This document shows, one piece after another, positions 1 through 64,000 of a stretch of DNA of 64,000 bases. The DNA comes from Candidatus Omnitrophota bacterium. GTDB taxonomy: Bacteria; Omnitrophota; Gorgyraeia; Gygaellales; Profunditerraquicolaceae. Each line of letters opens with the position of its first letter. The first letter of the stretch is position 1. Location of the stretch: positions 66,896-130,895 of the forward strand of contig JBDRKE010000010.1 of the NCBI GenBank assembly GCA_043814315.1, given 5' to 3'. The notes beneath the pieces are model-generated. The model searched no databases. It was not told where the DNA came from and saw only the letters and a list, made by a program, of their open reading frames with translations. The translations under genes and the position numbers were made by a program.

Positions 1-17
1 TACCAGGGAGGGATGTC

Positions 18-419
18 ATGCCAAACAAAAAAGGATATTCCTTGCTCGAGGTGATTATTGCCGTAGTCATCGTCAGTATCATAGCCGCTTTATCTTTGAC
101 CTATTATAATAACATAAAAGAAGCTACGTTGGACAAACAGGCCAAAGCGGATTTGAAGCTGTTGCGATCCGCTCAAATGAGCTATAAGATGGATAATAAT
201 AACGTTTATTATCCATCAGGCGGCAGCAGCTCAAATCTAGGTGATATTAATAATAATTTGAAAGTGAACCTTCCGACGGCTGCTACCCGGGCCTGGAATT
301 TTCGGGTTTGGTCAAGCGGATGCAACAGGGCCACCAGAAATGGAGACAATGGAAGGAGCTGGTATCTTACAATAAATGATGCTGACGGAGAACCCGATGC
401 GGGAGCAGGATGCCCATGA
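18..419 (+). CDS. type IV pilin / pseudopilin-like protein
   Basis: The N-terminus MPNKKG|YSLLEVIIAVVIVSIIAA has a short basic leader, a Gly, then a hydrophobic helix with Glu at +5. The C-terminal half resembles ORF 30418..30831 (NNNLKVNLP vs NDNLKVLLS; both end in CP). Its stop overlaps the argG start. Confidence 0.75.
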   Translation: MPNKKGYSLLEVIIAVVIVSIIAALSLTYYNNIKEATLDKQAKADLKLLRSAQMSYKMDNNNVYYPSGGSSSNLGDINNNLKVNLPTAATRAWNFRVWSSGCNRATRNGDNGRSWYLTINDADGEPDAGAGCP

Positions 420-1600
420 TGAAAAAAGTTATCTTAGCCTATTCGGGGGGTTTAGACACATCCTGTGCCATACGGTGGCTTAAGGAGCAAGGACTTGAGG
501 TTATTTGTTTTGTGGCTGATTTGGGTCAGGGGTTAAGCCAGGGAGAAGATTTTGAGGAGATCGAGGCGAGAGCCTTGGCTGCCGGTGCTTCAAAAGTCTA
601 TATTAAAGATCTTCAGGATGAATTCGTGGAAGATTTTATTCTGCCGGCCCTTAAGGCCCATGCGGTCTATGAAGGAAAATATTTATTGGCCACAGCCTTG
701 GGCAGGCCTTTGATTGCCAAATACCTGGTTCAGATAGCCCATAAGGAAAAAGCGGATGCCGTGGCCCACGGATGCACCGGAAAGGGGAATGATCAGGTGC
801 GGTTTGAGGTTACGGCAGGGATTCTGGATCCCAAACTGGAGGTCATCGCGCCTGTACGGGAGTGGGAGTTTAAATCCAGAGAAGAGGAGATAGAGTACGC
901 CCACATGTATAATATTCCCATAGATGTCACTAAGAAGAAACCCTATAGCATTGACAGAAATATCTGGGGTATCAGCATTGAAGCGGGTATCTTGGAGAAT
1001 TTAGAGCAGGAGCCTCCGGAGGATGCCTATCTTATCACGAAGAGCCCGACTTCCCAGTCGACTTACCCGAAATATATCGAGATTTATTTTGAAAAGGGTG
1101 TGCCCAAAAAGGTGGATGGCAAAACCTATAGATTAAAAAATTTGATCAACCATCTTAATGAGTTAGGAGGTTCCCACGGCGTGGGAAGAACCGACCTTGT
1201 GGAGAACAGGTTGGTGGGAATCAAATCCAGAGAGATTTATGAAGCGCCCGGGGCCACCATCCTTTATGCGGCGCATAAGGAATTAGAGAGCCTGGTCCTG
1301 GACAGAGAGCTCGCGCACTTCAAGGAGATAGTTTCGCTTAAATATGCGGAGTTGGTCTACTACGGGCTCTGGCATTCACCCCTTAAGGAAGCCCTGGATA
1401 AATTTGTGGATGCGACGCAAAAACACGTGACAGGTTCCATAAAACTAAAATTGTTTAAGGGAAATTGCGTGGCTGCGGCAAGAAAATCCAAACACTCCCT
1501 TTACAAAAAGGAATTAAGCACCTACGGGAAAGCGGATAAATTCGACCAGAAATTAGCAGAGGGATTTATTAAGTTGTGGGGGATGCCGTATAAAAGATAA
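410..1600 (+). CDS. argG: argininosuccinate synthase
   Basis: 396 aa with the AYSGGLDTS ATP-binding motif and the conserved blocks GCTGKGNDQVRFE and NRLVGIKSREIYE. The start could instead be the ATG at 416 or 419. Confidence 0.95.
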   Translation: MPMMKKVILAYSGGLDTSCAIRWLKEQGLEVICFVADLGQGLSQGEDFEEIEARALAAGASKVYIKDLQDEFVEDFILPALKAHAVYEGKYLLATALGRPLIAKYLVQIAHKEKADAVAHGCTGKGNDQVRFEVTAGILDPKLEVIAPVREWEFKSREEEIEYAHMYNIPIDVTKKKPYSIDRNIWGISIEAGILENLEQEPPEDAYLITKSPTSQSTYPKYIEIYFEKGVPKKVDGKTYRLKNLINHLNELGGSHGVGRTDLVENRLVGIKSREIYEAPGATILYAAHKELESLVLDRELAHFKEIVSLKYAELVYYGLWHSPLKEALDKFVDATQKHVTGSIKLKLFKGNCVAAARKSKHSLYKKELSTYGKADKFDQKLAEGFIKLWGMPYKR

Positions 1601-1637
1601 ATCCAAAATTCAAAATCCAAAACTAAAGAGGAGTAAA

Positions 1638-2927
1638 ATGGCGAAGAAATTATGGGGAGGTAGATTCAGTAAAAAGGCTCATCCCCTGACGGAAGAGTTT
1701 ACAAAATCCATTTCGTTTGATTACAAACTGTTACATTATGATATTGCAGGGTCTCTGGCGCACGTAGGTATCCTGAAAAGCGCGGGAATCATTTCAGCTG
1801 TGGAGGCTGCAAAGATTTCCCAGGGGCTTAAGTCCATCAAGTTCGACTCTAGGCTTGCGGATTATCAAGAGGATGTCCATACTTTCATTCAGAACCAATT
1901 GCATAGGAGAATCGGGAAACTGGCGTTGAAATTACACACAGCACGCTCAAGAAATGATCAGGTCGTCTTTTCCACGAAAATGTATTGCAAGGATAACCTT
2001 AAAAAGCTAATACAGGAGATCGATGGTTTTAGCAGCGCTTTAGGAACTCAGGTGAAGAAGCAAGCTCAGCTTATTCTCCCCGGGTTTACCCATTTGCAGC
2101 ATGCTCAGCCGGTTTACCTGAAGGACTATCTGAATGCTTACGCGTTGATGCTTAACCGGGACAAAAAAAGACTGGAGCTCATCCAAAAGAATGAGAAAGC
2201 GACATTAGGAGCCGGTGCCCTTGCCGGTACACCTATTGCCGCTTTAAAATACGCTAAGTTCGCTACGGCCAATTCATTGGATGCCGTAAGCAATAGAGAT
2301 TTTGTCTTGGAAATCATCAGCGCCTTGTCTATCCTAGCCATGCATTTATCAAGGTTGGCTGAAGATTTGATTATTTGGTCCACCAAGGAATTTGACTTCG
2401 TGGAGATTGACGAGGCTTTTTGCACAGGCAGTTCTCTGATGCCACAGAAGAAAAATCCTGATGTGCTGGAGTTGGTGAGAGGCTATGCAGGAAGGCTTTA
2501 TGGTAATCTGGTAAGTGTTCTAACGATGATGAAGGGGTTACCGCTGACTTATAACAGAGATATGCAATTGGATAAGGAACCTTTGTTTGATTCATTTGAA
2601 ATCGTTTCCAGGGAATTAAAAGTATTAACCGGGCTCATCGAGACGCTTAAATTCAATGAGAAGAAAATAAAAGAACACTTAAAGGATGAGTCTTTATATG
2701 CCACTGATTTAGTGTATTATCTTGTCGATAGAAAGATTCCCTTTAAAGAGGCGCATACGGCTATCGGCAAATTAGTGAAATATTCTCTGGATCATGGAAT
2801 CCAGATCAAAGACATGCCGGAAAGTTTATTGAACAAGTTTTCGAATAAAATTGTTAAAAAAGAAATAATAAAATTATTCGATCCGTTAGTTTCTGTCAGG
2901 TCGAAAAAGTCAATTAAGAGGAAATAA
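1638..2927 (+). CDS. argH: argininosuccinate lyase
   Basis: 429 aa. N-terminus LWGGRF, the lyase-family signature GSSLMPQKKNPD, and adjacency to argG. Confidence 0.93.
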   Translation: MAKKLWGGRFSKKAHPLTEEFTKSISFDYKLLHYDIAGSLAHVGILKSAGIISAVEAAKISQGLKSIKFDSRLADYQEDVHTFIQNQLHRRIGKLALKLHTARSRNDQVVFSTKMYCKDNLKKLIQEIDGFSSALGTQVKKQAQLILPGFTHLQHAQPVYLKDYLNAYALMLNRDKKRLELIQKNEKATLGAGALAGTPIAALKYAKFATANSLDAVSNRDFVLEIISALSILAMHLSRLAEDLIIWSTKEFDFVEIDEAFCTGSSLMPQKKNPDVLELVRGYAGRLYGNLVSVLTMMKGLPLTYNRDMQLDKEPLFDSFEIVSRELKVLTGLIETLKFNEKKIKEHLKDESLYATDLVYYLVDRKIPFKEAHTAIGKLVKYSLDHGIQIKDMPESLLNKFSNKIVKKEIIKLFDPLVSVRSKKSIKRK

Positions 2928-2959
2928 GTAGCGGGTGGCTTGGACTGATGAGTATAAAA

Positions 2960-3192
2960 ATGCACCTGGCGAGGTGCGAGCGAATGGAGCTTTTAGCAAG
3001 AGGAGCTTGAGCATTTGAGGGAATCTCGAGGTCAACGCGAAGCGTTGGCAATCTCGGGACGGCTGTGGGTGTCTGAGCGACGAGCGAGAGCGCGAGGAGC
3101 GAGTTCCGCAGACGCCGAAAATGCGAAAGAACTCTTGCGTCCTGAGCGAAGCGAAGGAAAAGCGACCTGAGCGAGCAGCTTGGCAGGTGCAT
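2960..3192. repeat. 233-bp GC/purine-rich intergenic element bounded by a short inverted repeat
   Basis: Left end atgcacctg (2960..2968) is the reverse complement of right end caggtgcat (3184..3192). The interior is full of gagcgaagcgaagg / gagcgacgagcgag motifs related to the cores at 15996..16024 and 18648..18690. Confidence 0.6.
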
Positions 3193-3221
3193 GTAACCGT
3201 CAAATAGTTTGGTAAGATTCC

Positions 3222-4499
3222 ATGCACGACTTTAAATATAAAAACAATCAGCTTTATTGCGAACAGGTTAAAGTCGAGGATTTAGCCAGGAAATTCGGCA
3301 CGCCTCTTTACGTCTACAGTTACCGTACTTTGATAGACCATTTCCTTAAACTGCAACATGCTTTTAAGAGCATAAATCCCCTGATCTGTTTCTCCGCAAA
3401 ATCCAATTCCAATCTGGCTATCCTGAAAGCCCTGGTGGATAAGGGGGCGGGCCTGGATATCGTTTCGGGGGGTGAGCTTTACAGGGCGCTTCGCGTGGGT
3501 TGCCCGCCCGAAAGAATCGTCTATGCTTCCGTCGGGAAAACCGAGCGCGAGATAGAAGAGGCTATCCGCCGAAGGATCCTTTTCTTTAATGTAGAAAGCA
3601 CAGCGGAATTGGAAAATATCAACCGTATAGCCAGAAGACTCAAACGGATTACGCGCCTGGCCATACGCATCAACCCGGATGTTGAGCCAAAAACCCACAG
3701 GTATATTACCACGGGAAAATTGACCAATAAATTCGGCATAGATTTCAGAAGCGCCTATCAGATTTTAATGGTGCGCCAAGCCCTCTCGCATGTGAAAATA
3801 TCCGGTTTGCATATCCACATCGGCTCTCAGATAACAGAAAGTGCTCCTTATGTTGCCGCTATGACCAAAATGGCAGCGTTTATTGAAAAACTGAGGAAGA
3901 AAGGAATAGGCCTTGAGTATCTTAATATCGGGGGCGGCCTGGGTATTGTCTATAATCACGAAACTCCGCAAACAGCCGTCCACTTTGCCGGTAAGGTCTT
4001 GCCTTTGCTTAAAAGGACAGGTTTAAAGATTATCTTAGAGCCAGGCAGATTCATTGTCGGCAATGCCGGTATCCTGGTTACAAAAGTGTTGTATCTTAAA
4101 TCGAGCCCTAGAAAGAAATTTGTCATTGTCGATGCGGGAATGAATGACTTGATCCGGCCTGCTTTGTATAACGCCTATCATCAGATTCTGCCCTTACGCA
4201 ATACGCAATACGCAATACGCAATACGCAGAAAGTCGATATAGTGGGCCCGATATGCGAAAGTGGCGATTTCTTTGCCAAAGAAAGGCCATTGCCTCAAGT
4301 CAAAGAAGGCCAGTATCTGGCAGTCATGAGTGCGGGCGCTTACGGTTTTAGCATGGCCTCTAATTATAATTCGCGAAAGAGGCCGCAGGAAATCATGGTC
4401 TTAAAGAATAAGTCCTTTGTCATAAGAAAAAGAGAGAACGAAAAAGATTTGGTTTGTAACGAAGTCATCCCGTCTTTTCTGTTTAAGGATACAGTATGA
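3222..4499 (+). CDS. lysA: diaminopimelate decarboxylase
   Basis: 425 aa. Conserved blocks GTPLYVY, FSAKSNSN and GPICESGD, within a lysine-operon context. Confidence 0.9.
   Translation: MHDFKYKNNQLYCEQVKVEDLARKFGTPLYVYSYRTLIDHFLKLQHAFKSINPLICFSAKSNSNLAILKALVDKGAGLDIVSGGELYRALRVGCPPERIVYASVGKTEREIEEAIRRRILFFNVESTAELENINRIARRLKRITRLAIRINPDVEPKTHRYITTGKLTNKFGIDFRSAYQILMVRQALSHVKISGLHIHIGSQITESAPYVAAMTKMAAFIEKLRKKGIGLEYLNIGGGLGIVYNHETPQTAVHFAGKVLPLLKRTGLKIILEPGRFIVGNAGILVTKVLYLKSSPRKKFVIVDAGMNDLIRPALYNAYHQILPLRNTQYAIRNTQKVDIVGPICESGDFFAKERPLPQVKEGQYLAVMSAGAYGFSMASNYNSRKRPQEIMVLKNKSFVIRKRENEKDLVCNEVIPSFLFKDTV
4196..4228 (+). repeat. heptanucleotide tandem repeat (acgcaat, about 4.7 copies) inside lysA
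   Basis: Read directly: acgcaat x4 followed by acgca. It is translated in frame as RNTQYAIRNTQ, just upstream of the conserved VDIVGPICESGD block. Confidence 0.9.
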
Positions 4500-5335
4500 A
4501 AAAAATAGAGTTTACCAAGATGGTCGCTTCCGGGAATGATTTCGTTGTTGCTGAGAAAAAACAACTATCCGCTATCCGCTATCCGCTATCCGCTATAGCT
4601 AATCAGATATGCAATAGGAAGTATGGTATAGGCGCTGACGGGTTGCTTATTCTTGAGAAAACAAAGGCAGCGGATATCAGGATGCGCGTGTTTAACGCCG
4701 ATGGTTCAGAAGCCGAGATGTGCGGGAATGGGGCAAGGTGCGTCGCCCTGTGGTTGAGTTCAAAGTTCCTGCCTGCCCGGCAGGCAGGCAAAGTTCATGG
4801 TTTAGAGTATAAAATCCAAACAAAAGCCGGCATCATTAAAGCCCAAGTCAATGGCGCATTAATAAGAATAAAGCTGACTGACCCCGCCGCTATAAAATTA
4901 AACGTACCCATCAGGATAAACAAGAAAATGCTGCACGTTAATTTTGTCAACACGGGGGTTCCTCATGCCGTGATATTTGTGGAGGGGTTGGATAAAATAG
5001 AAGTTGTAAGTTTGGGCAGGCAGGTGCGTTTCCATAAGGCGTTCTCGCCCGCAGGGGCCAATGTGGATTTTGTGGAAGCCTTAAATGATCATACTCTCGG
5101 ATTGAGAACATATGAGAGGGGTGTTGAGGATGAAACTCTGGCCTGCGGCACAGGAGCGGTTGCCTCGGCTTTAGCATACGTTATGCGCTACGCGCGAAAC
5201 GCCAAACAAATAAGAGTGCATACCCAGGGCAAGGAGATATTAAAAGTCTATTTTGAGAGAACAGGCCATAAATTAAAGAATGTTTGGTTAGAAGGAAAAA
5301 CGAAGGTTATTTGCAAAGGAGCGTATTATGTTTAA
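4496..5335 (+). CDS. dapF: diaminopimelate epimerase
   Basis: 279 aa. Contains SGNDFVV and the catalytic-Cys contexts MCGNGARC and ACGTGA. Confidence 0.9.
   Translation: MKKIEFTKMVASGNDFVVAEKKQLSAIRYPLSAIANQICNRKYGIGADGLLILEKTKAADIRMRVFNADGSEAEMCGNGARCVALWLSSKFLPARQAGKVHGLEYKIQTKAGIIKAQVNGALIRIKLTDPAAIKLNVPIRINKKMLHVNFVNTGVPHAVIFVEGLDKIEVVSLGRQVRFHKAFSPAGANVDFVEALNDHTLGLRTYERGVEDETLACGTGAVASALAYVMRYARNAKQIRVHTQGKEILKVYFERTGHKLKNVWLEGKTKVICKGAYYV
4565..4596 (+). repeat. heptanucleotide tandem repeat (ctatccg, about 4.5 copies) inside dapF
   Basis: Read directly: ctatccg x4 followed by ctat. It is translated in frame as LSAIRYPLSAI. Confidence 0.9.
4768..4788. repeat. 21-nt palindrome cctgcctgcc-c-ggcaggcagg inside dapF
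   Basis: The 10-bp arms are identical to the intergenic perfect palindrome at 10562..10581. It is flanked by the direct repeat caaagttc (4761..4768 and 4789..4796) and encodes part of FLPARQAGK. Confidence 0.85.
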
Positions 5336-6203
5336 AGGCTCGATGGTCGCCATCGTGACACCGTTTAAGAACGGGAAAGTAGACGAAAAGAAACTCAGGG
5401 ACCTAATTGACTTTCATATTAAGAGCGGCACAGCGGGGATTGTGCCTTGCGGCACAACCGGAGAATCCGCCACTTTGTCTTTTGAGGAACACGACCATGT
5501 TATTGAGGCTACCATTGATCAGGTAAGTCGCAGGGTCCCGGTCATTGCCGGCACAGGTTCCAATTCCACGGAAGAGGCGGTTATGCTGACGCGTCATGCC
5601 GCCAAAGCAGGCGCGGATGCGTCTTTGCAGGTGTCTCCTTATTACAACCGCCCCACACAGAAAGGCCTTTATGAACACTTTAAAGCTGTTGCGGATTCGG
5701 TTTCTATCCCGATCCTGCTTTATAATATCGCTTCAAGAACCGGGGTTAACATAGAGCCCGAGACAATAGCCAGGCTCACCCGTGATTGCAAAAATATTGT
5801 TGGCGTCAAAGAGGCTTCAGGAAGCCTGGATCAGATGTCGCGCATAAAATGGTTGTGTAAAGAGAATTTTGATCTTATCTCAGGAGATGACAGCCTGACT
5901 CTGCCCGTATTAAGCATTGCAGGCACAGGTGTTATTTCCGTCGTTGCCAATATTGTACCCAAAGATGTCGCTGGGCTGGTTCTTGAGTTTGAGAAAGGTA
6001 ATGTTAAAAGAGCCCAGGAGATCCATTTCAAATTATTACCCTTGATTAAAGCCATGTTTTTAGAAACAAATCCTATACCCGTTAAAACGGCTATGGGGCT
6101 ATTAGGGATGTGTGAACCGGATTTGAGGCTTCCCATGTGCCCCATGTCCGAGGAGAATCTGGAGAAACTGAAGGCAGCGCTGAAAGATTATGGATTACTG
6201 TGA
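5328..6203 (+). CDS. dapA: 4-hydroxy-tetrahydrodipicolinate synthase
   Basis: 291 aa. N-terminus GSMVAIVTPF, GTTGES, and the active-site Lys context GVKEASG. Confidence 0.93.
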   Translation: MFKGSMVAIVTPFKNGKVDEKKLRDLIDFHIKSGTAGIVPCGTTGESATLSFEEHDHVIEATIDQVSRRVPVIAGTGSNSTEEAVMLTRHAAKAGADASLQVSPYYNRPTQKGLYEHFKAVADSVSIPILLYNIASRTGVNIEPETIARLTRDCKNIVGVKEASGSLDQMSRIKWLCKENFDLISGDDSLTLPVLSIAGTGVISVVANIVPKDVAGLVLEFEKGNVKRAQEIHFKLLPLIKAMFLETNPIPVKTAMGLLGMCEPDLRLPMCPMSEENLEKLKAALKDYGLL

Positions 6204-6206
6204 GAA

Positions 6207-6364
6207 GCGTAAAACGCAAAGCGAAAAGCGTAAAACTAAAGCGGAAAACTTCCCGTTCGGCTATTAAATTTATTGCGGGATCCCGCTTTTCAGAAAATAG
6301 CTTAGCGGGAAAAACGTTTTGAGCTTACAACTTTAACTTTACGCTTTGCGCTTTGAGTTTTACG
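6207..6364. repeat. modular hairpin element (cgtaaaac/gcaaag arms, gcgggatcccgc core)
   Basis: The left arm gcgtaaaacgcaaagcgaaaagcgtaaaactaaagcg is roughly the reverse complement of the right arm ...ctttaactttacgctttgcgctttgagttttacg. The core holds the 12-nt palindrome gcgggatcccgc (6285..6296) and gcgggaaaaa. Confidence 0.8.
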
Positions 6365-6383
6365 TTAAAGCGAGGTGCTTGAT

Positions 6384-7094
6384 ATGATTAAGCTAGGTGT
6401 AGCCGGTGTTTGCGGAAGAATGGGGAGGCGTATATTTGAGTTGGCCTCTGTGGATAGGGATTTTGAGTTGACCCTTGCCCTTGAGAAAAAAGGTACGCCC
6501 ATGATTGGCCGGGATATGGGTAAGCTTAAGATATCCTCCAGTCCCGACGGCCTATTCCTTATTGATTGTTTTATAGATTTTACTACTCCCGAGGCAAGCG
6601 AGATTCATCTAGGGTATGTGGCAAAATACAAGAAACCCGTTGTCCTGGGCACAACCGGATTAAACGAAGCTCAATTAAAAGAAATAGAAGAGGTATCTAA
6701 AGTTGTCCCCGTGGTATTCTCACCGAATATGGCTGTCGGTGTAAACGTTTTGTTTGCCCTTTTGCCTGAAATAGCTAAGAGATTAGGTTTGGATTACAGC
6801 GTGGAGATCATAGAGGCCCACCATAAGGCGAAAAAAGACGCTCCTTCAGGAACGGCCAAGAAGCTGGGGCAGATTTTAGCGGATACCGCTAAAAAAGAAA
6901 TTCCTATCCATGCCATCCGGCTGGGGGATATTATCGGTGACCATACGGTCATATTCTGCGGTAACTCTGAGCGCATCGAAATAAAACATCAGGCGCACTC
7001 ACGCGATTTGTTCGCCCTGGGTGCTTTAAAGGCAGCGAAATGGATTGTTGGTAAACCTGCCGGTTTGTATTCGATGCAGGATGTGTTAAGATAG
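6384..7094 (+). CDS. dapB: 4-hydroxy-tetrahydrodipicolinate reductase
   Basis: N-terminus MIKLGVAGVCGRMG (Rossmann fold), EAHHKAKKDAPSGTA and HQAHSRDLFALGAL. The ATG at 6384 is preferred over the GTG at 6375 because of the upstream gcgagg Shine-Dalgarno (SD) sequence. Confidence 0.85.
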   Translation: MIKLGVAGVCGRMGRRIFELASVDRDFELTLALEKKGTPMIGRDMGKLKISSSPDGLFLIDCFIDFTTPEASEIHLGYVAKYKKPVVLGTTGLNEAQLKEIEEVSKVVPVVFSPNMAVGVNVLFALLPEIAKRLGLDYSVEIIEAHHKAKKDAPSGTAKKLGQILADTAKKEIPIHAIRLGDIIGDHTVIFCGNSERIEIKHQAHSRDLFALGALKAAKWIVGKPAGLYSMQDVLR

Positions 7095-7165
7095 CGTAAA
7101 GTGCAAAGTGAAAAACGCAAAACTAAAACGCTTTAAGTTCTAACTTTACGCTTTGAGCTTTACGT
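7095..7165. repeat. coreless hairpin element (cgtaaag/gcaaag-type arms)
   Basis: gcgtaaagtgcaaagtgaaaaacgcaaaactaaaacg is followed directly by the imperfect complement ctttaagttctaactttacgctttgagctttacgt. Confidence 0.75.
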
Positions 7166-7184
7166 ACAACTTATAGGATAGAAT

Positions 7185-8345
7185 ATGTTTGAACTGTCAC
7201 AGAAGATTCAAAGTCTGCCTCCGTATCTTTTCGCGGAAATCGATAAGGCGAAAAGAAAGGCCCGGGCCGAAGGCAGGGACATCATTGACTTAGGCGTGGG
7301 GGATCCTGATACGCCGACGCCAAAACACATTATTCAGGCTTTGTGTCAGGCCGCACAGGATCCTGTTTGTCACCGATATGCTTTGGACCAGGGGATGCCG
7401 GCTTTACGACAAGCTATTCAGCGTTGGTACAAAAAAAGATTCAACGTGGATCTTAATCCTGATACAGAAATCCTGCCATTGATTGGTTCCAAGGAGGGGC
7501 TGGCTCACTTTCCGTTGGCATTCCTGAATAAAGGGGATTATTCTTTGGTACCTGATCCCTGTTATCCTCCTTATAAAGGCGGAACGATTCTTGCCGGAGG
7601 CAGGCCCTTTTCTTTACCGCTTCTTGAGCAGAATTCGTTTTTACCGGACCTGAAAAATATACCCTCTTCTATCCGAAAAAAAGCCAAGCTCATATATATC
7701 AATTATCCTAATAACCCTACTTCTGCGACCGCAGAAAAGGATTTTTTTAGCGCAACTGTAGCATTTGCTCTCAAAAATAAAATAGGGATTTTATCAGACT
7801 TAGCCTATTCGGAGATGGCTTATGACGGCTATAGGCCCTCTAGCGCCCTGGAGGTCGAAGGGGCCAAGGAAGCCGTTGTAGAATTTCATTCCCTGTCCAA
7901 GACTTTTAACATGACCGGTTGGCGTATCGGCTGGGCGTGCGGTAATGAAAAAGCGATAGCTGCCCTGGCCAAGGTCAAATCCAACATGGATTCAGGGATA
8001 TTTTCTGCGATTCAATTAGCCGGCGTGGCTGCCCTGGAAGGGCCCCAGGCGCATATCAAGGATATGTGTCAGTTGTATCAGCAGCGCAGGGATATTCTCA
8101 TAAAAAGTTTACATTCCCTGGGTTGGCCGGCAGATTCTCCCAAGGCCACTTTTTACGTCTGGATGAAAGTTCCGCGTAAGACCGATTCCATAACATTTGC
8201 TCAAGTCCTGCTGAAAAAGGCCGATATTGTTGTCACCCCCGGTGTAGGATTCGGCAGATACGGAGGCGGTTTTATCCGCATGGCCCTGACCGTGCCTGAA
8301 GAGAGGATAGAAGAAGCCATACGGCGCTTAAAAAAAATTCTATGA
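7185..8345 (+). CDS. dapL: LL-diaminopimelate aminotransferase (class I aminotransferase)
   Basis: 386 aa. N-terminus LPPYLFAEID...DLGVGDPD, the PLP-Lys context SLSKTFNMTGWRIGW, and position directly after dapA/dapB/dapF/lysA. No dapD/dapC/dapE genes are in the window. Confidence 0.7.
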   Translation: MFELSQKIQSLPPYLFAEIDKAKRKARAEGRDIIDLGVGDPDTPTPKHIIQALCQAAQDPVCHRYALDQGMPALRQAIQRWYKKRFNVDLNPDTEILPLIGSKEGLAHFPLAFLNKGDYSLVPDPCYPPYKGGTILAGGRPFSLPLLEQNSFLPDLKNIPSSIRKKAKLIYINYPNNPTSATAEKDFFSATVAFALKNKIGILSDLAYSEMAYDGYRPSSALEVEGAKEAVVEFHSLSKTFNMTGWRIGWACGNEKAIAALAKVKSNMDSGIFSAIQLAGVAALEGPQAHIKDMCQLYQQRRDILIKSLHSLGWPADSPKATFYVWMKVPRKTDSITFAQVLLKKADIVVTPGVGFGRYGGGFIRMALTVPEERIEEAIRRLKKIL

Positions 8346-8746
8346 TGGCCATCTGTTATTTGGGAATAGGTTCGAACTTAGGCAATAGAAAAAAGAATAT
8401 TAGGATGGCCGTTAAAAAGATCAACGCCTTGGAAGAAACGAAGGTTATCAAATTATCCCGCCTCATGGAAACGGCGCCACTTAACGGCCCCACCAGCCAG
8501 AGAAAATTCCTGAATGCTTGCCTTAAGATCAAAACAGATATCAGCCCGTTTCATCTCCTTAAGAAACTTAAACAAATAGAAAAAGAGCTGGGTCGTAAGC
8601 GCACGTTGCGTTTCGGCTCCAGGACGATAGACTTAGATATATTGCTTTACCAGGATAAGGTTATAAACAGCAGGAATCTTAAAATTCCTCATCCGAGGAT
8701 GTTTGAGCGTAAATTTGTTTTAAAGCCCCTATCAGAAGTTGTATGA
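8342..8746 (+). CDS. folK: 2-amino-4-hydroxy-6-hydroxymethyldihydropteridine diphosphokinase
   Basis: 134 aa with the HPPK blocks YLGIGSNLGNR, RTIDLDILLY and PHPRMFERKFVLKPL. Confidence 0.85.
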   Translation: MMAICYLGIGSNLGNRKKNIRMAVKKINALEETKVIKLSRLMETAPLNGPTSQRKFLNACLKIKTDISPFHLLKKLKQIEKELGRKRTLRFGSRTIDLDILLYQDKVINSRNLKIPHPRMFERKFVLKPLSEVV

Positions 8747-9597
8747 GAATTGTCCGTAACATAAAAGAAATGGTCCGCTTCGCCCAAAAAGTGAGGCTTA
8801 AAGGGGATTCCATCGGATTTGTGCCGACTATGGGCGCCTTGCATCTTGGGCATCTGAGCTTAATCAGGCGTTGCCATAGAGAAAATGATTTTACGGTAGT
8901 CAGTATATTTGTTAATCCTATCCAGTTCTTGCCCCGCGAAGACTACAATAAATATCCGCGGGATCTCAAGCAGGATGCCGAGGTTTGCAGGAAGGAAGGA
9001 GTGGATATTTTATTTTATCCTGATGTCAAAGATATGTATCCGCAACCTTTGAGAACCACTGTTGATGTAAAGGGCCTAAGCGAGGTGTTATGCGGGCGCT
9101 TTCGGCCCGGTCATTTCAGAGGCGTTACGACGGTAGTCGCGAAACTTTTCCATATCGTTTATCCTGATAACGCTTATTTTGGCCAAAAGGACGCTCAACA
9201 GGCTGTCATTATCAAAAAGATGGTAGAGGATCTCAACTTCCCTGTTCAAATAAAAGTCATGCCTATCGTGCGGGAGCCAGACGGCCTGGCGATGAGTTCA
9301 AGGAATAAGTATCTTAATGAAGAGGAAAGAAGAGACGCGGCAGTTCTTTATCATGCCTTAAATCTGGCCAGGCGCTCTGTGGCCATGGGAGAAACGAGCG
9401 CATCCAAGATCATCAGTTTCATGCGGGAGCTTATTCAAAAGAAAAAAAGCGCGAAAATTGATTATATTTCCGTCATGGATTTACAAAATCATAAGCCTTT
9501 GAATAAAATAAAGGGGAAGGCCCTGATTGCCCTGGCGGTGCGGATAGGCAAGATCAGACTTATTGATAATATAATCGTGTCTGTCAAATATCGATGA
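8743..9597 (+). CDS. panC: pantoate--beta-alanine ligase
   Basis: 284 aa with PTMGALHLGHLSL, FVNPIQF, GQKDAQQ and MSSRN. Confidence 0.92.
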   Translation: MRIVRNIKEMVRFAQKVRLKGDSIGFVPTMGALHLGHLSLIRRCHRENDFTVVSIFVNPIQFLPREDYNKYPRDLKQDAEVCRKEGVDILFYPDVKDMYPQPLRTTVDVKGLSEVLCGRFRPGHFRGVTTVVAKLFHIVYPDNAYFGQKDAQQAVIIKKMVEDLNFPVQIKVMPIVREPDGLAMSSRNKYLNEEERRDAAVLYHALNLARRSVAMGETSASKIISFMRELIQKKKSAKIDYISVMDLQNHKPLNKIKGKALIALAVRIGKIRLIDNIIVSVKYR

Positions 9598-9620
9598 ATA
9601 TTAAGGTAAGTAATGACCTA

Positions 9621-9643
9621 TTTTGAATTTTGACATTTGAATT
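9621..9643. repeat. single G/T-rich repeat arm (ttttgaattttgacatttgaatt)
   Basis: Matches the reverse complement of 35101..35123 (aattcaaatgtcaaaatccaaaa) at 22 of 23 positions by eye. Confidence 0.7.
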
Positions 9644-9651
9644 GTAAAGGT

Positions 9652-10476
9652 ATGGCTAAGTTATTAAAAATTGGCATTGTCGGCTGCGGCGCTATCGGAA
9701 GCTCATTAGCCAAAACAGTCATTAAGGATTTTCAGAAGGAAGCGAAATTAACGTCGCTTTATGACATCGATAAAGAAAGGTCTGCAGTGCTTTCGAAGTC
9801 GGTCTTTGAGACGCGCAGGCTCCATGTGCATAGCCTTAAACAATTGATTTGTAAATCTGATTTGGTGATTGAGGCCAGCTCTGCCCGGGCTTCCTTCGGC
9901 ATAGCGCAGAAAGTATTGGCGCGAGGCAAGGGTGTCATGATCATGAGTGTTGGCGGAGTCGCCGGTCATATAAAGACGCTGGCCGCTTTAGCCAAGAGGC
10001 GGGGCGGCCGAGTCTACATTCCCAGCGGCGCTGTTTCGGGTATAGACGCTTTAAAAGCGGCAGGGTGTGCAAGGTTAAAAAAGGTTTGCCTGACGACGTA
10101 CAAGAATCCCGCATCTTTCAGGGGGGTAGATATCATCAACAGGAAGAAAATAGATCTGGATAAGATAAAAAAGGATACGGTCATATTCTGTGGTTCCGCA
10201 AGAGAGGCGATTCGGTTGTTTCCGCAGAATATCAATGTGGCAGGACTCCTGAGCATCGCCGGTGTCGGTCAAGACAGGACGACGGTCAAAATCATTGCAT
10301 CGCCTGCGACAAAGAAAAATATACACGAGATCCACATAGAGTCCTCGGCAGCCACAATTATGACGCGCACGCAGAATATTTTGCACCCTGATAATCCTAA
10401 GACGAGTTACCTGGCGGTGCTATCCGCGGTGGCCATGTTAAAACAGATATTAGAGCCAGTTAAAATTGGTACTTGA
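9652..10476 (+). CDS. nadX: aspartate dehydrogenase-like NAD(P)-binding protein
   Basis: N-terminus MAKLLKIGIVGCGAIG (Rossmann fold). About 275 aa, with length and layout typical of L-aspartate dehydrogenase. Assigned from family resemblance only. Confidence 0.55.
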   Translation: MAKLLKIGIVGCGAIGSSLAKTVIKDFQKEAKLTSLYDIDKERSAVLSKSVFETRRLHVHSLKQLICKSDLVIEASSARASFGIAQKVLARGKGVMIMSVGGVAGHIKTLAALAKRRGGRVYIPSGAVSGIDALKAAGCARLKKVCLTTYKNPASFRGVDIINRKKIDLDKIKKDTVIFCGSAREAIRLFPQNINVAGLLSIAGVGQDRTTVKIIASPATKKNIHEIHIESSAATIMTRTQNILHPDNPKTSYLAVLSAVAMLKQILEPVKIGT

Positions 10477-10486
10477 AATCAAAATA

Positions 10487-10610
10487 AGGTTTCATAAGGT
10501 TGCCTAAGGTTACATAATGTTCCATAAAGTTACGCCTTTGGTAACCTTACGTAACATTATGCCTGCCTGCCGGCAGGCAGGGAACCTCATGGTACCTTAT
10601 GTAACTTTAA
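10487..10610. repeat. modular hairpin element (cataaggtt-type arms, cctgcctgccggcaggcagg core)
   Basis: The left half is made of 9-10-nt units (tcataaggtt, cctaaggtt, acataatgtt, ccataaagtt). The right half holds their complements (aaccttacgt, aacattatg, aacctcatggt, accttatgt). A perfect 20-nt palindrome lies at 10562..10581. Confidence 0.8.
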
Positions 10611-10647
10611 TAATAAAATTAATAAATGAGAGGAGGTGAATTCGAAT

Positions 10648-10890
10648 ATGGCAGAAAAAGTAGTGAAGTTGGGCATCAAAAGGGAGAAAGGTTATCTCTA
10701 TTACATCGACAAAAAAGGAGATGTTTCTTGCGCCAAGATGGCTAGAGGCAAGAAAAAAGGCGGTAACCCGAAAAAAGTCGCAAAATGCGGCATCAAGAGA
10801 AAAGAGGGATACCTTTATTTTCTTGATAAAAAAGGGGATGTCTCCTGCGCCAAGATGAAAAGAGGCGGAAAAAAGAAGAAAAAAAGATAG
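10648..10890 (+). CDS. small, very basic protein made of two tandem ~38-aa repeats
   Basis: A strong SD (aggagg) lies upstream of the ATG at 10648. Repeat 1 is VKLGIKREKGYLYYIDKKGDVSCAKMARGKKKGG and repeat 2 is VAKCGIKRKEGYLYFLDKKGDVSCAKMKRGGKKKKKR. A clear terminator follows. Confidence 0.7.
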   Translation: MAEKVVKLGIKREKGYLYYIDKKGDVSCAKMARGKKKGGNPKKVAKCGIKRKEGYLYFLDKKGDVSCAKMKRGGKKKKKR

Positions 10891-10906
10891 TAAGAGAGAA
10901 AAAAGA

Positions 10907-10974
10907 GGGGGGGTCAGATCTATTCTTCTGACTCCGTTTCTAAAAAGAAAATAGATCTCACCCCCTTTTTTTTT
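10907..10974 (+). terminator. rho-independent terminator
   Basis: gggggtcagatctatt pairs with aatagatctcaccccc (one mismatch), followed by a run of nine T. Confidence 0.8.
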
Positions 10975-10992
10975 GCAAAAAGGACAAAAGCC

Positions 10993-11754
10993 ATGCTGGA
11001 AGGTAAGAAGGTTGTGGTGGTCATGCCTGCCTACAATGCGGAGAAGACTTTAGAGCAGACCTTTCGAGAAATCCCCAGGGATATCGTTGATGACATATTG
11101 GTGGTGGATGACAATAGCAAGGACAAGACCCTTGCAGTAACCAGGCGTTTAAATTTAGAGGTTTTTGTCCATGATAAAAATAAGGGTTACGGCGCCAATC
11201 AGAAGACTTGTTATACAGAGGCCCTTAAGAAAAAAGCGGATATCGTTATCATGCTCCATCCGGATTATCAATATCCGCCTAAACTGATCACGGCAATGGC
11301 AGGCTTGATCTGTTCCGGCATGTTTGATATCGTTTTGGGGTCAAGAATCCTTGGGGGAATGGCCCTTAAGGGTGGAATGCCTTTATATAAATATATAGCT
11401 AATAGGATTCTTACCCTTTTGGAGAATATCCTACTGGGGCAGAAGTTGTCAGAGTATCATACCGGCTACAGGGCTTTTTCAAAAGAGGTGCTTATGAATC
11501 TGGCGCTCCTTGAGAATTCAGATGATTTTGTTTTCGACAACCAGGTTATTGTTCAAGCGGTGTACGCCGGTTACAGGATAGGTGAAATCACCGCGCCTTC
11601 CCGGTACACCCAGGAGTCATCCTCCATTTCTTTCAAAAGAAGCGTTGTCTATGGCTTCGGGGTGCTCTGGACGGCCGTAAAATTCATCCTGCAAAAGATG
11701 AGTGTAGCGAAATTTTCAATTTTCGATAGAAATGGAAAAAAGATCGATCTCTAA
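10993..11754 (+). CDS. family 2 glycosyltransferase (polyprenol-phosphate sugar synthase-like)
   Basis: 253 aa. Contains VVMPAYNAE, VVDDNSKD and a C-terminal amphipathic region, which is the Dpm1/GtrB-like layout. Confidence 0.8.
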   Translation: MLEGKKVVVVMPAYNAEKTLEQTFREIPRDIVDDILVVDDNSKDKTLAVTRRLNLEVFVHDKNKGYGANQKTCYTEALKKKADIVIMLHPDYQYPPKLITAMAGLICSGMFDIVLGSRILGGMALKGGMPLYKYIANRILTLLENILLGQKLSEYHTGYRAFSKEVLMNLALLENSDDFVFDNQVIVQAVYAGYRIGEITAPSRYTQESSSISFKRSVVYGFGVLWTAVKFILQKMSVAKFSIFDRNGKKIDL

Positions 11755-12946
11755 CTTTTTTACGGACAAGCGTGTGTTCGTTTTTTTAGGCCTGTTTCTT
11801 GTTTCTTTCGCCCTCATCCAACTGAGTCTAAAGAACATAAACTTCGTCATCCTGGCCGATGAAGGATGTTACTTGAAATACGCTACGTTCATAGGGGATC
11901 ACGGCATAAGAGGATTCAAGAAATTATTTGAGCTTTATACGCAGGATCAAAGTAATTTCTTTCCGAACCCGCTGCGGGTAGGTTTTATCCTACTGTCGGT
12001 CTTTTGGTTGAAGGCCTTCGGGTACTCTTTTCTCGGGTTGGCCTACCTGTCTTTATTCTCATTTTTGGCCTTCTTATGCGTCAGTTATTATTTTTCCAGT
12101 AAGTATTTCGATAAAGACACAGGCTTATTCTATGTGGTCCTTCTTGCCTTTTCACCGCTTGCCTTAGGCTTTGCACGGCGCGCCATGTTGGAAAGTACGC
12201 TCCAGTTGTTTGTGGCCCTTTCCTTTTGGCTGTTCTGGAGCCTTATCCAGGAAAGAAGTTCCTTAAAGTCTGTTGTTTTCATCCTGGTTTTTAGCTTGGC
12301 CATCCTGATGAAGGAGACAGTCGTTTTGTTATCGCCAATCTTTGTTATTTTCCTTTTGCTGAACAAACTTTTATTTAAAAAAGAAGTTCGGCTCATGGAT
12401 TTTTTGACTGTTTCGGTTTTTCCTTTTTTGATCGTTGGGCTTATTTATATATCCGTGGGCGGGCTAACGAACACCCTCCAGACCATCAGGATTATCCTCC
12501 ATTCGCCGAAAACCAATCCCTACCCGATAGCCTTTGGCCAGGGGCCGTGGTTTCGTTATATCGTTGACTATATGCTGTTTTCTCCCTGGGTCCTGCTGTG
12601 TTCCGTCGGTTTTATATTTTCTTACTTTGTATCTGATAGGCGCCAAGACCTCCAGGCCTATTTCCTGGTTATGGCCATCATGAGTCTTGTGCTTTTTAAT
12701 TTTTTTACCAAGAATATACGATATGTGATGGTATTGGATATCCCCATGAGATTATTTACGGTCCTTATGTTAAAGGAGATTGTTTTTAAAAGAGTATCCA
12801 GGCACGCCACGGCGGTCCTTGCCTTGCTGGTTTTAGGGATAGCCTTGTCGGATTATCTCAATTTCTATGATTTATTCTTAAAGCAGGGAATTTATGACCC
12901 CGTCAGCTACGTACTTCTTAAATCCAAACGATTCATCCCGTTTTAA
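11732..12946 (+). CDS. polytopic membrane protein, GT-C (ArnT/PMT_2-like) glycosyltransferase candidate
   Basis: About 400 aa with 10 or more hydrophobic segments. It overlaps the upstream GT2 gene, a pairing typical of lipid-linked sugar donor plus GT-C transferase. Confidence 0.5.
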   Translation: MEKRSISNFFTDKRVFVFLGLFLVSFALIQLSLKNINFVILADEGCYLKYATFIGDHGIRGFKKLFELYTQDQSNFFPNPLRVGFILLSVFWLKAFGYSFLGLAYLSLFSFLAFLCVSYYFSSKYFDKDTGLFYVVLLAFSPLALGFARRAMLESTLQLFVALSFWLFWSLIQERSSLKSVVFILVFSLAILMKETVVLLSPIFVIFLLLNKLLFKKEVRLMDFLTVSVFPFLIVGLIYISVGGLTNTLQTIRIILHSPKTNPYPIAFGQGPWFRYIVDYMLFSPWVLLCSVGFIFSYFVSDRRQDLQAYFLVMAIMSLVLFNFFTKNIRYVMVLDIPMRLFTVLMLKEIVFKRVSRHATAVLALLVLGIALSDYLNFYDLFLKQGIYDPVSYVLLKSKRFIPF

Positions 12947-12980
12947 ACAAAAGACAACTTTTTTGAAAGCGAGCGTTCCT

Positions 12981-15854
12981 ATGCATAATCATGACGCTAT
13001 TGTTATCCATGGTGCTAAAGAGCACAACCTTAAAAATATAAATCTTATCCTACCGCGCCAGAGACTGATTGTTGTTACAGGGTTATCTGGTTCGGGTAAA
13101 TCAAGCCTCGCCTTTGATACCATCTACGCGGAAGGCCAGCGTCGATTCGTGGAGAGCCTTTCCAGCTACGCGCGTCAGTTTTTAGAACAATTACAGAAGC
13201 CCGATGTCGAATATATCGGCGGATTATCGCCGACCATTGCCATTGAACAGCGTACAGCAGGCGGCAATCCGCGTTCCACGGTAGCCACCCAAACCGAGAT
13301 CTACGATTATTTAAGATTGCTTTTTGCCCGCATCGGAAGGGTTTATTGTTATCGGTGTCAACGGCCGATCAACAGACAAAGTTCCCAAGAGATTGTTGAT
13401 AGAATCATGGCCATGCCGGCCCAGACAGAGATGCAAATACTAGCTCCTGTTATCTCAGGAAGAAAAGGGGAATATAAAGAGATCTTCAGTTGGATTCAAA
13501 AATCAGGGTTCCTGCGTTGTCGCGTTGACGGTAAGATTTACGAATTGCCGTTAGATTTAAAGTTAGCAAAATATAAAATGCATCATATCGAGGTGGTCGT
13601 AGATAGATTAGTCCTAAGCCCGCAAGTAAAGAAAAGACTTACGGATTCCATCGAGACGGCACTTAAAGTAGGCAAAGGCACGGTTATTATTAGCCAGCTA
13701 GCCAGTTACCCAATTACCCTATCGAACCGGCAAACCGGCCAATCGGCCAACCGGCCAACCGGCAAACCGGCAAATCGGCCAACCGACTTAGTCTTCAGCG
13801 AACAGTACGCCTGCACAAAATGCGGGATCAGCTATGCACAAGTCCAGCCGCGCAATTTTTCTTTTAATTCACCCTACGGCGCCTGCCCGGAGTGCCACGG
13901 CCTTGGCACAAAACTAGAGTTTGATCCTGACTTAGTTATTTCGGACAGAAGCAAATCCATCCAGGAAGGAGCGCTTGAGCCCTGGAAGAGGGGAGGCAGG
14001 GGCTACATCCTCTATTATCGCTGGCTCATCCGGGAGCTGTCTTACAAGATGCATTTTGATTTAGACACTCCGTTTAAGAACCTGAGAAAGGAAGTGCAGA
14101 AGGCCGTACTTTTTGGGACGGATGAAGAGGTCAACGGCAAGCCCTTCGAAGGCGTGATTCCCCATCTGGAAAGGTTATTCCGGGAAACGGATAGCGATTA
14201 TTTAAAAGAAGAGATATCCAAATTCATGTCGAGCCTGAGTTGTTCCTTGTGCCAGGGGGCCAGACTTAAAAAGGAAAGCTTGTCTGTGAAGATTCAAGGC
14301 AAGAATATTTGGCAGATCGCCCAGATGTCTATCAAAGAAGCCAGAGGCTTCTTTAAAGGTCTGGATTTAAGCGAAAAAGAAAAAACGATTGCGCATCAGG
14401 CCTTGAAAGAGATTGTCCAGAAATTACAGTTTTGCGTGGATGTGGGGTTGGAGTATTTAACGCTGGACAGAAGAAGCTCGACGCTTTCCGGCGGAGAGGC
14501 GCAGAGGATTCGCCTGGCCACTCAGGTTGGATCCGGCCTTGTCGGAGTGTTGTATGTATTGGATGAGCCCAGTATCGGCCTGCACCAAAGGGACAACAAT
14601 AAATTGCTTTCGACATTGGAGGCGTTACGGGATCTGGGCAACACGTTGATTGTTGTGGAGCACGACGAGAGTACAATTCTTTCCTCTGACTATATCGTGG
14701 ATTTGGGGCCGGGAGCTGGCCGGCACGGCGGGGAAGTCGTATTCTGTGGCACAAAGGAAGAATTATTAAGGCATCCGGAGTCGCTGACGGCGAAATATTT
14801 AAGGCGCGAATTAAAGATCGAGATCCCTAAGAAGAGAAGGCCCTGGCAAGACAGGAAATTCCTTGTGGTTACCGGAGCCAGAGAGCACAATCTTAAAAAC
14901 ATAGAAGTGAAATTTCCTCTGGGTCTTTTTATCTGCGTGACGGGAGTTTCTGGTTCGGGCAAGTCCACTCTGGTCGATGAGATCCTGTTCAGAAGCCTCG
15001 CGCAAAAACACTACAAATCCAAAGATAAACCGGGGCTTCACGATAAGATTACAGGTATAGAGCTTATCGATAAAGTGATTGTCGTGGATCAGTCTCCCAT
15101 AGGCAGGACTCCCCGCTCGAATCCCGCAACCTACACAGGAATGTTTGGCCCTATCAGGGATTTATTCAGCAAGCTTCCCGAAGCCAAGGTGCGCGGATTT
15201 AAACCCGGCAGATTTTCTTTTAACGTAAAAGGGGGCCGTTGCGAGGCGTGCTCCGGGGATGGCATCAAGAAAATCGAGATGCATTTTCTTCCGGATGTGT
15301 ATGTGAAGTGCGATATCTGCAAGGGGAACAGGTTCAACGAATCCACCCTGGAAGTCAAATTCAAAGGCCAATCCATAGCGGATGTCTTAAGGATGACCGT
15401 AGAGGAGGCCTTGGACTTATTTGGCAATGTGCCAAAGATAAAGAACACGCTGGGCTATCTTTATGACGTAGGCTTGGGGTATATGACGCTGGGGCAGGCC
15501 GCCACAACGCTTTCCGGCGGAGAGGCACAGCGCATTAAGTTATCTAGCGAGCTGAGCAAGCGCTCTACGGGAAAGACCCTGTACATTTTGGATGAGCCGA
15601 CAACGGGATTGCATTTTGCCGATGTAGACAAGCTGCTTTGCGTGCTCCAAAGGTTAGTCGACAAAGGCAACACCGTGGTCGTTATCGAACATAACTTAGA
15701 AGTCATTAAATGTGCTGATTATATTATCGATCTTGGGCCTGAGGGGGGAGATAGAGGCGGAGAATTGGTGGTAGCGGGGACTCCCGAAGCGTTGCTTCGC
15801 TGCAAGGCGTCGTTTACGGCCGATGCCCTGAGAAAGGTGTTGAAGAGGCGCTGA
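12981..15854 (+). CDS. uvrA: excinuclease ABC subunit A
   Basis: N-terminus MHNHDAIVIHGAKEHNLKNI, two Walker A motifs (GLSGSGKSS and GVSGSGKST), two LSGGE signatures and zinc-finger Cys pairs. The ATG at 12981 is preferred over the longer ORF from 12894. Confidence 0.95.
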   Translation: MHNHDAIVIHGAKEHNLKNINLILPRQRLIVVTGLSGSGKSSLAFDTIYAEGQRRFVESLSSYARQFLEQLQKPDVEYIGGLSPTIAIEQRTAGGNPRSTVATQTEIYDYLRLLFARIGRVYCYRCQRPINRQSSQEIVDRIMAMPAQTEMQILAPVISGRKGEYKEIFSWIQKSGFLRCRVDGKIYELPLDLKLAKYKMHHIEVVVDRLVLSPQVKKRLTDSIETALKVGKGTVIISQLASYPITLSNRQTGQSANRPTGKPANRPTDLVFSEQYACTKCGISYAQVQPRNFSFNSPYGACPECHGLGTKLEFDPDLVISDRSKSIQEGALEPWKRGGRGYILYYRWLIRELSYKMHFDLDTPFKNLRKEVQKAVLFGTDEEVNGKPFEGVIPHLERLFRETDSDYLKEEISKFMSSLSCSLCQGARLKKESLSVKIQGKNIWQIAQMSIKEARGFFKGLDLSEKEKTIAHQALKEIVQKLQFCVDVGLEYLTLDRRSSTLSGGEAQRIRLATQVGSGLVGVLYVLDEPSIGLHQRDNNKLLSTLEALRDLGNTLIVVEHDESTILSSDYIVDLGPGAGRHGGEVVFCGTKEELLRHPESLTAKYLRRELKIEIPKKRRPWQDRKFLVVTGAREHNLKNIEVKFPLGLFICVTGVSGSGKSTLVDEILFRSLAQKHYKSKDKPGLHDKITGIELIDKVIVVDQSPIGRTPRSNPATYTGMFGPIRDLFSKLPEAKVRGFKPGRFSFNVKGGRCEACSGDGIKKIEMHFLPDVYVKCDICKGNRFNESTLEVKFKGQSIADVLRMTVEEALDLFGNVPKIKNTLGYLYDVGLGYMTLGQAATTLSGGEAQRIKLSSELSKRSTGKTLYILDEPTTGLHFADVDKLLCVLQRLVDKGNTVVVIEHNLEVIKCADYIIDLGPEGGDRGGELVVAGTPEALLRCKASFTADALRKVLKRR
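13725..13786 (+). repeat. degenerate octanucleotide tandem repeat (cMaaYcgg, about 7.5 units) inside uvrA
   Basis: aaccgg caaaccgg ccaatcgg ccaaccgg ccaaccgg caaaccgg caaatcgg ccaaccga, translated as NRQTGQSANRPTGKPANRPT. The same unit occurs non-coding at 51302..51332 and flanks the mtaB insert. Confidence 0.9.
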
Positions 15855-15874
15855 AGAAATGATATAGTTTAAAC

Positions 15875-18520
15875 ATGGGTAAATCACAAATCCCAATTTC
15901 CAAATCCCAAACAAATCCAAAATTCAATGCTTCGACTGCGCTTGCCATTGACACCGAGGCGGCCCTTCGTTTCGTTTCACTCGCTGTGGGTCGTCCCGAG
16001 CGAAGTCGAGGGACGAAGCCGAGGTGCCAAATCCAAAAAATTCAAATTGGCAGATTACTTGTTGTTTTTTTTGTGCTTGTATTTGCTTCGAACTACGAAC
16101 TTCGAACTCCGTACTTTGCTTATGCCCAGGATCCCAAAGAGGAAGAGGCACTCTTCGTTGCAAAGAAAGCCTTTGATGATGGTTTCTATGATGTCAGTCA
16201 GAACTTATTAGAGCGATTCCTCATTCAATACCCGCGTTCTTCAAAGACAGCGGAAATTCATCTATTGATGGGGCGTTCTTTTTTTTACCAAAATAGATTC
16301 TTGGATGCGCTTTCCAAATTTGAAGAACTTTTGGGCCAGCCCCAGGCTAAAAACCTTAAAGATGCCCTTTTTTACTGGATAGCCGAAGTCCACTTCAAGG
16401 GCAATAGTTTCAATAAGGCGGCCAGTTTTTACAAAAAGATTATTGATGAATTCCCGTCTTCTTCCTATTTAGGCGCTTCCTATTATTCATTGGCGTGGTG
16501 TTACTTCCAGGAAAGAAAATTTGAAGAGGCCCTCGCTTATTTCAAGATCATCGAAGAAAGGTACCTTCAAGAATCCTCTTTTCAAGATGCACCTTTAAAG
16601 ATCATCGAGTGCCTTTACAATTTAAAAGATTATGAGGGACTCAAAAAAAAGGTGAGGTCTTACTTGAATCTTTATCCCAAGAGCGCAGAGCAATCGCCTT
16701 ACCCCTATTTTTATTTGGCTGAAGCTGATTATTACCTCGGTAATTTTCAAGAAGCGATCGAAGAATATTCTTCGATTCTTAAGAGCAGCCTTGATCCCAA
16801 GGCGCAGGCGCTCTCGAAGATGGGTATGGCATGGTCTTATCTTAAATTGAAAAAATACAAAGAGGCAGAAAGCGCATTTTTGGATATCAAAGAAGGACAC
16901 CTTGAGAAAAGAAGCCAGGAGATCTTGCGGCTGGGTGAGGCTATCCTCATGGTTGAGACGAACCGCGTCAACGAAGCCAAAGGCATTTATGAGCAACTGC
17001 TGAGCCGTTCGGACGATCCCCTTGTTTTAATTCAGGCCTATCTGGGGAAAGCAGACGCCCTTTATAACCTTGCAGAATATCATGAGGCGATCAGCGTATA
17101 TAAAGAGGCCTTGAGTAAGTTTAGCCCCGGGACCGTTCCTCAGGAGATCATGGATAAAATACACTATAGCCTTAGCTGGACCTATTTAAAGCAGGGGGAA
17201 TTCAAGGAGGCCATCAAAGAGTTTCAGAGAATCGTCAAAGAAACAGACGATAAAATCGTTAAAGTCAGCGCGCTTTGTCAAATAGGTGATGCGTATCAGG
17301 ATTCCGGAGATTATACCGAAGCCCAGGAAGCCTATTCCGTCATATTAAAGGATTACCCCGATAATTTCTATAGCGATTATGTGCAATACCAGTTAGGCCT
17401 GACGCTGCTTAAAGCCTCTAACTATGAAGGGGCTATTATGAGCTTTCAGGCCCTCAAAAGAAATTTTCCCCAATCCAAACTTTTAGACGACGCCACGTAC
17501 GCGCTTGGGTTAGCCTATTTCCAAAGACAGGATTATAATTCCAGCCGTGTCCTCTTTGAAAGTTTTGAGCAGGAATTCAAGGATAGTCCACTTAAGCCCC
17601 AGGCCCTTTATCTTCTTGGCACCTGTTTCTATAACCTGCGTGAATTTGCCAAGGCGATTGAGGTGTTTAAGAATGTCATCAGATTGTATAGCCAGGATAC
17701 CGATTTGGTCCAGAAGGCAGAATATGAAATAGCCGATTGTTATGACCAGATGGGAGACGAAAAAGAGGCGGTGAACCGATTCAATATCTTGCGTTCCAAA
17801 TATCCTGATTCGAGCCTGACCCCCGAAGTCATGTGGTGGCTGGGAGAATACTATTACAAACATAACGAATTGGAGTTGGCGCGCCGGTACTTTTCGACCC
17901 TCATCAGAGACTTTCCCAAAAGCCCGCTGGTCGCGGATTCCTATTATGCCGTAGGGACAAGTTTTGAAGAGGAATCCAGGCATGAGGAGGCAATAGAGAA
18001 TTTTCGGAAAGTCATGGATTTGGGCAAAACCGACCTTAATGGCCAGGCTGCTATCGCTATCGCAGACATATACGTCAAACAGGAAAACCTGGAATCAGCC
18101 ATCAAGGCTTATCAGGAGATTAGCAGAGAATATCCGAATCTGACCCATTTGATTTATCCCAAGATGGCCCAGCTTTACTACAAAACTGCAGATTTCAGTC
18201 AAGCTTTAAATTTTTATCGCAAGAGCCTTGATGTGGTATCGGTAAGAGAAATGGGGAATATCCATTTTAAAATAGCCGAAGTGTTGCAAGCACAGGGAAC
18301 TCTGGATGAGGCTATAGAGGAATACCTGAAAGTCGCCTACCTTTATCCAGAGAATGACTTGCTCGCCATTAAGGCCCTTTTAAGAGTAGCTCAGATCTAT
18401 GAAGATAAAGAGAATTTTAAAGAGGCCGCGCGTATCTATGAAAAAATAGTTTCAATAGACGCTGAAGAAGCCAAGTATGCACAAGAGAGGATAGACTGGA
18501 TAAAGGTACACGTAAAATAA
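15875..18520 (+). CDS. large TPR-repeat protein (probably exported); N-terminus uncertain
   Basis: About 800 aa of tandem TPR-like repeats (the YbgF/CpoB-style pattern A..Y..A....g.y.eA). The first ~70 codons of the ORF read through an intergenic repeat element. No canonical start lies just before the hydrophobic LLVVFFVLVFAS segment. Confidence 0.7.
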   Translation: MGKSQIPISKSQTNPKFNASTALAIDTEAALRFVSLAVGRPERSRGTKPRCQIQKIQIGRLLVVFFVLVFASNYELRTPYFAYAQDPKEEEALFVAKKAFDDGFYDVSQNLLERFLIQYPRSSKTAEIHLLMGRSFFYQNRFLDALSKFEELLGQPQAKNLKDALFYWIAEVHFKGNSFNKAASFYKKIIDEFPSSSYLGASYYSLAWCYFQERKFEEALAYFKIIEERYLQESSFQDAPLKIIECLYNLKDYEGLKKKVRSYLNLYPKSAEQSPYPYFYLAEADYYLGNFQEAIEEYSSILKSSLDPKAQALSKMGMAWSYLKLKKYKEAESAFLDIKEGHLEKRSQEILRLGEAILMVETNRVNEAKGIYEQLLSRSDDPLVLIQAYLGKADALYNLAEYHEAISVYKEALSKFSPGTVPQEIMDKIHYSLSWTYLKQGEFKEAIKEFQRIVKETDDKIVKVSALCQIGDAYQDSGDYTEAQEAYSVILKDYPDNFYSDYVQYQLGLTLLKASNYEGAIMSFQALKRNFPQSKLLDDATYALGLAYFQRQDYNSSRVLFESFEQEFKDSPLKPQALYLLGTCFYNLREFAKAIEVFKNVIRLYSQDTDLVQKAEYEIADCYDQMGDEKEAVNRFNILRSKYPDSSLTPEVMWWLGEYYYKHNELELARRYFSTLIRDFPKSPLVADSYYAVGTSFEEESRHEEAIENFRKVMDLGKTDLNGQAAIAIADIYVKQENLESAIKAYQEISREYPNLTHLIYPKMAQLYYKTADFSQALNFYRKSLDVVSVREMGNIHFKIAEVLQAQGTLDEAIEEYLKVAYLYPENDLLAIKALLRVAQIYEDKENFKEAARIYEKIVSIDAEEAKYAQERIDWIKVHVK
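15881..16050. repeat. modular repeat element (aaatcccaaa arm, gagcgaagtcgagggacgaag core)
   Basis: A/C-rich arm at 15881..15927, a GC-rich core with cgaag-periodic inverted segments at 15960..16024, and a second short A/C arm at 16027..16050. Confidence 0.75.
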
Positions 18521-18536
18521 CATATAAGACAACATG

Positions 18537-18731
18537 ATAAATCCCAGATCCAAAATAAATCCCTGCCTGTGGCAGACAGGCAAAATCCCAAATCCAAAAC
18601 TATTTGGGATTTTGAAATTGGCACTTCGGGTTCGCCTCAGTGCCAATGGTGAGCGAAGTCCTGAGCTTGTCGAAGGACGAAGTCGAACCGTGGGATTTGT
18701 TTGGTAGTATTGGTATTATTTGGATTTTGTC
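18537..18731. repeat. modular hairpin element (aaatcccaaa / tttgggattt arms with two GC-rich cores)
   Basis: Left arm ataaatcccagatccaaaataaatcc, a gcctgtggcagacaggc hairpin, aaaatcccaaatccaaaac/tatttgggattttg, the core ggtgagcgaagtcctgagcttgtcgaaggacgaagtcgaac, then gggatttgtttggtagtattggtatt. Confidence 0.8.
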
Positions 18732-18753
18732 TGATTAACAGAGGAGGATAAGG

Positions 18754-19386
18754 ATGGATCTTTACAGGATGAATTTTTTTCAGGTTTTTTTAGCAGGCGG
18801 CCCGGTGATGTGGCCGATACTCTTGTGTTCTATTTTTGCGCTGGCCATAGTGCTGGAGAAGATCTGGTACTTGTATAAAATAAAAATAGACACCCAGGAT
18901 TTCTTGAACAAGATTCTGGATAAGATGAAACGCCATGACACTAAAGAGGCTTTACGCATTTGCGACGGCACAAAGAGCCCCATAGCTAATATTTTGAAGG
19001 CGGGAATTCTTAAATACGACCGGCCGCGCCCTCAGATTATAGAGGGGATCGAAGATGCTTCTTTGTATGAGATACCCCGCATAGAAAAGAATCTTACGAC
19101 GCTGGCAACCATTGCGCATGTTTCTCCGCTCTTAGGACTCTTGGGAACGGTTACGGGAATGGTGAGGTCTTTCCAAATCATCCAGGCGAAAGCCAGCAGT
19201 TTTCATCCTGTTTCTCCGGGAGATTTGGCCGGCGGGATTTGGGAGGCGTTATTAACGACAGTAGCCGGTTTGATTGTGGCCATACCTACTTTTGTAGCCT
19301 ATAATTACCTGGTTAGCCGCATCAATCATTTTATTCTGGAGATGGAAAAAGCCTCAACCGAATTGGTAAATTTTCTTACTGAATAA
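18754..19386 (+). CDS. MotA/TolQ/ExbB family proton channel
   Basis: 210 aa with three TM segments. C-terminal region GDLAGGIWEALLTTVAGLIVAIPTFVAYNYL is typical of TolQ/ExbB. Confidence 0.85.
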   Translation: MDLYRMNFFQVFLAGGPVMWPILLCSIFALAIVLEKIWYLYKIKIDTQDFLNKILDKMKRHDTKEALRICDGTKSPIANILKAGILKYDRPRPQIIEGIEDASLYEIPRIEKNLTTLATIAHVSPLLGLLGTVTGMVRSFQIIQAKASSFHPVSPGDLAGGIWEALLTTVAGLIVAIPTFVAYNYLVSRINHFILEMEKASTELVNFLTE

Positions 19387-19411
19387 AAAAGTTACAGTGG
19401 AGAGCATCGTG

Positions 19412-19440
19412 CTGTTAACTGTTAACTGCAAACTGAGAAC
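19412..19440 (+). repeat. short heptamer-periodic tract (ctgttaa ctgttaa ctgcaaa ctgagaa)
   Basis: Read directly in the tolQ-tolR spacer. It is a single arm with no complementary partner nearby. Confidence 0.6.
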
Positions 19441-19464
19441 TCTTGCGGCTGAAAGGAGCAAGTG

Positions 19465-19866
19465 ATGCGCTTTAAAGGACGAATGGAATTAGAGCACGGG
19501 CTCAAACAAATTGATATCGCGCCTTTGATAGATATCATTTTTCAGCTGTTGATATTTTTTATGCTGACATCAAGCTTTATCATACAGCCGGGCATAAGAA
19601 TTAATTTACCCAAGGCTGTAACTAGTGAAGTCGTCAAAATTGAGAATGTCGAAATCATAATTACCGGCGAGAACATTATTTATTTAAACGGTAAGGTTAT
19701 CACGAGCGCTGAGCTCAAGGGGTTTCTTAAACAGGCCGCTAAAAGGGATCAGGCTATTTTGATTAAATCCGACAGGCGCGCCTCTTTAGGCAGAGTCGTG
19801 GAGATCTGGGATATGGCGCGGGATTTAGGGGTCAGCCAGATCAATATCGCCACAAACCAGGAGTAG
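19465..19866 (+). CDS. ExbD/TolR family protein
   Basis: The sequence IDIAPLIDIIFQLLIFFMLT sits in the single N-terminal TM segment. About 133 aa, located directly after the TolQ-like gene, with the SD aaaggag upstream. Confidence 0.8.
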   Translation: MRFKGRMELEHGLKQIDIAPLIDIIFQLLIFFMLTSSFIIQPGIRINLPKAVTSEVVKIENVEIIITGENIIYLNGKVITSAELKGFLKQAAKRDQAILIKSDRRASLGRVVEIWDMARDLGVSQINIATNQE

Positions 19867-19871
19867 ATTTT

Positions 19872-20516
19872 TTGATTTTTAAGGAATTCATATTCATATC
19901 TTTACTAAGTCATATCACCCTGTTTAGCCTTTTTAGCCTATCGTTTGGCAACAAAATCCCGGTGGCAGATTATACGGCTGTTTCTTTTTTAGGGCAGCTG
20001 CTGTTTTCTTCGCAGGTAGAGCCTGGCACCCTGACCTTAAATGGCGAAGAGCAGGATTCCGGTAGTTTAAAAACCATCTTCAAAAGAAATTCAGGCAAGA
20101 TATTATTGAAAGAAAACAGCAAGGGCATTCCTTATGGTTTCGATTATTATTTTAAACCCGCACTGGAGCCTGGCATGACAGCCCCGGGAAAGGCATCCAT
20201 GTTCTTAGAGACGGTTTTTACGCCCCCGCCTTTAGTCCGCAAAGATCAGACAGTCATATTCCATCCCATACTGCCTTACAGTTTTCCACTCTATTTCCGA
20301 GATAGGCAGGTGGCCCACGTTGAACTCATTTTCAAGATAGCGCCGGCCGGCCCGAGGGATTTAGTACTTATAAAAAGAAAGATTTCCTCGGGTAATCTGG
20401 AGGTTGATCTTTTGAGTATGCGTTATATCGGACGCTACCTTTTTATCCAGCAGAAAGGCTTTGTTCCCACCGACTGGCAGACCGTCAAGATTGACCTTTC
20501 GGCGAGGCAGGAGTGA
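19872..20516 (+). CDS. membrane-anchored protein with a TonB/TolA-like C-terminal region
   Basis: N-terminal TM segment. The C-terminal KRKISSGNLEVDLLSMRYI resembles the TonB_C SSG..LD motif. Its position after ExbB/ExbD-like genes supports the call. Confidence 0.4.
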   Translation: MIFKEFIFISLLSHITLFSLFSLSFGNKIPVADYTAVSFLGQLLFSSQVEPGTLTLNGEEQDSGSLKTIFKRNSGKILLKENSKGIPYGFDYYFKPALEPGMTAPGKASMFLETVFTPPPLVRKDQTVIFHPILPYSFPLYFRDRQVAHVELIFKIAPAGPRDLVLIKRKISSGNLEVDLLSMRYIGRYLFIQQKGFVPTDWQTVKIDLSARQE

Positions 20517-20517
20517 G

Positions 20518-20739
20518 ATGATCAGCATAGATTTTTCTCTGGCCATCGCTTTATTTAATTTTGTCTTTTTGGCTTTGCTGTTAGCGTTCTGGATATTTAG
20601 TAAAAAGCAAAAGGATAAAGATTTAAGCCTTAATCCCAAATTTATCTGGTTCTGCTCTATCTGCACCTACACCTATGTCAATACGAAAGAGGATGTTATT
20701 TCAACATGCCCACGATGCGGGAATTATAATAAGAGGTAA
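20518..20739 (+). CDS. small membrane-anchored zinc-ribbon protein
   Basis: MISIDFSLAIALFNFVFLALLLAFWIF (TM segment) followed by CSIC...CPRCG. The ATG at 20518 lies 1 nt after the upstream stop. Confidence 0.5.
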   Translation: MISIDFSLAIALFNFVFLALLLAFWIFSKKQKDKDLSLNPKFIWFCSICTYTYVNTKEDVISTCPRCGNYNKR

Positions 20740-20831
20740 GTGAGGGGTCGTAATACCGAGGATTTTATCTCAAGTGTATTTTCAAAAAGTGGAGGGGGAT
20801 TAATTCGCAGACGGCTTATTAAAAAAACTAA

Positions 20832-20859
20832 TTGACCCTTATCTTTTTGTTGCTATAAT
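20832..20859 (+). promoter_or_regulatory. sigma70-like promoter candidate
   Basis: TTGACC (20832..20837), a 16-nt spacer, then TATAAT (20854..20859), about 65 nt upstream of the 20926 start. Confidence 0.5.
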
Positions 20860-20925
20860 ATTTTCAACAAACAAAGGTAAAAAAGGGAAACGTCAGTATC
20901 TTACAATCGCATGGAGGGATAAAAG

Positions 20926-21132
20926 ATGATTACAGAAATCGGGATCGTAGCCGGCGATATATGGCATTTTTTGGATCAGCACGGAGAAGTCAGCATATCG
21001 TTTCTTGTGCAAGGGTTAGATAAGCCGCGCGATAATGTGCTTATGAGTTTAGGGTGGCTCGCCAGAGAAGGGCATGTGATTGTCCAGCAGGTTGAGGGAG
21101 AATACAAAATAAGTTTAAGAAAAGATGACTGA
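20926..21132 (+). CDS. small winged-helix protein (DUF2582-like)
   Basis: 68 aa. The pattern GDIWHFLDQHGEVSISFLVQGL...LMSLGWLAREGHV fits the ~70-aa winged-helix family. Confidence 0.55.
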   Translation: MITEIGIVAGDIWHFLDQHGEVSISFLVQGLDKPRDNVLMSLGWLAREGHVIVQQVEGEYKISLRKDD

Positions 21133-21541
21133 TAAGCCAATGCAAAAAAAGGGCGTATTGCTGCTTATCGTGATTACAACTATAGTGATAGCTGTTATTT
21201 TGAGTAATGTTATCTTAAATATAATGCTTAGTCAAGGCCGCCTGACCACCTATGAGCTCAACCGCATCCAGGCCAAATATGCGTGTATGGCAGGCATAAA
21301 CTGGGGTTACGAAAACCTAAGAAGCGGGAATTGGGCAAAGCCTGCAGCCGGGGCTTGCGATAGAAGGCCTCTTACGGATGCTGCTTTTCCTTCCTCTATC
21401 CGTAGTATTGATGTATATGTGGCATCTCCAGGTGCCGTTTGCCAAGATGCAGGTGGCACCCAGGTTACACAACCTTGCAGTCCTCCTGCCGGAGCCGAGG
21501 TTTGTATTAGTGTCATTTCAGACTATCTTTACACCCCCTAA
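21125..21541 (+). CDS. PilX/GspK-like minor pilin-like protein
   Basis: Basic N-terminus plus a long hydrophobic helix (KKGVLLLIVITTIVIAVILSNVILNIM), then AKYACMAGINWGYENL, comparable to the PilX_N A..LAEAG block of ORF 43606. It overlaps the winged-helix gene by 8 nt. Confidence 0.45.
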   Translation: MTDKPMQKKGVLLLIVITTIVIAVILSNVILNIMLSQGRLTTYELNRIQAKYACMAGINWGYENLRSGNWAKPAAGACDRRPLTDAAFPSSIRSIDVYVASPGAVCQDAGGTQVTQPCSPPAGAEVCISVISDYLYTP

Positions 21542-21565
21542 ATATTTCTTAAAATCCTCCCTTAA

Positions 21566-21598
21566 AAAACTATTATAATCTAAGTAAAACTATTATAA
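21566..21598 (+). promoter_or_regulatory. 13-nt direct repeat pair spaced 20 nt (candidate operator)
   Basis: aaaactattataa occurs at 21566..21578 and 21586..21598. The 8-bp inverted repeat atgtataa/ttatacat follows at 21615..21639. Confidence 0.3.
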
Positions 21599-21652
21599 AA
21601 TTATATCATGTAGTATGTATAATTTTATGGTTTATACATTCTCAGCCAGAAT

Positions 21653-21735
21653 CCTTCGGCAGGCTCAGGACACTTCGCCGAAGAATAACCATAGCAAACC
21701 TTAGGCTTTAGACCGAGGTACCCGTAGGTTGATTT
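21653..21735 (+). repeat. two dispersed-repeat modules in the cluster A leader region
   Basis: The hairpin core ccttcggcaggctcaggacacttcgccgaag (21653..21683) recurs at 36989..37020 inside mtaB. The segment ccttaggctttagaccgaggtacccgtaggttgattttt (21699..21735) recurs at 50899..50938 upstream of rplU. Confidence 0.8.
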
Positions 21736-21778
21736 TTCAAATATAAGTAAGTCTAAGTAAATTTATAGCAAAAAATAC

Positions 21779-21807
21779 TTGACAATACTAGAATCTTATG
21801 TTCTAAT
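21779..21807 (+). promoter_or_regulatory. sigma70-like promoter candidate for pilus cluster A
   Basis: TTGACA (21779..21784), a 17-nt spacer, then TCTAAT (21802..21807), about 70 nt upstream of the 21879 start. Confidence 0.5.
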
Positions 21808-21878
21808 TAAGTTCAATATAGTTTATCATGTTTTTTAATAATTTTGCTTTATCTAGTTAGAAACAGGAGTAAAGCCTG

Positions 21879-22079
21879 ATGACGAGATTGATCGATATTA
21901 ATGAATTAGCCGACTATTTACGATTAAAGAAACAGACCATTTATAATTGGCTGCATCAGTCAAAGATTTCTGGTATTAAGGTGGGTGGGGTGTGGAGGTT
22001 TGACCGTAAAGATGTGGATAGTTGGTTGAAAAGCAGAAGGCGATTGTCAAAAGACTTAAAATCCGGAGAAAAGCAATGA
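21879..22079 (+). CDS. excisionase/MerR-type helix-turn-helix DNA-binding protein
   Basis: 66 aa. LIDINELADYLRLKKQTIYNWLHQSKISGIKVGGVWRFDRKDVDSWL is the HTH_17 pattern. Its stop overlaps the next start (ATGA). Confidence 0.7.
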   Translation: MTRLIDINELADYLRLKKQTIYNWLHQSKISGIKVGGVWRFDRKDVDSWLKSRRRLSKDLKSGEKQ

Positions 22080-23644
22080 GTTCGTTAGGAATATATTTTG
22101 GCCCTAAGTTGATAAAGATTGTGGAATGCCAAGGCCACAATCTCAAAAATGTCACCCAGATTCATCAGTCGACAATCTCTGCGGGAGAATTGGAAGAAAA
22201 AGTCCCCGCTGAAGTTAAAACCATTGAATTCGTCGCTCTTTTTAAAGATGAGCTGCGAAGAAACAAAATTGAAGCCAAACAGGCCACGCTCTCTCTTTCC
22301 GGAAGGGATTTGATTATTCGGACCTTTGAGATACCCATGATTCCGCGCGAAGAAATAGAAAGCGCCGTAAATTTTGAAGCCAAAAAATACATCCCCTTTA
22401 AAGTCGAAGAACTGGTAACGGATTTTCAGCTAAAATTTGACAAGTCCAGCCGTACAAATCTGGTTCTTTTTATGGGGTTAAAAAAAGAGACTTTAGATAA
22501 ATATGTTTCTATTCTTAATCAGTTGAACATCAAGATTCATGCCATCGAATATTCGGCTTTTAGCATGATAAGATGTTTGAAGCTTAGCGGCTTAAGCGAT
22601 AGAGGAACTATAGGGATTTTGGGTGCTGACCTGACAGGGGAGGATGAGGTTAATTTTACGGTTTTGGAAGATGGTTTTCCGCTGTTTAGCCGGGATATTT
22701 CTTTGGCAGGAGGACCTGAAAGCTTAGGCAGGCTAAAAGAGACAGGGCCGTTGGAAGCTTTAGAAAAGCTTAAGACGGAGATCCATGTTTCTTTAGATTA
22801 CTACAACCGTAAATACCCCACCAAAAATATCAAGAAAATATTTCTTATTTCCGACCCTGATAATCGCCTGGAATTGGAAGCGTTTATTAAGGAAACGGGT
22901 TTATTGGTTCAATTTGTTAATACGTCTAAATACTCGAAGGAATCCCCGGCTTACTCTTTAAGTTTTTTAAAAGCCTACAGCAGTTCTTTATCTAAAACGA
23001 TAAGGCTGTTGCTGAAGGTCAATCTATTAGCAGCAAAAGAAAAGTTAAAATTAGCAAAAGAAAAAGCTGTTTTCAAGGAGAGGCTTTCCCTATTTGAGAA
23101 CTTAAGGCTGGATTATAGAGTCCTTTTTCTGGGCCTCTTGTTATGCGTGGGCGCTTACGGTTACGGCGTTTATCAAATGCAACCTTTACGTAAGGACCTT
23201 GTTGATATCCATTCCAGAAGATTGGCGGTTTCCAGCGTAAATGCAGGCGGCACTCAAGAAGAATTAACCGATGCCGCTGTCCAGGCTAAAAGGAGGCTTG
23301 GGTCCTTGGAAAACCTTATTAAGGGGCAAGTGTATCTTACGGAAATATTTAATATCCTGCCCCAGGATCTCCCCAGGGGCCTATGGTTCACTAATTTTTC
23401 TCTTGGCAAGAAAGAGGAAACGGGAACCGAGCTTATCCTGGGAGGCAGGGTGGATCTGGGGGATAGCGATGAAGAATTCAAGACCGTAAACGATTTTCTT
23501 TCGAACCTGGAAAGACGCACGGAATTCGTCAAATACTTTAAACAGGTCAGCCTCATCTCCTTAGAGAATGTACAATTAGCGAATGAGCTCTATCCGTATA
23601 CCCAGTTTGTCATTTCTTGTAAAAGTTATTCGACTGAGGAATAG
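22076..23644 (+). CDS. PilM-PilN fusion protein (type IV pilus assembly)
   Basis: The N-terminal ~330 aa are PilM-like (RTFEIPMIPREEIESAVNFEAKKYIPF). These are followed by VNLL, a TM segment (VLFLGLLLCVGAYGYGVY) and a PilN-like periplasmic domain. Confidence 0.75.
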   Translation: MSSLGIYFGPKLIKIVECQGHNLKNVTQIHQSTISAGELEEKVPAEVKTIEFVALFKDELRRNKIEAKQATLSLSGRDLIIRTFEIPMIPREEIESAVNFEAKKYIPFKVEELVTDFQLKFDKSSRTNLVLFMGLKKETLDKYVSILNQLNIKIHAIEYSAFSMIRCLKLSGLSDRGTIGILGADLTGEDEVNFTVLEDGFPLFSRDISLAGGPESLGRLKETGPLEALEKLKTEIHVSLDYYNRKYPTKNIKKIFLISDPDNRLELEAFIKETGLLVQFVNTSKYSKESPAYSLSFLKAYSSSLSKTIRLLLKVNLLAAKEKLKLAKEKAVFKERLSLFENLRLDYRVLFLGLLLCVGAYGYGVYQMQPLRKDLVDIHSRRLAVSSVNAGGTQEELTDAAVQAKRRLGSLENLIKGQVYLTEIFNILPQDLPRGLWFTNFSLGKKEETGTELILGGRVDLGDSDEEFKTVNDFLSNLERRTEFVKYFKQVSLISLENVQLANELYPYTQFVISCKSYSTEE

Positions 23645-23648
23645 CCCT

Positions 23649-24155
23649 ATGGATGCATTTGAATTCATGACCAAGCATAAAAATAGAATTTTCAATCTTT
23701 TATTTTTCGCCTTATCTCTTTTTATTGCCGGCAAGATTTATAATAAGCAACTCAGAGAGGTGGATCTATTAATCGAAAAGAAGAATTTGGAATCGAAAAG
23801 AAATGAAATATTGGAAAGCATCAGCAGCACCGAGAAAAAAATCGATGCCTATAAGAATCTCTTGGAGAGAAGAGACGTAAGCAATGTTATAAACACCATA
23901 AGCGATATTGCCAGCGCAACGGACGTTAGCATCACCTCCATGAGGCCTAACCATCAAGAAAAATATCCTGAATACGTTAAGATTCCTTATAAATTGGAAC
24001 TGGCGACTGAAAGTTATCATAACCTGGGCCGTTTTCTAAGCCGCCTGGAGAGCCATGAGGACGTTTTTATGGTGGATTCTATTGATATAAGGACACAGGA
24101 ACGCTCTGATGGATTAAAGGCCGCTTTAACCTTAAATTTAGTTGTATATAAATAA
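23649..24155 (+). CDS. PilO-like pilus assembly protein
   Basis: N-terminal TM segment, a coiled coil, then YVKIPYKLELATESYHNLGRFLSRLESHEDVFMVDSIDI, which is the PilO signature layout. Confidence 0.65.
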   Translation: MDAFEFMTKHKNRIFNLLFFALSLFIAGKIYNKQLREVDLLIEKKNLESKRNEILESISSTEKKIDAYKNLLERRDVSNVINTISDIASATDVSITSMRPNHQEKYPEYVKIPYKLELATESYHNLGRFLSRLESHEDVFMVDSIDIRTQERSDGLKAALTLNLVVYK

Positions 24156-24159
24156 CCTT

Positions 24160-24705
24160 ATGGTACAAAATCTCATACTTGGCCGCATAAAAGGCTTAAG
24201 ATTCAAAGGAGAGGGAATTTTTCTAATGATATTTGTCTTGACGGTAGGAGGCTTAATCGGGAGAGATTCATTGGCTGCCTCCGCAACTTATGAGGAGATT
24301 CAGGAATTAGAGAAAGATGAAAACATTTCTCCTCCTGCGCGTATCGAAAGGCCCGTTGTCGAATATCGGTCAGGACACTTAAAGGATCCTTTTCAGCGGT
24401 TCAGGAGCAGCAAAAGGACGCAAGGCCCGCAAGACGCCACAGAAGCTAAATCCGCTAAAAAGAAAAGACCCCTTCCGCCTTTGGAGATTCAAGGGGTAGT
24501 CTGGGGAGGGATTTTTCCTCAAGCCGTCGTTGATAATAAAGTTGTAAAAGTTGGAGATACCATAAAGCTTGAGCAGGCGCAAGAAGAGATAAGAATTATC
24601 AGTATCGATAAAGAAGGGATAACGGTATCTTTCGATGAGCAAAATTATAAATTGTCAGCTCCGGCAGGAGGCGACACTTCTTTCAAAATACCTTCAGGAG
24701 GATAA
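24160..24705 (+). CDS. PilP-like small periplasmic protein
   Basis: Signal/TM segment and a C-terminal beta-domain (LEIQGVVWGG..AVVDNKVVKVGD...IISIDKEGITVSF), positioned immediately before the secretin gene. It parallels ORF 46748..47137. Confidence 0.4.
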   Translation: MVQNLILGRIKGLRFKGEGIFLMIFVLTVGGLIGRDSLAASATYEEIQELEKDENISPPARIERPVVEYRSGHLKDPFQRFRSSKRTQGPQDATEAKSAKKKRPLPPLEIQGVVWGGIFPQAVVDNKVVKVGDTIKLEQAQEEIRIISIDKEGITVSFDEQNYKLSAPAGGDTSFKIPSGG

Positions 24706-24706
24706 A

Positions 24707-26284
24707 ATGAAAAAAATCTTTAGGCTGGGTGTATCTTTTTTTATGGTGATTTTTTACCTGTTCCTTCCTAAGCTGAATGCTTATCCAGAGGCCCCTTTGC
24801 TGGAGGCGGATAGTCCTGCGGAAATCTCCATGGATTTCAAGGACGCCAACCTCAAGGATGTCTTAAAAGTATTTTCTATCCAGTCCGGCATGAATTTTAT
24901 CTCTTCTGAAGCCGTGCAAGACAGGAAGATAACCCTCTATCTGGATAAGGTCCCTATCGAACAGGCTATGGATAAACTGTTTAAAGCCAACAATCTTTCC
25001 TATGAATATTACAGGGATTCCAATATATTTATCGTTAAGGAATGGGGAAAATTACAGATTGAAACCCAAACCCGCGTATTTTATCTTAAGCACGCGACGG
25101 TTTCCACCTCTTCTTTAAAACAGGAGATGCACGATATTCTGGTCAGTCAAGATAGCGGTGGAAATGCTGGTGCAGGAAAATGGAAGCAGGAAGAGGCTGC
25201 CGGCATTTCGACGGTCATCAAAAAGTTACTTTCTGACGCAGGCTCCATGATTGAAGATTATCGCACCAACAGTCTTATTATTACGGATACACCCCAACGG
25301 TTGCAGGTTATTGCCGGGGTCATTGCTTCCCTGGATGTGCCTGTTCCGCAGGTCCTCTTGGAAGTGGAGATGTTAGATGTCAGTAAGAATAGCGTGGATA
25401 AATTAGGATTGAAATGGCCTACGACATTAGCGCAGTTGACCGTACCCGGATCCCGTATGACTTCGTTTCCTTTCTCGGGAAATAAAGGAACCTCAGGAAA
25501 TAGCTATACTATTGATCCCAATGAGGGTGCTTTCGGAGGTCCGGGCGACGGATGGGATTTTCCAGCGTGGGGGGCGTCTCATTTCGGTCCGTCAATTCTC
25601 ACTATTATAGGCACAACCCTGACCCTGGATTTTTTAAGAACCCAAACCGACACCAAATTTTTGGCTCGGCCCCGGATCCTGACCTTGAATAATGAAACCG
25701 CGGAGATCCGCATTGCTACGAATGAATCCATCGGCGTAACCACTACCACTACTTCTGCCGGAGGGAACACCGGTTCATCCACAGCCGAGGCAGAAAGAGT
25801 AGAAACCGGGGTGATTTTAAGAGTAACGCCTCAGATCAATCTGGAGACCGGCGAAATCACCATGTTTATTTACCCTAAAGTTTCAGAGGCCGTGCAAGGA
25901 AGCACGATAACCAGCGGAGGTCAGACAAGCAGATTCAGGGATCCGGAAGTGCGCAGCACCAAGTCTTTGGTAAAGGTTAAGGATGGGGAAACGATTGTTA
26001 TCGGCGGGCTTCTGCGCGATGAATTCAGCCAGGTTACGGAAAAATTACCCATTTTAGGGGATCTCCCCTTTATAGGGGCCTTATTCAGGCATAAGGGAGG
26101 CGATAGCGATAAGAATAAACAACGCGAACTGCTTGTTTTTATTACGCCTCATATCATGAAAGATTCGGAAATAAAACTTGTTCAAAGGGAGCAAGTAAAG
26201 TTGTCTGGCAGGGAGCAGAGTACGATTTCAGCACTGAGTCGAGAGGTGGCTATCAATTCCAGCATGAACCGTTTTGATCAATAA
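24707..26284 (+). CDS. secretin (PilQ/GspD family)
   Basis: Signal peptide, an N0-like domain (ISMDFKDANLKDVLKVFS...) and a C-terminal secretin domain (RPRILTLNNETAEI..., VKDGETIVIGGL, LPILGDLPFIGALFR). Confidence 0.9.
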   Translation: MKKIFRLGVSFFMVIFYLFLPKLNAYPEAPLLEADSPAEISMDFKDANLKDVLKVFSIQSGMNFISSEAVQDRKITLYLDKVPIEQAMDKLFKANNLSYEYYRDSNIFIVKEWGKLQIETQTRVFYLKHATVSTSSLKQEMHDILVSQDSGGNAGAGKWKQEEAAGISTVIKKLLSDAGSMIEDYRTNSLIITDTPQRLQVIAGVIASLDVPVPQVLLEVEMLDVSKNSVDKLGLKWPTTLAQLTVPGSRMTSFPFSGNKGTSGNSYTIDPNEGAFGGPGDGWDFPAWGASHFGPSILTIIGTTLTLDFLRTQTDTKFLARPRILTLNNETAEIRIATNESIGVTTTTTSAGGNTGSSTAEAERVETGVILRVTPQINLETGEITMFIYPKVSEAVQGSTITSGGQTSRFRDPEVRSTKSLVKVKDGETIVIGGLLRDEFSQVTEKLPILGDLPFIGALFRHKGGDSDKNKQRELLVFITPHIMKDSEIKLVQREQVKLSGREQSTISALSREVAINSSMNRFDQ

Positions 26285-26286
26285 CC

Positions 26287-28008
26287 ATGCCGAAAGACAG
26301 ATATTTAAGATTAGGGGAACTCCTCATTAAAGAGGGGCTGATCAATACCGGTCAGTTAGAAAAAGCCATCAGCGCCCAAAGGCACGAGGGTGGCCGATTA
26401 GGAGAGGTTTTGGTCAGGTTGGGGTTTATCAGGGAGGACCAGGTCGTTGCTGTTCTGGGCAAGCAACTTAATATTCCTTATTTTTCTTTGGGCACGGGGA
26501 TGTTAAAACCCGCCATGGATCAGGGGCTGGAACGCCTCATCTCCGAGGATTTTGCCCTTAAGAATTCAGTCCTTCCCTTATCGCGCACCTTAAGGTCTAT
26601 TACCGTGGCGATGTCCGACCCCCTGGACCTTATCCTGGTTGATAATTTGAGAAAATTGACGGGGTGCGAAATCAATCCTGTCATTGCCACCAAATCCGAT
26701 ATCGCTAAAGCCGTCGAGGCCTTTTATGGGAAGTCCGCTATGCTGAAAGAGGCGGTGGAGGCCAGTTATGACCTTTCCAAAGTCGAAGCGCCATCGGGTG
26801 ACGCGGAAACCGCTGACCAGGAGCTCTCACTCGATAAATTAATTGCCCGCGCTGAAGAGGCTCCGGTGGTGAAATTGGTAGATTTGATCGTGCGTCAGGC
26901 GATTGATGAAAGGGCTTCGGATATCCATATCGAGCCGTTCAAAGACAGGATTTCGCTTCGGTATCGAGTCGACGGCAAGCTCTATGAGATTCCTCCTCCG
27001 GCCAAACACCTGCACATGCCGATTATATCGCGCGTCAAAATTTTGTCAAAATTAGATATTGCGGAGAAGCGGCTTCCGCAAGACGGTGCCTTCTTAGTCA
27101 GGATAAACGAAAAACCGATAGATATAAGAGTTTCCACCATACCCACCATCTATGGGGAGAAGGTCGTTATGAGAATACTGGATAGGAGCGCCGTAGTTTT
27201 GGATATTAATGTTTTAGGGTTCGGCCCCAAACAACTGGAAGACATGCGCCGCTCGATCAATGCTCCTTACGGACTGGTATTCTTAACCGGGCCTACGGGT
27301 AGCGGGAAAACCACGACCCTTTACGCCATATTAAACGAAATAAAAAATCCCACAAAAAACATAGTGACTGTCGAGGATCCGGTCGAATACAAATTAGAAG
27401 GCATTAATCAAGTCCAGGTCAAGCCTGAGATCGGGCTTACCTTTGCTGCGGCACTGCGCAGTTTCTTAAGGCAGGACCCGGATATCATGTTAGTCGGCGA
27501 GGTAAGGGATTTAGAAACGGCAGAGATTTGCATCCGTTCTGCTTTAACCGGACACCTCGTGCTAAGCACACTGCACACTAATGATGCGCCTTCAGCCGTG
27601 AACCGCCTCATGGATATCGGCATTGAGCCTTACATGCTGGCGCCATCTTTACTGTGCGTAGTGGGGCAGCGTCTCTTAAGGAAACTTTGCCCTGAATGCA
27701 AAGAGGCTTATGAGCCCGCCCAGGAAGAGCGTGACAGCGTAAAGTTAAAAGCAGATTTGATCTACCGGCCGAAAGGCTGTACGAAGTGCAACAATACGGG
27801 GTTTAACGGCCGGGTCTGTATCGCCGAGGTTATGATAGTCAACCAGGAGATTCAGGACTTGATTAACCAGAAGGCGCCTTTTCAGAAAACAAGGGCTGCC
27901 GCCAAGGCGCACGGGATGGAGACGCTTTATGAATCGGCCATAAAGAAGGTCGAACAGGGGGTTACCTCCCTTGAAGAGGCCCTTTCAGTTACGCTGGGTG
28001 CTGATTAA
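26287..28008 (+). CDS. GspE/PilB family type II/IV secretion ATPase
   Basis: 573 aa. T2SSE_N-like N-terminus, Walker A motif GPTGSGKTTT, Walker B/Asp box, His box, and a tetracysteine motif (CPECK...CTKCNNTG). Confidence 0.93.
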   Translation: MPKDRYLRLGELLIKEGLINTGQLEKAISAQRHEGGRLGEVLVRLGFIREDQVVAVLGKQLNIPYFSLGTGMLKPAMDQGLERLISEDFALKNSVLPLSRTLRSITVAMSDPLDLILVDNLRKLTGCEINPVIATKSDIAKAVEAFYGKSAMLKEAVEASYDLSKVEAPSGDAETADQELSLDKLIARAEEAPVVKLVDLIVRQAIDERASDIHIEPFKDRISLRYRVDGKLYEIPPPAKHLHMPIISRVKILSKLDIAEKRLPQDGAFLVRINEKPIDIRVSTIPTIYGEKVVMRILDRSAVVLDINVLGFGPKQLEDMRRSINAPYGLVFLTGPTGSGKTTTLYAILNEIKNPTKNIVTVEDPVEYKLEGINQVQVKPEIGLTFAAALRSFLRQDPDIMLVGEVRDLETAEICIRSALTGHLVLSTLHTNDAPSAVNRLMDIGIEPYMLAPSLLCVVGQRLLRKLCPECKEAYEPAQEERDSVKLKADLIYRPKGCTKCNNTGFNGRVCIAEVMIVNQEIQDLINQKAPFQKTRAAAKAHGMETLYESAIKKVEQGVTSLEEALSVTLGAD

Positions 28009-29237
28009 TGCCAAAATTTTTCTACATTGCCAGGAATAAGCTCGGCAAGAAAGATACCGGAGCCGAAGAGGCTGCCACACAGGAAGAAGCCATTCTTAGG
28101 TTGCAGTCTAGGGATCTGGTGGTCATCAGCATCCTACCTGCCTTTAAAGAATCCGGGGTCAACCAGGAAGTCATATCAAAGGCGAAGTTTAAACCAAAGC
28201 ACTTCCGTATTTCAGGGGAAGACCTGGTTCTTTTCTGCAGGCAGTTAGCCACGCTTTTAGGCGCAGGCGTAACGATCTTGAAGAGTCTGGATATTATTTC
28301 GCAACAGGTATCCAGCCGCAGGCTTTATGAGGTTATCAAAGAGTTACAGAAAAATATGGAAGCAGGATTAAGTTTTCATGAAGCTATATCAAAGCACCGT
28401 TTGATATTTTCTGAATTGTGGGTTAATCTTGTGGAAAGCGGGGAGGCCTCCGGAAATTTAGCCATGGTTTTGAGCCGCCTGGCCAGCTACTTAGAGAGAA
28501 ATGCGGCGTTTAAGAAAAAGATTGTTTCTGCTTTGATTTACCCTACCATCTTGATGCTGGTCGGGACAGGCGCACTTTTGTTCTTGACCGTTAAGATTAT
28601 ACCTACCTTTGCCGTCTTATTTCAGGGTTTCGATGTAAAGATGCCCTTTTTGACATCCGTGCTTATAGCCGTAAGCGGCTTTATGAGAAAATACCTGCTC
28701 ACTATTTTTGTCTTAGGGATTATCGGGTTCTTCATTTTTAAAAATTATATTTCTACAAAGCAGGGCCGAAGAGCCTTTGAGAAAATTTTGTTCAATCTTC
28801 CGGTCTTCGGAGAATTTTTTCGTGTGCTGATTGTGGAGCGCTTCACTTCTGAAATGGCCACTCTCGTTGAAAGTGGCGTGCCCATATTGTATTCTTTGGA
28901 AATCACGGAGCATAGCGTCGGAAATCTGACGCTGGGGGAGATCATCGGCAGAATCAAAGACGATGTGCGCGAAGGCAAACCTTTGTCCCAGCCGCTGGAC
29001 AGAAGCGGATTCTTCGAGCCTATGGCCGTACAAATGGTGACGATCGGAGAAGAAATCGGAGAATTATCCAGTATGTTTAAGAAATTGAATTCTTTTTATC
29101 AGGAATACGTGGATACGTTTTTGACCCGGTTTACGGTCATGTTTGAGCCGATAATGCTTATTTTTATGGGTGTCGTGATCGGCATGATGGTGGTGGGGAT
29201 GTTTTTACCTATATTCCAGCTTGTCCAGATACGCTAG
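28008..29237 (+). CDS. GspF/PilC family platform protein
   Basis: 409 aa with two T2SSF repeats and three TM segments. The start overlaps the ATPase stop. Confidence 0.92.
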   Translation: MPKFFYIARNKLGKKDTGAEEAATQEEAILRLQSRDLVVISILPAFKESGVNQEVISKAKFKPKHFRISGEDLVLFCRQLATLLGAGVTILKSLDIISQQVSSRRLYEVIKELQKNMEAGLSFHEAISKHRLIFSELWVNLVESGEASGNLAMVLSRLASYLERNAAFKKKIVSALIYPTILMLVGTGALLFLTVKIIPTFAVLFQGFDVKMPFLTSVLIAVSGFMRKYLLTIFVLGIIGFFIFKNYISTKQGRRAFEKILFNLPVFGEFFRVLIVERFTSEMATLVESGVPILYSLEITEHSVGNLTLGEIIGRIKDDVREGKPLSQPLDRSGFFEPMAVQMVTIGEEIGELSSMFKKLNSFYQEYVDTFLTRFTVMFEPIMLIFMGVVIGMMVVGMFLPIFQLVQIR

Positions 29238-29257
29238 GTTCCATACGCATAATTTAT

Positions 29258-29285
29258 TTGACTTGATTGTTTTTTGTGATATTCT
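29258..29285 (+). promoter_or_regulatory. sigma70-like promoter candidate (extended -10) for the pilin operon
   Basis: TTGACT (29258..29263), a 16-nt spacer ending in TGa, then TATTCT (29280..29285). This predicts a leader of roughly 275 nt before the pilin ATG. Confidence 0.45.
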
Positions 29286-29401
29286 AAATCAAGAGAGAGG
29301 AGGTGGTAGGTAGAGTAAATTTTTTGTTATTTCGAAAATGGTGTTATTGAAAAGTCGAAGGGCAGGTTTATCCCTCGCACCTGACAAGCCATAGATGGGT
29401 G

Positions 29402-29557
29402 CTCGGGATAATTTGCTGACCCGTAAGAGCGGGCAAATTAATTCGTTAACCCGTTATAGCTGGCGAATAATTTACTGAGCGGTTATAGCGGGGAAATTAA
29501 TCCGCTGACTAGTTATAGCAGACGGATAATTTGCTGACCCGTAATAGCGGGCAAATT
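29402..29557 (+). repeat. tandem array of five ~30-nt hairpin units directly upstream of a pilin SD
   Basis: Each unit has the form aatt-X5-...gtta/tagc...-X5'-aatt, and the outer stems differ between units (ttgc/gcaa, ttcg/cgaa, tccg/cgga). The first and last units (29406.. and 29524..) are identical except for one base. The array ends 1 nt before the aggagg SD. Confidence 0.85.
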
Positions 29558-29568
29558 AGGAGGAAAAG

Positions 29569-29964
29569 ATGAAAAGAGGTTTTACGTTACTAGAACTGAT
29601 CATTGTCATCATCGTCGTCGGTATATTAGCTACCCTTGGTTTTGTCCAGTATACAAGCATGATTGAAAAAGGCCGAAAAGCAGAGGCCAGAAGCATTTTG
29701 GGGACGTTACGTCAGTTAGAGGTTGTGCGGTATCAGGAAACAGGAGCTTATAGTAATTTGGCTGGCTTAAGTACGGGTGTACCTGACGGCGCATGTGCAG
29801 CCACACATTATTTTTTCTACGCCTGCGCCGCTGGAACAGGCACCTGCACAGCTACTAGATGTATAGGTGTTGTAGGTAAACAGCCAGGCGTTCCTGCCGC
29901 AGATGTCTATACCATTACGTTGAGTGTTGACGGAAATTTCAACGGAACAGGCAATTGGCAGTAA
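29569..29964 (+). CDS. type IV pilin-like protein (paralog 1)
   Basis: MKRG|FTLLELIIVIIVVGILA prepilin motif. The C-terminal domain has four Cys. Confidence 0.85.
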   Translation: MKRGFTLLELIIVIIVVGILATLGFVQYTSMIEKGRKAEARSILGTLRQLEVVRYQETGAYSNLAGLSTGVPDGACAATHYFFYACAAGTGTCTATRCIGVVGKQPGVPAADVYTITLSVDGNFNGTGNWQ

Positions 29965-29988
29965 GGATATAAAAAAGACAGCATTATC

Positions 29989-30399
29989 TTGGAGAGAAAG
30001 AAGAAGAAAAAAGGCTTTACAATGTTAGAGCTAGTTATAGTCATTGTGGTCGTGGCTATACTAGTGAGTTTAGGGCTTGTTCAGTTTACTTCCGTGATGG
30101 AAAAGGGCCGTAAAGCAGAAGCCAGAAGCATCCTGGGGACGCTGCGTCAGTTAGAGATTTCGCGATACGAAGAGATGCTCACGTATAGTAATTTAGCAGG
30201 ATTAGGCATAGCTGTACCTGACGGCGCATGTGCAGCCACGCATTATTTTTTCTACGCCTGCGCCGCTGGAACAGGCACCTGCACGGCTACTAGATGTATA
30301 GGTGCTGTAGGTAAACAGCCAGGCGTTCCTGCCGCAGATGTTTATACCATCACGCTGGATGTTAACGGAAATTTCTCGGGAACAGGCAATTGGCAGTAA
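29989..30399 (+). CDS. type IV pilin-like protein (paralog 2)
   Basis: TTG start with leader MERKKKKKG|FTMLELVIVIVVVAILV. The last ~186 nt are nearly identical to paralog 1. Confidence 0.85.
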   Translation: MERKKKKKGFTMLELVIVIVVVAILVSLGLVQFTSVMEKGRKAEARSILGTLRQLEISRYEEMLTYSNLAGLGIAVPDGACAATHYFFYACAAGTGTCTATRCIGAVGKQPGVPAADVYTITLDVNGNFSGTGNWQ

Positions 30400-30417
30400 G
30401 GACAGGAGAAAAAGCCG

Positions 30418-30831
30418 ATGAAGAAAACTGGCGTTACTTTGCTGGAAATGGTGATTACCGTTATGCTCATCGGTATTTTAGGTACACTGGGCTTTATCCA
30501 ATACGGGAATTACCGAGAAGAGGCTTTGGGCAAAGAGGCGCGCGCGAATTTGAGATTGATTATAGCTGCGCAAAGGATCTACAAGATAAAAACAAGCGCT
30601 TACTTCCCTGCTGCCGGAGGTACCGAGAGTAACACAGGCACCATTAATGATAATCTGAAAGTGCTTTTGTCCACTTTAGCGGGTTCTGGCCGGACATGGG
30701 ATTATCTGGTGACCTCTTCAGGCGGTTCAACCTGCGTTCAGGCAACGAGATTTAATGGGCCTGCAAAAACCTGGAGATTCCGCAATAATGAACCTGGCGG
30801 AGATCCTCTTGAAAATGCCACTTGTCCTTAA
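30418..30831 (+). CDS. type IV pilin / pseudopilin-like protein
   Basis: MKKTG|VTLLEMVITVMLIGILG. The C-terminus is similar to ORF 18..419. Confidence 0.8.
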   Translation: MKKTGVTLLEMVITVMLIGILGTLGFIQYGNYREEALGKEARANLRLIIAAQRIYKIKTSAYFPAAGGTESNTGTINDNLKVLLSTLAGSGRTWDYLVTSSGGSTCVQATRFNGPAKTWRFRNNEPGGDPLENATCP

Positions 30832-30836
30832 CCTTA

Positions 30837-31268
30837 ATGCCTATGTGTGAAAAAAGTATAATGGCCTTTACCCCGCACTTCATAAAGCCTCGTCTTAAAT
30901 CCTGCACCCCTCTTGTGCGGAATTTAGGACGATGTGCGGGGTTTACCTTGATTGAAATCTTAGTTTCTACGGTGCTCATTTCTTTGGTTTTAGTTGGGTT
31001 AGGGAATCTTTTTCTGGGCGGAAAAAAATGGATGCAGCACCGCCGCTACCAAATCACTGCCGGCCAAATAGCCAAGGTTTTTTTAGACCCTTTGCAGATG
31101 GATGTCCGTCAGGACCAATGGGGAAGTAACTGTTTAAGCAGCGGCATAGGTTGCCCAGGCACCCAAAATGTGGATGGCATTACCTACACTCCTGTTTATA
31201 ATATTTCGGCTGTTGGGAATTTGCGTCGCGTCCAGTTGACTATTAGCTGGAGCGAGCCCACCTCTTAG
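30837..31268 (+). CDS. minor pseudopilin-like protein with an unusually long leader
   Basis: Contains ..LGRCAG|FTLIEILVSTVLISLVLVGL. The start is uncertain (TTG 30822, ATG 30837 or ATG 30861), which gives a 27-40-aa leader. Confidence 0.6.
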   Translation: MPMCEKSIMAFTPHFIKPRLKSCTPLVRNLGRCAGFTLIEILVSTVLISLVLVGLGNLFLGGKKWMQHRRYQITAGQIAKVFLDPLQMDVRQDQWGSNCLSSGIGCPGTQNVDGITYTPVYNISAVGNLRRVQLTISWSEPTS

Positions 31269-31862
31269 ATGCCCGAAAATAAAAAAATTCCCGGAGTCAC
31301 TCTTATAGAATTAATTATCGCTATTGTCTTGATTTCATTCATTGTCTTAGGGATTGCGAATATTGATACCTTCTTCCATTTTCATGTCCTGAATGCGGAT
31401 CGCCGCATTAAGATTCAATATGAAACCTCCATTTCCTTAGAACACATGACGAAGGAGATGGTAAGGGCCATAGGAGATACCAATAAGCCTCCTGTGACCT
31501 TGCTTTTGCCTTCTGGTTCCATCTACCGCGGCATTAGGGTCTGGGTGGATGAAAACCAAAACGGAATTCAGGATACTTACCCCACGGACCGTGAAATCGG
31601 TTATCTCTACCAACAGGGCTCGAGTACGATTCAGTATTATAACCCCTGCCGAGGCCCGAGCTGCAACTGGGCAGGAAGCCTGCTGAATGAGACCCTATCT
31701 CGACAGATTGCCGAGTGTACCTTTACCTGGTCTGCGAGCACTGGAAACTTCGTTGATGTCAACATCACCTCGCGCCACAATACCTCCGTGGCCTCTTCTG
31801 TGGATAATCCCGAAATGAACATGATCGCCCGTATTCAAATGCCTGCCGTATCTACCCATTGA
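31269..31862 (+). CDS. minor pseudopilin-like protein (GspJ/PilW-like size)
   Basis: MPENKKIPG|VTLIELIIAIVLISFIVLGI. 197 aa. Confidence 0.7.
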   Translation: MPENKKIPGVTLIELIIAIVLISFIVLGIANIDTFFHFHVLNADRRIKIQYETSISLEHMTKEMVRAIGDTNKPPVTLLLPSGSIYRGIRVWVDENQNGIQDTYPTDREIGYLYQQGSSTIQYYNPCRGPSCNWAGSLLNETLSRQIAECTFTWSASTGNFVDVNITSRHNTSVASSVDNPEMNMIARIQMPAVSTH

Positions 31863-32111
31863 TTTTTTTACAAAGCCCCTCTTGGCATCCGCAAGAATTT
31901 ATTTGCCCGCCTGCAGAAACTATGGTAAATTAATATGACGAAAGGGAAATATTCTTGATGAGAAAGAATTTTTTAGTCCTGCGCCCTAGATAAAAGATTA
32001 GGGTGGGCTTAGGACAAAATTTTTCGAATAAAAAAATTTCAGTACTTCCCCCTTAAATAAAAGCTTAAGGTAGGGGAAGTACAAAAAATTCTTGCTCAGC
32101 AAGAATTTTTT

Positions 32112-32187
32112 GGGGCAGTAGCTCAGCTGGGAGAGCGTCGCGTTCGCATCGCGAAGGTCGGGAGTTCGATCCTCCTCTGCTCCACCA
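32112..32187 (+). tRNA. tRNA-Ala (anticodon CGC), CCA encoded
   Basis: The cloverleaf was folded by hand. Acceptor stem ggggcag/ctgctcc includes the G3:U70 Ala identity pair. The anticodon loop ttCGCat and T-loop ttcgatc are present, with discriminator A followed by CCA. Confidence 0.93.
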
Positions 32188-32420
32188 AAATTTTCCAGCC
32201 TCTCGCCCTTTGGGCTCGGGATAATTCGTCGACCGATAAGGTATAACGGGCGAATTAACAAGGAAAATTTTGGTGGCACTTGAACGAGCGCGGGCGAGGC
32301 AGCCCCTCGGCCGTTGGCCTCGGGATAATTCACCGATATGCAATAGCGGGTGAATTAACAAGCGAGGCAGCGAGTGAAAGTGCATACTTCCTTGATTTTT
32401 GATAAGGAAAAATTTGGTGG
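32188..32420 (+). repeat. two ~105-nt repeat units downstream of tRNA-Ala, each with a ctcgggataatt...aattaacaag hairpin
   Basis: The hairpins at 32213..32262 (aattcg/cgaatt stem) and 32318..32366 (aattcacc/ggtgaatt stem) share the ctcgggataatt lead-in seen at 29402. In addition, ggaaaa(a)tttggtgg at 32262 and 32406 is an inverted copy of the tRNA 3' end caccaaaattttcc. Confidence 0.8.
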
Positions 32421-32428
32421 CCTCCTCT

Positions 32429-33532
32429 ATGAAAAATATATTCAGATTGCCTTTGGCTGTTGTTTTATTTTCGGCAATCCTGACGGCCTGTTTCTATTGG
32501 CCGTTGATTTCAGCCGAGGCGCCCCTTAAAGAAGGCCTTTTTTATGAGAAGCTGAAAGGTAATACTGTTCAGTGTCATATCTGTCCCCGTCATTGTATTA
32601 TTCCCGCAGGCAGGCGGGGATTCTGCGGCGTCAGAGAGAATCGCGACGGCATTCTGTACGCCTTATCCTACGGAAAACTGGTTTCCGCCCATATTGACCC
32701 CATTGAAAAAAAGCCTTTGTTTCATTTCTATCCTGCCACTACCGCTTTTTCCATTGCCACGGCTGGCTGTAATTTAAGATGCAAATTCTGTCAAAACTGG
32801 GAGATCTCCCAGAGAAAACCCGAGGAGGTCAATTATAGTTATATTGAGCCCCGGGATTTAATAGAGAAGGTTATGGAATCCGGTTCTCTCACCATTGCCT
32901 ACACGTATACGGAGCCCACCATATTTTACGAATATATGCTGGAGACGGCAAAGCTGGCTAAAAAAGAAGGGATCAAAAATATTATGCACTCCTGCGGGTA
33001 TATCAACGAGCCGCCCTTGCGGGAGTTGATTCCGTATCTGGATGCCGCTAACATTGATTTAAAAGGCTTTAGCGACGATTATTATCAGAAACTTTCGGAA
33101 GCAAGCCTTGAGCCCGTACTTAACACGTTGAGGATATTAAAAGAAGAAGGGGTGCATCTGGAGATAACCAATTTGCTCTTGCCTGGATTTAACGATGATC
33201 CCGAAACGATAGCCAAGATGTGCCTCTGGATAAAAGAAAATCTGGGTGCGGATACGCCGCTGCATTTTTCCCGCTTTTTTCCGATGTATAAATTGTTAAG
33301 CTTAAACCCTACGCCTGTGCAGTCTTTAGAAAGGGCGCGCCAGATCGCGTTGGATAGCGGCCTGAAATACGTCTATATAGGGAATCTGGCAGGGCATCCG
33401 GCTGAGAATACCTATTGCCCCAAATGCAAACAGCTTTTGATTGAACGTAAGGGCTACTTTATCCTGAAAAACAATATTCAGGACGGAAAGTGCAAATACT
33501 GCGGAGAGAAGATTGAAGGAGTCTGGCAGTAA
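32429..33532 (+). CDS. AmmeMemoRadiSam system radical SAM enzyme
   Basis: Contains CHICPRHCIIPAGRRGFCGVRENRDG and the CNLRCKFCQNWE (CxxxCxxC) cluster, and is adjacent to a Memo/AMMECR1 gene. It carries an extra hydrophobic N-terminus (MKNIFRLPLAVVLFSAILTACFYWPLISA). Confidence 0.85.
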   Translation: MKNIFRLPLAVVLFSAILTACFYWPLISAEAPLKEGLFYEKLKGNTVQCHICPRHCIIPAGRRGFCGVRENRDGILYALSYGKLVSAHIDPIEKKPLFHFYPATTAFSIATAGCNLRCKFCQNWEISQRKPEEVNYSYIEPRDLIEKVMESGSLTIAYTYTEPTIFYEYMLETAKLAKKEGIKNIMHSCGYINEPPLRELIPYLDAANIDLKGFSDDYYQKLSEASLEPVLNTLRILKEEGVHLEITNLLLPGFNDDPETIAKMCLWIKENLGADTPLHFSRFFPMYKLLSLNPTPVQSLERARQIALDSGLKYVYIGNLAGHPAENTYCPKCKQLLIERKGYFILKNNIQDGKCKYCGEKIEGVWQ

Positions 33533-33547
33533 AATGAAAACACGGTT

Positions 33548-33686
33548 CAAATCCCAAATCCAAAATCCCAAATCCCAAACAAATCCCAAACACCAATTTC
33601 CAATATTTCAAACTTTAATGTTTCGGTCATTGGTCATTGGGGCATTGGTGCTTATTTGGAATTTGGTGCTTGGTACTTGGAATTTA
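33548..33686. repeat. modular hairpin element (aaatcccaaa.. / ..ttggaatttggtg arms)
   Basis: A/C-rich arm at 33548..33614 and complementary G/T-rich arm at 33626..33686. The right arm lies within the reading frame of the downstream gene. Confidence 0.8.
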
Positions 33687-35090
33687 CATGCGCAAGATAT
33701 TAAAGAACCAAACGTGGCTGGTGCTTTTTATCCGGCTAACGCCGAAGAGTTGTCCCGCATGATAGACGGTTTTCTAGTTGCGGCAACGCCTGAGTTGATC
33801 GAAGGGGACATATTCGTTTTGATTTCTCCTCATGCCGGATATGGTTATTCTGGCCAGACTGCCGCTTACGGTTATAAGTTGGTGAGGGGCAAGCCCTATA
33901 AAACCGTCATTGTTTTAGGCTCAAGCCACCATTATGGTTTTAGCGGTGCCTCTGTATATGCGCAAGGATCATTGCGCACGCCTCTGGGGGATGTGGCCGT
34001 AGATGAAGCATTCGCACAGAAACTCCTTAATAAGACTGAGGAGATATTTTTTGATCCCAGCGCCTTTGAGAAGGAACACTCCGTAGAAGTGCAATTGCCT
34101 TTTTTGCAAAAGGCGCTCTCTGATTTTAAAATCGTTCCCATTGTTATGGGCGATTGCACTCTTTCCACGTGCCAGAATCTGGCAAATCTGCTTAAAGAAG
34201 CCATCGGCGAGCGTCAGGATGTTCTTGTGGTGGCATCCACCGATATGTATCACGGCTACGATTACGATGAGGCAGATTCCGTGGATAATCTGACCCTATC
34301 TTTTTTAAAAAATATGGATGCCCAGGGTTTATATTATGGGTTACGCGAAGGCAAGCTTCAGCTTTGCGGGGGGTTTGGCGTGGTTTCTGCTATGATTTTG
34401 GCCAAAGAGTTAGGCCACCAAAAATTGAGCATTTTAAAACACACAAATTCCGCTATTGTTACCGGTGAAAAGGTTAAAGGACGCTGGACCGTCGGCTATG
34501 TCAGCTGTGTTATAGACCAGGAAAAAGGAGGAGAGGCCTTGCTAAACAAAGACCAGAGAAAACGATTGATTGAGATCGCCAGAAGCTCTATTGAAACATA
34601 CCTAAAAACCAATAAGAAATTGGAAGTCATGGTTCAGGACCCCGCGTTGTCGAAAAATATGGGAGCTTTTGTGACTCTTCATGACCGTGCAGGGTTACGG
34701 GGCTGCATCGGTAATCTTGTCGCAAGGCAGCCGCTTTATCTGACCGTCAGGGACATGGCTGTTCAGGCGGCTGTGGATGACCCGCGTTTTTCTCCTCTTA
34801 CGCTATCGGAACTTGGAGAGGTCGAGATTGAGATTTCAGTATTAACCCCCTTGGAAAGGATAGTTTCAGCAGAGGAAATACAATTAGGCACTCACGGCGT
34901 CCTGGTTATAAAAGGCCCCAACAGCGGCGTCTTCCTGCCGCAGGTCGCCGCAGAGACCGGTTGGTCCAAAGAAGAATTCCTGTCCAACCTTTGTAGTCAT
35001 AAGGCAGGCCTTTTGCCTGATGCCTGGAAGGATAAGTCAACTGAAATCTATACATTCACTGCCGAAGTATTTTCGGAAAGCAATTATTAG
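33618..35090 (+). CDS. fused AmmeMemoRadiSam protein B (Memo-like) and protein A (AMMECR1)
   Basis: The Memo part has AGAFYPANAEEL and ISPHAGYGYSG. The AMMECR1 part has GAFVTLHDRAGLRGCIGN. The start is uncertain: ATG 33618 gives a hydrophobic N-terminus encoded by the repeat arm, and downstream TTG/GTG codons are alternatives. Confidence 0.85.
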   Translation: MFRSLVIGALVLIWNLVLGTWNLHAQDIKEPNVAGAFYPANAEELSRMIDGFLVAATPELIEGDIFVLISPHAGYGYSGQTAAYGYKLVRGKPYKTVIVLGSSHHYGFSGASVYAQGSLRTPLGDVAVDEAFAQKLLNKTEEIFFDPSAFEKEHSVEVQLPFLQKALSDFKIVPIVMGDCTLSTCQNLANLLKEAIGERQDVLVVASTDMYHGYDYDEADSVDNLTLSFLKNMDAQGLYYGLREGKLQLCGGFGVVSAMILAKELGHQKLSILKHTNSAIVTGEKVKGRWTVGYVSCVIDQEKGGEALLNKDQRKRLIEIARSSIETYLKTNKKLEVMVQDPALSKNMGAFVTLHDRAGLRGCIGNLVARQPLYLTVRDMAVQAAVDDPRFSPLTLSELGEVEIEISVLTPLERIVSAEEIQLGTHGVLVIKGPNSGVFLPQVAAETGWSKEEFLSNLCSHKAGLLPDAWKDKSTEIYTFTAEVFSESNY

Positions 35091-35098
35091 AATACTTA

Positions 35099-35243
35099 TA
35101 AATTCAAATGTCAAAATCCAAAAAGAATCCCTGCCTTGCCGGCAGGCAGGCAAGGCAGGGAGGCAAATGTTAAAACAGAAGATTCATCGTTTTGAATTTT
35201 GTGCTTTGTGCTTATTTTGAATTTTGAGCTTTGTCATTTGAAT
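35099..35243. repeat. modular hairpin element (aattcaaatgtcaaaatccaaaa arm, ccctgccttgcc-ggcaggca-ggcaaggcaggg core)
   Basis: A 12-bp palindromic stem core lies at 35129..35160. The right arm ttttgaattttgtgctttgtgcttattttgaattttgagctttgtcatttgaat complements the left arm. Confidence 0.8.
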
Positions 35244-35253
35244 CTTAATTCTT

Positions 35254-35907
35254 ATGTTAAATATCACCTTCAGTCTTTTCCTGACGGGTCTGTTATTCGG
35301 TTCCGGACCGTGCCTGGCCACTTGCGGCCCCATCCTTGTGTCTTATGTCGTGGGTACCTGTAAAGATATCCCGAAGGGGCTTAAAGACTACCTTTTGTTT
35401 TCCTTAGCCAGGATTTTTGTTTACCTCGTGTTGGTCCAAGCAGTCTTTTTTTTAGGTAGCTTTACCCTCCAGAGGATTTTAGGAAGATATGCTCAATATC
35501 TATTAATCCTGGGAGGCATTTTTATTGCATGGATAGGCGTGCTCATGATGCTGGGGAAAAGACCGGAATTCAAGTTTTGGCAGCGCGTCCATAAAAACAT
35601 CGCAGGCCGCGATAAACAAAACCTGATAGGGATGGGTTTAGTCGTCGGGATCCTGCCTTGTGCACCTCTTTTAGCCGTACTTTCCTACATTGGGCTGACA
35701 TCCAAAACCTGGGCCCATAGCCTTCTCTACGGCGTCAGTTTTGGCTTGGGTACATTTTTATCTCCCCTGATAGCCCTCGTTATTCTTGCAGGATTTATTC
35801 CAAGGGTATTAATGTCCCGCAAGGCCGTTTATGAGCGCGTCTTTAGCTTAATCTGCGGTTTTATTATCTTTTTTTTCGGTTTACGATTGATCATCAGTGC
35901 CATTTGA
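35254..35907 (+). CDS. polytopic membrane protein with a CxxxC motif (DsbD_2/CcdA-like candidate)
   Basis: 217 aa with about six TM segments. GSGPCLATCGPIL lies in the first TM segment. Assigned from motif resemblance only. Confidence 0.45.
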   Translation: MLNITFSLFLTGLLFGSGPCLATCGPILVSYVVGTCKDIPKGLKDYLLFSLARIFVYLVLVQAVFFLGSFTLQRILGRYAQYLLILGGIFIAWIGVLMMLGKRPEFKFWQRVHKNIAGRDKQNLIGMGLVVGILPCAPLLAVLSYIGLTSKTWAHSLLYGVSFGLGTFLSPLIALVILAGFIPRVLMSRKAVYERVFSLICGFIIFFFGLRLIISAI

Positions 35908-35911
35908 ACTC

Positions 35912-36640
35912 ATGCGAAGATTTTTTTCTGAAATAGTGGAAGTTTCTCAGGGCCGCATAACGCTTTCTGATAAGGATACGGTGCACCATATAAGGGATGT
36001 TCTGCGCCTGCAAAAAAATGACGGCCTCATTGTCTTTGACAAAACAGGCCATGAATATATCGGCGAGATAGAGAAGTTGTCCGAAAGACACATCATTTTG
36101 AGAGTCAAGGAGAAAAAGGGGGGTAGGTTGCAAAAGACGTTTTCGCTGACCTTTGCCTGCGCTATCCCCAAAAACTCCAGGATGGATGATATCATTGATA
36201 AACTCACGCAGTTGGGCGTAGATAGGATGATACCTTGTAAAACAAAACACACGGTTGTAGCCTTCGACAGGCAAAAAGCCATTGCGCGGCATGAGCGCTG
36301 GAACAAGATTGGCCGCAGTGCAAGCGAGCAGTCCAAGAGAAATACCGTGCCCGTGATTGACCCCGTCAAGGACTTTAGAGAGCTTATTTGTGAAGCAAAG
36401 AATTTTGACCTGAAATTAATACCCACGTTAAGAGGCAGGCGTGTGCGGCTCAAAGATGCTTTGAGGGCCAAGCCGCCAAAAAATATGCTGGTGGTTATCG
36501 GGCCGGAGGGGGACTTTAGCGAGGAGGAAGTTCGGTTAGCCAGGGCCGCCGGTTTTATTCCTGTATCTCTGGGCGAACGGGTGTTACGGGTAGAGACCGC
36601 AGCTGTTGCTGTTGCAAGTTATATAAAATTATCGACATAA
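35912..36640 (+). CDS. rsmE: 16S rRNA (uracil1498-N3)-methyltransferase
   Basis: MRRFF start, a PUA-like N-terminus, and the C-terminal IGPEGDFSEEEV / LGERVLRVETA blocks. Confidence 0.85.
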   Translation: MRRFFSEIVEVSQGRITLSDKDTVHHIRDVLRLQKNDGLIVFDKTGHEYIGEIEKLSERHIILRVKEKKGGRLQKTFSLTFACAIPKNSRMDDIIDKLTQLGVDRMIPCKTKHTVVAFDRQKAIARHERWNKIGRSASEQSKRNTVPVIDPVKDFRELICEAKNFDLKLIPTLRGRRVRLKDALRAKPPKNMLVVIGPEGDFSEEEVRLARAAGFIPVSLGERVLRVETAAVAVASYIKLST

Positions 36641-36645
36641 AAAAG

Positions 36646-37968
36646 ATGCAAACCGTTAAATTTTATACTTTAGGCTGCAAGGTGAATCAGTATGATACGC
36701 AGAACTTGAGGGAGCGTTTTGAGGAGGCAGGATTTAAGGAATTAGAGGACACAGAGGCTGCGGATGTCTGTGTCGTGAATACCTGCACGGTCACGCACAA
36801 GGCGGATGCAGATTCCTTAAACATCATCCGCAAAACCAGAAGGCAGAACCCGAAGGCAAGGATTATCGTCACGGGGTGCCTTACCGAATTAGACGAAAAG
36901 AAGATCAAAGATGCCGGCGCGCGCCTGATTATCAAAAATAAAGATAAAACAAGGATAACGGAGATTTTAAACCGGCAAATGGGCAAATCCTTCGGCAGGC
37001 TCAGGACGCTTCGCCGAAGGGCGCTGAGCGAAAGAGAAGTGCCGGCAAACCGGCAAATGTACAAAGGCATTTCTTTTTTTAAGGGCCACACGCGCGCCTT
37101 CATAAAAATTCAGGATGGTTGCGATAACTTTTGCTCCTATTGCAAGGTTCCCCTGGTTAGAGGTGCTTCGCGGAGCAGGCCGCTTAAGGATGTTGTTGAA
37201 GAGGCTAACAGATTAAGTCAAAACGGTTTCAGAGAGATAGTCCTCACTGGCATATGTTTAGGCTCATACGGTAGGGATTTAAAGCAGAGGGTTTCTCTTG
37301 TCAATGTAATCGATAAGTTGGAAGACATCGACGAACAGTTACGCATCAGACTGAGCTCTATTGAGGCAGGCGATATTTCAGATGGATTAATACATAAGCT
37401 TGCGCATTCTAGAAAATTATGCCGACATCTGCACGTGCCTTTTCAGAGCGGCGATAACGAAATATTAAAAAAAATGAACCGCAGAGATACTTTTGAAGAT
37501 TATTTGAGACTTATCCGCAGGATAAAAGCCGCCATACCAGAAATCGCCATAACTACAGATATCATAGTTGGATTTCCATCAGAAACTGAAGAGAATTTTC
37601 AGAATACCCTTAGCCTGATTAAGCAGACTATGCCTTTAAGAGTGCATATCTTTACATACAGTTTAAGAGAGCCCACCGCCGCAAGTAATTTTAAGGAAAA
37701 TTGTAATCCGGTTATCGTAAAAAAAAGAGTCTCTAAACTTAAAGAAATCTCCCAGAATTGCAGCCTCATTTTTAAAAAGCGATTTCTCAACAGAAAAATG
37801 GAAGTCCTTATAGAAGGCCGGGCAAAAGAAAATAAGGATTACTGGCAGGGTTATACTGGGAATTATATGAAGGTGGAGGTTAAATCCGAACTCGATTTAA
37901 AGAATAAAATGGTTCCCTTACAATTGAAAAAAATATTTAACAGCCATATTCTGGCAGATTTTTATTGA
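36646..37968 (+). CDS. mtaB: MiaB-like tRNA methylthiotransferase (MtaB type)
   Basis: N-terminal MTTase domain (FYTLGCKVNQYD, VVNTCTVT), the radical SAM motif CDNFCSYCKVP and a C-terminal TRAM-like region. It carries a 78-nt repeat insertion in the interdomain linker. Confidence 0.8.
   Translation: MQTVKFYTLGCKVNQYDTQNLRERFEEAGFKELEDTEAADVCVVNTCTVTHKADADSLNIIRKTRRQNPKARIIVTGCLTELDEKKIKDAGARLIIKNKDKTRITEILNRQMGKSFGRLRTLRRRALSEREVPANRQMYKGISFFKGHTRAFIKIQDGCDNFCSYCKVPLVRGASRSRPLKDVVEEANRLSQNGFREIVLTGICLGSYGRDLKQRVSLVNVIDKLEDIDEQLRIRLSSIEAGDISDGLIHKLAHSRKLCRHLHVPFQSGDNEILKKMNRRDTFEDYLRLIRRIKAAIPEIAITTDIIVGFPSETEENFQNTLSLIKQTMPLRVHIFTYSLREPTAASNFKENCNPVIVKKRVSKLKEISQNCSLIFKKRFLNRKMEVLIEGRAKENKDYWQGYTGNYMKVEVKSELDLKNKMVPLQLKKIFNSHILADFY
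36971..37059 (+). repeat. in-frame repeat insertion in mtaB flanked by an 11-bp direct repeat
   Basis: accggcaaatg occurs at 36971..36981 and 37049..37059, exactly 78 nt (26 codons) apart. Between them lies the hairpin core ccttcggcaggctcaggacgcttcgccgaagg (36989..37020), also found intergenically at 21653..21683. Confidence 0.85.
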
Positions 37969-38054
37969 CGCCTAATTATAGGTATGATATAAAAATCACA
38001 AAGGTTCCAAAGGTTCTTTCGCAAAAGGAATGATCACTAAACAAGGAGGCTAAA

Positions 38055-39251
38055 ATGCAGAAAATGAAGCTTTTACTATTTTTCTTAATCTTCTTCGTGG
38101 TTTTTCCTGCTTTTCTTTTTGCTCAAGAAACCCTAACCATCACCACTTATTATCCTAGTCCCTATGGGAGCTATAACCAATTATACGTTGCAGATAGGGT
38201 CGGCATCGGGACGACGGCTCCGCCAGAAAAATTATCTGTTTACAGCAATAATTCCGCCTCCCTGTTAAAACTGCACGGCGCTGGCGACGCATGGAATTTC
38301 TCAGGTATTGCCCTAACTTCAGAGGAAGCGGCGGGTAATAAAAGCTGGGATATTTTACATCGGAAAGTCGCAGGTGAACTCAATAATTTTATCATTCAGG
38401 AATTTGACAACGTTTACACTACGAGATTGACTATCAAACCGGGTGGCAACGTCGGCATCGGCACGGAAAATCCTCAATGGAAATTAGAAGTAGATGGCTT
38501 TGCTGGAGTGGCTAATCAATTAAACATCACGGGCCCGGGGGGATGGGCACAGGTGCAATCAGCAGATGTCGATGTCGATTTGGAATTGAAAACTGTCTCT
38601 GGAACTGGGGCCATCAAGTTCAGTCCAAATGATAACGAAGTCATGACAATAACTTCGACGGGAAGGGTAGGTATCGGGACAGCAGTACCGAATACAAAAC
38701 TCGCAGTTAGCGGGCTTACGTCCAATAATCTATCTAGGAGAATTAGAATGAGTGCATCCGGTAACTTTTATTATTATAGTGCGGCGTTTACAGAATATCA
38801 TTCTTATTTGTCAGACAACCCAGATGTTTTAGGCATCGGGGATGCTGTTTGTCTTGTAAATGGTAAACTTGTCAAATCATCTTCTAAAAGACAGACGAAC
38901 TGTGTTGGAATTGTTGCTTTTAAAGGCATCGGAAGAGGCAATACTGATTCATTGAGCGGGGCCCCTGAAAGTAAAAATTTAATACAGGTGGCCTCTATTG
39001 GAGATAACAGGGAACAGAAGAACGATGTTTCTTTAAAGGGCCGTAAGGTATTGAGAGGATTTAAAGTTTGTAATGAGGGGGGCGCTATTAAAACAGGCGA
39101 CTTATTGTGCACTTCTTCTAAGTCGGGTTTTTTAATGAAACAGGACGATGATATAATGCATAGTTATACTGTTGGTAAAAGCTTGGTCGATGTGTCATTT
39201 GATAAAAATGGCGAAGCAAAGGATGTTTACGGGTATTTACTCTGTAATTAA
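38055..39251 (+). CDS. secreted protein with repeated GIGT..P..KL.V motifs (tail-fibre-like repeat)
   Basis: Signal peptide MQKMKLLLFFLIFFVVFPAFLFAQ. There are three motif copies: RVGIGTTAPPEKLSV, NVGIGTENPQWKLEV and RVGIGTAVPNTKLAV. A good SD (aaggagg) is present. Confidence 0.6.
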   Translation: MQKMKLLLFFLIFFVVFPAFLFAQETLTITTYYPSPYGSYNQLYVADRVGIGTTAPPEKLSVYSNNSASLLKLHGAGDAWNFSGIALTSEEAAGNKSWDILHRKVAGELNNFIIQEFDNVYTTRLTIKPGGNVGIGTENPQWKLEVDGFAGVANQLNITGPGGWAQVQSADVDVDLELKTVSGTGAIKFSPNDNEVMTITSTGRVGIGTAVPNTKLAVSGLTSNNLSRRIRMSASGNFYYYSAAFTEYHSYLSDNPDVLGIGDAVCLVNGKLVKSSSKRQTNCVGIVAFKGIGRGNTDSLSGAPESKNLIQVASIGDNREQKNDVSLKGRKVLRGFKVCNEGGAIKTGDLLCTSSKSGFLMKQDDDIMHSYTVGKSLVDVSFDKNGEAKDVYGYLLCN

Positions 39252-39384
39252 AGCGGCAACGTTGGCATTGGACTACGAGCCTTATCCCAAATCCAAAAAG
39301 TATTTGAATTATGCTTAAGATATGGTATACTTATAAGGTAAGGCTATTTGAAAGAATGGAAAGGGGTTAAAACAGTTTTTATGC

Positions 39385-39413
39385 TTGACAAATCGGAAAG
39401 GAGGTGTTATAAA
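39385..39413 (+). promoter_or_regulatory. sigma70-like promoter candidate for the major pilin gene
   Basis: TTGACA (39385..39390), a 17-nt spacer, then TATAAA (39408..39413). This predicts a leader of roughly 135 nt. Confidence 0.5.
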
Positions 39414-39553
39414 AAAAGAGTTACCCGAAGGGGACAGGCGCTGTTAAAATACCTCTTTAGGAAAATAGAGGTTATAATATATAAATAAGACGGAAAAGAG
39501 GTGGTTAAGAGCGCGACATGTCAATCTGACCTTAGGAAGGAGGCTTTATCAGT

Positions 39554-39976
39554 ATGAAAAATAGAGGTTTTACACTCGTAGAAATCATGATCGTTGTGGC
39601 CATTATCGCCTTGTTAGCTGCCATTGCTATACCGAACCTGTTGACAGCAAGAAGAACGGCTAACGAAGCAGCAGCCAAAGCCACAGTGCGCAGTCTCTCA
39701 ACTGCGGCAGAGACATATGCCACGTCTAATAGTGGCGTGTATCCGTCGGCTGTAGGGACAGCTGGTGCCTCATGTACTCAGTTGGCTTGCTTTATCAGTT
39801 CAGCTGCTAGCTACTGCGCAGATGCAGCAGGTACGCTTAGGGCTGTCCAGGGTTACAACTACAGATGCACCTTGACAACAGGCGGTTACAATTTTGTAGC
39901 TGAGCCTATGACCGTCGGCACAACGGGAAATTTCACTTATACAGCGTCTACAGGAGGCGTGATTACGCCTCTGTAA
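39554..39976 (+). CDS. type IV major pilin-like protein (PilA/GspG-like)
   Basis: MKNRG|FTLVEIMIVVAIIALLAAIAIPNLL is a canonical prepilin N-terminus. The gene has its own promoter candidate, a strong SD (ggaaggagg) and a terminator. Confidence 0.88.
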   Translation: MKNRGFTLVEIMIVVAIIALLAAIAIPNLLTARRTANEAAAKATVRSLSTAAETYATSNSGVYPSAVGTAGASCTQLACFISSAASYCADAAGTLRAVQGYNYRCTLTTGGYNFVAEPMTVGTTGNFTYTASTGGVITPL

Positions 39977-40000
39977 GGTGAGAGTTTTATAACGCTGATA

Positions 40001-40030
40001 AAAGGAGGAGAATCAAATCTCCTCCTTTTA
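40001..40030 (+). terminator. rho-independent terminator after the major pilin gene
   Basis: aaaggaggaga, loop atcaaa, then tctcctccttt, followed by a T/A-rich run. Confidence 0.7.
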
Positions 40031-40069
40031 TATATATACAGCCCTTCACAAAATTCGTTTCGGGCTGTT

Positions 40070-40103
40070 GATTACACAGATTTCTAAAAGATTACACAGA
40101 TTT
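40070..40103 (+). promoter_or_regulatory. 14-nt direct repeat pair spaced 20 nt (candidate operator)
   Basis: gattacacagattt occurs at 40070..40083 and 40090..40103, preceded by the hairpin cagccc...gggctg (40040..40068). Confidence 0.3.
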
Positions 40104-40122
40104 TTCCGTCGAGTCATAACTG

Positions 40123-42138
40123 GTGCAATCTATGATGACACAGACTAAATATAACAGAACAAAATTATTTATCAGTGGTTTTGTCTTAATCATATGTTGT
40201 GTCTTTTTAGTCTATTCAAATAGCCTCAACAGCCCCTTTATCTGGGATGACGAAGCTTTAGTCGTCGCAAACCCCTTAATTAAAGACGGGGGTTCTTTAG
40301 CAAAGATTTTTACCAGCGACCTTTACTACGGCTCGTCCACCGGTTCCAATTTTTATCGTCCCCTTCAGACCTTGACTTATCTGGTCAATTATCATTTCTG
40401 GCAATTAGAGCCTCGGGGTTACCATATCACAAACATTCTCTTACAAGGATTGGTTTCGTTTCTCGTTCTTTTATTGGCCTATTGGCTTTTGGGAGATTTT
40501 GCCGTTTCTTTGGCCGCTGCCTTACTTTTCGCTGTATGCCCTTTGCATACAGAAGCCGTTACCTATATTTCCGGAAGGGCCGAAATGCTCATGGGCCTAT
40601 TTTTAATTTCATCTTTTATTCTATTTCTTAAAAGCCTAGGCCCTAAGACTAAAAACAAAAACAACTTCTTCGGATTTTCCTTAATCTTATTTATTTGCGC
40701 GTTGCTTACTAAAGAATTATCCGTGCTTTTTCCTTTAGTCATTCTTTCCCATATTTTTTATTTTGCAAAAAACAGACTTAAGAAACCCGTGGTTCTTGCT
40801 AAAATCCTCCTGCCTTTCTTTGCGACGGCGGCATCGTACATTATTTTAAGGCTGTTTTTTCTAAACTTTATGACTCTTAGGCCTCCGGCATTAACGAAGT
40901 TTCCGTTCCTATTAAGAATCACGGTTTTTCCTAAAGTGCTTTTAACCTACCTGAAACTTTTGATTTTTCCCGTCGACCTGCACATGTCGAGAGAGTTCAT
41001 CAGGCCCACCACATTCGGGGGGTATTTTATTGCCTGGTTTGCCCTCGGTAGCATCATAGCGGGTGTCTTTTATGCCTTGCGCAATAATAGAGGCCGTAAA
41101 GTTGCCCCGTTTCTGTTATCATGGTTTTTGGTTTTCCTTCTGCCCCAATCCGGATTATTGGCCATAAACGCCTTCGTTGCGGAGCACTTTTTGTATCTAT
41201 CCTCTATAAGTTTTTTTATTGCCGTCGCCTATGTAATGAATAGATACCTGAGGCCTCGGTTATTTATTTTTGCCGTAGTGGGCCTATTGTTTTTTTACGG
41301 GACATTAACTTTTTCTCGTAATTATGAATGGTCGGACCCGGTTATTTTTTACGAGCGCATCTTAAAATTTTCACCCAGCAGTTTCCAGGCCCATAACAAC
41401 CTCGGGATACATTATCAGCGCCGAAGTCTTTATCAACAGGCCATACGGGAATACGAAAAAGCGCTAGAGATTATGCCTGACCTTTTGGAGGCCCGTTCTA
41501 ATTTAGCGGACATCTATTTTAAAATGGGCCGCTTGGACGATGCCAAGAGAGAGTATGCTTTCGTCGAAAAAACAGCGCCCGGAAGCAAGGCAGGCGAGAT
41601 CCAGAATAACATCGCCGCGATTTACGAATCACAAGGTTTATGGGATGAGGCGCTGGATAAATACAAGCTTGCCTTGCAACTGGATCCGGGTTTAGACTTC
41701 ACTCATTTTAATATGGCCAGGGTTTATTTTGTAAAAGGCGATTCTCCTTTGGCGGCACAGGAAATTCTTAATTCCCTTTCAAAATTAAACCTGCCCGAAA
41801 AGGAAGTGCCGATTCTTTTGAAATTGATTGAGGGGTATTTTGATTCAGGCAAGCGTCATACGCGCGCCCTGACCTTTTATAATGATCTGGGAGTGTTATT
41901 CGCGCAGAAAGAGTTTTTTGATGCCAGTATTGTGGCCTTTCAAAAAGTATTAGAACTGGATTTGCGATATAGTGATGCGCATTTTAATCTAGGTTTGGCT
42001 TATTGGAAGAAAGGCCTTAAGGCCAAAGCAGCGCTAGAATTCAAATACGCCCTTAAAATAAATCCCGGCCACGTGCAGGCTAAGGGTATGCTATCCGAGA
42101 TCAAAAAAGAAAATTTTTTTTATAGGATATCCTACTAA
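40123..42138 (+). CDS. polytopic membrane protein with a C-terminal TPR domain (GT-C / TMTC-like glycosyltransferase candidate)
   Basis: About 400 aa with 10 or more TM segments, followed by ~250 aa of TPR repeats (AHNNLGIHYQRRSLYQQAIREYEKALEI...). The start could be GTG 40123 or ATG 40132. Confidence 0.6.
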   Translation: MQSMMTQTKYNRTKLFISGFVLIICCVFLVYSNSLNSPFIWDDEALVVANPLIKDGGSLAKIFTSDLYYGSSTGSNFYRPLQTLTYLVNYHFWQLEPRGYHITNILLQGLVSFLVLLLAYWLLGDFAVSLAAALLFAVCPLHTEAVTYISGRAEMLMGLFLISSFILFLKSLGPKTKNKNNFFGFSLILFICALLTKELSVLFPLVILSHIFYFAKNRLKKPVVLAKILLPFFATAASYIILRLFFLNFMTLRPPALTKFPFLLRITVFPKVLLTYLKLLIFPVDLHMSREFIRPTTFGGYFIAWFALGSIIAGVFYALRNNRGRKVAPFLLSWFLVFLLPQSGLLAINAFVAEHFLYLSSISFFIAVAYVMNRYLRPRLFIFAVVGLLFFYGTLTFSRNYEWSDPVIFYERILKFSPSSFQAHNNLGIHYQRRSLYQQAIREYEKALEIMPDLLEARSNLADIYFKMGRLDDAKREYAFVEKTAPGSKAGEIQNNIAAIYESQGLWDEALDKYKLALQLDPGLDFTHFNMARVYFVKGDSPLAAQEILNSLSKLNLPEKEVPILLKLIEGYFDSGKRHTRALTFYNDLGVLFAQKEFFDASIVAFQKVLELDLRYSDAHFNLGLAYWKKGLKAKAALEFKYALKINPGHVQAKGMLSEIKKENFFYRISY

Positions 42139-42186
42139 CTTAATCTGTATCAAGCAGTTACCTAAAGACCCCACAAAAAAATTCCC

Positions 42187-42215
42187 TTGCGTAACTTGTT
42201 CTTTTGTGATAGAAT
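42187..42215 (+). promoter_or_regulatory. sigma70-like promoter candidate (extended -10)
   Basis: TTGCGT (42187..42192), a 17-nt spacer ending in TGa, then TAGAAT (42210..42215). It overlaps the nominal GTG start (42206) of the ORF track. Confidence 0.45.
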
Positions 42216-42235
42216 CATTCGAGTTAATTAAAAAA

Positions 42236-42655
42236 ATGATGAAAGGCCATGGCGCGAAGAGTTTTGTAACCATCATGATAGTGATTGCTATATCATCGCT
42301 TGTTGCTCGAACCGTGGTGGGCGTCTTCATAGACATGAACATGGGGCAGAATGAATCTAACGCAGAGGGAACCCTCAAACTCATAGCCGCTTCTTTGGAG
42401 AATTACGCCAACGATCATCGCGACAAATACCCGTCCAGTTTCTCTGCCTTGACACAATCCAAGATCGCCTATCTTGATAAAGATTACGTATCCGCTTCTC
42501 CTATAAAAGGTTACCTATACGGCTGTTTAAAGCTTGAGCCTTCTGGATACAATTGCTTTGCCGGGCCTACCCGATGCGGCTTGACTGGAAGAACCACTTA
42601 TAGCGTAACCACAGGAAGTCAGCTTGTTTCAGAGGGTTGCAAAAAGAGCGAATAA
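42236..42655 (+). CDS. atypical pilin-like protein (no Glu5 motif)
   Basis: MMKGHGAKSFVTIMIVIAISSLVARTVVGVF is followed by NAEGTLKLIAASLENYAND, a pilin-like alpha1-C pattern. It has four Cys and lies at the head of the minor-pilin operon. The start is placed at ATG 42236 because of the promoter candidate. Confidence 0.35.
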   Translation: MMKGHGAKSFVTIMIVIAISSLVARTVVGVFIDMNMGQNESNAEGTLKLIAASLENYANDHRDKYPSSFSALTQSKIAYLDKDYVSASPIKGYLYGCLKLEPSGYNCFAGPTRCGLTGRTTYSVTTGSQLVSEGCKKSE

Positions 42656-42667
42656 TAAGGAGAATTC

Positions 42668-43024
42668 ATGAGATTTTCTTATAACGCCTTTTCCTTAGTA
42701 GAATTAATGGTAGGTATAGTCATCTTGATGGTCGTTATCTCCGGATGCCTGCTTACGTATATTTACTGTGTCTTGCTCAACGATACGAGTCATAACATGG
42801 TAGTGGCGGTCAATGATGCCCAGTATGTTTTAGAACAGATTAAGTCCTTGGCGTATGGCGATATTGCCACATATACGGCTCCTGCGTTTAGCAATTTACC
42901 CAGTGAGGTCGTTACATTAAATAGTGCCATGGGGGCTTCGATGGGTACGATTACCGTAAATGTGAGCTGGCAGGAGAGAACGCGCTCAAGAACTCTTTCC
43001 TTGAAGACCTACGTGGCCAAATAA
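42668..43024 (+). CDS. minor pilin-like protein (PilV/GspI-like size)
   Basis: MRFSYNA|FSLVELMVGIVILMVVISG. 118 aa. Confidence 0.7.
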   Translation: MRFSYNAFSLVELMVGIVILMVVISGCLLTYIYCVLLNDTSHNMVVAVNDAQYVLEQIKSLAYGDIATYTAPAFSNLPSEVVTLNSAMGASMGTITVNVSWQERTRSRTLSLKTYVAK

Positions 43025-43025
43025 C

Positions 43026-43613
43026 ATGAAAAACTATTTATCCCAGGGCTGCGGATTCACGATTATTGAAGTTCTTTGCTCAGTTACCGTCGCGAGTTTC
43101 ATTGTTGGGGTTTTGTTTTACGCCTTAAGCAGCGCAGAGTATTCTCGGGCTGCCAGTGCCGCTAAGATCGAGGTGCAATCTGAGGTCAGGCGCAGCATCG
43201 ATTGGATTGTCAAGGACGTGCGTCAGGCCGTCAGTTGGGAAATCGCCGACGCTGACAACAGCCCGTCAAATACACACATTAAATTCCGGAAGGTCGAGGG
43301 TTGGAATACGACGGCAGAGACGTTTCTTTTAAGCGCCGATTACACCGAATACACGTACGATTCCGGTGATGATAGGATCACCCGCAGGCTCAGCGACTCA
43401 GATGATGAGACGAAACAGACATGGTCTTTAAACCATATTCAGCGAGCGCCCTTTTATACTTTGGATGGCTCGGGTAATGTTGTTGCTCTGAATGGCGGTG
43501 ATTTGCTCACCAGTAGAAAGCTGGTTATCGATATTAGGGGCAGTAAGCCCATTAAGGGCTCTTTAAATGCCACCGCAACGCTTATTGAAGAGGTGAAAAT
43601 AAGAAATGAATAA
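43026..43613 (+). CDS. minor pilin-like protein (PilW/GspJ-like size)
   Basis: MKNYLSQGCG|FTIIEVLCSVTVASFIVGV. 195 aa. Confidence 0.7.
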   Translation: MKNYLSQGCGFTIIEVLCSVTVASFIVGVLFYALSSAEYSRAASAAKIEVQSEVRRSIDWIVKDVRQAVSWEIADADNSPSNTHIKFRKVEGWNTTAETFLLSADYTEYTYDSGDDRITRRLSDSDDETKQTWSLNHIQRAPFYTLDGSGNVVALNGGDLLTSRKLVIDIRGSKPIKGSLNATATLIEEVKIRNE

Positions 43614-44478
43614 ACGCAGAGGAATCGTTTTAGTCTTTGCCCTTATGGTCATGCTCGTCCTGTCTATTTTATTGACTTCCTTTTATTTTCAGAGTGCCAA
43701 CGAAGGAAAGCTGGCGATGGTCTATGAAAATTCAACGCGCGCTTTTTGGTTAGCCGAGGCAGGTATGGCCCAGGCCTTGAGCACTTTTAGCGGGCCAACG
43801 TCATTCAGCGGCTTTATAGATGATGCCAATCATGCGTATAACGTGCAGGTGAGTTTTTTGTCAGGTATATACTATACTATTGTTTCTACCGGTACGGTCA
43901 CATCCCCGGCCACAGGAACGACGAATAGGGCTATAAGCGCCACGGTAAGAACAGGAGTGATTGACCCCACGAAATTTAAATATGGCATCGAAACAACCAC
44001 GGATTTGATTATCAAGGGGAGCGTGGATATCAATCCCAGCGGCAGCTGGAAAGAATACTCCACATTGGATTTTGCGGATCTGTTCGGAATAACGAAGGCG
44101 GAGATGAAGGATAATGCCACGCATGTTTATGCATCGGATACTTTCGATGGTCAGCCCGTTGACGGCATCACTTGGGTGGATGTTGATGACTCCATGAATA
44201 TCGCGGGAAATCTCGTCGGTAGTGGTATTTTAGTTATCAACGGAAATGTGCATTTCTCAGGGACCGTTCAATTTAACGGCATCATATATGTCATCGGAAA
44301 ATTGACGATGACGGGAACGGTGGATATATTTGGAAGCGTTCTGGCGGAGAGCAGTACCACCGTAGACACAGAACTCAAAGGAAACGTCGGGATCAATTAC
44401 AGCCTATCGGAGATAACGAATGCCCTAGGTTCCGTTCAATATATAACGAAAGAAATGGTTTCCTGGCAGGAAATATAA
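43606..44478 (+). CDS. PilX/GspK-like minor pilin-like protein
   Basis: MNKRRGIVLVFALMVMLVLSILLTSFY...STRAFWLAEAGMAQAL is the PilX_N pattern. 290 aa. Confidence 0.65.
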   Translation: MNKRRGIVLVFALMVMLVLSILLTSFYFQSANEGKLAMVYENSTRAFWLAEAGMAQALSTFSGPTSFSGFIDDANHAYNVQVSFLSGIYYTIVSTGTVTSPATGTTNRAISATVRTGVIDPTKFKYGIETTTDLIIKGSVDINPSGSWKEYSTLDFADLFGITKAEMKDNATHVYASDTFDGQPVDGITWVDVDDSMNIAGNLVGSGILVINGNVHFSGTVQFNGIIYVIGKLTMTGTVDIFGSVLAESSTTVDTELKGNVGINYSLSEITNALGSVQYITKEMVSWQEI

Positions 44479-44483
44479 TAGTC

Positions 44484-45512
44484 ATGAATATGAAATGGCT
44501 CAATGGGTTTAAGGAAAGAGTCGCCAAAGAAAGATTTACGTTCGGCCTGGATATCGGCAGCCGGCAGATCAAGATCGTCAAGTTGAAATTATTCAAAGAC
44601 GCTATTGAGCTGTGCGGTTTTGAGGTCGTGCCGGTGCAGCTGGATGTGGGAGCGGTTCTTAAAAAGTTCAAGCATTCTTTAGGTATCTCTTATGCCAACG
44701 TCGGCGTCTGCGGTTCCTCAACCGTGATAAGGTATGTGGATTTTCCCCTGATGAATCAGGCCGAGCTAAAACAGGCGTTGCGGTTTGAGGCACAAAAACT
44801 CATCCCTTTTGCCTTGAGTGAAGTCATTATAGACGGCTGCATTTTAAGGGAAAACGTAAAGGATAATAAAATGCTTGTTTTGATTGCAGCGGTCAAAAAA
44901 GACCTGATCCAGCAACGTCTGAAACTGCTGGAAGAGTCAGGATTAAAGGTTAAAATTATTGATATTGATTCGGTTGCGCTGGTTAATACCTTTAATCATA
45001 ATTACGCGCAGGATGAATTTATGAAGAATAAGACGATCGGCCTGCTTAACATCGGGTCTTCTTTAAGCAGCCTCAATATATTGGAAAATGGTGTTCCCCG
45101 TTTAAGCAGGGATATCCAGATAGCCGGTAATAATTTTACCCAGAAACTTGTCGATGCCTTCGGTATTGATTTTAAAGCCGCTGAAGAATTAAAGCTCAAT
45201 CCGGATAACGATAAAAAAGACAAAGTTGCCGTAGGCCTAGAGACGGTGCTGGCCAGCCTGGCAGGGGAAGTCAGGGTGTCTTTTGATTATTACGAAAGCC
45301 AAAACACCACTTCCGTCTCAAAGATTTTCTTAAGCGGGGGCGGCAGCCAGTTCATCGGTTTCAAGGATAGGCTCTCTGACCTTTTGGGGATAGACGTGCA
45401 GTACTGGGACTCTTTAAAACACATAACTATTTCAAATGAAATTGATTCTCAAAAAGTGAATAATCTGTCCGGCCAGTTAGCGGTGGCGGTAGGCCTGGCA
45501 TTGCGGGAGTGA
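44484..45512 (+). CDS. pilM: type IV pilus assembly ATPase-fold protein PilM
   Basis: 342 aa. Contains FGLDIGSRQIKIVKL, LRFEAQKLIPF and LSGGGSQ, the actin-like fold of the PilM family. Confidence 0.88.
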   Translation: MNMKWLNGFKERVAKERFTFGLDIGSRQIKIVKLKLFKDAIELCGFEVVPVQLDVGAVLKKFKHSLGISYANVGVCGSSTVIRYVDFPLMNQAELKQALRFEAQKLIPFALSEVIIDGCILRENVKDNKMLVLIAAVKKDLIQQRLKLLEESGLKVKIIDIDSVALVNTFNHNYAQDEFMKNKTIGLLNIGSSLSSLNILENGVPRLSRDIQIAGNNFTQKLVDAFGIDFKAAEELKLNPDNDKKDKVAVGLETVLASLAGEVRVSFDYYESQNTTSVSKIFLSGGGSQFIGFKDRLSDLLGIDVQYWDSLKHITISNEIDSQKVNNLSGQLAVAVGLALRE

Positions 45513-45554
45513 CGCCGAAAAAATTATTTCAGGGAATTTGGAATAGGTTAAAAG

Positions 45555-46130
45555 ATGATCAAGATTAATTTATTGCCGGAAGAATTCAACGCTAAGGCCG
45601 CAAGTCATAAAGTCAGGGTTGTTATCGAGGTCAAGTATTTAATTTATTTTATACCTCTTACTTTGGTTACCCTGCTTCTTTTTCACTCCTATCTGGGCGC
45701 GTTGCTGGTGGCCAGGTATAATCAGATAGCCGGGCTTAATAAAAAATGGCAAAGCCTCGAACCCGAGAGAAAAAAACTAGAAATTTTTAATAAAGAGAAT
45801 ACCTTGTACACACAGGATTCTTCTGCAGTTAAGACATTAGTTGAGCAGAGGGTAGTTTGGTTCGAAAAATTAAATGCCCTTAGCAATAGCCTTATGCCCG
45901 GTATTTGGTTTACCGAGCTTTCTATCGCTCCCAGAATTTTTACATTAAAGGCCTCGGTTGTTTCTTTGCAGAAAGAAGAGATGGGTATTATCAAGAAATT
46001 TATCGATAATCTAAAAACTGATGCCGCTTTCTTTAAGAACTTTAACAGCCTGGAGTTAAGTTCCGTACAGAGAAGAACTATGGGTAGTTTTGATGTGCTG
46101 GATTTCACTTTAGCCGGGACATTGAATTAA
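45555..46130 (+). CDS. pilN: type IV pilus assembly protein PilN
   Basis: MIKINLLPEE start, a single TM segment and ~190 aa, located directly after pilM. Confidence 0.8.
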   Translation: MIKINLLPEEFNAKAASHKVRVVIEVKYLIYFIPLTLVTLLLFHSYLGALLVARYNQIAGLNKKWQSLEPERKKLEIFNKENTLYTQDSSAVKTLVEQRVVWFEKLNALSNSLMPGIWFTELSIAPRIFTLKASVVSLQKEEMGIIKKFIDNLKTDAAFFKNFNSLELSSVQRRTMGSFDVLDFTLAGTLN

Positions 46131-46131
46131 G

Positions 46132-46746
46132 ATGAAAATAGAACAATTATTGAATGAACCGCGTTTCGTTGCCTTGCGGGATAGGTTACGCATCGATGAT
46201 AGAAAGCTGTCTTTGATCATCGTTATTTTTTTAACCCTGGTGATTTATCTGGATGTGCAATTCATCATGAAAAGACAGTTTGAAGGCCTAGGGAAGTTAG
46301 GGTCGGAAATAGCAAGGTTAAAAACAGATCTGGAGTTTGTAAATAAAAATTTGCCGATTATGCAGAGTTTAGAAGGTAAGCAGGCCCAGCCGCAAGATCT
46401 TACTGCGACGAAAGCCAAGAAGCTCATGCGGGAAGAAGAAATCAATGCTTTGTATCAGGATATTTCCGTGTTGGCCAAAAGAAATAATGTGAGGATTGTG
46501 TTGATGAAGCCGAAACGCGAATCCCCTGCTTCCAAAGTGGAAAAGGCTGCCATATCGGAAAATTACACACCGCTGTTGCTTTCTTTGGATCTGGTCTGTA
46601 ATTATCATCGCCTGGCCGGTTTTATAAATGATTTAGAGAATGGCGAGGCCCTGCTTATCGTGCAGAATATAAAAATCATGCCTCAGCAGGACGATCTCTC
46701 TGGCCAAAAAGTGGATCTGGTGTTAAAGACATATTTAGGGAGATAG
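46132..46746 (+). CDS. pilO: PilO-like pilus assembly protein
   Basis: TM segment, a coiled coil, then YTPLLLSLDLVCNYHRLAGFINDLENGEALLIVQNIKI. Confidence 0.65.
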   Translation: MKIEQLLNEPRFVALRDRLRIDDRKLSLIIVIFLTLVIYLDVQFIMKRQFEGLGKLGSEIARLKTDLEFVNKNLPIMQSLEGKQAQPQDLTATKAKKLMREEEINALYQDISVLAKRNNVRIVLMKPKRESPASKVEKAAISENYTPLLLSLDLVCNYHRLAGFINDLENGEALLIVQNIKIMPQQDDLSGQKVDLVLKTYLGR

Positions 46747-46747
46747 G

Positions 46748-47137
46748 ATGCGTATGTTTAAACCGAAAATAGGAATCAGTATAGCGATTATTTCGTTCTT
46801 CGTTCTTCGTTTTTCGTTCTTCGTTTACAGCCAGGAGAAGAACACCGATGAAACTAAAAGTGCGCGTAATCCCTTTATGCCTTTGGTCACAGCCGATGGC
46901 CGCCTGATCAACCTCGACAAAGATAAGACAAGGGCGGATTTGGTGGTGGAGGGTACGATGTTTGACAAGCATGGCCGTTCCTACGCGATCGTGAACGGTC
47001 TGGTCGTAGAAGTCGCAGATACAATAGACGGTTTCAGAGTCTTGAAGGTCGAACAGGGAAAGGTCACTTTTATGAAGGATGGGCAAACCAGGGTCGTAGA
47101 AGTAAAGAGTGAAGAGAAAAAGGAGGAGGAAAGGTGA
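46748..47137 (+). CDS. PilP-like small periplasmic protein
   Basis: Signal/TM segment and a beta-domain (LVVEGTMFDKHGRSYAIVNGLVVEVADTIDGFRVLKVEQGKVTF), directly upstream of and overlapping the secretin gene. Confidence 0.45.
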   Translation: MRMFKPKIGISIAIISFFVLRFSFFVYSQEKNTDETKSARNPFMPLVTADGRLINLDKDKTRADLVVEGTMFDKHGRSYAIVNGLVVEVADTIDGFRVLKVEQGKVTFMKDGQTRVVEVKSEEKKEEER

Positions 47138-48912
47138 AAAAAATTAAATTCTTATGCCTCGGTGTCTTACTTTGTCTCATCGTATTAGGTTTTTATTTCT
47201 ACGCTTTTGCGCAGCAAAAGGAAACTTCCGTTGATCCTGTCTCGCCCGAGAATCCGAAAGTGCAAGAAGAGGCTTCATCAAAGAGCCAGGATTCGTTTGA
47301 AGAGTCAGATCACTCCTTTGCAGGAGGCAGCTTATCTGCTTCCGAGAACGTGACTCTGGATTTCAAGGAAGCTGATATTCAGAATGTCCTAAAAATCATC
47401 TCTTATAAATCAGGGGTTAACATCGTCAGTACTCCCGACGTTATAGGGAATGTTACCATCAAACTCGTTGATGTCCCCTGGGAGATGGCCTTGGATGTGC
47501 TCTTGAAGACCTACGGCTTTGGTTACCAAAAACAGGGGAATATTATTCTGGTTACTAAATTGGAGAACATATCCAAGATACAGGCGGAGGAAACGTTACA
47601 GACAGAGATTTTTTCGCTCAAATTCCTTGACGCCCAGGACGCTCAGAAGATTCTTATTTCGTTGCTTTCTCCGCGGGGCAAAATCTCCGTCCTCTACACC
47701 CGAGGCATGAAAGGTTGGCAGTTCGGCACTTTCAAGATTGGAAAAGAAACGGCATCCACTACGGGCCTAGCCAGAGAGAGAGAAGAGCCGGTTAAGTCCG
47801 AAACAATTTCCATTGAAAGGACGGCTGAGGGGGATACGGTGTCGCGTAAAGCCGAATTTGAACCCTCCATCAAATCCAAGACATTAGTTATCACGGACAC
47901 AGCCGCTTCTTTGGACAGGATCCGAAATGTTATTCTTCCCATGATTGATAAAAAACCAAAGCAGGTCCTCATTGAAACGAAACTTATAGAGGTCAATAGG
48001 AATAAGTTAAGAGACTTAGGCGTGGATTTCGGCACAGGCGCGACGGGCGCAACATCCAGTTCGATTGAGTATACGCCTGCGGGGAAAAAGTCCGGCATTG
48101 ATACTTCCCAGATAGGCGGACAAGTTTTGGGTTCCCAGTTTAAGCCTTCCATTTTTAGCGCGCTGGAAGGTTCAACCCTGGCGCCGGGGACAGAGCCTTA
48201 CAATTTGGGCGCTGAGCTGGTATTTAGAAAATTGACCGGAACGAATTTTCAGGTTATATTGCATGCCCTTGAAGAGGATGCCAATACAAACACTTTATCC
48301 AGCCCAAAGATATTAACGTTGGATAATCAAGAGGCTTCCATCCTGGTAGGCTTTCATACGCCTATCCTTACTTCTACGGTAACGGCTGGTTCAACCACGG
48401 GAGGAACCGGAGCCACGGTCACGCAGAGCTTAGACTATTATCAGGAAATAGGCATCCGTCTCAATGTCGTGCCTCAGATCAGCGAAGAAGGCTACATCAA
48501 TATGATCATTCATCCCAGCATCACCTCGACGACTTCTAACGTCACGGCGACATCCACGGCCAGCGGTGTGACGACCAGCACAAGTTATCCTGTCATCGAT
48601 GTGCGCGAAGCCCAGACCCAGGTACTCCTGAAAGACGCAGAGACTATCGTCATCGGAGGCCTGCTCAAGGATGTTAAGAGCAAGCAAACCATAGGCGTTC
48701 CTTTCTTAAGCGCCATTCCTTTTCTGGGAGCCTTGTTCAGACGGGATACCTATGATACGGAAAAAGTAGACCTGTTGATATTCATCACCGCCCGCATTAT
48801 TAAAGACGGGGAGTTCTCTCAAGAGGATATTGCGAAATTGCAGAAGAACTTAAGCCCTATCGAGAGCGAAGCCAAAGAGAAAGCTGTTGTCAAGGACAAG
48901 AAGAAAAAGTAG
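47134..48912 (+). CDS. pilQ: secretin (PilQ/GspD family)
   Basis: Signal peptide, an N0-like domain (VTLDFKEADIQNVLKIISY...) and a secretin domain (SSPKILTLDNQEASI, LKDAETIVIGGL, VPFLSAIPFLGALFR). Confidence 0.9.
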   Translation: MKKIKFLCLGVLLCLIVLGFYFYAFAQQKETSVDPVSPENPKVQEEASSKSQDSFEESDHSFAGGSLSASENVTLDFKEADIQNVLKIISYKSGVNIVSTPDVIGNVTIKLVDVPWEMALDVLLKTYGFGYQKQGNIILVTKLENISKIQAEETLQTEIFSLKFLDAQDAQKILISLLSPRGKISVLYTRGMKGWQFGTFKIGKETASTTGLAREREEPVKSETISIERTAEGDTVSRKAEFEPSIKSKTLVITDTAASLDRIRNVILPMIDKKPKQVLIETKLIEVNRNKLRDLGVDFGTGATGATSSSIEYTPAGKKSGIDTSQIGGQVLGSQFKPSIFSALEGSTLAPGTEPYNLGAELVFRKLTGTNFQVILHALEEDANTNTLSSPKILTLDNQEASILVGFHTPILTSTVTAGSTTGGTGATVTQSLDYYQEIGIRLNVVPQISEEGYINMIIHPSITSTTSNVTATSTASGVTTSTSYPVIDVREAQTQVLLKDAETIVIGGLLKDVKSKQTIGVPFLSAIPFLGALFRRDTYDTEKVDLLIFITARIIKDGEFSQEDIAKLQKNLSPIESEAKEKAVVKDKKKK

Positions 48913-48987
48913 CCTGCAGGAAGAGTTTTAGTTTTTTCTTAGGACGCCTTTTTAAGGTGGACGGGAAAAAAGTGCCCATTATTTTTT

Positions 48988-49290
48988 ATGGTCAGAGTGA
49001 AATTCATTTTTACAAAAAAAGGACACATGAGGTTTATCTCGCATCTGGACCTGATGCGCCTATTGATGCGAGCGTTTCGACGCAGCGGTCTGCCTCTTAA
49101 AATGACAGAGGGTTTTAATCCGCATCCGAAGCTCAGTATGCGGCGTGCTTTAAAATTAGGGCTTGAAAGCGACCACGAAGAGGCCGCGATCGTTTTAAGG
49201 GAAGAGTTGGGACTGAAGGAATTTGGTGAGCGTCTGTCAAAACAATTACCCGAGGGAATTCATATAAAAGAGGTTGAAAAAGATGCCTAA
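48988..49290 (+). CDS. short DUF2344 (TIGR03936-like) protein, N-terminal part only
   Basis: The sequence RFISHLDLMRLLMRAFRRSGLPLKMTEGFNPHPKLSMRRALKLG matches the family N-terminus. It is only 100 aa and overlaps the rng start. Confidence 0.5.
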   Translation: MVRVKFIFTKKGHMRFISHLDLMRLLMRAFRRSGLPLKMTEGFNPHPKLSMRRALKLGLESDHEEAAIVLREELGLKEFGERLSKQLPEGIHIKEVEKDA

Positions 49291-50725
49291 AGAAATTTTT
49301 ATAAATGTTGAGCCTCAGGAAAAACGCGTCGCGATTATTTCCGACGCCAGGCTTGAGGAGTTTACCATTGAACGGCCCCAGGATAGGACTATTGTCGGCA
49401 ATATCTATAAAGGTAAAATAGAGGCGGTTATGCCTTCCATAGGCGCAGCGTTTGTGGATATTGGTTTAGCTAAGAAAGGCTTTCTTTATTTATCCGAGAT
49501 AGAATCTGCCTTTGAAGGGCTGGAGCAGCCTAAGGTAGCGGTGAAGCGGGAAATAAAAAAAGGCCAGGAGATACTGGTGCAGGTGGTCAAGGAGTCATTT
49601 GGGACAAAGGGGCCGAGGTTATCGACGCAGATTGGCTTGGCAGGCAGGTGTTTGGTCCTTCTGCCTCATGAGAACCAGATCGGCGTATCCAGACGGATAG
49701 AGGATGAGGAGGAGAGAAGGCGTTTGAAGCTAGTGCTACGCGAGATCAAGCTGCCTAAGAATGTCGGTTATATCGTGCGCACGGCAGCCAGCGGCAAATT
49801 AAAGAAAGACATAGCTCAGGACGCGCAATTCCTCTTTAAGTTATGGAAAAGGCTGGAGCGCATCATCGCACGCAAGAGCGCTCCCAGCCTTATCTACGAA
49901 GAGTACGATTTGACGTTGAGGGCCATAAGGGATTCTTTCACAGACGAGGTCGCCAGGCTGGTCGTTGATTCGAAGCCAGAGTATTATCGGATACAGAATT
50001 TTATGAGGCATTTCTTAAGCCACTTAACGAAAAGAATCGAGTTGTACAAAGGGGATAATTTATTCGAGGATAAGGGGATCGAGAAACAGATCAACAGGAT
50101 TTTTGAAAGCCATGTTTATTTAAAATCCAAGGCCTACCTGATTATAGAGCCTACCGAAGGCTTGGTGGTCATCGACGTCAATAGCGGAGGCTTTAAAAGG
50201 AAGTTCGGCCAGGAAGAAACCGCTTTTAAGGTGAATTGCGAGGCAGCGGAGGAAGCCGCCCGCCAACTGGTTTTACGCGATTTAGGCGGTATCATTGTCA
50301 TAGACTTTATTGACATGGAAAGAGAGCATCACCGGCGGGAGGTTTTGAATATTCTCAAGAACGCTTTGAGCCGCGATAAAGCCAAATACGATATCTTAGG
50401 TATCTCTAAGTTTGGGTTGGTAGAAATGACGCGGGAGCGCGTTCATAAGACCGCCCACATGCTTTCTTATCAGACGTGTTCTTACTGCCACGGCAGGGGC
50501 AAGGTCAAGTCGCCAACGACCACGGCCATCTATACGCTTAAGGAGCTCAAGAGGTTTTTAAAAGAGAAGAAAGTAGAACAGGTGAATCTGACTTTGAATC
50601 CTGCCGTTATAGACGAAATCTTAAATCACAAGGAAAATATTAGACTCATCGAGACAAGGTTTAAGACCAGGGTCAATCTGATTTCAAACCCTCAAGTTCA
50701 CACCGAAGAGATAAAAATCTCCTGA
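49274..50725 (+). CDS. rng: Rne/Rng family ribonuclease (RNase G-like)
   Basis: 483 aa. S1 domain (GNIYKGKIEAVMPSIGAAFVDIG), the catalytic region IIEPTEGLVVIDVNSG, and Zn-link Cys residues (CSYCHGRG). Confidence 0.88.
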   Translation: MKKMPKEIFINVEPQEKRVAIISDARLEEFTIERPQDRTIVGNIYKGKIEAVMPSIGAAFVDIGLAKKGFLYLSEIESAFEGLEQPKVAVKREIKKGQEILVQVVKESFGTKGPRLSTQIGLAGRCLVLLPHENQIGVSRRIEDEEERRRLKLVLREIKLPKNVGYIVRTAASGKLKKDIAQDAQFLFKLWKRLERIIARKSAPSLIYEEYDLTLRAIRDSFTDEVARLVVDSKPEYYRIQNFMRHFLSHLTKRIELYKGDNLFEDKGIEKQINRIFESHVYLKSKAYLIIEPTEGLVVIDVNSGGFKRKFGQEETAFKVNCEAAEEAARQLVLRDLGGIIVIDFIDMEREHHRREVLNILKNALSRDKAKYDILGISKFGLVEMTRERVHKTAHMLSYQTCSYCHGRGKVKSPTTTAIYTLKELKRFLKEKKVEQVNLTLNPAVIDEILNHKENIRLIETRFKTRVNLISNPQVHTEEIKIS

Positions 50726-50898
50726 CCTCCCGGTTATTTTCCTTGATTCCCTCAAGAATTGTGCTAATATATAAATTTAAAGCATTTTCAGCAGGTACGC
50801 GCAGATACTTTTAAAAGAGTTCTTTATACATTCGCGGGCAGAAACCTTGTCCTTCAGGGCAAGGATGAAAAATGGCCGCTTGAGTACCAACCATGACA

Positions 50899-50938
50899 GG
50901 CCTCGGCTTAAAGGCCGAGGTAATCGTAGGTTGATTTT
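50899..50938 (+). repeat. hairpin-containing leader motif shared with 21699..21735
   Basis: ggcctcggcttaaaggccgaggtaatcgtaggttgatttt here, compared with ccttaggctttagaccgaggtacccgtaggttgattttt at 21699..21735. It ends just before the rplU SD (aggagg). Confidence 0.7.
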
Positions 50939-50951
50939 AGGAGGAAAGCAA

Positions 50952-51266
50952 ATGTATGCAGTGATTGAAGTTGGAGCAAAACAGTTTAGCGTAAAAAAGG
51001 ATGATATTATTGAGGTGGAAAAGCAGACCGCCGAAGAAGGTCAAGAGATAAGCCTGGATAAGGTGTTGTTTTTATCCAAGGATAAGAAAATTGAGGTGGG
51101 CCGGCCTTATCTTATCAATGTGTCGCTACGAGCCCTGGTTTTAAAGCATGGAAAAGGTGCAAAGGTCATTAGTTTTAAATATCGCCGAAGAAAGTCTAAG
51201 CATTGGACAAAGGGGCACAGGCAGCAATTGACCCGCCTTAAAATAAAAGATATTATTATAAGTTAG
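50952..51266 (+). CDS. rplU: 50S ribosomal protein L21
   Basis: MYAVIEVGAKQFSVKKDDII start and HRQQLTRLKI C-terminus. 104 aa, with an SD upstream of ATG 50952. Confidence 0.92.
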   Translation: MYAVIEVGAKQFSVKKDDIIEVEKQTAEEGQEISLDKVLFLSKDKKIEVGRPYLINVSLRALVLKHGKGAKVISFKYRRRKSKHWTKGHRQQLTRLKIKDIIIS

Positions 51267-51335
51267 CCTGTTTTCCTGTTAGTCGGTTAGCCTGTGGAAT
51301 TGGCAAACCGGCGAACCGGCCAACCGGCAAACAGC
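51267..51335. repeat. hairpin-type spacer with ccggcaaa-family octamer units
   Basis: cctgttttcctgttagtcggttagcctgt is followed by ggcaaaccggcgaaccggccaaccggcaaac (51302..51332). It fills the whole rplU-obg spacer. Confidence 0.75.
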
Positions 51336-51336
51336 A

Positions 51337-52290
51337 ATGTTCATAGATCAGGCAAAGATATACGTTAAAGCGGGAAGTGGCGGCAAAGGCTGCAATAGTT
51401 TCTATCGCGATAAGTATAGCCGGGGCGGCATTCCGGACGGAGGCAGCGCAGGTGATGGAGCCGACATTGTTATAAGGGCCGATAGAAACCTGCACACGCT
51501 GCTCGATTTTAAATACAACAGGCATTTTACTGGTTCGCACGGAGGCCACGGTTCAGGAAATAACAAAAAAGGTAAAGATGCGCCTCGTATTATCATCCGT
51601 GTTCCCTGCGGCACCACGGTCAAAGATTTAAAGACAGATTGCCTCTTACGCGATTTAGAAAAGGATCAGGATGAGTTTGTCGTGGCTCGTGGGGGCTCAG
51701 GGGGCAGAGGTAATAAACACTGCCGAGAAGCAGAAACGGGTGAGCTCGGAGAAGAGAGGGAGATTTTTCTTGATTTAAAACTCATAGCCGAAGTGGGCAT
51801 TGTGGGTTTTCCCAATGTTGGCAAGTCTACGCTGATTTCCCGTATTTCCAATGCCAGGCCGCAAATAGCCTCTTACCCTTTTACCACGAAATTTCCCGTG
51901 CTGGGGGTGGTTCGTTCCTCGCAGAAGTCTTTCGTTATTGCGGATATTCCCGGCTTGATAGAAGGCTCCTCCCAGAGCAGGGGCCTTGGAGATAAATTCT
52001 TAAGGCACGTAGAGCGCACAAAAATCCTTATCCACGTCGTGGATATGTCAGGGGTTGAAGGGAGAGATCCCCTGCAGGATTACAAGATTATAAACAGGGA
52101 GCTCAAAAGTTATGCCAAAGGTATCGAAAAAAAACCGCAGGTCATTGCAGCCAATAAGATGGATTTAGAAGGAGCCAAAGAAAACCTAAAACGATTCAAT
52201 AAAGCCGTAAGGAAGAAAGTTTATTGTATATCTGCCCTAAAACACGAAGGGCTAAAGGAGCTCGTTGAAACAGTCGCAAGAAAGCTATAA
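51337..52290 (+). CDS. obg: GTPase Obg
   Basis: Glycine-rich Obg fold (GSGGKGCNSF..GGIPDGGSAGDG) and the G domain motifs GFPNVGKST, DIPGLIEG and NKMD. At 317 aa it lacks a C-terminal extension. Confidence 0.92.
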   Translation: MFIDQAKIYVKAGSGGKGCNSFYRDKYSRGGIPDGGSAGDGADIVIRADRNLHTLLDFKYNRHFTGSHGGHGSGNNKKGKDAPRIIIRVPCGTTVKDLKTDCLLRDLEKDQDEFVVARGGSGGRGNKHCREAETGELGEEREIFLDLKLIAEVGIVGFPNVGKSTLISRISNARPQIASYPFTTKFPVLGVVRSSQKSFVIADIPGLIEGSSQSRGLGDKFLRHVERTKILIHVVDMSGVEGRDPLQDYKIINRELKSYAKGIEKKPQVIAANKMDLEGAKENLKRFNKAVRKKVYCISALKHEGLKELVETVARKL

Positions 52291-53332
52291 AAGGATTGTG
52301 ATAAAGGTCGGCAGCAGCCTTTTTTATTCGAAAGGCCACGGCTTTGATTCTCGCGTTTTGCATCAGATCGTCCGGCAGGTGGTTGCCGTGAAGAAAAGCG
52401 GTAAAGAAGTCGTGATTGTTTCTTCGGGAGCCATTGCTTTAGGTATGCATATCCTAAAGTGGTCCCAGCGGCCGAAAGAATTGCACCGTTTACAGGCAGC
52501 GGCGGCCATAGGCCAGAATGAATTGATCGATAAGTATCGCGATTTTTTTAAAGGAAAAGGCATTCATATCGCGCAGGTCCTTTTAACCTGGGATGACTTT
52601 AATGATCGTAAACGTTATTTGAATGCCAAGAATACATTTTGTGAACTCCTGAGGCATTATAATGTGCCGATCGTCAATGAAAATGACAGCGTATCGACGG
52701 AGGAGATCCGGTTTGGCGATAATGATCGGCTTTCTGCTTTAGTGGCCAGTTTGATTTCCGCCGACATGCTGATCATTCTTTCTGACGTGGATGGGCTGCT
52801 AGAAAAAGACAAGAAAACCATCGTCAGGACCGTGGAAGAAATCACCCCTTCCGTAAGAGCCCTTGCGTTTCCTACATCTAAGCATACCTGTAGAGGCGGG
52901 ATGATTTCAAAATTGGAAGCCGCCAAGATGGCTACGGATTCAGGGATGCCTTGCGTGGTGGCTAACGGAAGGAAGAAAAATATTATTTTGTCTGTTTTAA
53001 AAGAACCGCAGGGATTCGGTACCTTATTTTTGCCCAAGAAAGGTCTGGCAGCCAGAAAGCGCTGGATTGCTTTTAGCTCTCAGCCTAAAGGTAAAATCAC
53101 AGTGGATGACGGCGCTCGCAAAGCCCTTATAAGCCAAAAAAGCCTTCTTTCCGTGGGAGTTGTGGCCTGTGCAGGCGATTTTTGCGCGGGAGACATCGTG
53201 AGCCTGGCGGATAAAGAGGGGAGTGAATTTGCAAGAGGCAGGGCCGGAATTTCTCGTAAGGATTTGGAAAAGGTGAAGGGCGCTCGTTACGAAAAAGAGA
53301 TTATCCATCGGGACAACATCGTGATACTTTAA
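52265..53332 (+). CDS. proB: glutamate 5-kinase
   Basis: Contains RIVIKVGSS and VSSGAIA, plus a C-terminal PUA domain. The TTG start overlaps the obg end. Confidence 0.9.
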   Translation: MKQSQESYKRIVIKVGSSLFYSKGHGFDSRVLHQIVRQVVAVKKSGKEVVIVSSGAIALGMHILKWSQRPKELHRLQAAAAIGQNELIDKYRDFFKGKGIHIAQVLLTWDDFNDRKRYLNAKNTFCELLRHYNVPIVNENDSVSTEEIRFGDNDRLSALVASLISADMLIILSDVDGLLEKDKKTIVRTVEEITPSVRALAFPTSKHTCRGGMISKLEAAKMATDSGMPCVVANGRKKNIILSVLKEPQGFGTLFLPKKGLAARKRWIAFSSQPKGKITVDDGARKALISQKSLLSVGVVACAGDFCAGDIVSLADKEGSEFARGRAGISRKDLEKVKGARYEKEIIHRDNIVIL

Positions 53333-53337
53333 TTGCT

Positions 53338-54594
53338 ATGAGCATGAAACAGGAAATCACAGATATAGCCAAGAAGGCGAAGGTCGCATCAAGATATCTG
53401 GCGCAGGTTTCTTCGGGGAAAAAAGACGTTGTTCTTAAAGAGATGGCCGCAGGGCTCCTCAGGCATAAAGATCTCGTGTTGAAAGCCAATAAAAAGGATA
53501 TCATTAAGGCACAGCGTTCTGGCAGGTCAGCAGCTTTTTTGGAGAGGCTCACCCTGAACGAAAAAAGAATTAAAGAGATGGCTGAGTCCTTGATTCAGAT
53601 ATCCAGGTTAAAGGACCCTGTGAACAGCTTGATTAAGGCGTGGGTGAGGCCTAACGGCCTTCGCATACATAAAGTGCGTGTTCCTATAGGAGTCGTGGCT
53701 ATTATCTACGAATCGCGGCCTAACGTAACCAGCGACTGTATCGGACTTTTGTTTAAGTCAGGCAACAGCGTTATCTTAAAGGGGGGTAGTGACGCCTTAA
53801 CTTCAAATCTTGCCATATTTAAGATACTCAGGGCTGTGGCGGTAAAACACCAAATTCCCGACGGGGCCGTTTCTTTGTTGACGGCCATAGACAGGAGATC
53901 GCTAGATTTATTGCTGAAGCAGGATGATTTCGTTGATTTGGTTATGCCCCGGGGAGGAGAAGGATTGATCAGGCGTGTCCTGAATGGTTCGCGTATACCC
54001 GTACTCAAGCATTATAAAGGGATATGCCATGTTTATGTTGATGAAGGAGCGGATTTGAATATGGCGCAAGATATCTGTTTTAACGCCAAGGTCCAAAGGC
54101 CAGGTGTCTGCAATGCCATGGAAAGCATGTTAGTGCATGAAAGGGTAGCCGGGAGGTTTTTACCGGGGATGTTAAGAAAATTCAAGCAGGCAGGCGTAGA
54201 AATCCGCGGAGATGCCTTGACGCAAAGGCTCGCAAAAGACATAAAAAGGGCTAAAGAGAAAGACTATCGCACAGAATACCTTGATCTGATTCTTTCTGTA
54301 AAGGTGGTTAAAGATTTAGAGGAGGCCATCTCCCGTATCAATCATTATGGCTCGCATCATTCCGATGCGATTGTTACGGATCATGAGGCCAGTGCTAAGC
54401 AATTTTTAAGCCGGGTGGATTCTGCCTGCGTTTACGTCAATGCCTCGACGCGTTTTACGGACGGTTATCAATTCGGCCTGGGTGCCGAAATCGGCATATC
54501 TACGGATAAACTGCATGCGCGCGGCCCCGTGGGGCTGGAAGAGTTGACGACGTATAAGTACGTTGTATATGGGAAGGGACAGATAAGGACATAA
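53338..54594 (+). CDS. proA: glutamate-5-semialdehyde dehydrogenase
   Basis: 418 aa. Contains IYESRPNVT, the catalytic-Cys context GVCNAMESMLVH, and NASTRFTDG. Confidence 0.93.
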   Translation: MSMKQEITDIAKKAKVASRYLAQVSSGKKDVVLKEMAAGLLRHKDLVLKANKKDIIKAQRSGRSAAFLERLTLNEKRIKEMAESLIQISRLKDPVNSLIKAWVRPNGLRIHKVRVPIGVVAIIYESRPNVTSDCIGLLFKSGNSVILKGGSDALTSNLAIFKILRAVAVKHQIPDGAVSLLTAIDRRSLDLLLKQDDFVDLVMPRGGEGLIRRVLNGSRIPVLKHYKGICHVYVDEGADLNMAQDICFNAKVQRPGVCNAMESMLVHERVAGRFLPGMLRKFKQAGVEIRGDALTQRLAKDIKRAKEKDYRTEYLDLILSVKVVKDLEEAISRINHYGSHHSDAIVTDHEASAKQFLSRVDSACVYVNASTRFTDGYQFGLGAEIGISTDKLHARGPVGLEELTTYKYVVYGKGQIRT

Positions 54595-54596
54595 AT

Positions 54597-54708
54597 GGTT
54601 AAATCCCTATTTAAAAATCCCAAACAAAACATTTGGATTTGGGATTTGTTTGGTAGTATTGGGATTTTGGATTTGTTTGGGATTTGGGATTTGGAAATTG
54701 GGATTTTC
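54597..54708. repeat. modular hairpin element (aaatccc.. / tttgggattt.. arms)
   Basis: Short A/C arm at 54601..54630 and a longer G/T arm at 54631..54708 that contains gggatttgtttggtagtattgggatt (54641..54666). Confidence 0.8.
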
Positions 54709-54713
54709 CAGGC

Positions 54714-55283
54714 ATGAAAATAGGCATATTAGGGGGGACTTTCAATCCTATCCACATCGGTCATCTGATCCTGGCCGAAGAGGCCAGAGAGAAATTGAGT
54801 CTGGATAAGATACTCTTTGTGCCTACATACCTGCCTCCTCACAAAGAAGATTGCGGGATTGCGCCTGCTAAGGCTCGATTAGCCATGGTGAAGCTGGCTA
54901 TAGCCGGAAATAGGTATTTTAGCGTTTCCGATAAAGAAACCGCAAGGAACGGCCGCTCTTATACTATTGATACGATCAGAGAGCTTAAGAAGGAGCATCC
55001 CGCAGACGAATTATATTTTATTATCGGATCAGACCTGCTTAAATATTTAGAGGACTGGAAAGATTGGGATGAGATCGCGGGAATGGTAAAATTTATTGTA
55101 GCGACACGGCCCGGATATCCGCTGGAGAAGATTCCTTCTTACATCCATACGGTAGCTATCCGCGCAGTGGATGTCTCGGGCTTTCAGATCCGCACCTGCA
55201 TAAAGGAAAACAGGTCCTTCCGGTATCTGGTATCTGACGCCGTATATAAATATATAACCGAAAATAAGCTTTATGAAAATTAA
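54714..55283 (+). CDS. nadD: nicotinate-nucleotide adenylyltransferase
   Basis: MKIGILGGTFNPIHIGH start and the ISS-type motif region (VDVSGFQIR). ATG 54714 is preferred because the longer ORF reads through the repeat arm. Confidence 0.9.
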   Translation: MKIGILGGTFNPIHIGHLILAEEAREKLSLDKILFVPTYLPPHKEDCGIAPAKARLAMVKLAIAGNRYFSVSDKETARNGRSYTIDTIRELKKEHPADELYFIIGSDLLKYLEDWKDWDEIAGMVKFIVATRPGYPLEKIPSYIHTVAIRAVDVSGFQIRTCIKENRSFRYLVSDAVYKYITENKLYEN

Positions 55284-55926
55284 GATTGCTCCTTCCATAT
55301 TATCGGCAGATTTTAGCCGTCTCGCGCAGGAATTAAAAAGGATCGAACGGGCCGGGGCGGATATGGTCCATATAGACGTTATGGACGGACACTTTGTGCC
55401 GAATATCACCATCGGGGCTGTGGTCGTAAAATATATACGGCTAGCGACAAGATTGCCTTTGGATGTGCACCTTATGGTTGCAAACCCCTTGGACTTTATT
55501 GATGCATTTATGGCCTGCGGGTGCGACATGATTACGGTGCATGTGGAAACGATATCCAGGACCGCGCTTATCGGCCTTAGGTCAAAGCTAAAAGCGAAAA
55601 GAGTAAAGCTGGGGATTTCTTTGAACCCGGACACGCCTTTGAAAAAGATTGAAGGCATGCTTAAGTATGTCGACTTTGTTCTAGTTATGTCCGTTTATCC
55701 GGGTTTTAGCGGCCAGCGATTCATCCCATCGGCATTGCCCAAAATAAAGAAACTGCGTTCTTTATTTAAAGGAGACATTGCGGTTGACGGAGGCGTGAAT
55801 GACTCAACTGCCAAACCTCTTGTTCTCGCCGGAGCGAATATTCTGGCCTCTGGCTCTTATATATTCGGCGCCAAGGATGCAAGGAGGGCCATAAAGAAAT
55901 TGAGGCAAGTGTATGATGGAACATAA
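55273..55926 (+). CDS. rpe: ribulose-phosphate 3-epimerase
   Basis: Contains IAPSILSADF, HIDVMDGHFVPN and PGFSGQ.F. 217 aa. Confidence 0.92.
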   Translation: MKIKIAPSILSADFSRLAQELKRIERAGADMVHIDVMDGHFVPNITIGAVVVKYIRLATRLPLDVHLMVANPLDFIDAFMACGCDMITVHVETISRTALIGLRSKLKAKRVKLGISLNPDTPLKKIEGMLKYVDFVLVMSVYPGFSGQRFIPSALPKIKKLRSLFKGDIAVDGGVNDSTAKPLVLAGANILASGSYIFGAKDARRAIKKLRQVYDGT

Positions 55927-57298
55927 GATTAAATTCGGAACAGACGGTTGGCGGGGCATCATTGGAGACACTTACACTTTTAAGAACGTAAGGATTGTTT
56001 CCCAGGCCATTGCGGATTATCTGGGCCCGGGTAAAAGGATAGCCGTGGGTTTTGATACGCGCTTCATGTCAGGTTCATTTGCCAGGGTGAGTGCCGAAGT
56101 CTTGAGCCACAATGGCATTGAAGCGGTGCTCTCCGAAAAGTTTGTTTCAACGCCCATCTTAAGCTTTGCCGTAAAATCAAGAAAGTTCGATTTAGGAGTG
56201 ATGATCACGGCGTCCCATAATCCTGCCGAATATAACGGTTTAAAGATTAAAGATCCCACGGGAGGGTCAGCCTCTCCGGAAATAACCGATAAAATCGAGA
56301 GCCTTTTAGGAAAAAACCCCGTAAAGGAAGCGAACTCTCTATCGGCCCGGATAAAGACAGAAGACCTTTTGGACGATTATGTCAGATTTATCCGTTCCTA
56401 CATTGATTTAAAAAGGATAAAGAACAAAAAGTTTAAAGTTCTGGTGGATGCTATGTACGGCGCAGGAGATAGTTTTATCGCCAAGATCTTAAGCGGCACG
56501 GGGATTCGTTTGGATTTTATGCGTCATGAGATCAATCCTTCTTTTGGAGGTATTCGTCCTGAACCCGTCGAAGAGCATTTGAAAGAACTAAAATCCAGGG
56601 TTAAAGATGAGAAGTTTGATTTGGGTATCGCCCTTGACGGTGATGCCGATAGGATTGCATGCGTAGCCCCCCAAGGAATTTTTATTCATCCGCAAAAGAT
56701 ATTAGGATTATTGGCGCTGCATCTTCATCAGGACCGGCGCCTTTCCGGCGGTATTGTCAAGACTATCGCCGGAACGACCATGATCGACCATATCGCCGAG
56801 TTTCTAAAGATAAAGCTTTACGAGACGCCCGTGGGCTTTAAATACATTTCTAACCTTATGGAAAAGGAGGATATCCTTACGGGAGGAGAAGAGGCCGGAG
56901 GCATTGGGGTCAAGGGGTACATCCCGGAGCGCGACGGCACGGTAGTGGGTCTTTTGCTTCTTGAGATGATGGCGTACCGCAATAAAAATATACTGAAGAT
57001 CTTAAACGAAACCGAGAAACAATTCGGCCGTTATTATTATCTTCGCGAGGAAAGTAAATTGGATAAGAGTATTCGGCTTAAAAGCGAAAAATTACCTCGT
57101 CGATTACTCGGGAATAAAGTTGTGCAGGTTGAGGATTACGATGGGGTCAAGTTGATCTGCGGGGATGAAAGTTGGCTGATGCTTCGGGCTTCCGGCACGG
57201 AGCCGATTGTGCGCATCTATGCCGAATCAAAAAATTTAAATCAGTCAAAGCGGCTTATTGAACTGGGAAAGAATCTCGTAAAAAATCAGACAGGATAG
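55913..57298 (+). CDS. phosphoglucomutase/phosphomannomutase family protein
   Basis: 461 aa. Contains FGTDGWRG, the phosphoserine loop TASHNPAEYNGLK, the metal loop DGDADR, and GEEAGG. Confidence 0.85.
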   Translation: MMEHKIKFGTDGWRGIIGDTYTFKNVRIVSQAIADYLGPGKRIAVGFDTRFMSGSFARVSAEVLSHNGIEAVLSEKFVSTPILSFAVKSRKFDLGVMITASHNPAEYNGLKIKDPTGGSASPEITDKIESLLGKNPVKEANSLSARIKTEDLLDDYVRFIRSYIDLKRIKNKKFKVLVDAMYGAGDSFIAKILSGTGIRLDFMRHEINPSFGGIRPEPVEEHLKELKSRVKDEKFDLGIALDGDADRIACVAPQGIFIHPQKILGLLALHLHQDRRLSGGIVKTIAGTTMIDHIAEFLKIKLYETPVGFKYISNLMEKEDILTGGEEAGGIGVKGYIPERDGTVVGLLLLEMMAYRNKNILKILNETEKQFGRYYYLREESKLDKSIRLKSEKLPRRLLGNKVVQVEDYDGVKLICGDESWLMLRASGTEPIVRIYAESKNLNQSKRLIELGKNLVKNQTG

Positions 57299-57310
57299 AG
57301 GTTTGATGCT

Positions 57311-57895
57311 GTGATATATTGGGTTTCGCGTTTTCTGTGTTTTTTCTTGTTAAAGATACTATGTCATTTGAAAGTGCGGGGAGAAGAGCATATCCCCAAA
57401 AAAGGGGGGTTTATCCTGGCCGCTAACCACGTGAGCTTTCTGGATCCCCTTGCTTTAGGGGCTGTATGCCCCAGAAAAATGAATTATATGGCGCGTCATG
57501 ATTTATTTTCTCGACCGGTACTGGGCTGGTGGTTGTTTCAGATAGGTGCTTTTCCGGTAAAAAGGAATTCCGCTGATTTGTCTGCTTTAAAGGAAGCGAT
57601 GAGATGCGTTAAAAAAGGCAGGGGCCTGCTTTTGTTCCCCGAAGGCAGCCGTCAATCCGAAAGCCTTACCGCTAATCCTCAAGCCGGCATCGGTTTTTTG
57701 GCGGCTAAACTCGGCTGTCCCGTGATTCCGGCCTTTGTCAAAGGCTCAGAAATGGCCTTGCCCAAAGGAGCCAGATTTTTGAAGTCCGCAAAGATAACTG
57801 TGCATTTCGGTCAGCAAATTCTTATAGAAAGGAGGATGCCTTATCAAGATATCGCGCAGCTTATCATGGCACGTATCAGGCATCTTTCATGTTAG
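57311..57895 (+). CDS. plsC: 1-acyl-sn-glycerol-3-phosphate acyltransferase
   Basis: Contains the ANHVSFLDP (HX4D) and FPEGSR motifs. 194 aa. Confidence 0.8.
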   Translation: MIYWVSRFLCFFLLKILCHLKVRGEEHIPKKGGFILAANHVSFLDPLALGAVCPRKMNYMARHDLFSRPVLGWWLFQIGAFPVKRNSADLSALKEAMRCVKKGRGLLLFPEGSRQSESLTANPQAGIGFLAAKLGCPVIPAFVKGSEMALPKGARFLKSAKITVHFGQQILIERRMPYQDIAQLIMARIRHLSC

Positions 57896-58022
57896 ATAGT
57901 CGCTTCTTTCCATCCGTTATCCTTTCGTTATCGTCTTTAGATTCAAAAATCTCAAAGTGAAGGGGGGTATATTTTAAAATTCAAAATTAAAAATCCAAAA
58001 TTCAAAAATAAAGGAGAAATAA

Positions 58023-59564
58023 ATGAATGAAACAAAATCAGAACTGGAAGAGCTGTATAATCAGAGTATCAGGCTTATCAAAGAAGGGCAGGTGATAACG
58101 GGCAAGATCGTTACGATAAAGACCAAAGAGGTACTGGTGGATGTAGGATTTAAATCAGAGGGGATCGTCCCGATTGCGGAATTCAGTTCACAGGATCTGG
58201 AAGCCGGCAAGGAACTTGAGTTTTTTGTCGAATCCATAGAGAATGATGCGGGTAACATCGAGCTGTCGCGCGAAAAAGCCATACGCATCCAGGGATGGGA
58301 CAGGATCGTCAAGTTTTCTCAGACCGGCGAGTTGGTGGAAGGCAGGCCTATTAAAAAGGTCAAAGGGGGATTTCTAGTTGATGTGATGGGTATCGAGGGG
58401 TTTCTCCCTTCCTCGCTTTCGGCTTTCAAGGGTGTGGCCGAAAGAGAAATCATGTACAAGCCTTTTAAGTTCAAGATCGTCAAGATAAACAACTTAAGAA
58501 GAAGCATCATTGTCAGCCGCAGGGAGGCGGTGCAGAAAGCAAAAGAGGAGGTCAAGGATAAGATTTGGCAGGACTTGAAGATCGGTAATATTTATCCCGG
58601 CACGGTCAAGGCCATAACGGATTTTGGTGCCTTTGTGGACTTGGGAGGAGTGGATGGCCTCTTGCATATCACGGATATGTCCTGGTCTAAGATCAGCCAT
58701 CCTTCGGAAATTGTGGCCTTGGGAGACAAGATCGAAGTCATGGTGTTGAATTTTGACAAGGAATCGGGAAAGATATCGCTCGGCTTAAAGCAGAGGCTCC
58801 CTGACCCCTGGCAGGATATAGAGAAGAAATTTATCGTCGGTTCCAAAATCAAAGGCAAGGTCGTCAATATCCTTCCTTAAGGAGTATTTGTGGAACTAGA
58901 GAAGGGTATCGAGGGGCTCATCCATGTTTCTGAAATCTCTTGGACAAAAAGGATCAATAATCCGAATGAGATGTTTGCTATCGCAGATATGGTGGAAACT
59001 CAGATCCTTAACGTAGATAAGGATTCCCGCAGGATATCCTTGAGCCTGAAACAGCTCGAGCAGAATCCGTGGCTGGAAGCCGAATCTAAATACCCTGCCG
59101 GAACCAAAATCACGGGAAAAGTGAGAGGATTCACAGATTACGGAGCCTTTGTTGAGTTGGATAGTAACCTGGAAGGGATGATCCATGTATCGGATATCTC
59201 CTGGACAAAAAGGATAGCGCATCCTCAGGATGTTCTTAAGAAAGGTCAGAAGATTGAGGCCATAGTACTCTCTGTGGACAGCCAGAATCGCCGTATCGTG
59301 TTAGGCTTAAAGCAGCTGCAGTCAAACCCCTGGCCCGAGATCGCTGCCAAATATCCTTTAGATACCGTCTTGGAAGCAGAGACTGTCAGTATCACAGAGT
59401 TCGGCGTATTTGTTAAGATAGAAGAGGAACTCGAAGGTTTGGTGTATGCCAGCGAGATAGACAGGGAGACCGTTTCACAATTGAAACCCGGGGATAAGTT
59501 TAAGGTAAAAATAATCAAGGTGGATGTGGAGCAGAACAAGATTGGACTGTCGGCAAAGATATAA
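58023..59564 (+). pseudogene. rpsA: 30S ribosomal protein S1, contiguous frame interrupted by one in-frame TAA (58878..58880)
   Basis: ORFs 58023..58880 and 58890..59564 are in the same frame. Across the junction the translation reads [29 protein letters not shown], where the other S1 repeats of this protein have F/Y-G-A/V-F-V. The label pseudogene is provisional; a sequencing error or a split gene is equally possible. Confidence 0.85.
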
Positions 59565-59567
59565 TGT

Positions 59568-59734
59568 TAAATCCAAAATCCAAATATTACCAAATCCAAA
59601 ATAAATCCCAATCTCTCCCGCATAAGCGGGATCCCGCTAGACGTTACAAGTTGCGCGGGAAAAATCCCAAATAGTTTTGGATTTTGGATTTGGGATTTGT
59701 TTGGTAGTATCGGTATTAGTGGGATTTGGGGTTT
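59568..59734. repeat. modular hairpin element (aaatccaaaa / ttttggattt arms, gcgggatcccgc core)
   Basis: Left arm aaatccaaaatccaaatattaccaaatccaaaataaatccc. The core is cccgcataagcgggatcccgc...gcgcgggaaaaa, with the palindrome at 59626..59637. The right arm is agttttggattttggatttgggatttgtttggtagtatcggtatt. Confidence 0.85.
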
Positions 59735-59762
59735 ATCGGGTCATTTAAGGAAGAGGTTAATT

Positions 59763-60935
59763 ATGGAGATCGATAAACAATTAGCCATTATCAAGCGCGG
59801 CTGCGTTGGCATCATCTCTGAAGACGAGCTAAGAAGAAAATTAGAAGAGAGCCTAAAGTCAAAAAAGCCCTTGGTGATCAAGGCCGGATTTGACCCGACA
59901 GCCCCCGATATTCATTTAGGTCACACCGTTCTCTTAAGGAAGATGAGGCAATTCCAGGATTTAGGCCACCAGGTCATTTTCCTGATCGGGGATTTTACGG
60001 CGCGTATCGGCGACCCTACGGGAAGGTCGGAAAAAAGAAAACCGCTGACCCAGGAAGAAGTTGCCCGATACGCCCCCACCTATAAAAAACAGATCTCTAA
60101 AATACTTGACCTAAAAAACTTGAAGATTGTTTTTAACAGCACCTGGTTCCAAAAGATGTCTGTTCTGGATTTTTTAGAGCTCACTCAACACGCTACCGTT
60201 TCCCAGATGCTGGCCAGGGAGGATTTCAAGAAAAGATTGTTCAAACAGGAGGATATTTCTCTATTGGAATTTATGTATCCGCTTTTGCAGGGTTATGATT
60301 CCGTGGTGTTAAAAGCGGATGTGGAGTTGGGTGGTACGGATCAGATTTTTAATCTCTTGGTGGGGCGGGATATCCAAAAGGATTTTTCATTATCCCCCCA
60401 GGTGGTCTTGACTATGCCGCTTCTGGAGGGGACAGACGGCCAGCAAAAGATGAGCAAGTCCTTTGCTAATTATATCGGTATCCATGAGACTCCTCAGGAG
60501 ATGTTCGGTAAGATCATGTCTGTAACTGATGAGCTTATGCTTAAGTATTATGAACTGTTGACGGATGAGGAGATGGAGGTTGTTAAGTCGCAGCACCCTC
60601 GGCAGGCCAAGATGAATCTGGCCAGGATCATCATTACTCAGTATCATGGCGAGAAAGAGGCGCGTTTGGCCGGGGAAGAATTTGAAAGGGTGTTCAGTCA
60701 GAAGCAGGTTCCACAAGAAATTCCGTCTTACCGATTGGGTTACGAGAAAAGAAATATCCTGGATATCCTCGTTGAGAGCGGTTGTGCGGTCAGTAAAAAC
60801 GAAGCCCGCCGCCTCATCGCGCAGGGTGGGGTGTATCTGGAGAGTGAAAGAATCGATACAGAGGACGCCCTGATAGAAAAAGAAGGGATTCTTAAGGTCG
60901 GCAAGAGGCGTTTTCTAAAATTGGTCAAAAGCTAA
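59763..60935 (+). CDS. tyrS: tyrosine--tRNA ligase
   Basis: Contains the HLGH and KMSKS motifs and a C-terminal S4-like domain. ATG 59763 is preferred because the longer ORF reads through the repeat arm. Confidence 0.93.
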   Translation: MEIDKQLAIIKRGCVGIISEDELRRKLEESLKSKKPLVIKAGFDPTAPDIHLGHTVLLRKMRQFQDLGHQVIFLIGDFTARIGDPTGRSEKRKPLTQEEVARYAPTYKKQISKILDLKNLKIVFNSTWFQKMSVLDFLELTQHATVSQMLAREDFKKRLFKQEDISLLEFMYPLLQGYDSVVLKADVELGGTDQIFNLLVGRDIQKDFSLSPQVVLTMPLLEGTDGQQKMSKSFANYIGIHETPQEMFGKIMSVTDELMLKYYELLTDEEMEVVKSQHPRQAKMNLARIIITQYHGEKEARLAGEEFERVFSQKQVPQEIPSYRLGYEKRNILDILVESGCAVSKNEARRLIAQGGVYLESERIDTEDALIEKEGILKVGKRRFLKLVKS

Positions 60936-60998
60936 GATTATCCTTTTGCGCTATTTTACCCATTTGTCAGCATATGATTTTTCTGGCGGAGTCAAATA

Positions 60999-62237
60999 GT
61001 GATAAAAGATTTAAGAGATAGAGACGGGTTCGCTAAAAACGTAGCTTTTGTTTTTCTAGGGACATCAGTCGTTAATTTCTTTAATCTTCTTTATCAACTT
61101 TACGTTGCCCACCGATTGACGCCCCAAGATTTCGCGGCATTCAATTCATTGATTTCGATATACATACTACTTTCCTCCCCCCTCATGACGCTTCAGACAG
61201 CCGTAGGTAAATACGGAGCCCAGTTTCGCGCCTGCGGTGGTATCTCTAAGGTAACTGTCCTGTTAAACGGTTTATTAAAGAGATCTTTGGGATTTGCCCT
61301 GGCGACATTCCTGTTGTTTTTCTTAATCTCCGGTTTAATCTTTCAAAGGCTTAAGATTCCTTCCTCCGCCTCTGGCCTGATTCTGGCTGCCATCATTGCC
61401 TCCAGCTGGCTAACGCCTATCCTGTGGGGTGGACTTCAAGGCCAGGAGCTTTTTTTATGGCTCACTCTTGTCTTGTTAGTCACAGCACTCTTGAAATTGA
61501 TTTTTTCAGTCGTTTTTATCCACTTAGGGATGAATTTTTCAGGTGCCCTGCTTGCCCTTCTCTTGGCATCTTGCGTAGGCATCGCGTTATCTCTATTAGG
61601 ACTCAGGCGTTTTCTTCGCAAGCCCCCTGGAAAAGAAGATGTTAACTTTCGGGAGATTTTTATCTATGGTTTACCTGTGGCCGTGGCCTTTTTCTTATTT
61701 ATGAATCTGGTCAACATGGATATGATATTGGTGAAATATTTTTTTACGCCCAAGGCAAGCGGTTTTTATTCGTTGGCGCAGATGATAGGAAAGGTCTTTC
61801 TGTATCTGCCTTTGGCTATCAGCATGGTATTGCTTCCCAGGGCAAGCGCCCTTCATGCGCAAAGATTAGATACAGCCGCTATATTGAAAAGATCGCTTTT
61901 GTATGCATCGCTTTTGTGCGTTTTGGCCCTCCTTTTATTCAATCTTTTCCCGACATTCACTCTAAAGGCGCTGACCGGAAAGGCGTTTGCCGAATCTGTT
62001 TTTTTAGGCAGGCTGTTTGGCCTCTCCATGACCTTTTTTACGCTCCTCTACTTGCTCATCACGTATTTCCTTGCCATCAAGGACCTGCGTTTCATTAAAT
62101 ATCTCGTCATAGGCTCGTTAGCGCAATTCTTTGGCATCGTTTTTTTCCATCAAAATCTTGTTCAGGTTCAGGCGGTCCTGTGCGTGAATGCCATGTTTTT
62201 ATTCGGTATTCATCTGGCACTCGTTTTTAAGAAATGA
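60999..62237 (+). CDS. polysaccharide flippase-like polytopic membrane protein (MOP/Wzx-like)
   Basis: 412 aa with about 12 TM segments, followed by two GT2 genes. Confidence 0.6.
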   Translation: MIKDLRDRDGFAKNVAFVFLGTSVVNFFNLLYQLYVAHRLTPQDFAAFNSLISIYILLSSPLMTLQTAVGKYGAQFRACGGISKVTVLLNGLLKRSLGFALATFLLFFLISGLIFQRLKIPSSASGLILAAIIASSWLTPILWGGLQGQELFLWLTLVLLVTALLKLIFSVVFIHLGMNFSGALLALLLASCVGIALSLLGLRRFLRKPPGKEDVNFREIFIYGLPVAVAFFLFMNLVNMDMILVKYFFTPKASGFYSLAQMIGKVFLYLPLAISMVLLPRASALHAQRLDTAAILKRSLLYASLLCVLALLLFNLFPTFTLKALTGKAFAESVFLGRLFGLSMTFFTLLYLLITYFLAIKDLRFIKYLVIGSLAQFFGIVFFHQNLVQVQAVLCVNAMFLFGIHLALVFKK

Positions 62238-63028
62238 AAGGTCTCAAAGAAAAAGTCAGCGTCATCATGCCCGCTTTTAATGAGGGCAACCGCATCCAGC
62301 AGAGCATAAGGGAGACGGCAGGAGTCTTTTCGTCCGCAGGCTGTACGTGGGAACTTATTGTGATGGATGACGGATCTAGCGACGATACATTTGAAAAAGC
62401 CAACGCGCTCCTCAAAGAGTATCCTGAGAACCTCATGGTTAAAAAGAATCCTATGAATCTCGGCAAGGGTCGGGCGCTTAAAAAGGCGATTCATTATGTC
62501 AAGGGAGAATATGTTGTGTTTCTTGACGCCGATATGGATTTGCATCCACTTCAGATCGAAACCCTTTTTGACATGATGCAGCTCAATAATTCCGACATCG
62601 TCATCGGATCCAAGCTGCATCCGAATTCCAAGGTGGATTATCCGCTCTGGCGTAAGCTCATGAGCTTCGTTTATTATTGTCTGGTCAAATTTTTATTCAA
62701 TCTGCCCTGTCATGATACCCAGACAGGACTCAAGGTCTTTCGAGCCGAAGTGCTGCACCGTGTTTTCCCCCGTCTTTTGGTCAAACAATTCGCCTTTGAT
62801 TTGGAGCTTCTTGTGAATGCGCATCACCTGGGGTACAAAATATCCGAGGCGCCCATCGTATTGAATTCTCAGAGATACCACGGCCGGATAGGCTTTCAGT
62901 CAGCCTATTCCACGTTTTTGGATACGCTGGCCATATTTTATCGCTTGCGCATTATAAGATACTATGACCGTATCGATTATTATCGTCACAAAAACATGGC
63001 AAAAGAATTTAGAAGAGTGCGTCGCTAG
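62234..63028 (+). CDS. family 2 glycosyltransferase
   Basis: Contains VIMPAFNEG, VMDDGSSD and LDADMD. Confidence 0.8.
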   Translation: MKGLKEKVSVIMPAFNEGNRIQQSIRETAGVFSSAGCTWELIVMDDGSSDDTFEKANALLKEYPENLMVKKNPMNLGKGRALKKAIHYVKGEYVVFLDADMDLHPLQIETLFDMMQLNNSDIVIGSKLHPNSKVDYPLWRKLMSFVYYCLVKFLFNLPCHDTQTGLKVFRAEVLHRVFPRLLVKQFAFDLELLVNAHHLGYKISEAPIVLNSQRYHGRIGFQSAYSTFLDTLAIFYRLRIIRYYDRIDYYRHKNMAKEFRRVRR

Positions 63029-63941
63029 GTGTCAGGAACTGAATTTTTCTGATTTTGAGATTCTCGTTTTTCCTGATAATGAGCTTACGCCAAGCGATTG
63101 TTCTCGGATGAGGTTAGAGTCTGTCCGTGTTTTTCCTACGGGGCCGGTGTGTCCTGCGGACAAGCGTGATATGGCCCTGAAATACGCCAAAGGAGGGATC
63201 ATCGCCTTTATTGATGATGATGCATATCCTAGTAGGGATTGGCTCAGGAATGCCGAGATCCATTTTAAAGATGAAAAAGTGGCGGCGGTCGCAGGGCCGG
63301 CTATGACAGCGCAGGAAGATAATCTTCGGCAAAAAGCAAGCGGTGCGGTTTATGCCTGTTTTTTAGTCAGTGGCCCGTACACCTACCGCTATGAGCCAAA
63401 GGAAAAGAGGGAAGTGGATGATTTTCCCAGTTGTAATTTTTTGGTGCGTAAATCCGTGTTGCAGAAATTAGACGGTTTTCATACCCGTTTCTGGCCGGGA
63501 GAAGATACCAGATTATGCGCGGATATCACTAAGAAGTTAGGTAAAAAAATTATTTATGATCCGCTAGTTTACGTCTGGCATCACCGCAGGCCCTTATTTA
63601 TTTCTCATCTTAGACAGGTTTCGCGTTATGCCCTTCACAGGGGGTATTTTGCAAAAAGATACCCAGAGACCTCCCGCAAGTTCGCTTACTTTATGCCTAC
63701 AGCTTTTGTAATAGCCATATTAACAGGAGGTATCCTGTCTATGTTTTTCCCTTTCTTAAGAGGGCTTTACTTCCTGGGTTTGTCGTTTTATGTTTTTTTA
63801 GTTTTTATCTTTAGCATTTCTAAAGAGTTGCGTTTGATTCCTTTGGTTTTTTCTGGTATAATACTTACTCATATTGCCTACGGGATTTATTTTTTAACAG
63901 GCATGTTTTCAAAAAGATTAAGGGAAGAGGTTAGGCCATAA
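62964..63941 (+). CDS. family 2 glycosyltransferase with C-terminal membrane segments
   Basis: Contains SIIIVTKTW, FIDDDAYP and WPGEDTRLC, followed by three hydrophobic C-terminal helices. Confidence 0.75.
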   Translation: MTVSIIIVTKTWQKNLEECVARCQELNFSDFEILVFPDNELTPSDCSRMRLESVRVFPTGPVCPADKRDMALKYAKGGIIAFIDDDAYPSRDWLRNAEIHFKDEKVAAVAGPAMTAQEDNLRQKASGAVYACFLVSGPYTYRYEPKEKREVDDFPSCNFLVRKSVLQKLDGFHTRFWPGEDTRLCADITKKLGKKIIYDPLVYVWHHRRPLFISHLRQVSRYALHRGYFAKRYPETSRKFAYFMPTAFVIAILTGGILSMFFPFLRGLYFLGLSFYVFLVFIFSISKELRLIPLVFSGIILTHIAYGIYFLTGMFSKRLREEVRP

Positions 63942-64000
63942 AAATAAGGATTTCTGATAGGTGAAAGTTTTAATTTCTTATCCTCCCATTTCAAGTATTA

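What the first reader, a model, noticed from the sequence alone, without database searches (positions are those of the whole stretch)
1601..59734. A family of modular long-hairpin elements fills nearly every operon junction
The same architecture recurs at most intergenic gaps. It consists of an A/C-rich arm built from degenerate 7-10-nt units, often a GC-rich palindromic core, then a G/T-rich arm that is the approximate reverse complement of the first.

Full examples are 6207..6364, 7095..7165, 10487..10610, 18537..18731, 33548..33686, 35099..35243, 54597..54708 and 59568..59734. Single arms occur at 1601..1625, 9621..9643, 19412..19440 and 57975..58012.

The unit sequence differs from element to element (aaatccca; cgtaaaac/gcaaag; cataaggtt; aattcaaa), but the layout and polarity are constant: the A/C arm follows the upstream stop and the G/T arm precedes the downstream start. 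Some arms are near-identical between distant loci in opposite orientation (9621..9643 matches the reverse complement of 35101..35123 at 22 of 23 positions).

The layout resembles REP/BIME-like or MITE-like elements, but with arm sequence that appears generated locally. Because all genes are co-oriented, these would be intercistronic RNA hairpins, so roles in processing, stability or termination are possible.
Basis: partly seen in the sequence, partly recalled or inferred. Interest (0 to 1): 0.8.

Follow-up and report, generated by a model that had tools for sequence, protein, structure and literature searches.

The report
Heptamer-built foldback repeats between Omnitrophota genes
Many gaps between same-direction genes in this Omnitrophota chromosome hold hairpin-forming repeat DNA built from runs of 7-base units plus small GC-rich palindromes; it most resembles selfish REP/MITE-like DNA, is found across the phylum, and also sits in frame inside essential genes.

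Summary
The window is a chromosome segment of a Candidatus Omnitrophota MAG with every gene on one strand.

The hairpins are real. Five of the eight "full" examples fold far better than shuffles (z -3.3 to -7); the other three do so only weakly. They occupy about 14 of 65 gene junctions, which is half of the long spacers, not "nearly every" junction.

They are not unique local inventions. Arms and cores recur at unrelated loci and in other Omnitrophota species, as 80-89% identical copies at non-orthologous sites.

The arms are runs of 7-8-nt units. Period-7 tandem arrays dominate 1.2 Mb of Omnitrophota DNA, nine times the shuffled level, even inside coding genes. There, different species carry different heptamer arrays in the same LysA loop.

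Two GC-rich stem-loop modules combine freely with different arms. One of them (CCTGCCTG-loop-CAGGCAGG) inserts cleanly and in frame into arrays. It also occurs in a phage contig and in metagenome contigs of very different GC content.

I found no sign of RNA-level selection on the transcribed strand: no U-tract, no Rfam match, and presence at orthologous junctions is variable.

Best reading: non-autonomous foldback repeat DNA, with REP/BIME, MITE and cyanobacterial STRR/SDR as analogues. Any effect on the RNA is secondary. This is a new variant of a known kind.

The parts
1599..1625 (.). Single A/C-rich heptamer array (AAATCCA x3.4) between the argG stop and the argH Shine-Dalgarno site
   Evidence: TRF; sequence; member of direct-repeat families D3/D4/D7
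2946..3203 (.). Long inverted repeat rich in GAGCGA(G/C) 7-nt units in the argH-lysA spacer.
   Evidence: Inverted repeat I3. MFE -114 kcal/mol, z -4.0. TRF period 7 at 3075-3103. The spacer is absent in L004 and 91 nt in L001.
4195..4228 (+). Perfect TACGCAA x4.9 array, in frame, in a variable loop of lysA
   Evidence: The same loop carries other heptamers in other species.
4565..4596 (+). Perfect CTATCCG x4.6 array, in frame, near the N-terminus of dapF
4768..4788 (.). 21-nt palindrome CCTGCCTGCCCGGCAGGCAGG inserted in frame in dapF, between two TTCAAAG units
   Evidence: (D20)
6207..6364 (.). Hairpin with GCGTAAAAC/GCAAAG-type arms and a double stem-loop core TCCCG..CGGGATCCCGC..GCGGGA (core about 6245-6310) in the dapA-dapB spacer
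   Evidence: z about -7; inverted repeat I1; core alignment A6
7095..7165 (.). Shorter hairpin of the same arm type in the dapB-aminotransferase spacer. That spacer is only 22 nt in L001 and L004.
   Evidence: z -2.3; arm similarity to 6208-6364
9621..9643 (.). Single G/T arm (TTTTGAATTTTGACATTTGAATT), a half copy of the AATGACAAAT...CATTTGTCATT family
   Evidence: 22/23 match to the reverse complement of 35101-35123
10484..10610 (.). Hairpin with 10-nt units (ATAAGGTTNC) and the palindrome CCTGCCTGCCGGCAGGCAGG at 10562-10581
   Evidence: z -4.9/-5.5; TRF period 10; palindrome
13682..13785 (+). Two direct 8-nt arrays (TTAGCCAG-like, then CCGGCAAA-like) forming a 26-aa in-frame insertion in uvrA. 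Same family as 51255-51340. Not itself a single hairpin.
   Evidence: (D1); fold z -1.5
15881..15922 (.). A/C heptamer array (AAATCCC type) just after the uvrA stop, at or before the start of the TPR gene
   Evidence: (D4)
18537..18731 (.). Composite hairpin with AAATCCM arms, palindrome variant CCCTGCCTGTGGCAGACAGG at 18561-18580, and the shared block TGGGATTTGTTTGGTAGTAT at 18691. The orthologous spacer is 14 nt in L004.
   Evidence: z -3.3/-4.6; D10
19412..19440 (.). Single CTGTTAA-type heptamer array in the exbB-exbD spacer
33548..33686 (.). Decayed member: an A/C heptamer run followed by a G/T run, weakly complementary
   Evidence: z -0.35 to -1.8; sequence similarity to other members
35099..35243 (.). 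Copy of the cross-species family TAATGACAAATGAC...GTCATTTGACATTA with the extended palindrome 35129-35161 nested in its left arm
   Evidence: z about -5.4; alignment A4
46792..46825 (+). TTCGTTC x4.9 array inside ORF 46748-47137
51255..51340 (.). Hairpin of opposite polarity (TTAGCCTG units, then CCGGCAAA units)
   Evidence: D1; z 5.0; z -2.2
54597..54708 (.). AAATCCC/GGGATTT hairpin with the shared block TGGGATTTGTTTGGTAGTAT at 54640
   Evidence: I6; D10; z -2.8
57975..58012 (.). Single A-rich heptamer array (AAAATTC x4.6) directly upstream of the Shine-Dalgarno site of an S1-domain gene
59568..59734 (.). AAATCCA hairpin with the double stem-loop core (GCGGGATCCCGC at 59626-59637). Its arms are about 82% identical to the hairpin at a different junction in Omnitrophica SM23_72 (L001 9866-9986).
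   Evidence: z -5.7/-6.5

Best explanation
These are non-coding, non-autonomous 'foldback' repeat elements. They belong to a repeat-DNA system found throughout Candidatus Omnitrophota.

Anatomy. Each element has three kinds of part:
(a) a run of degenerate 7-8-nt units (occasionally 10-nt);
(b) the approximate reverse complement of that run;
(c) optionally one of two GC-rich stem-loop modules placed in or between the runs. These are CCTGCCTG-loop-CAGGCAGG, and TCCCGC-loop-GCGGGATCCCGC-loop-GCGGGA.

Shown here:
- Unit runs arise and are remodelled in place by unit-wise duplication.
- Complete hairpins are copied to unrelated sites, and their consensus is kept between species.
- The first GC module moves on its own, inserts without target duplication, and is strongly enriched inside arrays.

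Inferred:
- The machinery is replication slippage plus template switching on hairpin-forming single-stranded DNA, possibly with a hairpin-recognising (HUH/RAYT-like) enzyme for dispersal.
- Copies survive only where they do no harm. That means the few bases between a stop codon and the next Shine-Dalgarno site in co-directional operons, and surface loops of proteins, where only in-frame, stop-free versions remain.
- Because they are co-transcribed, they will form stable stem-loops in polycistronic mRNA. There they probably act, as REP/BIME and Correia elements do, as 3'-exonuclease barriers or RNase III substrates. This would be a by-product, not the reason they exist.
For: Organism and layout:
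- Omnitrophota MAG. Housekeeping genes all on one strand. 94% of 1198 ORF calls in 83 loci are on the same strand.

Reality of the hairpins.

Phylum-wide occurrence:
- 100 of 454 spacers of 35 nt or more in 82 loci from different species (plus the window) have inverted-repeat z >= 4.
- At the orthologous dapA-dapB junction, 38 of 74 species carry 40-389-nt inserts of very different sequence, and 36 have 35 nt or less.

Dispersal:
- Full-length copies 80-89% identical occur with random flanks, within genomes (L061 x3, L059 x2, L078 x2) and between genomes.
- A swapped unit order between the two arms is shared by all copies (alignment A4).
- The hairpin is kept in all 5 copies aligned, with 6 of 50 pairs showing compensatory changes.
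- Window copies share TGGGATTTGTTTGGTAGTAT.

Heptamer process:
- Period 7 accounts for 162 of 579 arrays, against 18 in shuffled sequence. Period 8: 60 vs 20. Period 14: 54 vs 3.
- 36 of 48 near-perfect arrays have period 7, and 25 of those lie inside ORFs.
- In the LysA loop, 9 of 40 species are strongly periodic, against 1 of 347 control windows. Units are species-specific and resemble the flanking conserved codons.

GC module:
- It makes clean 21-nt in-frame insertions that keep the array in phase.
- 5 of 20 copies lie in strongly periodic flanks, against 1 of 2000 control positions.
- The same 20-mer occurs in a real phage contig that has the same arm/core layout.
- It occurs in at least 120 metagenome stretches spanning 32-64% GC (5th-95th percentile).
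- It forms the variable arm of a tRNA-Met.
- Modules combine with different arm types.

No RNA-strand signature: G.U 119 vs A.C 110.

Stability within a population: three assemblies 99.7-99.96% identical carry an identical hairpin.
Against: - No transposase, target-site duplication or conserved target motif was found, so the means of dispersal is unknown.
- Some orthologous copies are better conserved than the flanking genes. L021/L051: 95% (BLAST; 90-100% in 40-nt windows) against 62-88% in the flanks. L044/L085: 85% against 65-68%. This suggests sequence-level constraint, and therefore possibly a function.
- The exact placement between stop codon and Shine-Dalgarno site would also fit a selected role.
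- Only about 20 kb per relative was sampled, and the rest of the source genome could not be fetched. Copy numbers per genome are therefore unknown.
- Gene starts in the relatives were called heuristically.
Confidence: 0.58

Rival explanations
1. Selected intercistronic RNA elements. The stem-loops are kept because they set differential mRNA stability, act as RNase III or other processing sites, or attenuate transcription within very long one-directional operons.
For: - They fill exactly the stop-to-SD interval and leave the SD free.
- Their folds are stable.
- The hairpin is preserved across copies, with some compensatory pairs.
- The L021/L051 and L044/L085 copies are more conserved than the neighbouring coding DNA.
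Against: - G.U pairs do not exceed A.C mismatches, 119 vs 110, p = 0.6.
- No U-tract follows any window element, whereas canonical terminators exist elsewhere in the window (10900-10975, 39998-40031).
- No Rfam match.
- The element is absent from half of the species at the same junction, and different families occupy the same junction.
- The same building blocks sit inside coding regions and in a tRNA.
Confidence: 0.2
2. Purely local mutational by-products. Each hairpin grows in place from a small palindrome by slippage and quasi-palindrome template switching, with no transfer between sites.
For: - Units often resemble adjacent conserved codons, and species-specific arrays occupy one LysA loop.
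- There are 66 distinct canonical heptamers among 97 arrays.
- GC palindromes lie at or near the apex of hairpins.
Against: - Copies of 100-135 nt at 80-89% identity occur at non-orthologous sites in the same and in different species, and they share internal asymmetries.
- Distant arrays within one genome share units three times more often than arrays from different genomes do (19% vs 5.9%, p = 1e-5).
- An identical 20-mer palindrome occurs in contigs of very different GC content and in a phage.
Confidence: 0.12
3. DNA-level functional arrays. The 7-nt units are iterated binding sites for a host protein (nucleoid, replication or segregation factor, or regulator). Alternatively, the G-rich arms form G-quadruplexes, as proposed for GGGAATC and GGGGAYT repeats in Xanthomonas and Nostoc.
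For: - Family sequences are conserved across species.
- The fixed unit length is 7.
- GGGATTT units resemble the published G-rich heptamers (PMC4692102).
Against: - Units are extremely diverse.
- No canonical G4 motif occurs on either strand of the window.
- Arrays occur in coding loops of unrelated enzymes.
- Presence at a given site is not conserved.
Confidence: 0.07
4. Assembly or low-complexity artefact, or a chance pattern in A/T-rich spacers.
For: MAG assemblies can mis-join repeats, and the arms are of low complexity.
Against: - The same elements occur in dozens of MAGs from different studies and assemblers.
- They are identical in three independent assemblies of one population.
- In-frame arrays keep the ORFs intact.
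- Statistics against shuffled sequence are strong.
Confidence: 0.02

Closest known systems
REP/BIME of enterobacteria and REPIN-RAYT systems of Pseudomonas (Bertels & Rainey 2011, PMC3116915)
   Same: - Short GC-rich imperfect palindromes with conserved stems and variable loops.
- Mosaic, modular combinations with other motifs.
- Long hairpins about 100 nt in size.
- Location in spacers at the 3' ends of genes within operons.
- A family consensus kept across related species.
- No target-site duplication.
   Different: - No sequence similarity to these families.
- Here the arms are runs of 7-8-nt units rather than a second REP.
- The elements are not strictly extragenic; they also occur in frame in lysA, dapF and uvrA.
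- No RAYT gene could be looked for.
- The palindrome also occurs in contigs of 32-71% GC and in a phage.
Cyanobacterial STRR heptamer arrays and small dispersed repeats (SDR; Elhai et al. 2008, recalled from memory, the paper is not held; cited in PMC4390886). Also heptamer repeats of Xanthomonas/Nostoc (PMC4692102) and Beggiatoaceae (PMC4679880).
   Same: - Heptanucleotide tandem arrays dominate.
- Arrays lie in spacers close to start codons.
- Some arrays occur as inverted pairs (Xanthomonas).
- Very small (about 21-27 nt) repeat modules insert precisely, without target duplication, into other repeats.
   Different: - A different phylum and different sequences.
- Here the units are highly diverse, not one favoured heptamer.
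- Inverted arrays forming long hairpins are the rule rather than the exception.
- Most near-perfect arrays lie inside ORFs, whereas the literature reports that units in multiples of three predominate in coding DNA.
Correia/NEMIS elements of Neisseria and other bacterial MITEs (own knowledge)
   Same: - 100-160-nt elements with inverted ends.
- Located in spacers and co-transcribed with neighbouring genes.
- They fold into hairpins that are RNase III substrates.
- Presence or absence varies between relatives.
   Different: - Correia elements have defined 26-bp terminal inverted repeats and a TA target duplication.
- Here I found no consistent duplication, and the whole arm is repetitive.
- No parent IS is known.
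Rickettsia palindromic elements (own knowledge)
   Same: Palindromic repeat DNA that inserts in frame into essential protein-coding genes at tolerant surface positions.
   Different: RPEs are 100-150 bp and genus-specific. Here the coding insertions are 21-nt palindromes and arrays of about 30-100 nt.
Integron attC sites in cassette arrays (own knowledge)
   Same: Imperfect inverted repeats of variable sequence after successive co-oriented genes.
   Different: - The genes here are syntenic housekeeping genes conserved across 80 species, not cassettes.
- The ends show no RYYYAAC/GTTRRRY boxes.
- Most genes lack an element.

Membership tests
REP/BIME - REPIN | Short GC-rich imperfect palindrome with a conserved sequence, present in many copies | tested here: met
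   The stem CCTGCCTG/CAGGCAGG is conserved and the loop varies: about 20 copies in 12 of 83 sampled genomes. A second module, TCCCGC..GCGGGATCCCGC..GCGGGA, is present in 3 genomes.
REP/BIME - REPIN | Strictly extragenic location | tested here: not met
   In-frame copies occur in dapF, lysA and other ORFs.
REP/BIME - REPIN | Replicative unit is a doublet of two inverted REPs forming the hairpin | tested here: not met
   The long arms are heptamer runs, not second copies of the palindrome.
REP/BIME - REPIN | Cognate RAYT (Y1 HUH transposase) gene flanked by the repeats | not testable with these tools
   The whole genome is unavailable; the source contig beyond the window could not be fetched.
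MITE (including Correia) | Terminal inverted repeats and a size of 50-500 bp | tested here: met
   Elements are 70-195 nt with complementary ends.
MITE (including Correia) | Target-site duplication of fixed length | tested here: not met
   Copies of the family in alignment A4 have no common flanking duplication. Palindrome insertions leave the arrays in phase, with no added repeat.
MITE (including Correia) | Related autonomous IS with the same ends | not tested
   None was noticed in the sampled loci, but no systematic transposase search was possible.
Heptamer SSR / STRR-SDR type repeats | Over-representation of tandem arrays with a 7-nt unit | tested here: met
   162 of 579 arrays have period 7, against 18 in shuffled sequence. 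36 of 48 near-perfect arrays have period 7.
Heptamer SSR / STRR-SDR type repeats | Small (about 21-27-nt) module inserted precisely, without duplication, into other repeats | tested here: met
   21-nt insertions keep array phase in L004, L040, L064, L051 and at window 4768. Enrichment in periodic flanks: 5 of 20 vs 1 of 2000.
Heptamer SSR / STRR-SDR type repeats | Sequence homology to the cyanobacterial STRR/SDR families | not tested
Intrinsic terminator | GC-rich stem directly followed by a U-tract | tested here: not met
   The 12 nt after each 3' arm have no T run of 4 or more. The terminator scan flags none of the elements on the + strand.
Any Rfam RNA family | Covariance-model match | tested here: not met
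   Only tRNA-Ala is found, at gathering score and at E <= 0.1.
Integron attC | R''/R' boxes (RYYYAAC...GTTRRRY) after mobile cassettes near an intI gene | tested here: not met
   The element ends lack the boxes. The genes are conserved, syntenic housekeeping genes.

The most novel reading that the evidence does not exclude
The 20-22-nt stem-loop CCTGCCTG-loop-CAGGCAGG is an undescribed, ultra-small mobile DNA found in contigs of very different GC content. It is mechanistically coupled to 7-nt arrays, which would be either its landing pads or its footprints.

Together, the palindrome and the arrays would do three things:
- build modular foldback hairpins at operon junctions;
- write species-specific peptide cassettes into fixed loops of essential enzymes (LysA, DapF, UvrA);
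- travel on phages.

That would amount to a new mode of small-scale genome remodelling, not just another REP family.
Probability: 0.25. Interest if true: 0.75.

Novelty: new variant of a known kind. Interest (0 to 1): 0.6.

Why it matters
Omnitrophota are abundant, uncultured, small-celled bacteria with almost entirely one-directional gene order. How they separate expression within such long co-directional gene runs is unknown.

A phylum-wide population of hairpin repeats sitting exactly between stop codons and ribosome-binding sites is an obvious candidate to shape mRNA stability. It is also a practical hazard for assembly and for gene-start calling: several ORF calls in this window run into the elements.

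The heptamer arrays inside essential genes show a unit-length-specific mutation process strong enough to override the usual preference for multiples of three in coding DNA. The small palindrome, shared with a phage and with contigs of very different GC content, may be a tractable example of very small mobile DNA.

Tried and rejected
- RNALfold scanning did not discriminate: every 260-nt window folds to about -70 kcal/mol.
- BLAST self-hits and strict Watson-Crick local alignment under-detect the degenerate window elements.
- Clustering of all 'gaps' was contaminated by coding DNA, because of my heuristic start calls.
- tRNA targeting of the palindrome. Several flanks look tRNA-like, but in-silico excision restored a tRNA only in L111, so no enrichment is claimed.
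- The palindrome as the apex of pre-existing hairpins. The 10 flanking positions pair no better than controls on average (2.70 vs 2.66). Only 3.7% vs 0.6% have 7 or more pairs.
- Target-site-duplication 'footprint' model for the heptamer arrays. It is not supported, because insertions are phase-neutral without added repeats.
- G-quadruplex reading: no motif in the window.
- Integron attC reading: rejected (see the membership test).
- The cross-species arm consensus was not found in viral contigs.
- Fetching the rest of the source contig failed.
- Literature searches for Omnitrophota repeats and for the palindrome sequence returned nothing relevant.
- Elhai 2008 could not be read.

Full report
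**What the window is.** All long ORFs lie on the + strand. They encode ordinary housekeeping functions: argG, argH, lysA, dapF, dapA, dapB, panC, uvrA, exbB, tyrS, S1-domain proteins and type IV pilus parts. DapB is 100% identical to a protein of a 'Candidatus Omnitrophota bacterium' MAG on a 133-kb contig. The next relatives are 80-89% identical and are also Omnitrophota. Gene order is conserved in relatives. This is a bacterial chromosome, not a phage or an integron.

**Checking the observation.** I read all eight 'full' elements and folded them against dinucleotide shuffles.
- Five are clearly exceptional: 6204-6383 (z about -7), 10477-10635 (-5), 18521-18753 (-3.3 to -4.6), 35091-35253 (-5.4) and 59565-59740 (-6).
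- Three are weak: 7090-7170 (-2.3), 54595-54712 (-2.8) and 33545-33690 (-1.8).
- As a class, spacers fold better than length-matched coding controls: 10 of 26 with z < -3 against 0 of 78, p = 1e-6. Two of those ten are ordinary terminators (10900-10975, 39998-40031).
- The single arms are tandem heptamer arrays, and the 22/23 inverted match is correct.
- The claim of 'nearly every junction' is too strong. Of 65 junctions, 38 are 30 nt or less and 24 are 60 nt or more. About 14 carry a hairpin or a single array.
- The 'constant polarity' argument fails on logic. A hairpin with an A/C-rich 5' arm and a G/T-rich 3' arm looks the same on the other strand, so it cannot reflect gene orientation. It also fails on fact: 51255-51340 and 13682-13785, and many elements in relatives, have the other polarity.

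**Local inventions or families?** The window copies share blocks such as TGGGATTTGTTTGGTAGTAT at 18691, 54640 and 59691. I fetched 80 loci from different GTDB Omnitrophota species around dapB.
- At the orthologous dapA-dapB junction, 36 of 74 species have 35 nt or less (a bare Shine-Dalgarno site). The other 38 carry 40-389 nt, mostly hairpins, of very different sequence. Many have arms built of 6-8-nt units specific to the element.
- In all, 100 of 454 spacers of 35 nt or more have an inverted-repeat score with z >= 4. The long-armed ones mostly have period 7 and sit 0-17 nt after the stop codon and 12-50 nt before the start.
- A family of about 135 nt (TAATGACAAATGAC...GTCATTTGACATTA) occurs three times in 20 kb of one genome, in three other species, and, with a palindrome nested in it, at window 35099-35243.
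- Copies at sites with unrelated flanks are 80-89% identical, within and between genomes. All share the same swapped unit order between the arms, and the hairpin is kept (50 pairs, 6 with compensatory changes).
- Whole hairpins are therefore copied from place to place. The window's 59568-59734 arms are about 82% identical to the hairpin at a different junction in Omnitrophica SM23_72.

**The heptamer process.**
- TRF on 1.23 Mb (the window plus 82 loci) gives 162 of 579 arrays with period 7. The same sequences shuffled give 18. Period 8 gives 60 against 20, and period 14 gives 54 against 3. Periods 10 and 11 are at chance level.
- Of 48 near-perfect arrays with three or more copies, 36 have period 7, and 25 of those lie inside ORFs.
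- In the window these are TACGCAA x4.9 in lysA, CTATCCG x4.6 in dapF and TTCGTTC x4.9 in ORF 46748-47137. A 26-aa insertion in uvrA made of 8-nt units belongs to the same family as the spacer element at 51255.
- Across 40 species, the same LysA loop carries TACGCAA, AGGTGTC, AAAGTATC, GTCACAAA, CTATCCG, ACGACCA and other units. It is often 84 nt long in total, and non-array species have shorter loops. L004 has a single TTA-CGC-AAA where the window has the TACGCAA array.
- Under a strict test, 9 of 40 loops are periodic against 1 of 347 control windows.
- Units are diverse: 66 canonical heptamers in 97 arrays. Even so, distant arrays in one genome share a unit three times more often than arrays from different genomes.
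- Heptamers are known to be the commonest long simple repeats in many bacteria and have been ascribed to polymerase slippage (PMC4692102, PMC4679880). The same literature expects multiples of three in coding DNA, which is not what is seen here.

**The cores.** There are two modules.
- The first is C(C)CTGCCTG-loop-CAGGCAGG(G), with a conserved stem and a variable loop. It lies at window 4768 (in dapF), 10562, 18561 and 35129, and in 11 other sampled genomes.
- In coding DNA this module is 21 nt long. It sits inside heptamer or octamer arrays without breaking their phase, so there is no target duplication. 5 of 20 copies have strongly periodic flanks, against 1 of 2000 control positions.
- The second module is TCCCGC-loop-GCGGGATCCCGC-loop-GCGGGA. 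It is the core of 6207-6364 and 59568-59734 and also occurs in L004 and L007.
- Each core is found with different arm types, so the elements are truly modular.

**The first palindrome outside Omnitrophota.**
- The exact 20-mer of the first core occurs in 35 stretches of IMG/VR contigs, most of them 54-68% GC.
- One of these, L087, encodes a lambda-family portal protein. Its gene junctions have the same layout: GGTGAGA-type arms, one or two palindromes, then CTAACCT-type arms, followed by the SD and ATG.
GC spans 32-64% at the 5th-95th percentile. Joined flanks are periodic at lag 7 in 10 of 121 sites, against none at lag 7 among the controls.
- In L111 it forms the variable arm of a tRNA-Met that ARAGORN still recognises.
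- I found no paper containing this sequence, and none on repeats of this kind in Omnitrophota.

**Function.**
- Nothing in Rfam matches, even at E <= 0.1.
- No element is followed by a U-tract, and the window has no G-quadruplex motif.
- If the hairpins were maintained as RNA on the transcribed strand, G.U pairs should outnumber A.C oppositions. In 65 long hairpins between co-directional genes the counts are 119 and 110 (p = 0.6).
- Presence at a given junction is not conserved. Examples: dapB-aminotransferase, 90 nt in the window against 22 nt in relatives; TPR-exbB, 233 nt against 14 nt.
- Against a purely 'junk' view, the L021/L051 hairpin is 90-100% identical in 40-nt windows where the flanking genes are 62-88%. 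L044/L085 copies are 85% identical against 65-68% in the flanks. Either family-level homogenisation or sequence constraint is acting.
- Three independent assemblies of one population (99.7-99.96% identical) carry an identical hairpin, so the elements are neither artefacts nor hypermutable on that timescale.

**Conclusion.**
- The finding is real but over-generalised.
- The best-supported reading (confidence about 0.58) is a phylum-wide system of non-autonomous foldback repeats, built from heptamer arrays and small REP-like palindromes.
- These arise by unit-wise duplication, are copied as whole hairpins, and are tolerated only between stop codons and Shine-Dalgarno sites or in protein surface loops.
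- Stem-loop effects on polycistronic mRNA are likely but secondary. The dispersal machinery is unknown.
- The closest analogues are REP/BIME-REPIN, Correia-type MITEs, and the cyanobacterial STRR/SDR repeats. The system fails defining tests for each: it is not extragenic-only, it is not a REP doublet, it has no target duplication, and it shows no homology to them.
- I therefore class it as a new variant of a known kind.

Noticed in passing
window 4176-4259, and the orthologous lysA loop in L001-L086: One surface loop of LysA (between YHxILP and GPICE) carries a different near-perfect 7- or 8-nt tandem array in different Omnitrophota species. The total length is often the same, 84 nt. In L051, L055, L073 and L082 extra palindromic inserts are nested in the array.
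   Followed up: partly
L087 10560-10700 and 11200-11350 (IMGVR_UViG_3300029258_002399; L116 has the same sequence): A 67% GC phage contig (lambda-family portal protein) has the same modular junction hairpins: GGTGAGA-type arm, CCTGCCTGCCGGCAGGCAGG once or twice, then a CTAACCT-type arm, followed by the SD and ATG.
   Followed up: partly
L111 2239-2330 (also L088 around 8616): A tRNA-Met gene carries the 20-nt palindrome as a long variable arm. ARAGORN still calls it, and in-silico excision gives a standard 72-nt tRNA-Met.
   Followed up: partly
window 29406-29558, and about 32220-32357: Five tandem mini-hairpin units of about 29.5 nt (GGATAATTTGCTGACCCGTAAGAGCGGGCAAATTA) lie upstream of paralogous small genes (29569-29964, 29989-30399). 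Further copies flank tRNA-Ala(cgc) at 32112-32187. This is a different repeat type, with no Rfam match.
   Followed up: no
window 10636-10890: A conserved small basic protein (84 aa) with an internal duplication (KxGIKRxxGYLYxxDKKGDVSCAKM twice), no Pfam domain in relatives, followed by a canonical bidirectional terminator at 10900-10975.
   Followed up: no
L002 6105-6125 vs L001 and L003: Within one population (99.7-99.96% identity), a 17-nt tandem duplication (ATGAGTGTGGGAGGTGT) splits the aspartate dehydrogenase gene in one assembly only.
   Followed up: no
window 58023-58880 and 58890-59564: Two adjacent S1-domain ORFs (three S1 domains each), separated by a stop codon and 9 nt, look like a ribosomal protein S1 gene split in two.
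   Followed up: no
L021 6017-6134 vs L051 4630-4747: The orthologous dapA-dapB hairpin (GTTCTAA units) is 90-100% identical in 40-nt windows between two species whose flanking genes are only 62-88% identical.
   Followed up: partly
window 33513, 15875, 54684, 59697 (longest-ORF starts): Longest-ORF calls run upstream into stop-free A/C- or G/T-rich arms. Automatic gene starts next to these elements are probably wrong; likely true starts include ATG 33687.
   Followed up: partly
all 83 loci: About 94% of 1198 heuristic ORF calls lie on the same strand as dapB, so extreme one-directional gene order around this locus is shared by the sampled Omnitrophota species.
   Followed up: no

Follow-up and report, generated by a model that had tools for sequence, protein, structure and literature searches.

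According to our analysis, the two perfect heptanucleotide arrays found in the adjacent lysA and dapF genes of a Candidatus Omnitrophota bacterium are probably (we would put the chance at about two in three) members of a dispersed heptamer repeat family, which evolves in concert and has been filtered by selection to permissive protein loops, with the encoded peptides as passengers. The window referred to below is the whole stretch of DNA that was analysed, 64,000 nucleotides in length. Across the loci compared, repeats recur at the same sites, their units are diverse, their families are dispersed, their insertions are polymorphic between relatives, the length of the host loop is conserved and frameshifted alleles are absent; nothing indicates that the tracts are on/off or phase-variation switches.

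We propose that both tracts would be in-frame members of a short-period array family pervading Omnitrophota genomes, with units of 7 nt and less often of 8 nt, which a 21-nt GC-rich palindromic mini-insertion would accompany. Within coding DNA such arrays may survive only in few permissive places, namely a beta-hairpin loop of LysA, three loops of DapF and the UvrA linker, where the survivors would be stop-free in all three frames and of a net length that is a multiple of three. At each site all units would change together, with flanks, phase and loop length staying fixed, and we infer that the units are most likely homogenised by slipped-strand misalignment, by gene conversion with other family members of that genome as donors, or by both. 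The peptides, on this account neutral and not adaptations, would leave the enzymes functional.

Table 1. Positions in the window of the genes and repeat features discussed in the text, with the basis of each assignment.
Feature	Position	Strand	Basis
lysA, diaminopimelate decarboxylase, 425 aa	3222..4499	+	ORF, translation, ortholog Pfam, structure match, NCBI
lysA loop array, TACGCAA, 4.9 copies, 34 nt, no mismatches; residues 325-336 (RNTQYAIRNTQ)	4195..4228	+	sequence, Tandem Repeats Finder
dapF, diaminopimelate epimerase, 279 aa	4496..5335	+	ORF, translation, ortholog Pfam, structure match, NCBI
dapF site 1 array, CTATCCG, 4.6 copies, 32 nt, no mismatches; residues 24-34 (LSAIRYPLSAI)	4565..4596	+	sequence, Tandem Repeats Finder
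dapF site 2, left flanking heptamer CAAAGTT	4761..4767	+	sequence, alignment
dapF site 2, 21-nt GC-rich palindrome CCTGCCTGCCCGGCAGGCAGG, in frame, LPARQAG, residues about 91-98	4768..4788	+	alignment with L161 and L167
dapF site 2, right flanking heptamer CAAAGTT	4789..4795	+	sequence, alignment
dapF site 3, degenerate CTATACG-type array, probable relic, GCATACG TTATGCG CTACGCG CG, peptide AYVMRYAR	5174..5196	+	alignment with relatives
Intergenic element, short-period arms (ATAAGGTTAC, 5 copies, and inverse) around the same palindrome CCTGCCTGCCGGCAGGCAGG	10484..10610	+	closest relatives lack the element
UvrA linker array, octamers of AACCGGCC type, about 12 units, in-frame insertion	13692..13785	+	Tandem Repeats Finder, alignment; closest relatives lack the array
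Imperfect CGAACTA heptamer array, N-terminal part of a TPR protein	16086..16116	+	Tandem Repeats Finder, domain annotation

The original prediction of two heptamer tracts in neighbouring lysine-biosynthesis genes proved correct: the tracts are real and perfect, they are separated by 337 nt, and the translations of both reading frames reproduce exactly the two peptides it had given. A chance origin is excluded because 200 first-order Markov simulations of the window give far fewer and shorter period-7 tracts, with a mean of 0.065 tracts of at least 17 nt against 7 observed, and a longest simulated tract of 18 nt against 34 nt; period 7 is the anomalous period over the whole window. TACGCAA, the lysA unit as scored here, is a rotation of the acgcaat first described. 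It might be objected that repeats can be collapsed in MAG assemblies, which is a general concern with nothing specific to these tracts, and the idea of an assembly or sequencing artefact is practically negligible in view of tracts of 32-34 nt that fit easily within one read, of equivalent arrays in dozens of independent assemblies (NCBI, ENA, JGI) and of two host ORFs that remain in frame.

The identities proposed for the host genes are confirmed by the Pfam domains of their orthologs (PF02784 and PF00278 for LysA, PF01678 for DapF), by solved structures, the best of which for LysA is 2p3e, a DAPDC (E=5e-126), with DapF structures matching at E=2.5e-37, and by the NCBI names of the two window proteins (MFH1457870.1 for LysA and MFH1457871.1 for DapF). 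An exact-sequence query with the two window proteins gave no hit. In the protein collection the window LysA was clustered under an unrelated 57-aa representative, which is a database artefact and not a pseudogene call.

In the predicted structures the arrays and the palindrome fall within loops, and solved homologues are shorter or gapped exactly there. The lysA array fills the loop immediately ahead of the GPICESGD motif, between two beta-strands placed by the AF2 model at residues 321-324 and 335-341 (pLDDT about 76-78), and 2p3e is 3 aa shorter at precisely this position; the AF2 model of DapF puts the site 1 array between a beta-strand (14-20) and a helix (31-39). The palindrome block forms the lowest-confidence part of that model (pLDDT 58), and the solved DapF structures have a 7-aa gap at its position.

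The same loops are hit again and again within the phylum. Perfect 7- or 8-nt arrays, scored as lag-7 or lag-8 runs, occur in the lysA loop of 14 of the 81 Omnitrophota loci and in none of the 72 loci from other phyla, and a single one was met among 1210 control windows elsewhere in lysA; of the dapF site 1 loops, 11 of 65 have them. At the peptide level, 38 of 120 LysA orthologs show identity at a lag of 7 aa in this loop, and no other lag is seen in more than 5. The units stand in the same phase across lineages (for example ACGCAAT, ACGCTAT, ACGCACA and ACGCAGG, and further AAAGTCA, GCCGCAA and the octamer GACCAGCC); they are uniform within the array of one lineage and different between lineages. 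TACGCAA itself is present at 4.6 copies in the lysA of locus L164, where LysA identity is 76% and many flanking positions have diverged, and at 4.7 copies in L015 at 61% identity, and L169 carries at dapF site 1 the identical CTATCCG array in the same copy number (65% DapF identity), so that unit and copy number are unchanged over these distances. The lysA genes of the closest relatives, L161 and L167, have no array, and the peptide KLSAIRYPLSAIA is found at dapF site 1 in many orthologs.

The tracts had also been expected to be insertions in variable loops. The loops are variable indeed, but the arrays mostly replace the loop, with a net gain over the closest relatives of only 9 nt in lysA and 3 nt in dapF. 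Longer classes of the LysA loop, by about 7 aa, carry the palindrome.

As an alternative it had been suggested that the tracts are contingency loci, in which gain or loss of one heptamer toggles lysine and DAP synthesis within a population. One unit gained or lost does shift the frame, because 7 nt within an ORF is not a multiple of three, the dapF tract is located near the 5' end (codons 24-34), and heptanucleotide tracts drive phase variation of H. influenzae HMW1A (PMC8262952). We nevertheless consider such switches very improbable indeed, and the comparison with relatives does not support them: copy number and loop length are kept at 61-76% identity, frameshifted alleles number 0 of 89 for lysA and 0 of 83 for dapF, and strains identical at 99.9% differ by no indel in any array. 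The arrays have only about 5 copies, their hosts (lysA, dapF and also the array-bearing uvrA) are housekeeping genes and not surface, restriction-modification or dispensable environment-facing ones, and a frameshift in lysA would delete the catalytic C-terminus. Between L161 and L162 the sole indel beyond single bases falls in a small internally duplicated gene and is unrelated to heptamers. What the original prediction had named as evidence against this suggestion is largely what is found, since orthologs have homologous residues and the LysA loop measures 17 aa in 68 of 120 of them. The arrays stay perfect although single-unit slippage would be lethal, an observation that we count against the dispersed, selection-filtered family preferred here.

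Apart from the second array, dapF hosts the palindrome and a probable relic array, and repeats gather in two further DapF loops as well as in the UvrA linker. At the site homologous to dapF site 3, L169 has a perfect CTATACG array of 4.4 copies (scored as GCTATAC at 4.6), and many orthologs read AIRYTLYA there; the degenerate tract of the window is probably what is left of an array of this type. The UvrA array sits between the UvrA_inter and UvrA_DNA-bind domains, in a linker where L169 has two heptamer arrays and L168 another insertion. Repeats of the CGAACTA type do lie in the TPR gene, as was predicted, and AAATCCC-type arrays were found at no fewer than three sites in the window.

The palindrome of dapF site 2 is a clean 21-nt insertion in the alignment with both closest relatives, L161 and L167, and its DNA folds to a 9-bp stem (-10.9 kcal/mol, z=-3.7). 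About 14 of 120 orthologs have it in this dapF loop, further copies of the element are scattered across Omnitrophota loci, and in L089 and L168 heptamer units flank every genic copy. Where the window has the left CAAAGTT, relatives read CGCAGTT or TCAATTT. We considered the CAAAGTT pair as a 7-bp target-site duplication and do not favour it for this copy, because the relatives already show two heptamer-equivalents at the empty site and the inserted length is exactly 21 nt. With its CCTG start and its copies inside genes, the element stands apart from the REP/REPIN-RAYT class, whose short palindromes are extragenic and have a conserved end, GTAG or CGTC.

The dispersal of the family is seen best with C[T/A]AT[A/C]CG, to which the units of lysA and dapF belong. 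In related Omnitrophota it also forms intergenic arrays, on both strands and in many genomes, either as arms of inverted repeats or placed right before start codons, and several sites per locus were found in L029, L113, L168 and L169 with 2-64 kb covered per genome. Together with the window-wide anomaly of period 7, these intergenic arrays support the suggestion that one process gave rise both to the genic tracts and to the short-period arms of intergenic elements. Outside long ORFs, which is where at most 7% of bases lie, there are nevertheless 39 of 88 arrays, and the lysA and dapF tracts are exceptions in this respect. A three-way MAFFT alignment of 14.7 kb (window, L161 and L167, the relatives standing at 77-78% nucleotide identity) contains five coding insertions, four of which are heptamer or octamer arrays or the palindrome. 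All loci were anchored on lysA, and because of this the census of array-bearing genes is biased. All array copies placed in lysA or dapF are in sense orientation; read on the opposite strand, the dapF unit contains TAG. Tract length has its mode at 31-34 nt.

The same data can be read as purely local microsatellites, that is, as independent slipped-strand duplications of 7-8 nt in tolerant loops with no dispersal, gene conversion or mobile component, the shared units being due to common descent and coding constraints. The L085 array CGTTATCC begins within the conserved V-V-I codons of the flank, as some other arrays do, and a start inside conserved codons fits local duplication and counts against a dispersed family; at dapF site 1, L161 shows young duplications of octamers to two copies, the units are very varied, and those possible at all are limited by the requirement for stop-free, loop-compatible peptides. 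We still hold this reading unlikely, considering that L169 has C[T/A]AT[A/C]CG at three sites, that two dapF sites of L168 hold almost the same array-palindrome-array composite, the palindrome variant being identical, and that the family is intergenic on both strands in many genomes. Matches at no more than one mismatch make up 20% of array pairs within a locus against 6% between loci, and only 1 of 2000 permutations reached the observed value; these are pairwise within- and between-genome statistics, adopted after single-linkage clustering, which chained unrelated units, had been dropped. Local duplication would also leave unexplained why period 7 exceeds periods 6 and 9 in coding DNA. As to how a site of the dispersed family keeps its array, the neighbour-joining tree of LysA is star-like and poorly resolved, and for this reason inheritance with concerted evolution is not cleanly separable from recurrent insertion at the site.

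It is conceivable that the DNA or RNA, and not the peptide, is what is selected, the arrays being cis-acting signals such as periodic binding sites of an RNA- or DNA-binding protein that tune translation or stability of the lysA-dapF-dapA transcript. In the comparison of the window with L164 or L169 conservation is higher in the array DNA than in the diverged flanks, other genomes have related arrays right before start codons, and a similar role was proposed for the TAACTGA repeats of Beggiatoaceae (PMC4679880). Yet the units at one site are wholly different between lineages, L161 and L167 do without the lysA array, the arrays have no secondary structure, and Rfam at gathering thresholds gives only one tRNA in the window, with neither a lysine riboswitch nor any other known RNA in the neighbourhood of lysA and dapF. 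We know of no protein that binds these repeats, and altogether we regard a cis-acting role as quite unlikely. Selection on the peptides, for instance a periodic loop modulating oligomerisation or regulation of LysA or DapF, seems to us even less probable and indeed very unlikely. A template LPLR-x-T-xxxx-R-x-T-EKV is widespread in LysA orthologs, and the catalytic CESGD motif follows the loop; against this, the peptides are highly diverse and merely read a DNA unit in three frames, one DNA family occurs in the unrelated contexts of LysA, DapF and intergenic DNA, and short plain loops suffice in the closest relatives and in solved homologues.

Beyond the dispersed family itself, we would tentatively raise a bolder and rather doubtful possibility, that Omnitrophota, and perhaps other anaerobic sediment phyla rich in period 7, might have an active DNA-level mechanism which writes or copies heptamer arrays of about 4.5 units together with the 21-nt palindrome, uses genome-specific unit families and repeatedly rewrites the same loops of essential enzymes. 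If true, this would be a novel type of minimal mobile element or repeat writer, working in 7-nt steps, and the lysA, dapF and uvrA loops would serve as a natural comparative assay for the spread of repeats of the STRR or SDR type.

Heptamer repeats are over-represented in many bacteria. There is almost no detailed literature on them (PMC4692102). Because the repeats described here sit in universally conserved enzymes, each array can be aligned with its orthologous site in hundreds of genomes, and therefore array birth, unit turnover, palindrome insertion and decay become directly measurable. Essential genes can harbour repeats with a unit length not divisible by three over long periods if these are placed in permissive loops, and annotation of such tracts as phase-variable is unwarranted; the lineage-specific loop peptides and indels that they leave can lead alignments and the calling of pseudogenes astray in MAGs.

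Among the known systems, phase-variable loci such as the HMW1A heptanucleotides of H. influenzae (PMC8262952, PMC2651432) share with our tracts slippage-prone units that are not a multiple of three. They differ in that here the hosts are housekeeping genes, the arrays are short, and no copy-number polymorphism or off-frame alleles were found among the assembled loci compared. [quoted passage not shown] The AAATCCC (GGGATTT) arrays of the window fit this description. The units of lysA and dapF, by contrast, lack this richness in G and are unable to form quadruplexes. TAACTGA direct repeats, known from Beggiatoaceae, cyanobacteria and Bacteroidetes, stand right before start codons and have occasional copies within genes (PMC4679880); like the repeats considered here they are heptamers found before start codons, and the stop codons in the unit decide which orientation is tolerated in ORFs. 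Theirs is, however, a single unit with genic copies at protein ends or in hypothetical ORFs, and here there are many units in internal loops of conserved enzymes.

Of the in-gene elements, the Rickettsia palindromic elements (RPE), reportedly described by Ogata and colleagues in 2000 as selfish sequences of about 100-150 bp lying in frame in genes, resemble our case by in-frame insertion at sites compatible with folding and function. They are not known to be linked with tandem heptamers and belong to another phylum, and the dimensions here are 21 nt for the palindrome and 32-34 nt for the arrays. The SDR (small dispersed repeats) of Nostocaceae, which Elhai and colleagues are said to have described in 2008, are reportedly hairpin-forming insertions embedded in tandem heptamer repeats. 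Like the dapF palindrome they are tiny hairpin insertions (21-27 nt in Nostoc, 21 nt here) whose presence is polymorphic between relatives, and the placement of the window palindrome between two CAAAGTT units resembles that embedding. SDRs were reported absent outside Nostocaceae (PMC5861425). In contrast to them, the copies described here are in frame within enzyme loops, and the likeness considered here is one of size, hairpin and setting.

The STRR (short tandemly repeated repetitive sequences) of heterocystous cyanobacteria make up a few unit families, which are spread through the genome and mainly intergenic. As in our case, the STRR of Calothrix and Nostoc have 7-nt units in tandem arrays of few copies, and a passage of PMC4692102 mentions these heptanucleotide repeats. 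The phylum and the unit sequences are other than in Omnitrophota, and in contrast to STRR the arrays presented here stand in frame in conserved housekeeping enzymes, where orthologous loops of many lineages carry them, with their units turning over in concert.

The two heptamer tracts that the original prediction had placed in adjacent lysine-biosynthesis genes, and the peptides they encode, were confirmed (the TACGCAA unit is a rotation of the acgcaat named there). Their host genes are those of diaminopimelate decarboxylase and diaminopimelate epimerase, according to the Pfam domains of orthologs, matches to solved structures (E=5e-126 and E=2.5e-37, respectively) and the NCBI names of MFH1457870.1 and MFH1457871.1. 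The nearest sequenced relatives of this Candidatus Omnitrophota MAG form the SM23_72 group, with a LysA identity of 84% and full synteny over argG-argH-lysA-dapF-dapA-dapB and onward to uvrA. Chance is excluded as the origin of the period-7 tracts of the window: seven tracts of at least 17 nt were observed against 0.065 expected from 200 simulations, and the longest reaches 34 nt against at most 18 nt in any simulation. The + strand carries nearly all long ORFs of the window, over its whole 64 kb, and no lysine riboswitch was detected in the intergenic region upstream of lysA, where no Rfam match reached the gathering threshold. It should also be mentioned that homology search missed MFH1457870.1 because in the protein database its cluster is represented by an unrelated protein of 57 aa; this artefact of clustering could lead other analyses astray.

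Repeat features of the window and their positions
Feature	Position	Location	Peptide or remark
Perfect tract TACGCAA x4.9, 34 nt	4195-4228	lysA ORF, 3222-4499	RNTQYAIRNTQ
Perfect tract CTATCCG x4.6, 32 nt	4565-4596	dapF ORF, 4496-5335	LSAIRYPLSAI
GC-rich palindrome CCTGCCTGCCCGGCAGGCAGG, 21 nt	4768-4788	in frame in dapF	LPARQAG
Further copies of the dapF palindrome	10562-10582; 35130-35160		second copy in extended form
Octamer array, ~12 units of AACCGGCC type	13692-13785	in frame in uvrA	linker between UvrA_inter and DNA-binding domains
Short-period arms (7-10 nt), then their reverse complements	6205-6355; 10484-10610; 18540-18740; 35100-35250; 54631-54706; 59569-59698	intergenic	often around GC-rich stem-loop
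AAATCC(C/A) arrays (GGGATTT on opposite strand)	1599-1622; 15881-15922; 33548-33603; 57976-58007	directly 5' of ribosome-binding sites and start codons	
Intergenic region with GAGCGAG-type repeats	2927-3222 (295 nt)	upstream of lysA	region shorter in relatives
GC-rich repeat GTCCTGAGC...GTCGAAGGAC	18620-18690; 3135-3180	intergenic	peptides like SFDKLR or LSEAEG
29/59-nt tandem repeat, ~5 copies	29408-29558	directly 5' of gene 29569-29964	with CCCGTTATAGCGGGC-like palindromes
Internal duplication GYLYY(I/F)LDKKGDVSCAKM, twice	10648-10890	small lysine-rich ORF	

We aligned 120 LysA orthologs and examined, at the DNA level, some 90 loci of Omnitrophota, which are anchored on lysA and carry L-numbers here. 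The loop between YHxILP and VD(V/I)VGPICES recurrently holds perfect or near-perfect 7-nt, occasionally 8-nt, arrays whose units differ: ACGCTAT (L083, L169), ACGCACA (L084), ACGCAGG (L103), GGACGAT (L085), AAAGTCA x4.7 (L088), GCCGCAA x4.1 (L100) and the octamer GACCAGCC x4.6 (L020). Perfect runs with 10 or more matches at lag 7 or lag 8 are present in 14 of the 81 Omnitrophota lysA loops, in none of 72 loops of other phyla (among them Nitrospirota and Desulfobacterota) and in one of 1210 60-nt control windows taken from the rest of lysA; at the peptide level, 38 of the 120 loops show identity at a lag of 7 aa, and at most five at any other lag. The dapF array site behaves likewise, with perfect runs in 11/65 loci built of CTATCCG, GTCAAAG, TCAAGTT, ACAGAGT, GAAGTCA or the octamer CGTTATCC, and two further dapF loops, near residues 90 and 225, collect repeats as well. 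In the UvrA linker the window carries a 78-nt octamer-repeat insertion that is found in neither of its closest relatives, L161 and L167, and the same site accommodates two heptamer arrays in L169 and another insertion in L168.

In AlphaFold models the lysA array (residues 325-336) links two beta-strands and the dapF array (residues 24-34) makes a strand-to-helix connection, while the solved DAPDC structure 2p3e has 3 aa fewer precisely at the lysA site. Compared with the closest relatives, the lysA array adds a net 9 nt, and the dapF array occupies 30 nt in place of 27 nt, so that the loop is mostly replaced, not lengthened; the LysA loop measures 17 aa in 68/120 orthologs.

The copies within coding sequence show evidence of selection, being filtered by frame and stop codons. 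All family copies placed in lysA and dapF are in the sense orientation, and the reverse complement of CTATCCG includes TAG; intergenic DNA, with no more than 7% of the bases, holds 39 of 88 arrays. It was proposed originally that such tracts could be contingency switches for lysine/DAP synthesis, and it is true that a change of one unit shifts the frame. Such switching is nevertheless unlikely: even deeply diverged relatives have kept both copy number and loop length, every one of 89 lysA and 83 dapF loci gave a single in-frame match with no off-frame allele among them, the arrays have only about five units and the host genes are housekeeping ones. Strains of 99.9% identity (L161/L162/L163 and L164/L165/L166) show no array indels either, which is a weak test given few pairs, some of them chosen by identical protein.

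The dapF palindrome, which as DNA forms a 9-bp stem (-10.9 kcal/mol, z=-3.7), is a clean 21-nt insertion with respect to both closest relatives. It falls where the confidence of the DapF model is lowest and where solved DapF structures have a 7-aa gap, and the same loop holds this element in about 14 of 120 DapF orthologs; LysA loops that bear it are about 7 aa longer. The element is spread over many Omnitrophota loci; its density there, with a relaxed pattern, is about 24 per Mb, and 6 per Mb in the control loci. In one locus (L089) lysA and dapF together hold five copies, with heptamer units flanking every genic copy. Two identical CAAAGTT units flank the palindrome in the window; a target-site duplication was rejected, since the relatives already read CGCAGTT followed by GAAGGTT at this place.

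Judging from sequence comparison, the arrays appear to constitute a dispersed family, more than local stutters. At a DapF identity of 65%, L169 has in the first dapF site the same CTATCCG x4.6 as the window, and CTATACG both in the third dapF site and in the loop of lysA. Near-identical composites, both with the palindrome variant CTGCCTTGCCGGCAGGCAGG, occupy the first and third dapF sites of L168. The TACGCAA array recurs, with nearly equal copy number, in L164 (LysA identity 76%), where the flanking DNA has diverged at many positions, and in L015 (61%). The unit family C[T/A]AT[A/C]CG is also found on both strands in intergenic DNA of many Omnitrophota, often as inverted pairs or directly 5' of start codons, an architecture shared by the window's own intergenic elements, one of which (10484-10610) is missing from the closest relatives. 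The suggestion that genic tracts and intergenic arms arise by one process thus gains support. Array pairs with at most one mismatch make up 20% within a locus (more than 100 nt apart) versus 6% between loci, a similarity that a single one of 2000 label permutations reached. ACG stays in the same phase in the lysA arrays of several lineages, while other unit positions are uniform within an array and differ between lineages, which is the pattern that concerted evolution leaves.

Among other repeats, L109 has an in-frame insertion of the GTCCTGAGC...GTCGAAGGAC type in its first dapF site. The gene that follows the 29/59-nt repeat carries an N-terminal methylation (pilin-like) motif, and between the two GYLYY(I/F)LDKKGDVSCAKM copies L161 is about 25 nt shorter than the 99.9%-identical L162.

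We suggest that slipped-strand misalignment, gene conversion from other members of the family, or both may homogenise and replace the arrays, that the palindrome could be a small mobile or templated insertion landing in arrays, and that the encoded peptides would be passengers. Arrays mostly have a period of 7 nt, and less often one of 8 nt. Over all loci, in a sample biased to lysA/dapF loops, the length distribution of perfect period-7 tracts has a second peak at 31-34 nt (4.4-4.9 copies), with almost none above 36 nt; among octamer arrays the two longest measure 37 nt each, or 4.6 copies. Nitrospirota and Desulfobacterota control loci (e.g. L047, L048, L057, L059, L142) have a period-7 excess too: within their 662 kb, perfect arrays with three or more copies number six for period 7, none for period 5 and a few at most for periods 6 and 9, and therefore the underlying process probably extends beyond Omnitrophota.

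That heptamer repeats are over-represented in bacteria is known, but it has been little studied (PMC4692102). Our literature search found no paper on Omnitrophota tandem repeats, so we take as new the presence in this phylum of STRR-/SDR-like repeats that sit in frame in essential enzymes, at orthologous loops, and evolve in concert, which is surprising for repeat biology and opens an old unanswered question to comparative study. The closest analogues include the STRR arrays of cyanobacteria and the SDR mini-hairpins of Nostocaceae, the latter reported absent outside that family (PMC5861425). Another is the G-rich GGGNATC heptamer known from Xanthomonas and Nostoc (PMC4692102), which the AAATCC(C/A) arrays upstream of genes match in position and strand. 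With the TAACTGA repeats of Beggiatoaceae the coding arrays have in common the constraint of stop codons on orientation, and with Rickettsia palindromic elements the in-frame insertion into genes.

Follow-up and report, generated by a model that had tools for sequence, protein, structure and literature searches.

Introduction

Tiny palindromic repeats within genes are known from a few lineages, namely as the RPEs of Rickettsia, as intragenic REPs and as the SDRs of Nostoc, and the movement of the smallest of them is still unsolved. SDRs are reportedly about 20–27 nt long, hairpin-forming, dispersed, and present or absent among related genomes; they are said to lie often within tandem heptameric repeats and to insert precisely, with no obvious transposase. 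RPEs measure about 100–150 bp and are restricted to Rickettsia. In yeast mitochondria, the short GC-rich palindromes called GC clusters have spread into intergenic and coding regions of an AT-richer genome, and a paper on repeat expansion in placozoan mitochondria reportedly describes what we assume to be a comparable spread of GC-rich hairpins. We know of no link between such organellar GC clusters and heptamer arrays.

Passages in PMC5861425, PMC4390886 and PMC2884548 cite SDR1–8 of Nostocaceae (Elhai et al. 2008); a passage of PMC5861425 reports SDRs from Nostocaceae only, and one in PMC4390886 places the insertion point of SDR5 within HIP1, at the junction of bases three and four. Some REP copies lie in frame within genes for known proteins (Di Nocera et al. 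2013, PMC3733652), and REP/REPIN elements are mobilised by RAYT (Y1 HUH) transposases (PMC3733652; Bertels & Rainey 2011, PMC3116915). Rickettsia palindromic elements (RPE) are likewise inserted in frame in functional genes (summarised in PMC3733652).

Here we analyse a 64-kb stretch of Omnitrophota DNA (the window) in which an earlier note had pointed to a palindrome inside dapF. We conclude that this palindrome is probably a copy of a miniature palindromic insertion element that is non-autonomous, dispersed and built on the core CCTGCCTGCCGGCAGGCAGG; on our best reading, the nearest known kinds are the cyanobacterial SDRs and the intragenic REP and RPE copies.

Results

A palindrome translated within DapF

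The dapF gene (4496..5335, plus strand) is intact and encodes a diaminopimelate epimerase (PF01678) of 279 aa with all invariant residues present; the upstream genes of the arg/lys/dap operon were identified from synteny only. The protein matches a solved DapF with E = 2.5e-37 (HMMER), and its AF2 model (pLDDT 86) supports the two-domain DapF fold. Cys76 and Cys217, the catalytic cysteine in CGNG and the second cysteine in ACGTG, are invariant in the alignment.

As the earlier note had claimed, a 21-nt palindrome lies inside this gene and is read in frame as seven codons. It spans 4768..4788 (palindromes are given here without a strand) and consists of a 20-nt core plus one central base: the arms CCTGCCTGCC (4768–4777) and GGCAGGCAGG (4779–4788), 100% complementary (10/10), enclose a c at 4778. 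The translation is L92-P-A-R-Q-A-G98 in the context SSKF LPARQAG KVHG (translated stretch, SSKFLPARQAGKVHG). Since this copy is the core with one base added, it contributes exactly seven codons and leaves dapF intact. RNA folding predicts a 9-bp hairpin that encloses a 3-nt loop; the surrounding 61-nt stretch folds at −17.6 kcal/mol and the centroid hairpin alone at −16.9, the z-score of the 61-nt region being only −0.73.

When the protein was aligned to the solved DapFs 2otn and 5ha4 (HMMER), a 7-residue gap opened exactly at the insert. This bears out the earlier note's statement that the loop is about seven residues shorter in E. coli DapF, and it supports the suggestion made there that an intergenic palindromic repeat sits in frame in a DapF loop. 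In the AF2 model residues 92–98 form a loop between helix 77–91 and strand 101–109, with pLDDT below 50 at residues 95–99; the insert is thus predicted to occupy a low-confidence surface loop after the Cys76 helix, where seven extra residues appear to be tolerated.

In relatives that lack the palindrome the loop is the shorter one. Among 120 Omnitrophota DapF orthologs, 82 have no insert of at least 4 residues, and the remaining 38 carry 47 inserts, all at three hot spots. Palindrome-type peptides make up 31 of these 47, exactly 7 aa long in 18 cases, and each of the palindrome's three reading frames is represented among them (PACRQAG, LPAGRQG, CLPAGR..), so that the conserved unit is the DNA and not the peptide. 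The ortholog alignment agrees with an insert of 7 residues and 21 nt, and the dapF palindrome is, judging from these aligned sequences, an insertion. The nearest DapF in the databases is 67% identical to that of the window; no close relative of the window genome is found there, and hence no empty counterpart of this very copy. The window's dapF allele (P0001) has one member, on one contig. A 21-mer identical to the dapF copy is found in the lysA gene of L162, a related genome.

Further members of the family in the window

The palindrome family has four members in the 64-kb window, and the three intergenic ones lie 41–86 nt downstream of stop codons of plus-strand genes. The perfect 20-nt core palindrome that the earlier note had reported, with the same arms as the dapF copy, is present at 10562..10581, 86 nt past the stop of the ORF at 9637..10476; it is surrounded by 10-nt tandem and inverted repeats (10484–10609), and a longer (TGCC)3(GGCA)3-like version spans 10560–10583. 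The two related hairpins named in the same place also exist, with limits that needed correction: the variant CCTGCCTG-tgg-CAGaCAGG occupies 18562..18580 (not 18565..18581) within an AAATCCN heptamer array (about 18539–18599), and the compound 34-nt palindrome TCCCTGCCTTGCCGGC / GCAGGCAAGGCAGGGA occupies 35128..35161 (not 35129..35160); its 16-nt arms contain one mismatch and stand 2 nt apart, and the direct repeat CAAATGT(C/T)AAAA lies on either side of it.

The window contains the arm 10-mer 7 times; dinucleotide shuffles give an expectation of 0.12, and 0 of 100 shuffles reached 7. Short GC-rich hairpins generally are at background level (68 vs 61.6 ± 7), so the excess is specific to the palindrome sequence, and a general enrichment of such hairpins was rejected as its cause. 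A terminator scan of 10400–10700 returned 0 terminator-like sites, and the copies at 18562 and 35128 are not followed by the T-run of an intrinsic terminator. Rfam at the gathering score gave nothing beyond a tRNA; MIR530, the sole match at the E-value threshold, was dismissed as chance.

Heptamer arrays around the copies

The dapF palindrome lies in a decayed heptanucleotide tandem array on the plus strand, with a left part at 4754..4767 and a right part at 4789..4808. The whole array reads tTGAGT TCAAAGT T / CAAAGT TCATGGT TTAGAGT, the palindrome standing at the slash, and removal of 4768–4788 restores both a continuous period-7 array and the consensus loop length. The direct repeat caaagttc that the earlier note had seen around the palindrome is indeed there (4761–4768 and 4789–4796, 28-nt spacing), and its objection that insertion plus duplication fails to explain this spacing holds. 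The frame puzzle is resolved because the caaagtt flanks (4761–4767 and 4789–4795) belong to the array: with the hairpin present no heptamer has been gained, and the insert is therefore 21 nt by itself.

Relatives have 4-unit heptamer arrays at the same dapF codon position, with or without the hairpin, and the unit sequence differs from lineage to lineage (GGTTCAA, CGCAAAC, CACCGCT, CCAACTC or AGAGTAC, each ×4). Another array in the window's dapF, CTATCCG ×4.6 (4565..4596, plus strand; LSAIRYPLSAIA), marks insertion hot spot 1 of the family, where the homologs P0037, P0042 and P0046 carry palindrome-type inserts beside IRYP. At the array TACGCAA ×4.9 in lysA (4195..4228, plus strand), relatives hold 21-nt hairpins of the same family. 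Short tandem arrays host all four window copies, and abutting 7-nt direct repeats accompany 12–15% of palindrome copies vs 1.6% of random sites; the association was scored by such abutting repeats, a strict in-phase array-restoration test being too stringent to inform. Heptamer arrays are the usual setting of the palindrome family.

Gain, loss and reading frame

Each of the three intragenic indels among three genomes that share 95–97% identity across 7.6 kb is part of the palindrome/array system: +21 nt in lysA, +42 nt in dapF, and 4+8-nt and +21-nt differences at the loop-3 site of dapF. A second lineage shows indels of +21, +21 and +42 nt. Among genomes that are 81–97% identical, hairpins are present or absent in 21- or 42-nt steps, with one mixed 4+8-nt change, and this variation is confined to the three DapF loops and the equivalent lysA array. 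The heptamer unit count is unchanged at the lysA and dapF +42 sites of the trio, and no array unit had been added at polymorphic sites where units could be counted; this equality of filled and empty alleles rules out a model of 7-bp target-site duplication. The sequence comparison does not polarise these differences, which could include precise deletions.

The 20-mer is depleted in long open frames (8 of 89, 9%, vs 41.5% of random sites) and the 21-mer is not (34 of 82, 41.5%, vs 49.5%). Most gene copies that were read at the DNA level consist of the core with a single extra base, which usually lies in the loop, and the 21-nt form is a gene-compatible variant of the 20-nt core. This split shows selection on reading frame, which implies that gene copies are translated and not skipped. 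The cysteine-free frame LPA[G/R]QAG is used by 24 of the 34 open-frame 21-mers.

Spread across phyla and phages

At least 120 genome stretches, from many phyla, contain the exact 20-mer; by arithmetic, a random 20-mer is expected about once per 596 Gb. Its hosts include Patescibacteria, Bacteroidota (among them cultured isolates), Planctomycetes, Omnitrophota, Proteobacteria, Bdellovibrionales and Thermodesulfovibrio, and no cyanobacterium appears by record title among the 20-mer matches listed. Winogradskyella echinorum KCTC 22026, Flagellimonas yonaguniensis 334s03, Longitalea luteola SYSU D00799 and Flavivirga sp. 57AJ16 are among the cultured hosts. Thirty-five viral contigs contain it, and the counts for two control palindromes of the same composition were 0 and 0, so composition and repeat structure alone are insufficient to account for it. 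By these matches the family is not confined to the window genome and extends to many phyla; convergence could account in part for an identical (CCTG)n/(CAGG)n-type sequence in different phyla.

In a flank profile of 122 copies no position is conserved, and the sole bias is a weak A at −1. The 20-mers end sharply, without stem extension, in 63% of cases, and copies are single, with occasional pairs only (L035, L072, L131). No transposase, reverse transcriptase, HUH or integrase domain was found among 50 ORFs scanned in the window. An all-against-all ORF BLAST gave no gene family recurrent near the 155 genome and viral palindrome loci; the sole genes common between loci are phage genes, at no more than 8 of the 155. 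Literature searches returned no match to the 20-mer string or to the peptides LPAGQAG, LPARQAG and PACRQAG, and nothing relevant on palindromic repeats in Omnitrophica or on an association of heptanucleotides with hairpins.

Discussion

Comparison with described elements

In size, form and setting, as SDRs are described, the window's element resembles them: it is a dispersed perfect palindrome of 20/21 nt, in keeping with the 21–27 nt of SDRs, with a predicted hairpin; it is nested in heptamer arrays, as the frequency of abutting repeats indicates; and it is present or absent at orthologous sites of related genomes. It differs in that its host is an Omnitrophota and its core is found in many phyla and phages, in having no HIP1-like fixed target around the 20-mer copies, and in being common in protein-coding genes as a frame-compatible 21-nt variant. 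REPs, GC-rich palindromes of 20–40 bp that lie mostly downstream of genes, share its dispersed palindromic form, its largely extragenic placement (three of the four window members) and the presence of some copies in frame within genes, and single-strand HUH transposition is expected to insert without target duplication, which fits this likeness. In contrast to REPs and REPINs, however, the window family carries neither a GTAG nor a CGTC tag and no conserved flank, occurs as single units where a REPIN is an inverted doublet, and is identical across phyla where REP families are lineage-specific. RAYT genes are typically flanked by REPs; none was found among the 50 window ORFs scanned or near the 155 loci.

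As with RPEs, the palindromic repeat is translated as extra residues in functional, conserved proteins, but at 20–21 bp it falls outside the RPE size range, is found in many phyla and is tied to heptamer arrays. Nor does it resemble MITEs, which have terminal inverted repeats, a target-site duplication and a length of 70–300 bp: it measures 20–21 bp and no array unit is added. The GC clusters of organelles are similar as short GC-rich palindromes in intergenic and coding positions of an AT-richer genome; they differ in being organellar rather than bacterial and in their sequences.

Alternative explanations and a possible mechanism

It is conceivable, though in our view unlikely, that the palindromes form in place, where template switching (quasi-palindrome correction) and (TGCC)n/(GGCA)n tetranucleotide slippage act on arrays prone to slippage, and that the sequence shared across phyla has arisen convergently from an error that is common in replication or repair. 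The low-complexity core, (CCTG)2CC.GG(CAGG)2, agrees with such an origin, as do the longer and nested versions (the one at 10560–10583 and a palindrome within a palindrome in L022 and L046), the concerted change of array units, and the fact that neither a linked enzyme at the 155 loci nor a target motif in the 122-copy profile was found. The asymmetric loop is flipped among orthologous copies, TCCGG in L004, L160 and L162 and CCGGA in L002, which favours an origin in place because intrastrand template switching would give a flipped loop. However, the 95–97% identical genomes differ by whole 21- or 42-nt units with no intermediates, the heptamer flanks are unlike the palindrome in sequence and so offer no local template, and most 20-mers have sharp ends with no extension of the stem. 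The same 21-mer, moreover, sits in two unrelated genes, the window's dapF and the lysA of L162, and the composition-matched, tetranucleotide-style palindromes had no viral match.

A selected function, whereby the hairpin would be kept because its mRNA structure tunes how the lysA-dapF-dapA operon is translated or processed, because a protein binds the palindrome or because the seven-residue loop is useful, is less probable still. The perfect arms and the stable RNA hairpin would be consistent with it, and the distance of the intergenic copies from the preceding stops is one at which a 3' hairpin could stabilise mRNA; the biased reading frame among gene copies also points this way but is accounted for by cysteine avoidance. 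Most orthologs, though, are without the insert and others carry inserts at different loops, the use of three reading frames leaves no conserved peptide, and the copies include neither a T-run terminator nor an Rfam family. The folding z-score is modest, and the occurrence of the 20-mer in unrelated genes, tRNA genes and phages of many phyla fits poorly with a regulator of one operon. That the palindrome is an error of MAG assembly or sequencing, or a coincidence of composition, is barely credible: only one known contig carries the window's dapF allele, but the observed arm count was never reached in shuffles, the insert preserves the reading frame of an otherwise conserved gene, P0048 stands on 4 contigs from more than one sample, and the element and its setting recur across independent samples, assemblers, cultured isolates and, by record names, apparent long-read assemblies.

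If the dapF palindrome is a copy of a dispersed insertion element, each copy would come from a hairpin or duplex unit that is formed beforehand, delivered in trans by machinery unlinked to the copies and then inserted, and slippage-prone tandem arrays would be the favoured landing sites. A 20-nt insertion would shift the frame, and the 21-nt copies could stem from imprecise insertion or a +1 correction. Purifying selection would retain copies in tolerant loops, with a length divisible by three and mostly in the cysteine-free frame. Within genes the palindromic element would be a tolerated passenger, and the intergenic copies probably act only as RNA or DNA hairpins.

A wider reading, which we put forward tentatively and lean against rather than towards, is that the 20-bp CCTGCCTGCCGGCAGGCAGG may be an undescribed mobile DNA element spanning phyla (Patescibacteria, Bacteroidota, Planctomycetes, Omnitrophota, Proteobacteria and their phages), which would insert and excise cleanly at heptamer arrays, without target duplication, via trans-acting machinery, and seed seven-residue loops in essential enzymes. 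Such an element would be smaller than any of known mechanism, and the 4-unit heptamer arrays, whose unit differs by lineage at one codon position, may themselves be its products or footprints. Should the machinery be found, it could account for the surplus of heptameric repeats that has long been noted in bacteria. New here is one identical 20-bp unit across many phyla and phages, including cultured Flavobacteriia that are open to experiment, and its tight association with heptanucleotide arrays that, at fixed positions of the protein, turn over fully from one close relative to another. Seven-residue loop insertions in the conserved enzymes DapF and LysA result from this process, and insertions of this kind affect gene calling, alignments and structure prediction in uncultured phyla.

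Copies in tRNA genes and lone arms

On the phage contig L149, deletion of the 20-mer makes a tRNA-Met gene whole. In L034 the same deletion yields a predicted tRNA-Val, a partial duplicate adjoining an intact tRNA-Val. Five other loci considered as interrupted tRNAs (L019, L041, L089, L103 and L156) hold 5' tRNA pieces and were excluded from the evidence. Two of the seven arm matches in the window are lone arms, rejected as palindromes because no opposing arm faces them: one at 49639–49648 in an RNase E/G gene (AGR), the other at 5015–5024 in dapF (LGRQV), where it encodes the nearly invariant L173-G174-R175 of DapF.

A candidate insertion in a surface loop of DapF

The open reading frame at 4496..5335 (+) encodes a diaminopimelate epimerase (DapF) of 279 aa that is 100% identical to an NCBI protein from a Candidatus Omnitrophota MAG and retains all invariant residues. 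As an earlier note on this DNA had described, it contains a perfect 10+1+10 palindrome, CCTGCCTGCC (4768-4777), c (4778) and GGCAGGCAGG (4779-4788), translated in frame as L92-P-A-R-Q-A-G98. HMMER alignments to the solved DapFs 2otn and 5ha4 showed a 7-residue gap exactly at the palindrome, 82 of 120 Omnitrophota homologs aligned without any internal insert of ≥4 residues, and removal of the 21 nt restored the consensus loop length, confirming the suggestion that this loop is about 7 residues shorter elsewhere. In the AlphaFold2 model (mean pLDDT 86), residues 92-98 lie between helix 77-91, which begins directly past catalytic Cys76, and strand 101-109. The pLDDT falls below 50 at residues 95-99, in keeping with the loop position anticipated in the earlier note. 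The catalytic cysteines of the DapF fold cap the N-termini of two central helices, whose C-termini, and loop 92-98 with them, face away from the active site. Judged from these alignments, the palindrome is a putative surface-loop insertion.

Across the 120 homologs, 38 carry a total of 47 internal inserts, confined to three places: the N-terminal loop (loop 1, 8 inserts), the loop of the window palindrome (loop 2, 24) and the loop past the second catalytic helix (loop 3, 15). Palindrome-type peptides make up 31 of the 47, with exactly 7 aa in 18 of these, and cover all three palindrome frames (PACRQAG, LPAGRQG, CLPAGR..), indicating that the conserved entity is the DNA rather than the protein.

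A perfect 20-nt palindrome at 10562-10581 is built from identical arms, as reported previously. The related hairpins listed with it do exist, but their limits needed slight correction, to 18562-18580 and 35128-35161. The arm 10-mer occurs 7 times in the window versus 0.12 expected, a count reached in 0/100 shuffles, and thus far exceeds the frequency that composition predicts, while short GC-rich hairpins as a class show no enrichment (68 versus 61.6 ± 7). Two of the seven matches, at 5015 and 49639, were rejected as elements because each is a single arm without a facing partner; the former, also in dapF, codes for a nearly invariant L-G-R.

Heptamer arrays surround the palindromes

The palindrome is flanked by the direct repeat caaagttc (4761-4768 and 4789-4796), whose 28-nt spacing had been taken to mean that insertion plus duplication cannot explain frame retention. 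Once the 21 nt are taken out, the flanking sequence is tTGAGT TCAAAGT T|CAAAGT TCATGGT TTAGAGT, a decayed period-7 array. A 7-nt target duplication as the origin of the caaagtt flanks was therefore rejected and, since the repeat belongs to the array, the insert consists of nothing but the 21 nt, which upholds the objection and accounts for the retained frame.

At the same loop 2 codon position, related DNA stretches carry perfect 4-unit heptamer arrays with another unit in each lineage: GGTTCAA (L004:5001-5828), CGCAAAC (L162:10001-10864), CACCGCT (L001:38-892), CCAACTC (L286) and AGAGTAC (L285). Even L004 and L162, ~95% identical, differ in this way, at unchanged total length; loop 2 arrays appear to be rewritten wholesale between lineages. 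Similar dapF arrays are split by hairpin CCTGCCTGCCGGCAGGCAaGG in L160, CCTGCCTcGCCGGCAGGCAGG in L161, the exact 20-nt core palindrome (20-mer) in L163, two other 21-nt hairpins in L002, and a decayed 21-mer (core plus one central base) in L284, the recurrent position being between units 2 and 3 of 4-unit arrays. Among the matches listed, 7-nt direct repeats abut 11.7% of 20-mers and 14.7% of 21-mers, compared with 1.6% of random sites.

Perfect, translated heptamer arrays are also present in window lysA (TACGCAA x4.9, 4195-4228) and in loop 1 of window dapF (CTATCCG x4.6, 4565-4596). Both genes are essential, and relatives have hairpins at these same sites. Because 7-nt units do not divide into whole codons, only three-unit changes of such arrays keep the frame. 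In the N-terminal dapF octamer array, the same base differs in every unit between L002:1884-2768 and L004:5001-5828 (TCGTTATC x3.6 against CCGTTATC x4), an apparent concerted change of the whole array in strains 96.7% identical overall.

Whole palindromes are gained or lost in relatives

At the site of the window's lysA array, L162 carries a 21-mer identical to that of window dapF, CCTGCCTGCCcGGCAGGCAGG, and L160 two 21-nt hairpins. In three syntenic genomes, 95-97% identical over 7.6 kb, every intragenic indel belongs to the palindrome/array system: +21 nt in lysA (empty site ccacgcc|ccacgg), +42 nt in dapF, and 4+8-nt and +21-nt differences at a third dapF site. Array unit number is constant at the lysA +21 and dapF +42 sites. 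A second lineage, 81-91% identical, shows +21, +21 and +42 nt. In loop 3, the asymmetric loop of the hairpin occurs as reverse complements in orthologous copies, CCTGCCTG-CCGGA-CAGGCAGG in L002 (~2600-2640) versus CCTGCCTG-TCCGG-CAGGCAGG in L004, L160 and L162. L004 also has a 17-nt hairpin remnant in this loop, and L162 has two hairpin copies with one octamer between them.

The palindrome spans phyla and phages and is filtered in genes

The exact 20-mer was found in at least 120 stretches of GTDB species genomes, where arithmetic predicts ~1 chance occurrence of any 20-mer per 596 Gb. Hosts among the matches listed include Patescibacteria, Bacteroidota (with cultured Winogradskyella, Flagellimonas, Longitalea and Flavivirga), Planctomycetes, Omnitrophota, Gamma- and Deltaproteobacteria, Bdellovibrionales and Thermodesulfovibrio. 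It also occurs in 35 viral stretches, with a maximum of 6 copies on a 29.5-kb contig; neither of two composition-matched control palindromes had a match there. The family is not specific to the window's lineage. Among the matches listed, the stem stops sharply at 20 bp in 63% of copies, and the flanks share no conserved target motif.

Deletion of the 20-mer from phage contig L149 in silico restores a tRNA-Met gene, in whose variable loop it sits (L149:2284). Further 20-mers lie within tRNA sequences at viral L126:8616 and at L019:4041, L041:2127, L089:67, L103:5992, L156:515 and L034:3628; in several Patescibacteria 5' tRNA pieces the 20-mer is just past the D-loop (..TAGA|P|GC..). At L022:1070 and L046:467, and also in L025, L032 and L147, one palindrome sits nested in the middle of another copy or of a related palindrome, suggesting either that the tips of hairpins serve as targets too or that palindromes are extended from their centre.

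We compared reading frames at loci of ≤55% GC with room to judge on both sides, calling a frame open at ≥80 codons on each side. Among the matches listed, 8/89 20-mers (9%) lay in open frame versus 41.5% of random sites in the same loci. For 21-mers with central C or G (at least 120 metagenome matches), the proportion among those listed was 34/82 (41.5%) versus 49.5%, and 24 of the 34 read LPAGQAG or LPARQAG, the cysteine-free frame. These counts indicate that gene copies are translated and filtered by length and peptide, which argues against splicing or ribosomal bypass. Most gene copies whose DNA was read consist of the core and one extra base, usually placed in the hairpin loop.

Origin of the palindrome

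Whole units are gained or lost without target duplication, tandem arrays are preferred, and frame and loop position act as a filter. The dapF palindrome is probably one copy, tolerated in frame, of a miniature palindromic insertion element. Trans-acting machinery could insert such copies as a pre-formed hairpin or a self-annealed duplex; HUH-type single-strand "peel and paste" would leave clean junctions, as would cruciform resolution followed by ligation. No transposase, reverse transcriptase, HUH or integrase domain was detected among the 50 window ORFs scanned, no gene family recurred near 155 palindrome loci, and the palindrome matched neither an Rfam family nor a T-run terminator.

Generation in place by template switching and slippage is a possible but doubtful source: the low-complexity core, nested copies, flipped asymmetric loop and concerted change of array units would all fit, but whole units are polymorphic with intermediates absent, a local template is lacking, palindrome ends are sharp and the control palindromes were null. 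It is unlikely that the hairpin or peptide is kept for a selected function of the RNA or protein, given that most orthologs do without the insert, every reading frame is used, and the palindrome is shared by unrelated genes, tRNA genes and phages. Artefact or chance is scarcely credible, as shuffles never match the observed count and the palindrome recurs across samples, assemblers, isolates and apparent long-read assemblies.

The small dispersed repeats (SDRs) of Nostocaceae are hairpin-forming, ~20-27 nt long and often nested in heptameric repeats. By analogy of behaviour, not sequence, they would be the closest known system to the insertion element proposed here, sharing its size, hairpin, heptamer nesting and presence/absence polymorphism; in contrast to SDRs, found in Nostocaceae, the 20-mer spans many phyla and phages. 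Precise insertion of SDRs is described in work cited in PMC5861425, PMC4390886 and PMC2884548. Intragenic REPs and Rickettsia RPEs would come next (PMC3733652). Unlike REPs, the palindrome has neither a GTAG/CGTC tag nor a doublet structure. No RAYT gene was detected among the 50 window ORFs scanned or recurred near the 155 loci. Assignment as a MITE was rejected on size and target duplication criteria, and as a Rickettsia RPE on size. A literature search returned no paper with the 20-mer or its peptides. The kind of element is already known; this family, its phylum and phage range, the 20/21-nt split and the coupling to fast-turning heptamer arrays appear undescribed. The palindromic repeat read in frame within a DapF loop, as first proposed, is real and supported by the insertion gap, the relatives and the arm excess.

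Other repeats and genes in the window

Window uvrA (ORF 12894..15854) contains a 61-nt octamer array, AACCGGCN x7.6, at 13725-13785; at the equal protein position the L160 and L162 sequences differ, L162 having a GGTCACA heptamer array. The aspartate dehydrogenase and aminotransferase genes of L002, L004 and L162 carry inserts of 54 and 48 nt that keep the frame (alignment columns 96-114 and 362-378), absent in the window and L160. The 54-nt insert forms an imperfect inverted repeat, ACCCCACTCTTCCCTTAA..TTAAGGAAGGGCGGGGT, and by sequence the two represent a putative second hairpin-insert family in genes, a larger one.

AAATCC(A/C) heptamer arrays or their complement occupy most intergenic spacers, often on both sides of a hairpin (1599-1622, 15881-15922, 18581-18599, 33548-33603, 54631-54706, 59569-59698), and constitute a genome-wide intergenic repeat family. 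AAATCCN repeats at 15881-15922 lie in the start region of a TPR protein ORF (15875..18520), of which ~53 called N-terminal residues (15875-16050) have no counterpart in the orthologs of L160 and L162; translation probably begins further downstream, the called start being intergenic repeat DNA. Between a T2SS-F-like gene (28008..29237) and a run of prepilin-type genes, the gap contains a tandem repeat of 29/59 nt (2.6 to 5 copies) at 29408-29558. Type IV pilus/type II secretion-like genes, including PilM, PilO, secretin, T2SSE, T2SSF and several prepilins, form two separate clusters on the same strand, at 22022-31862 and 39554-48912.
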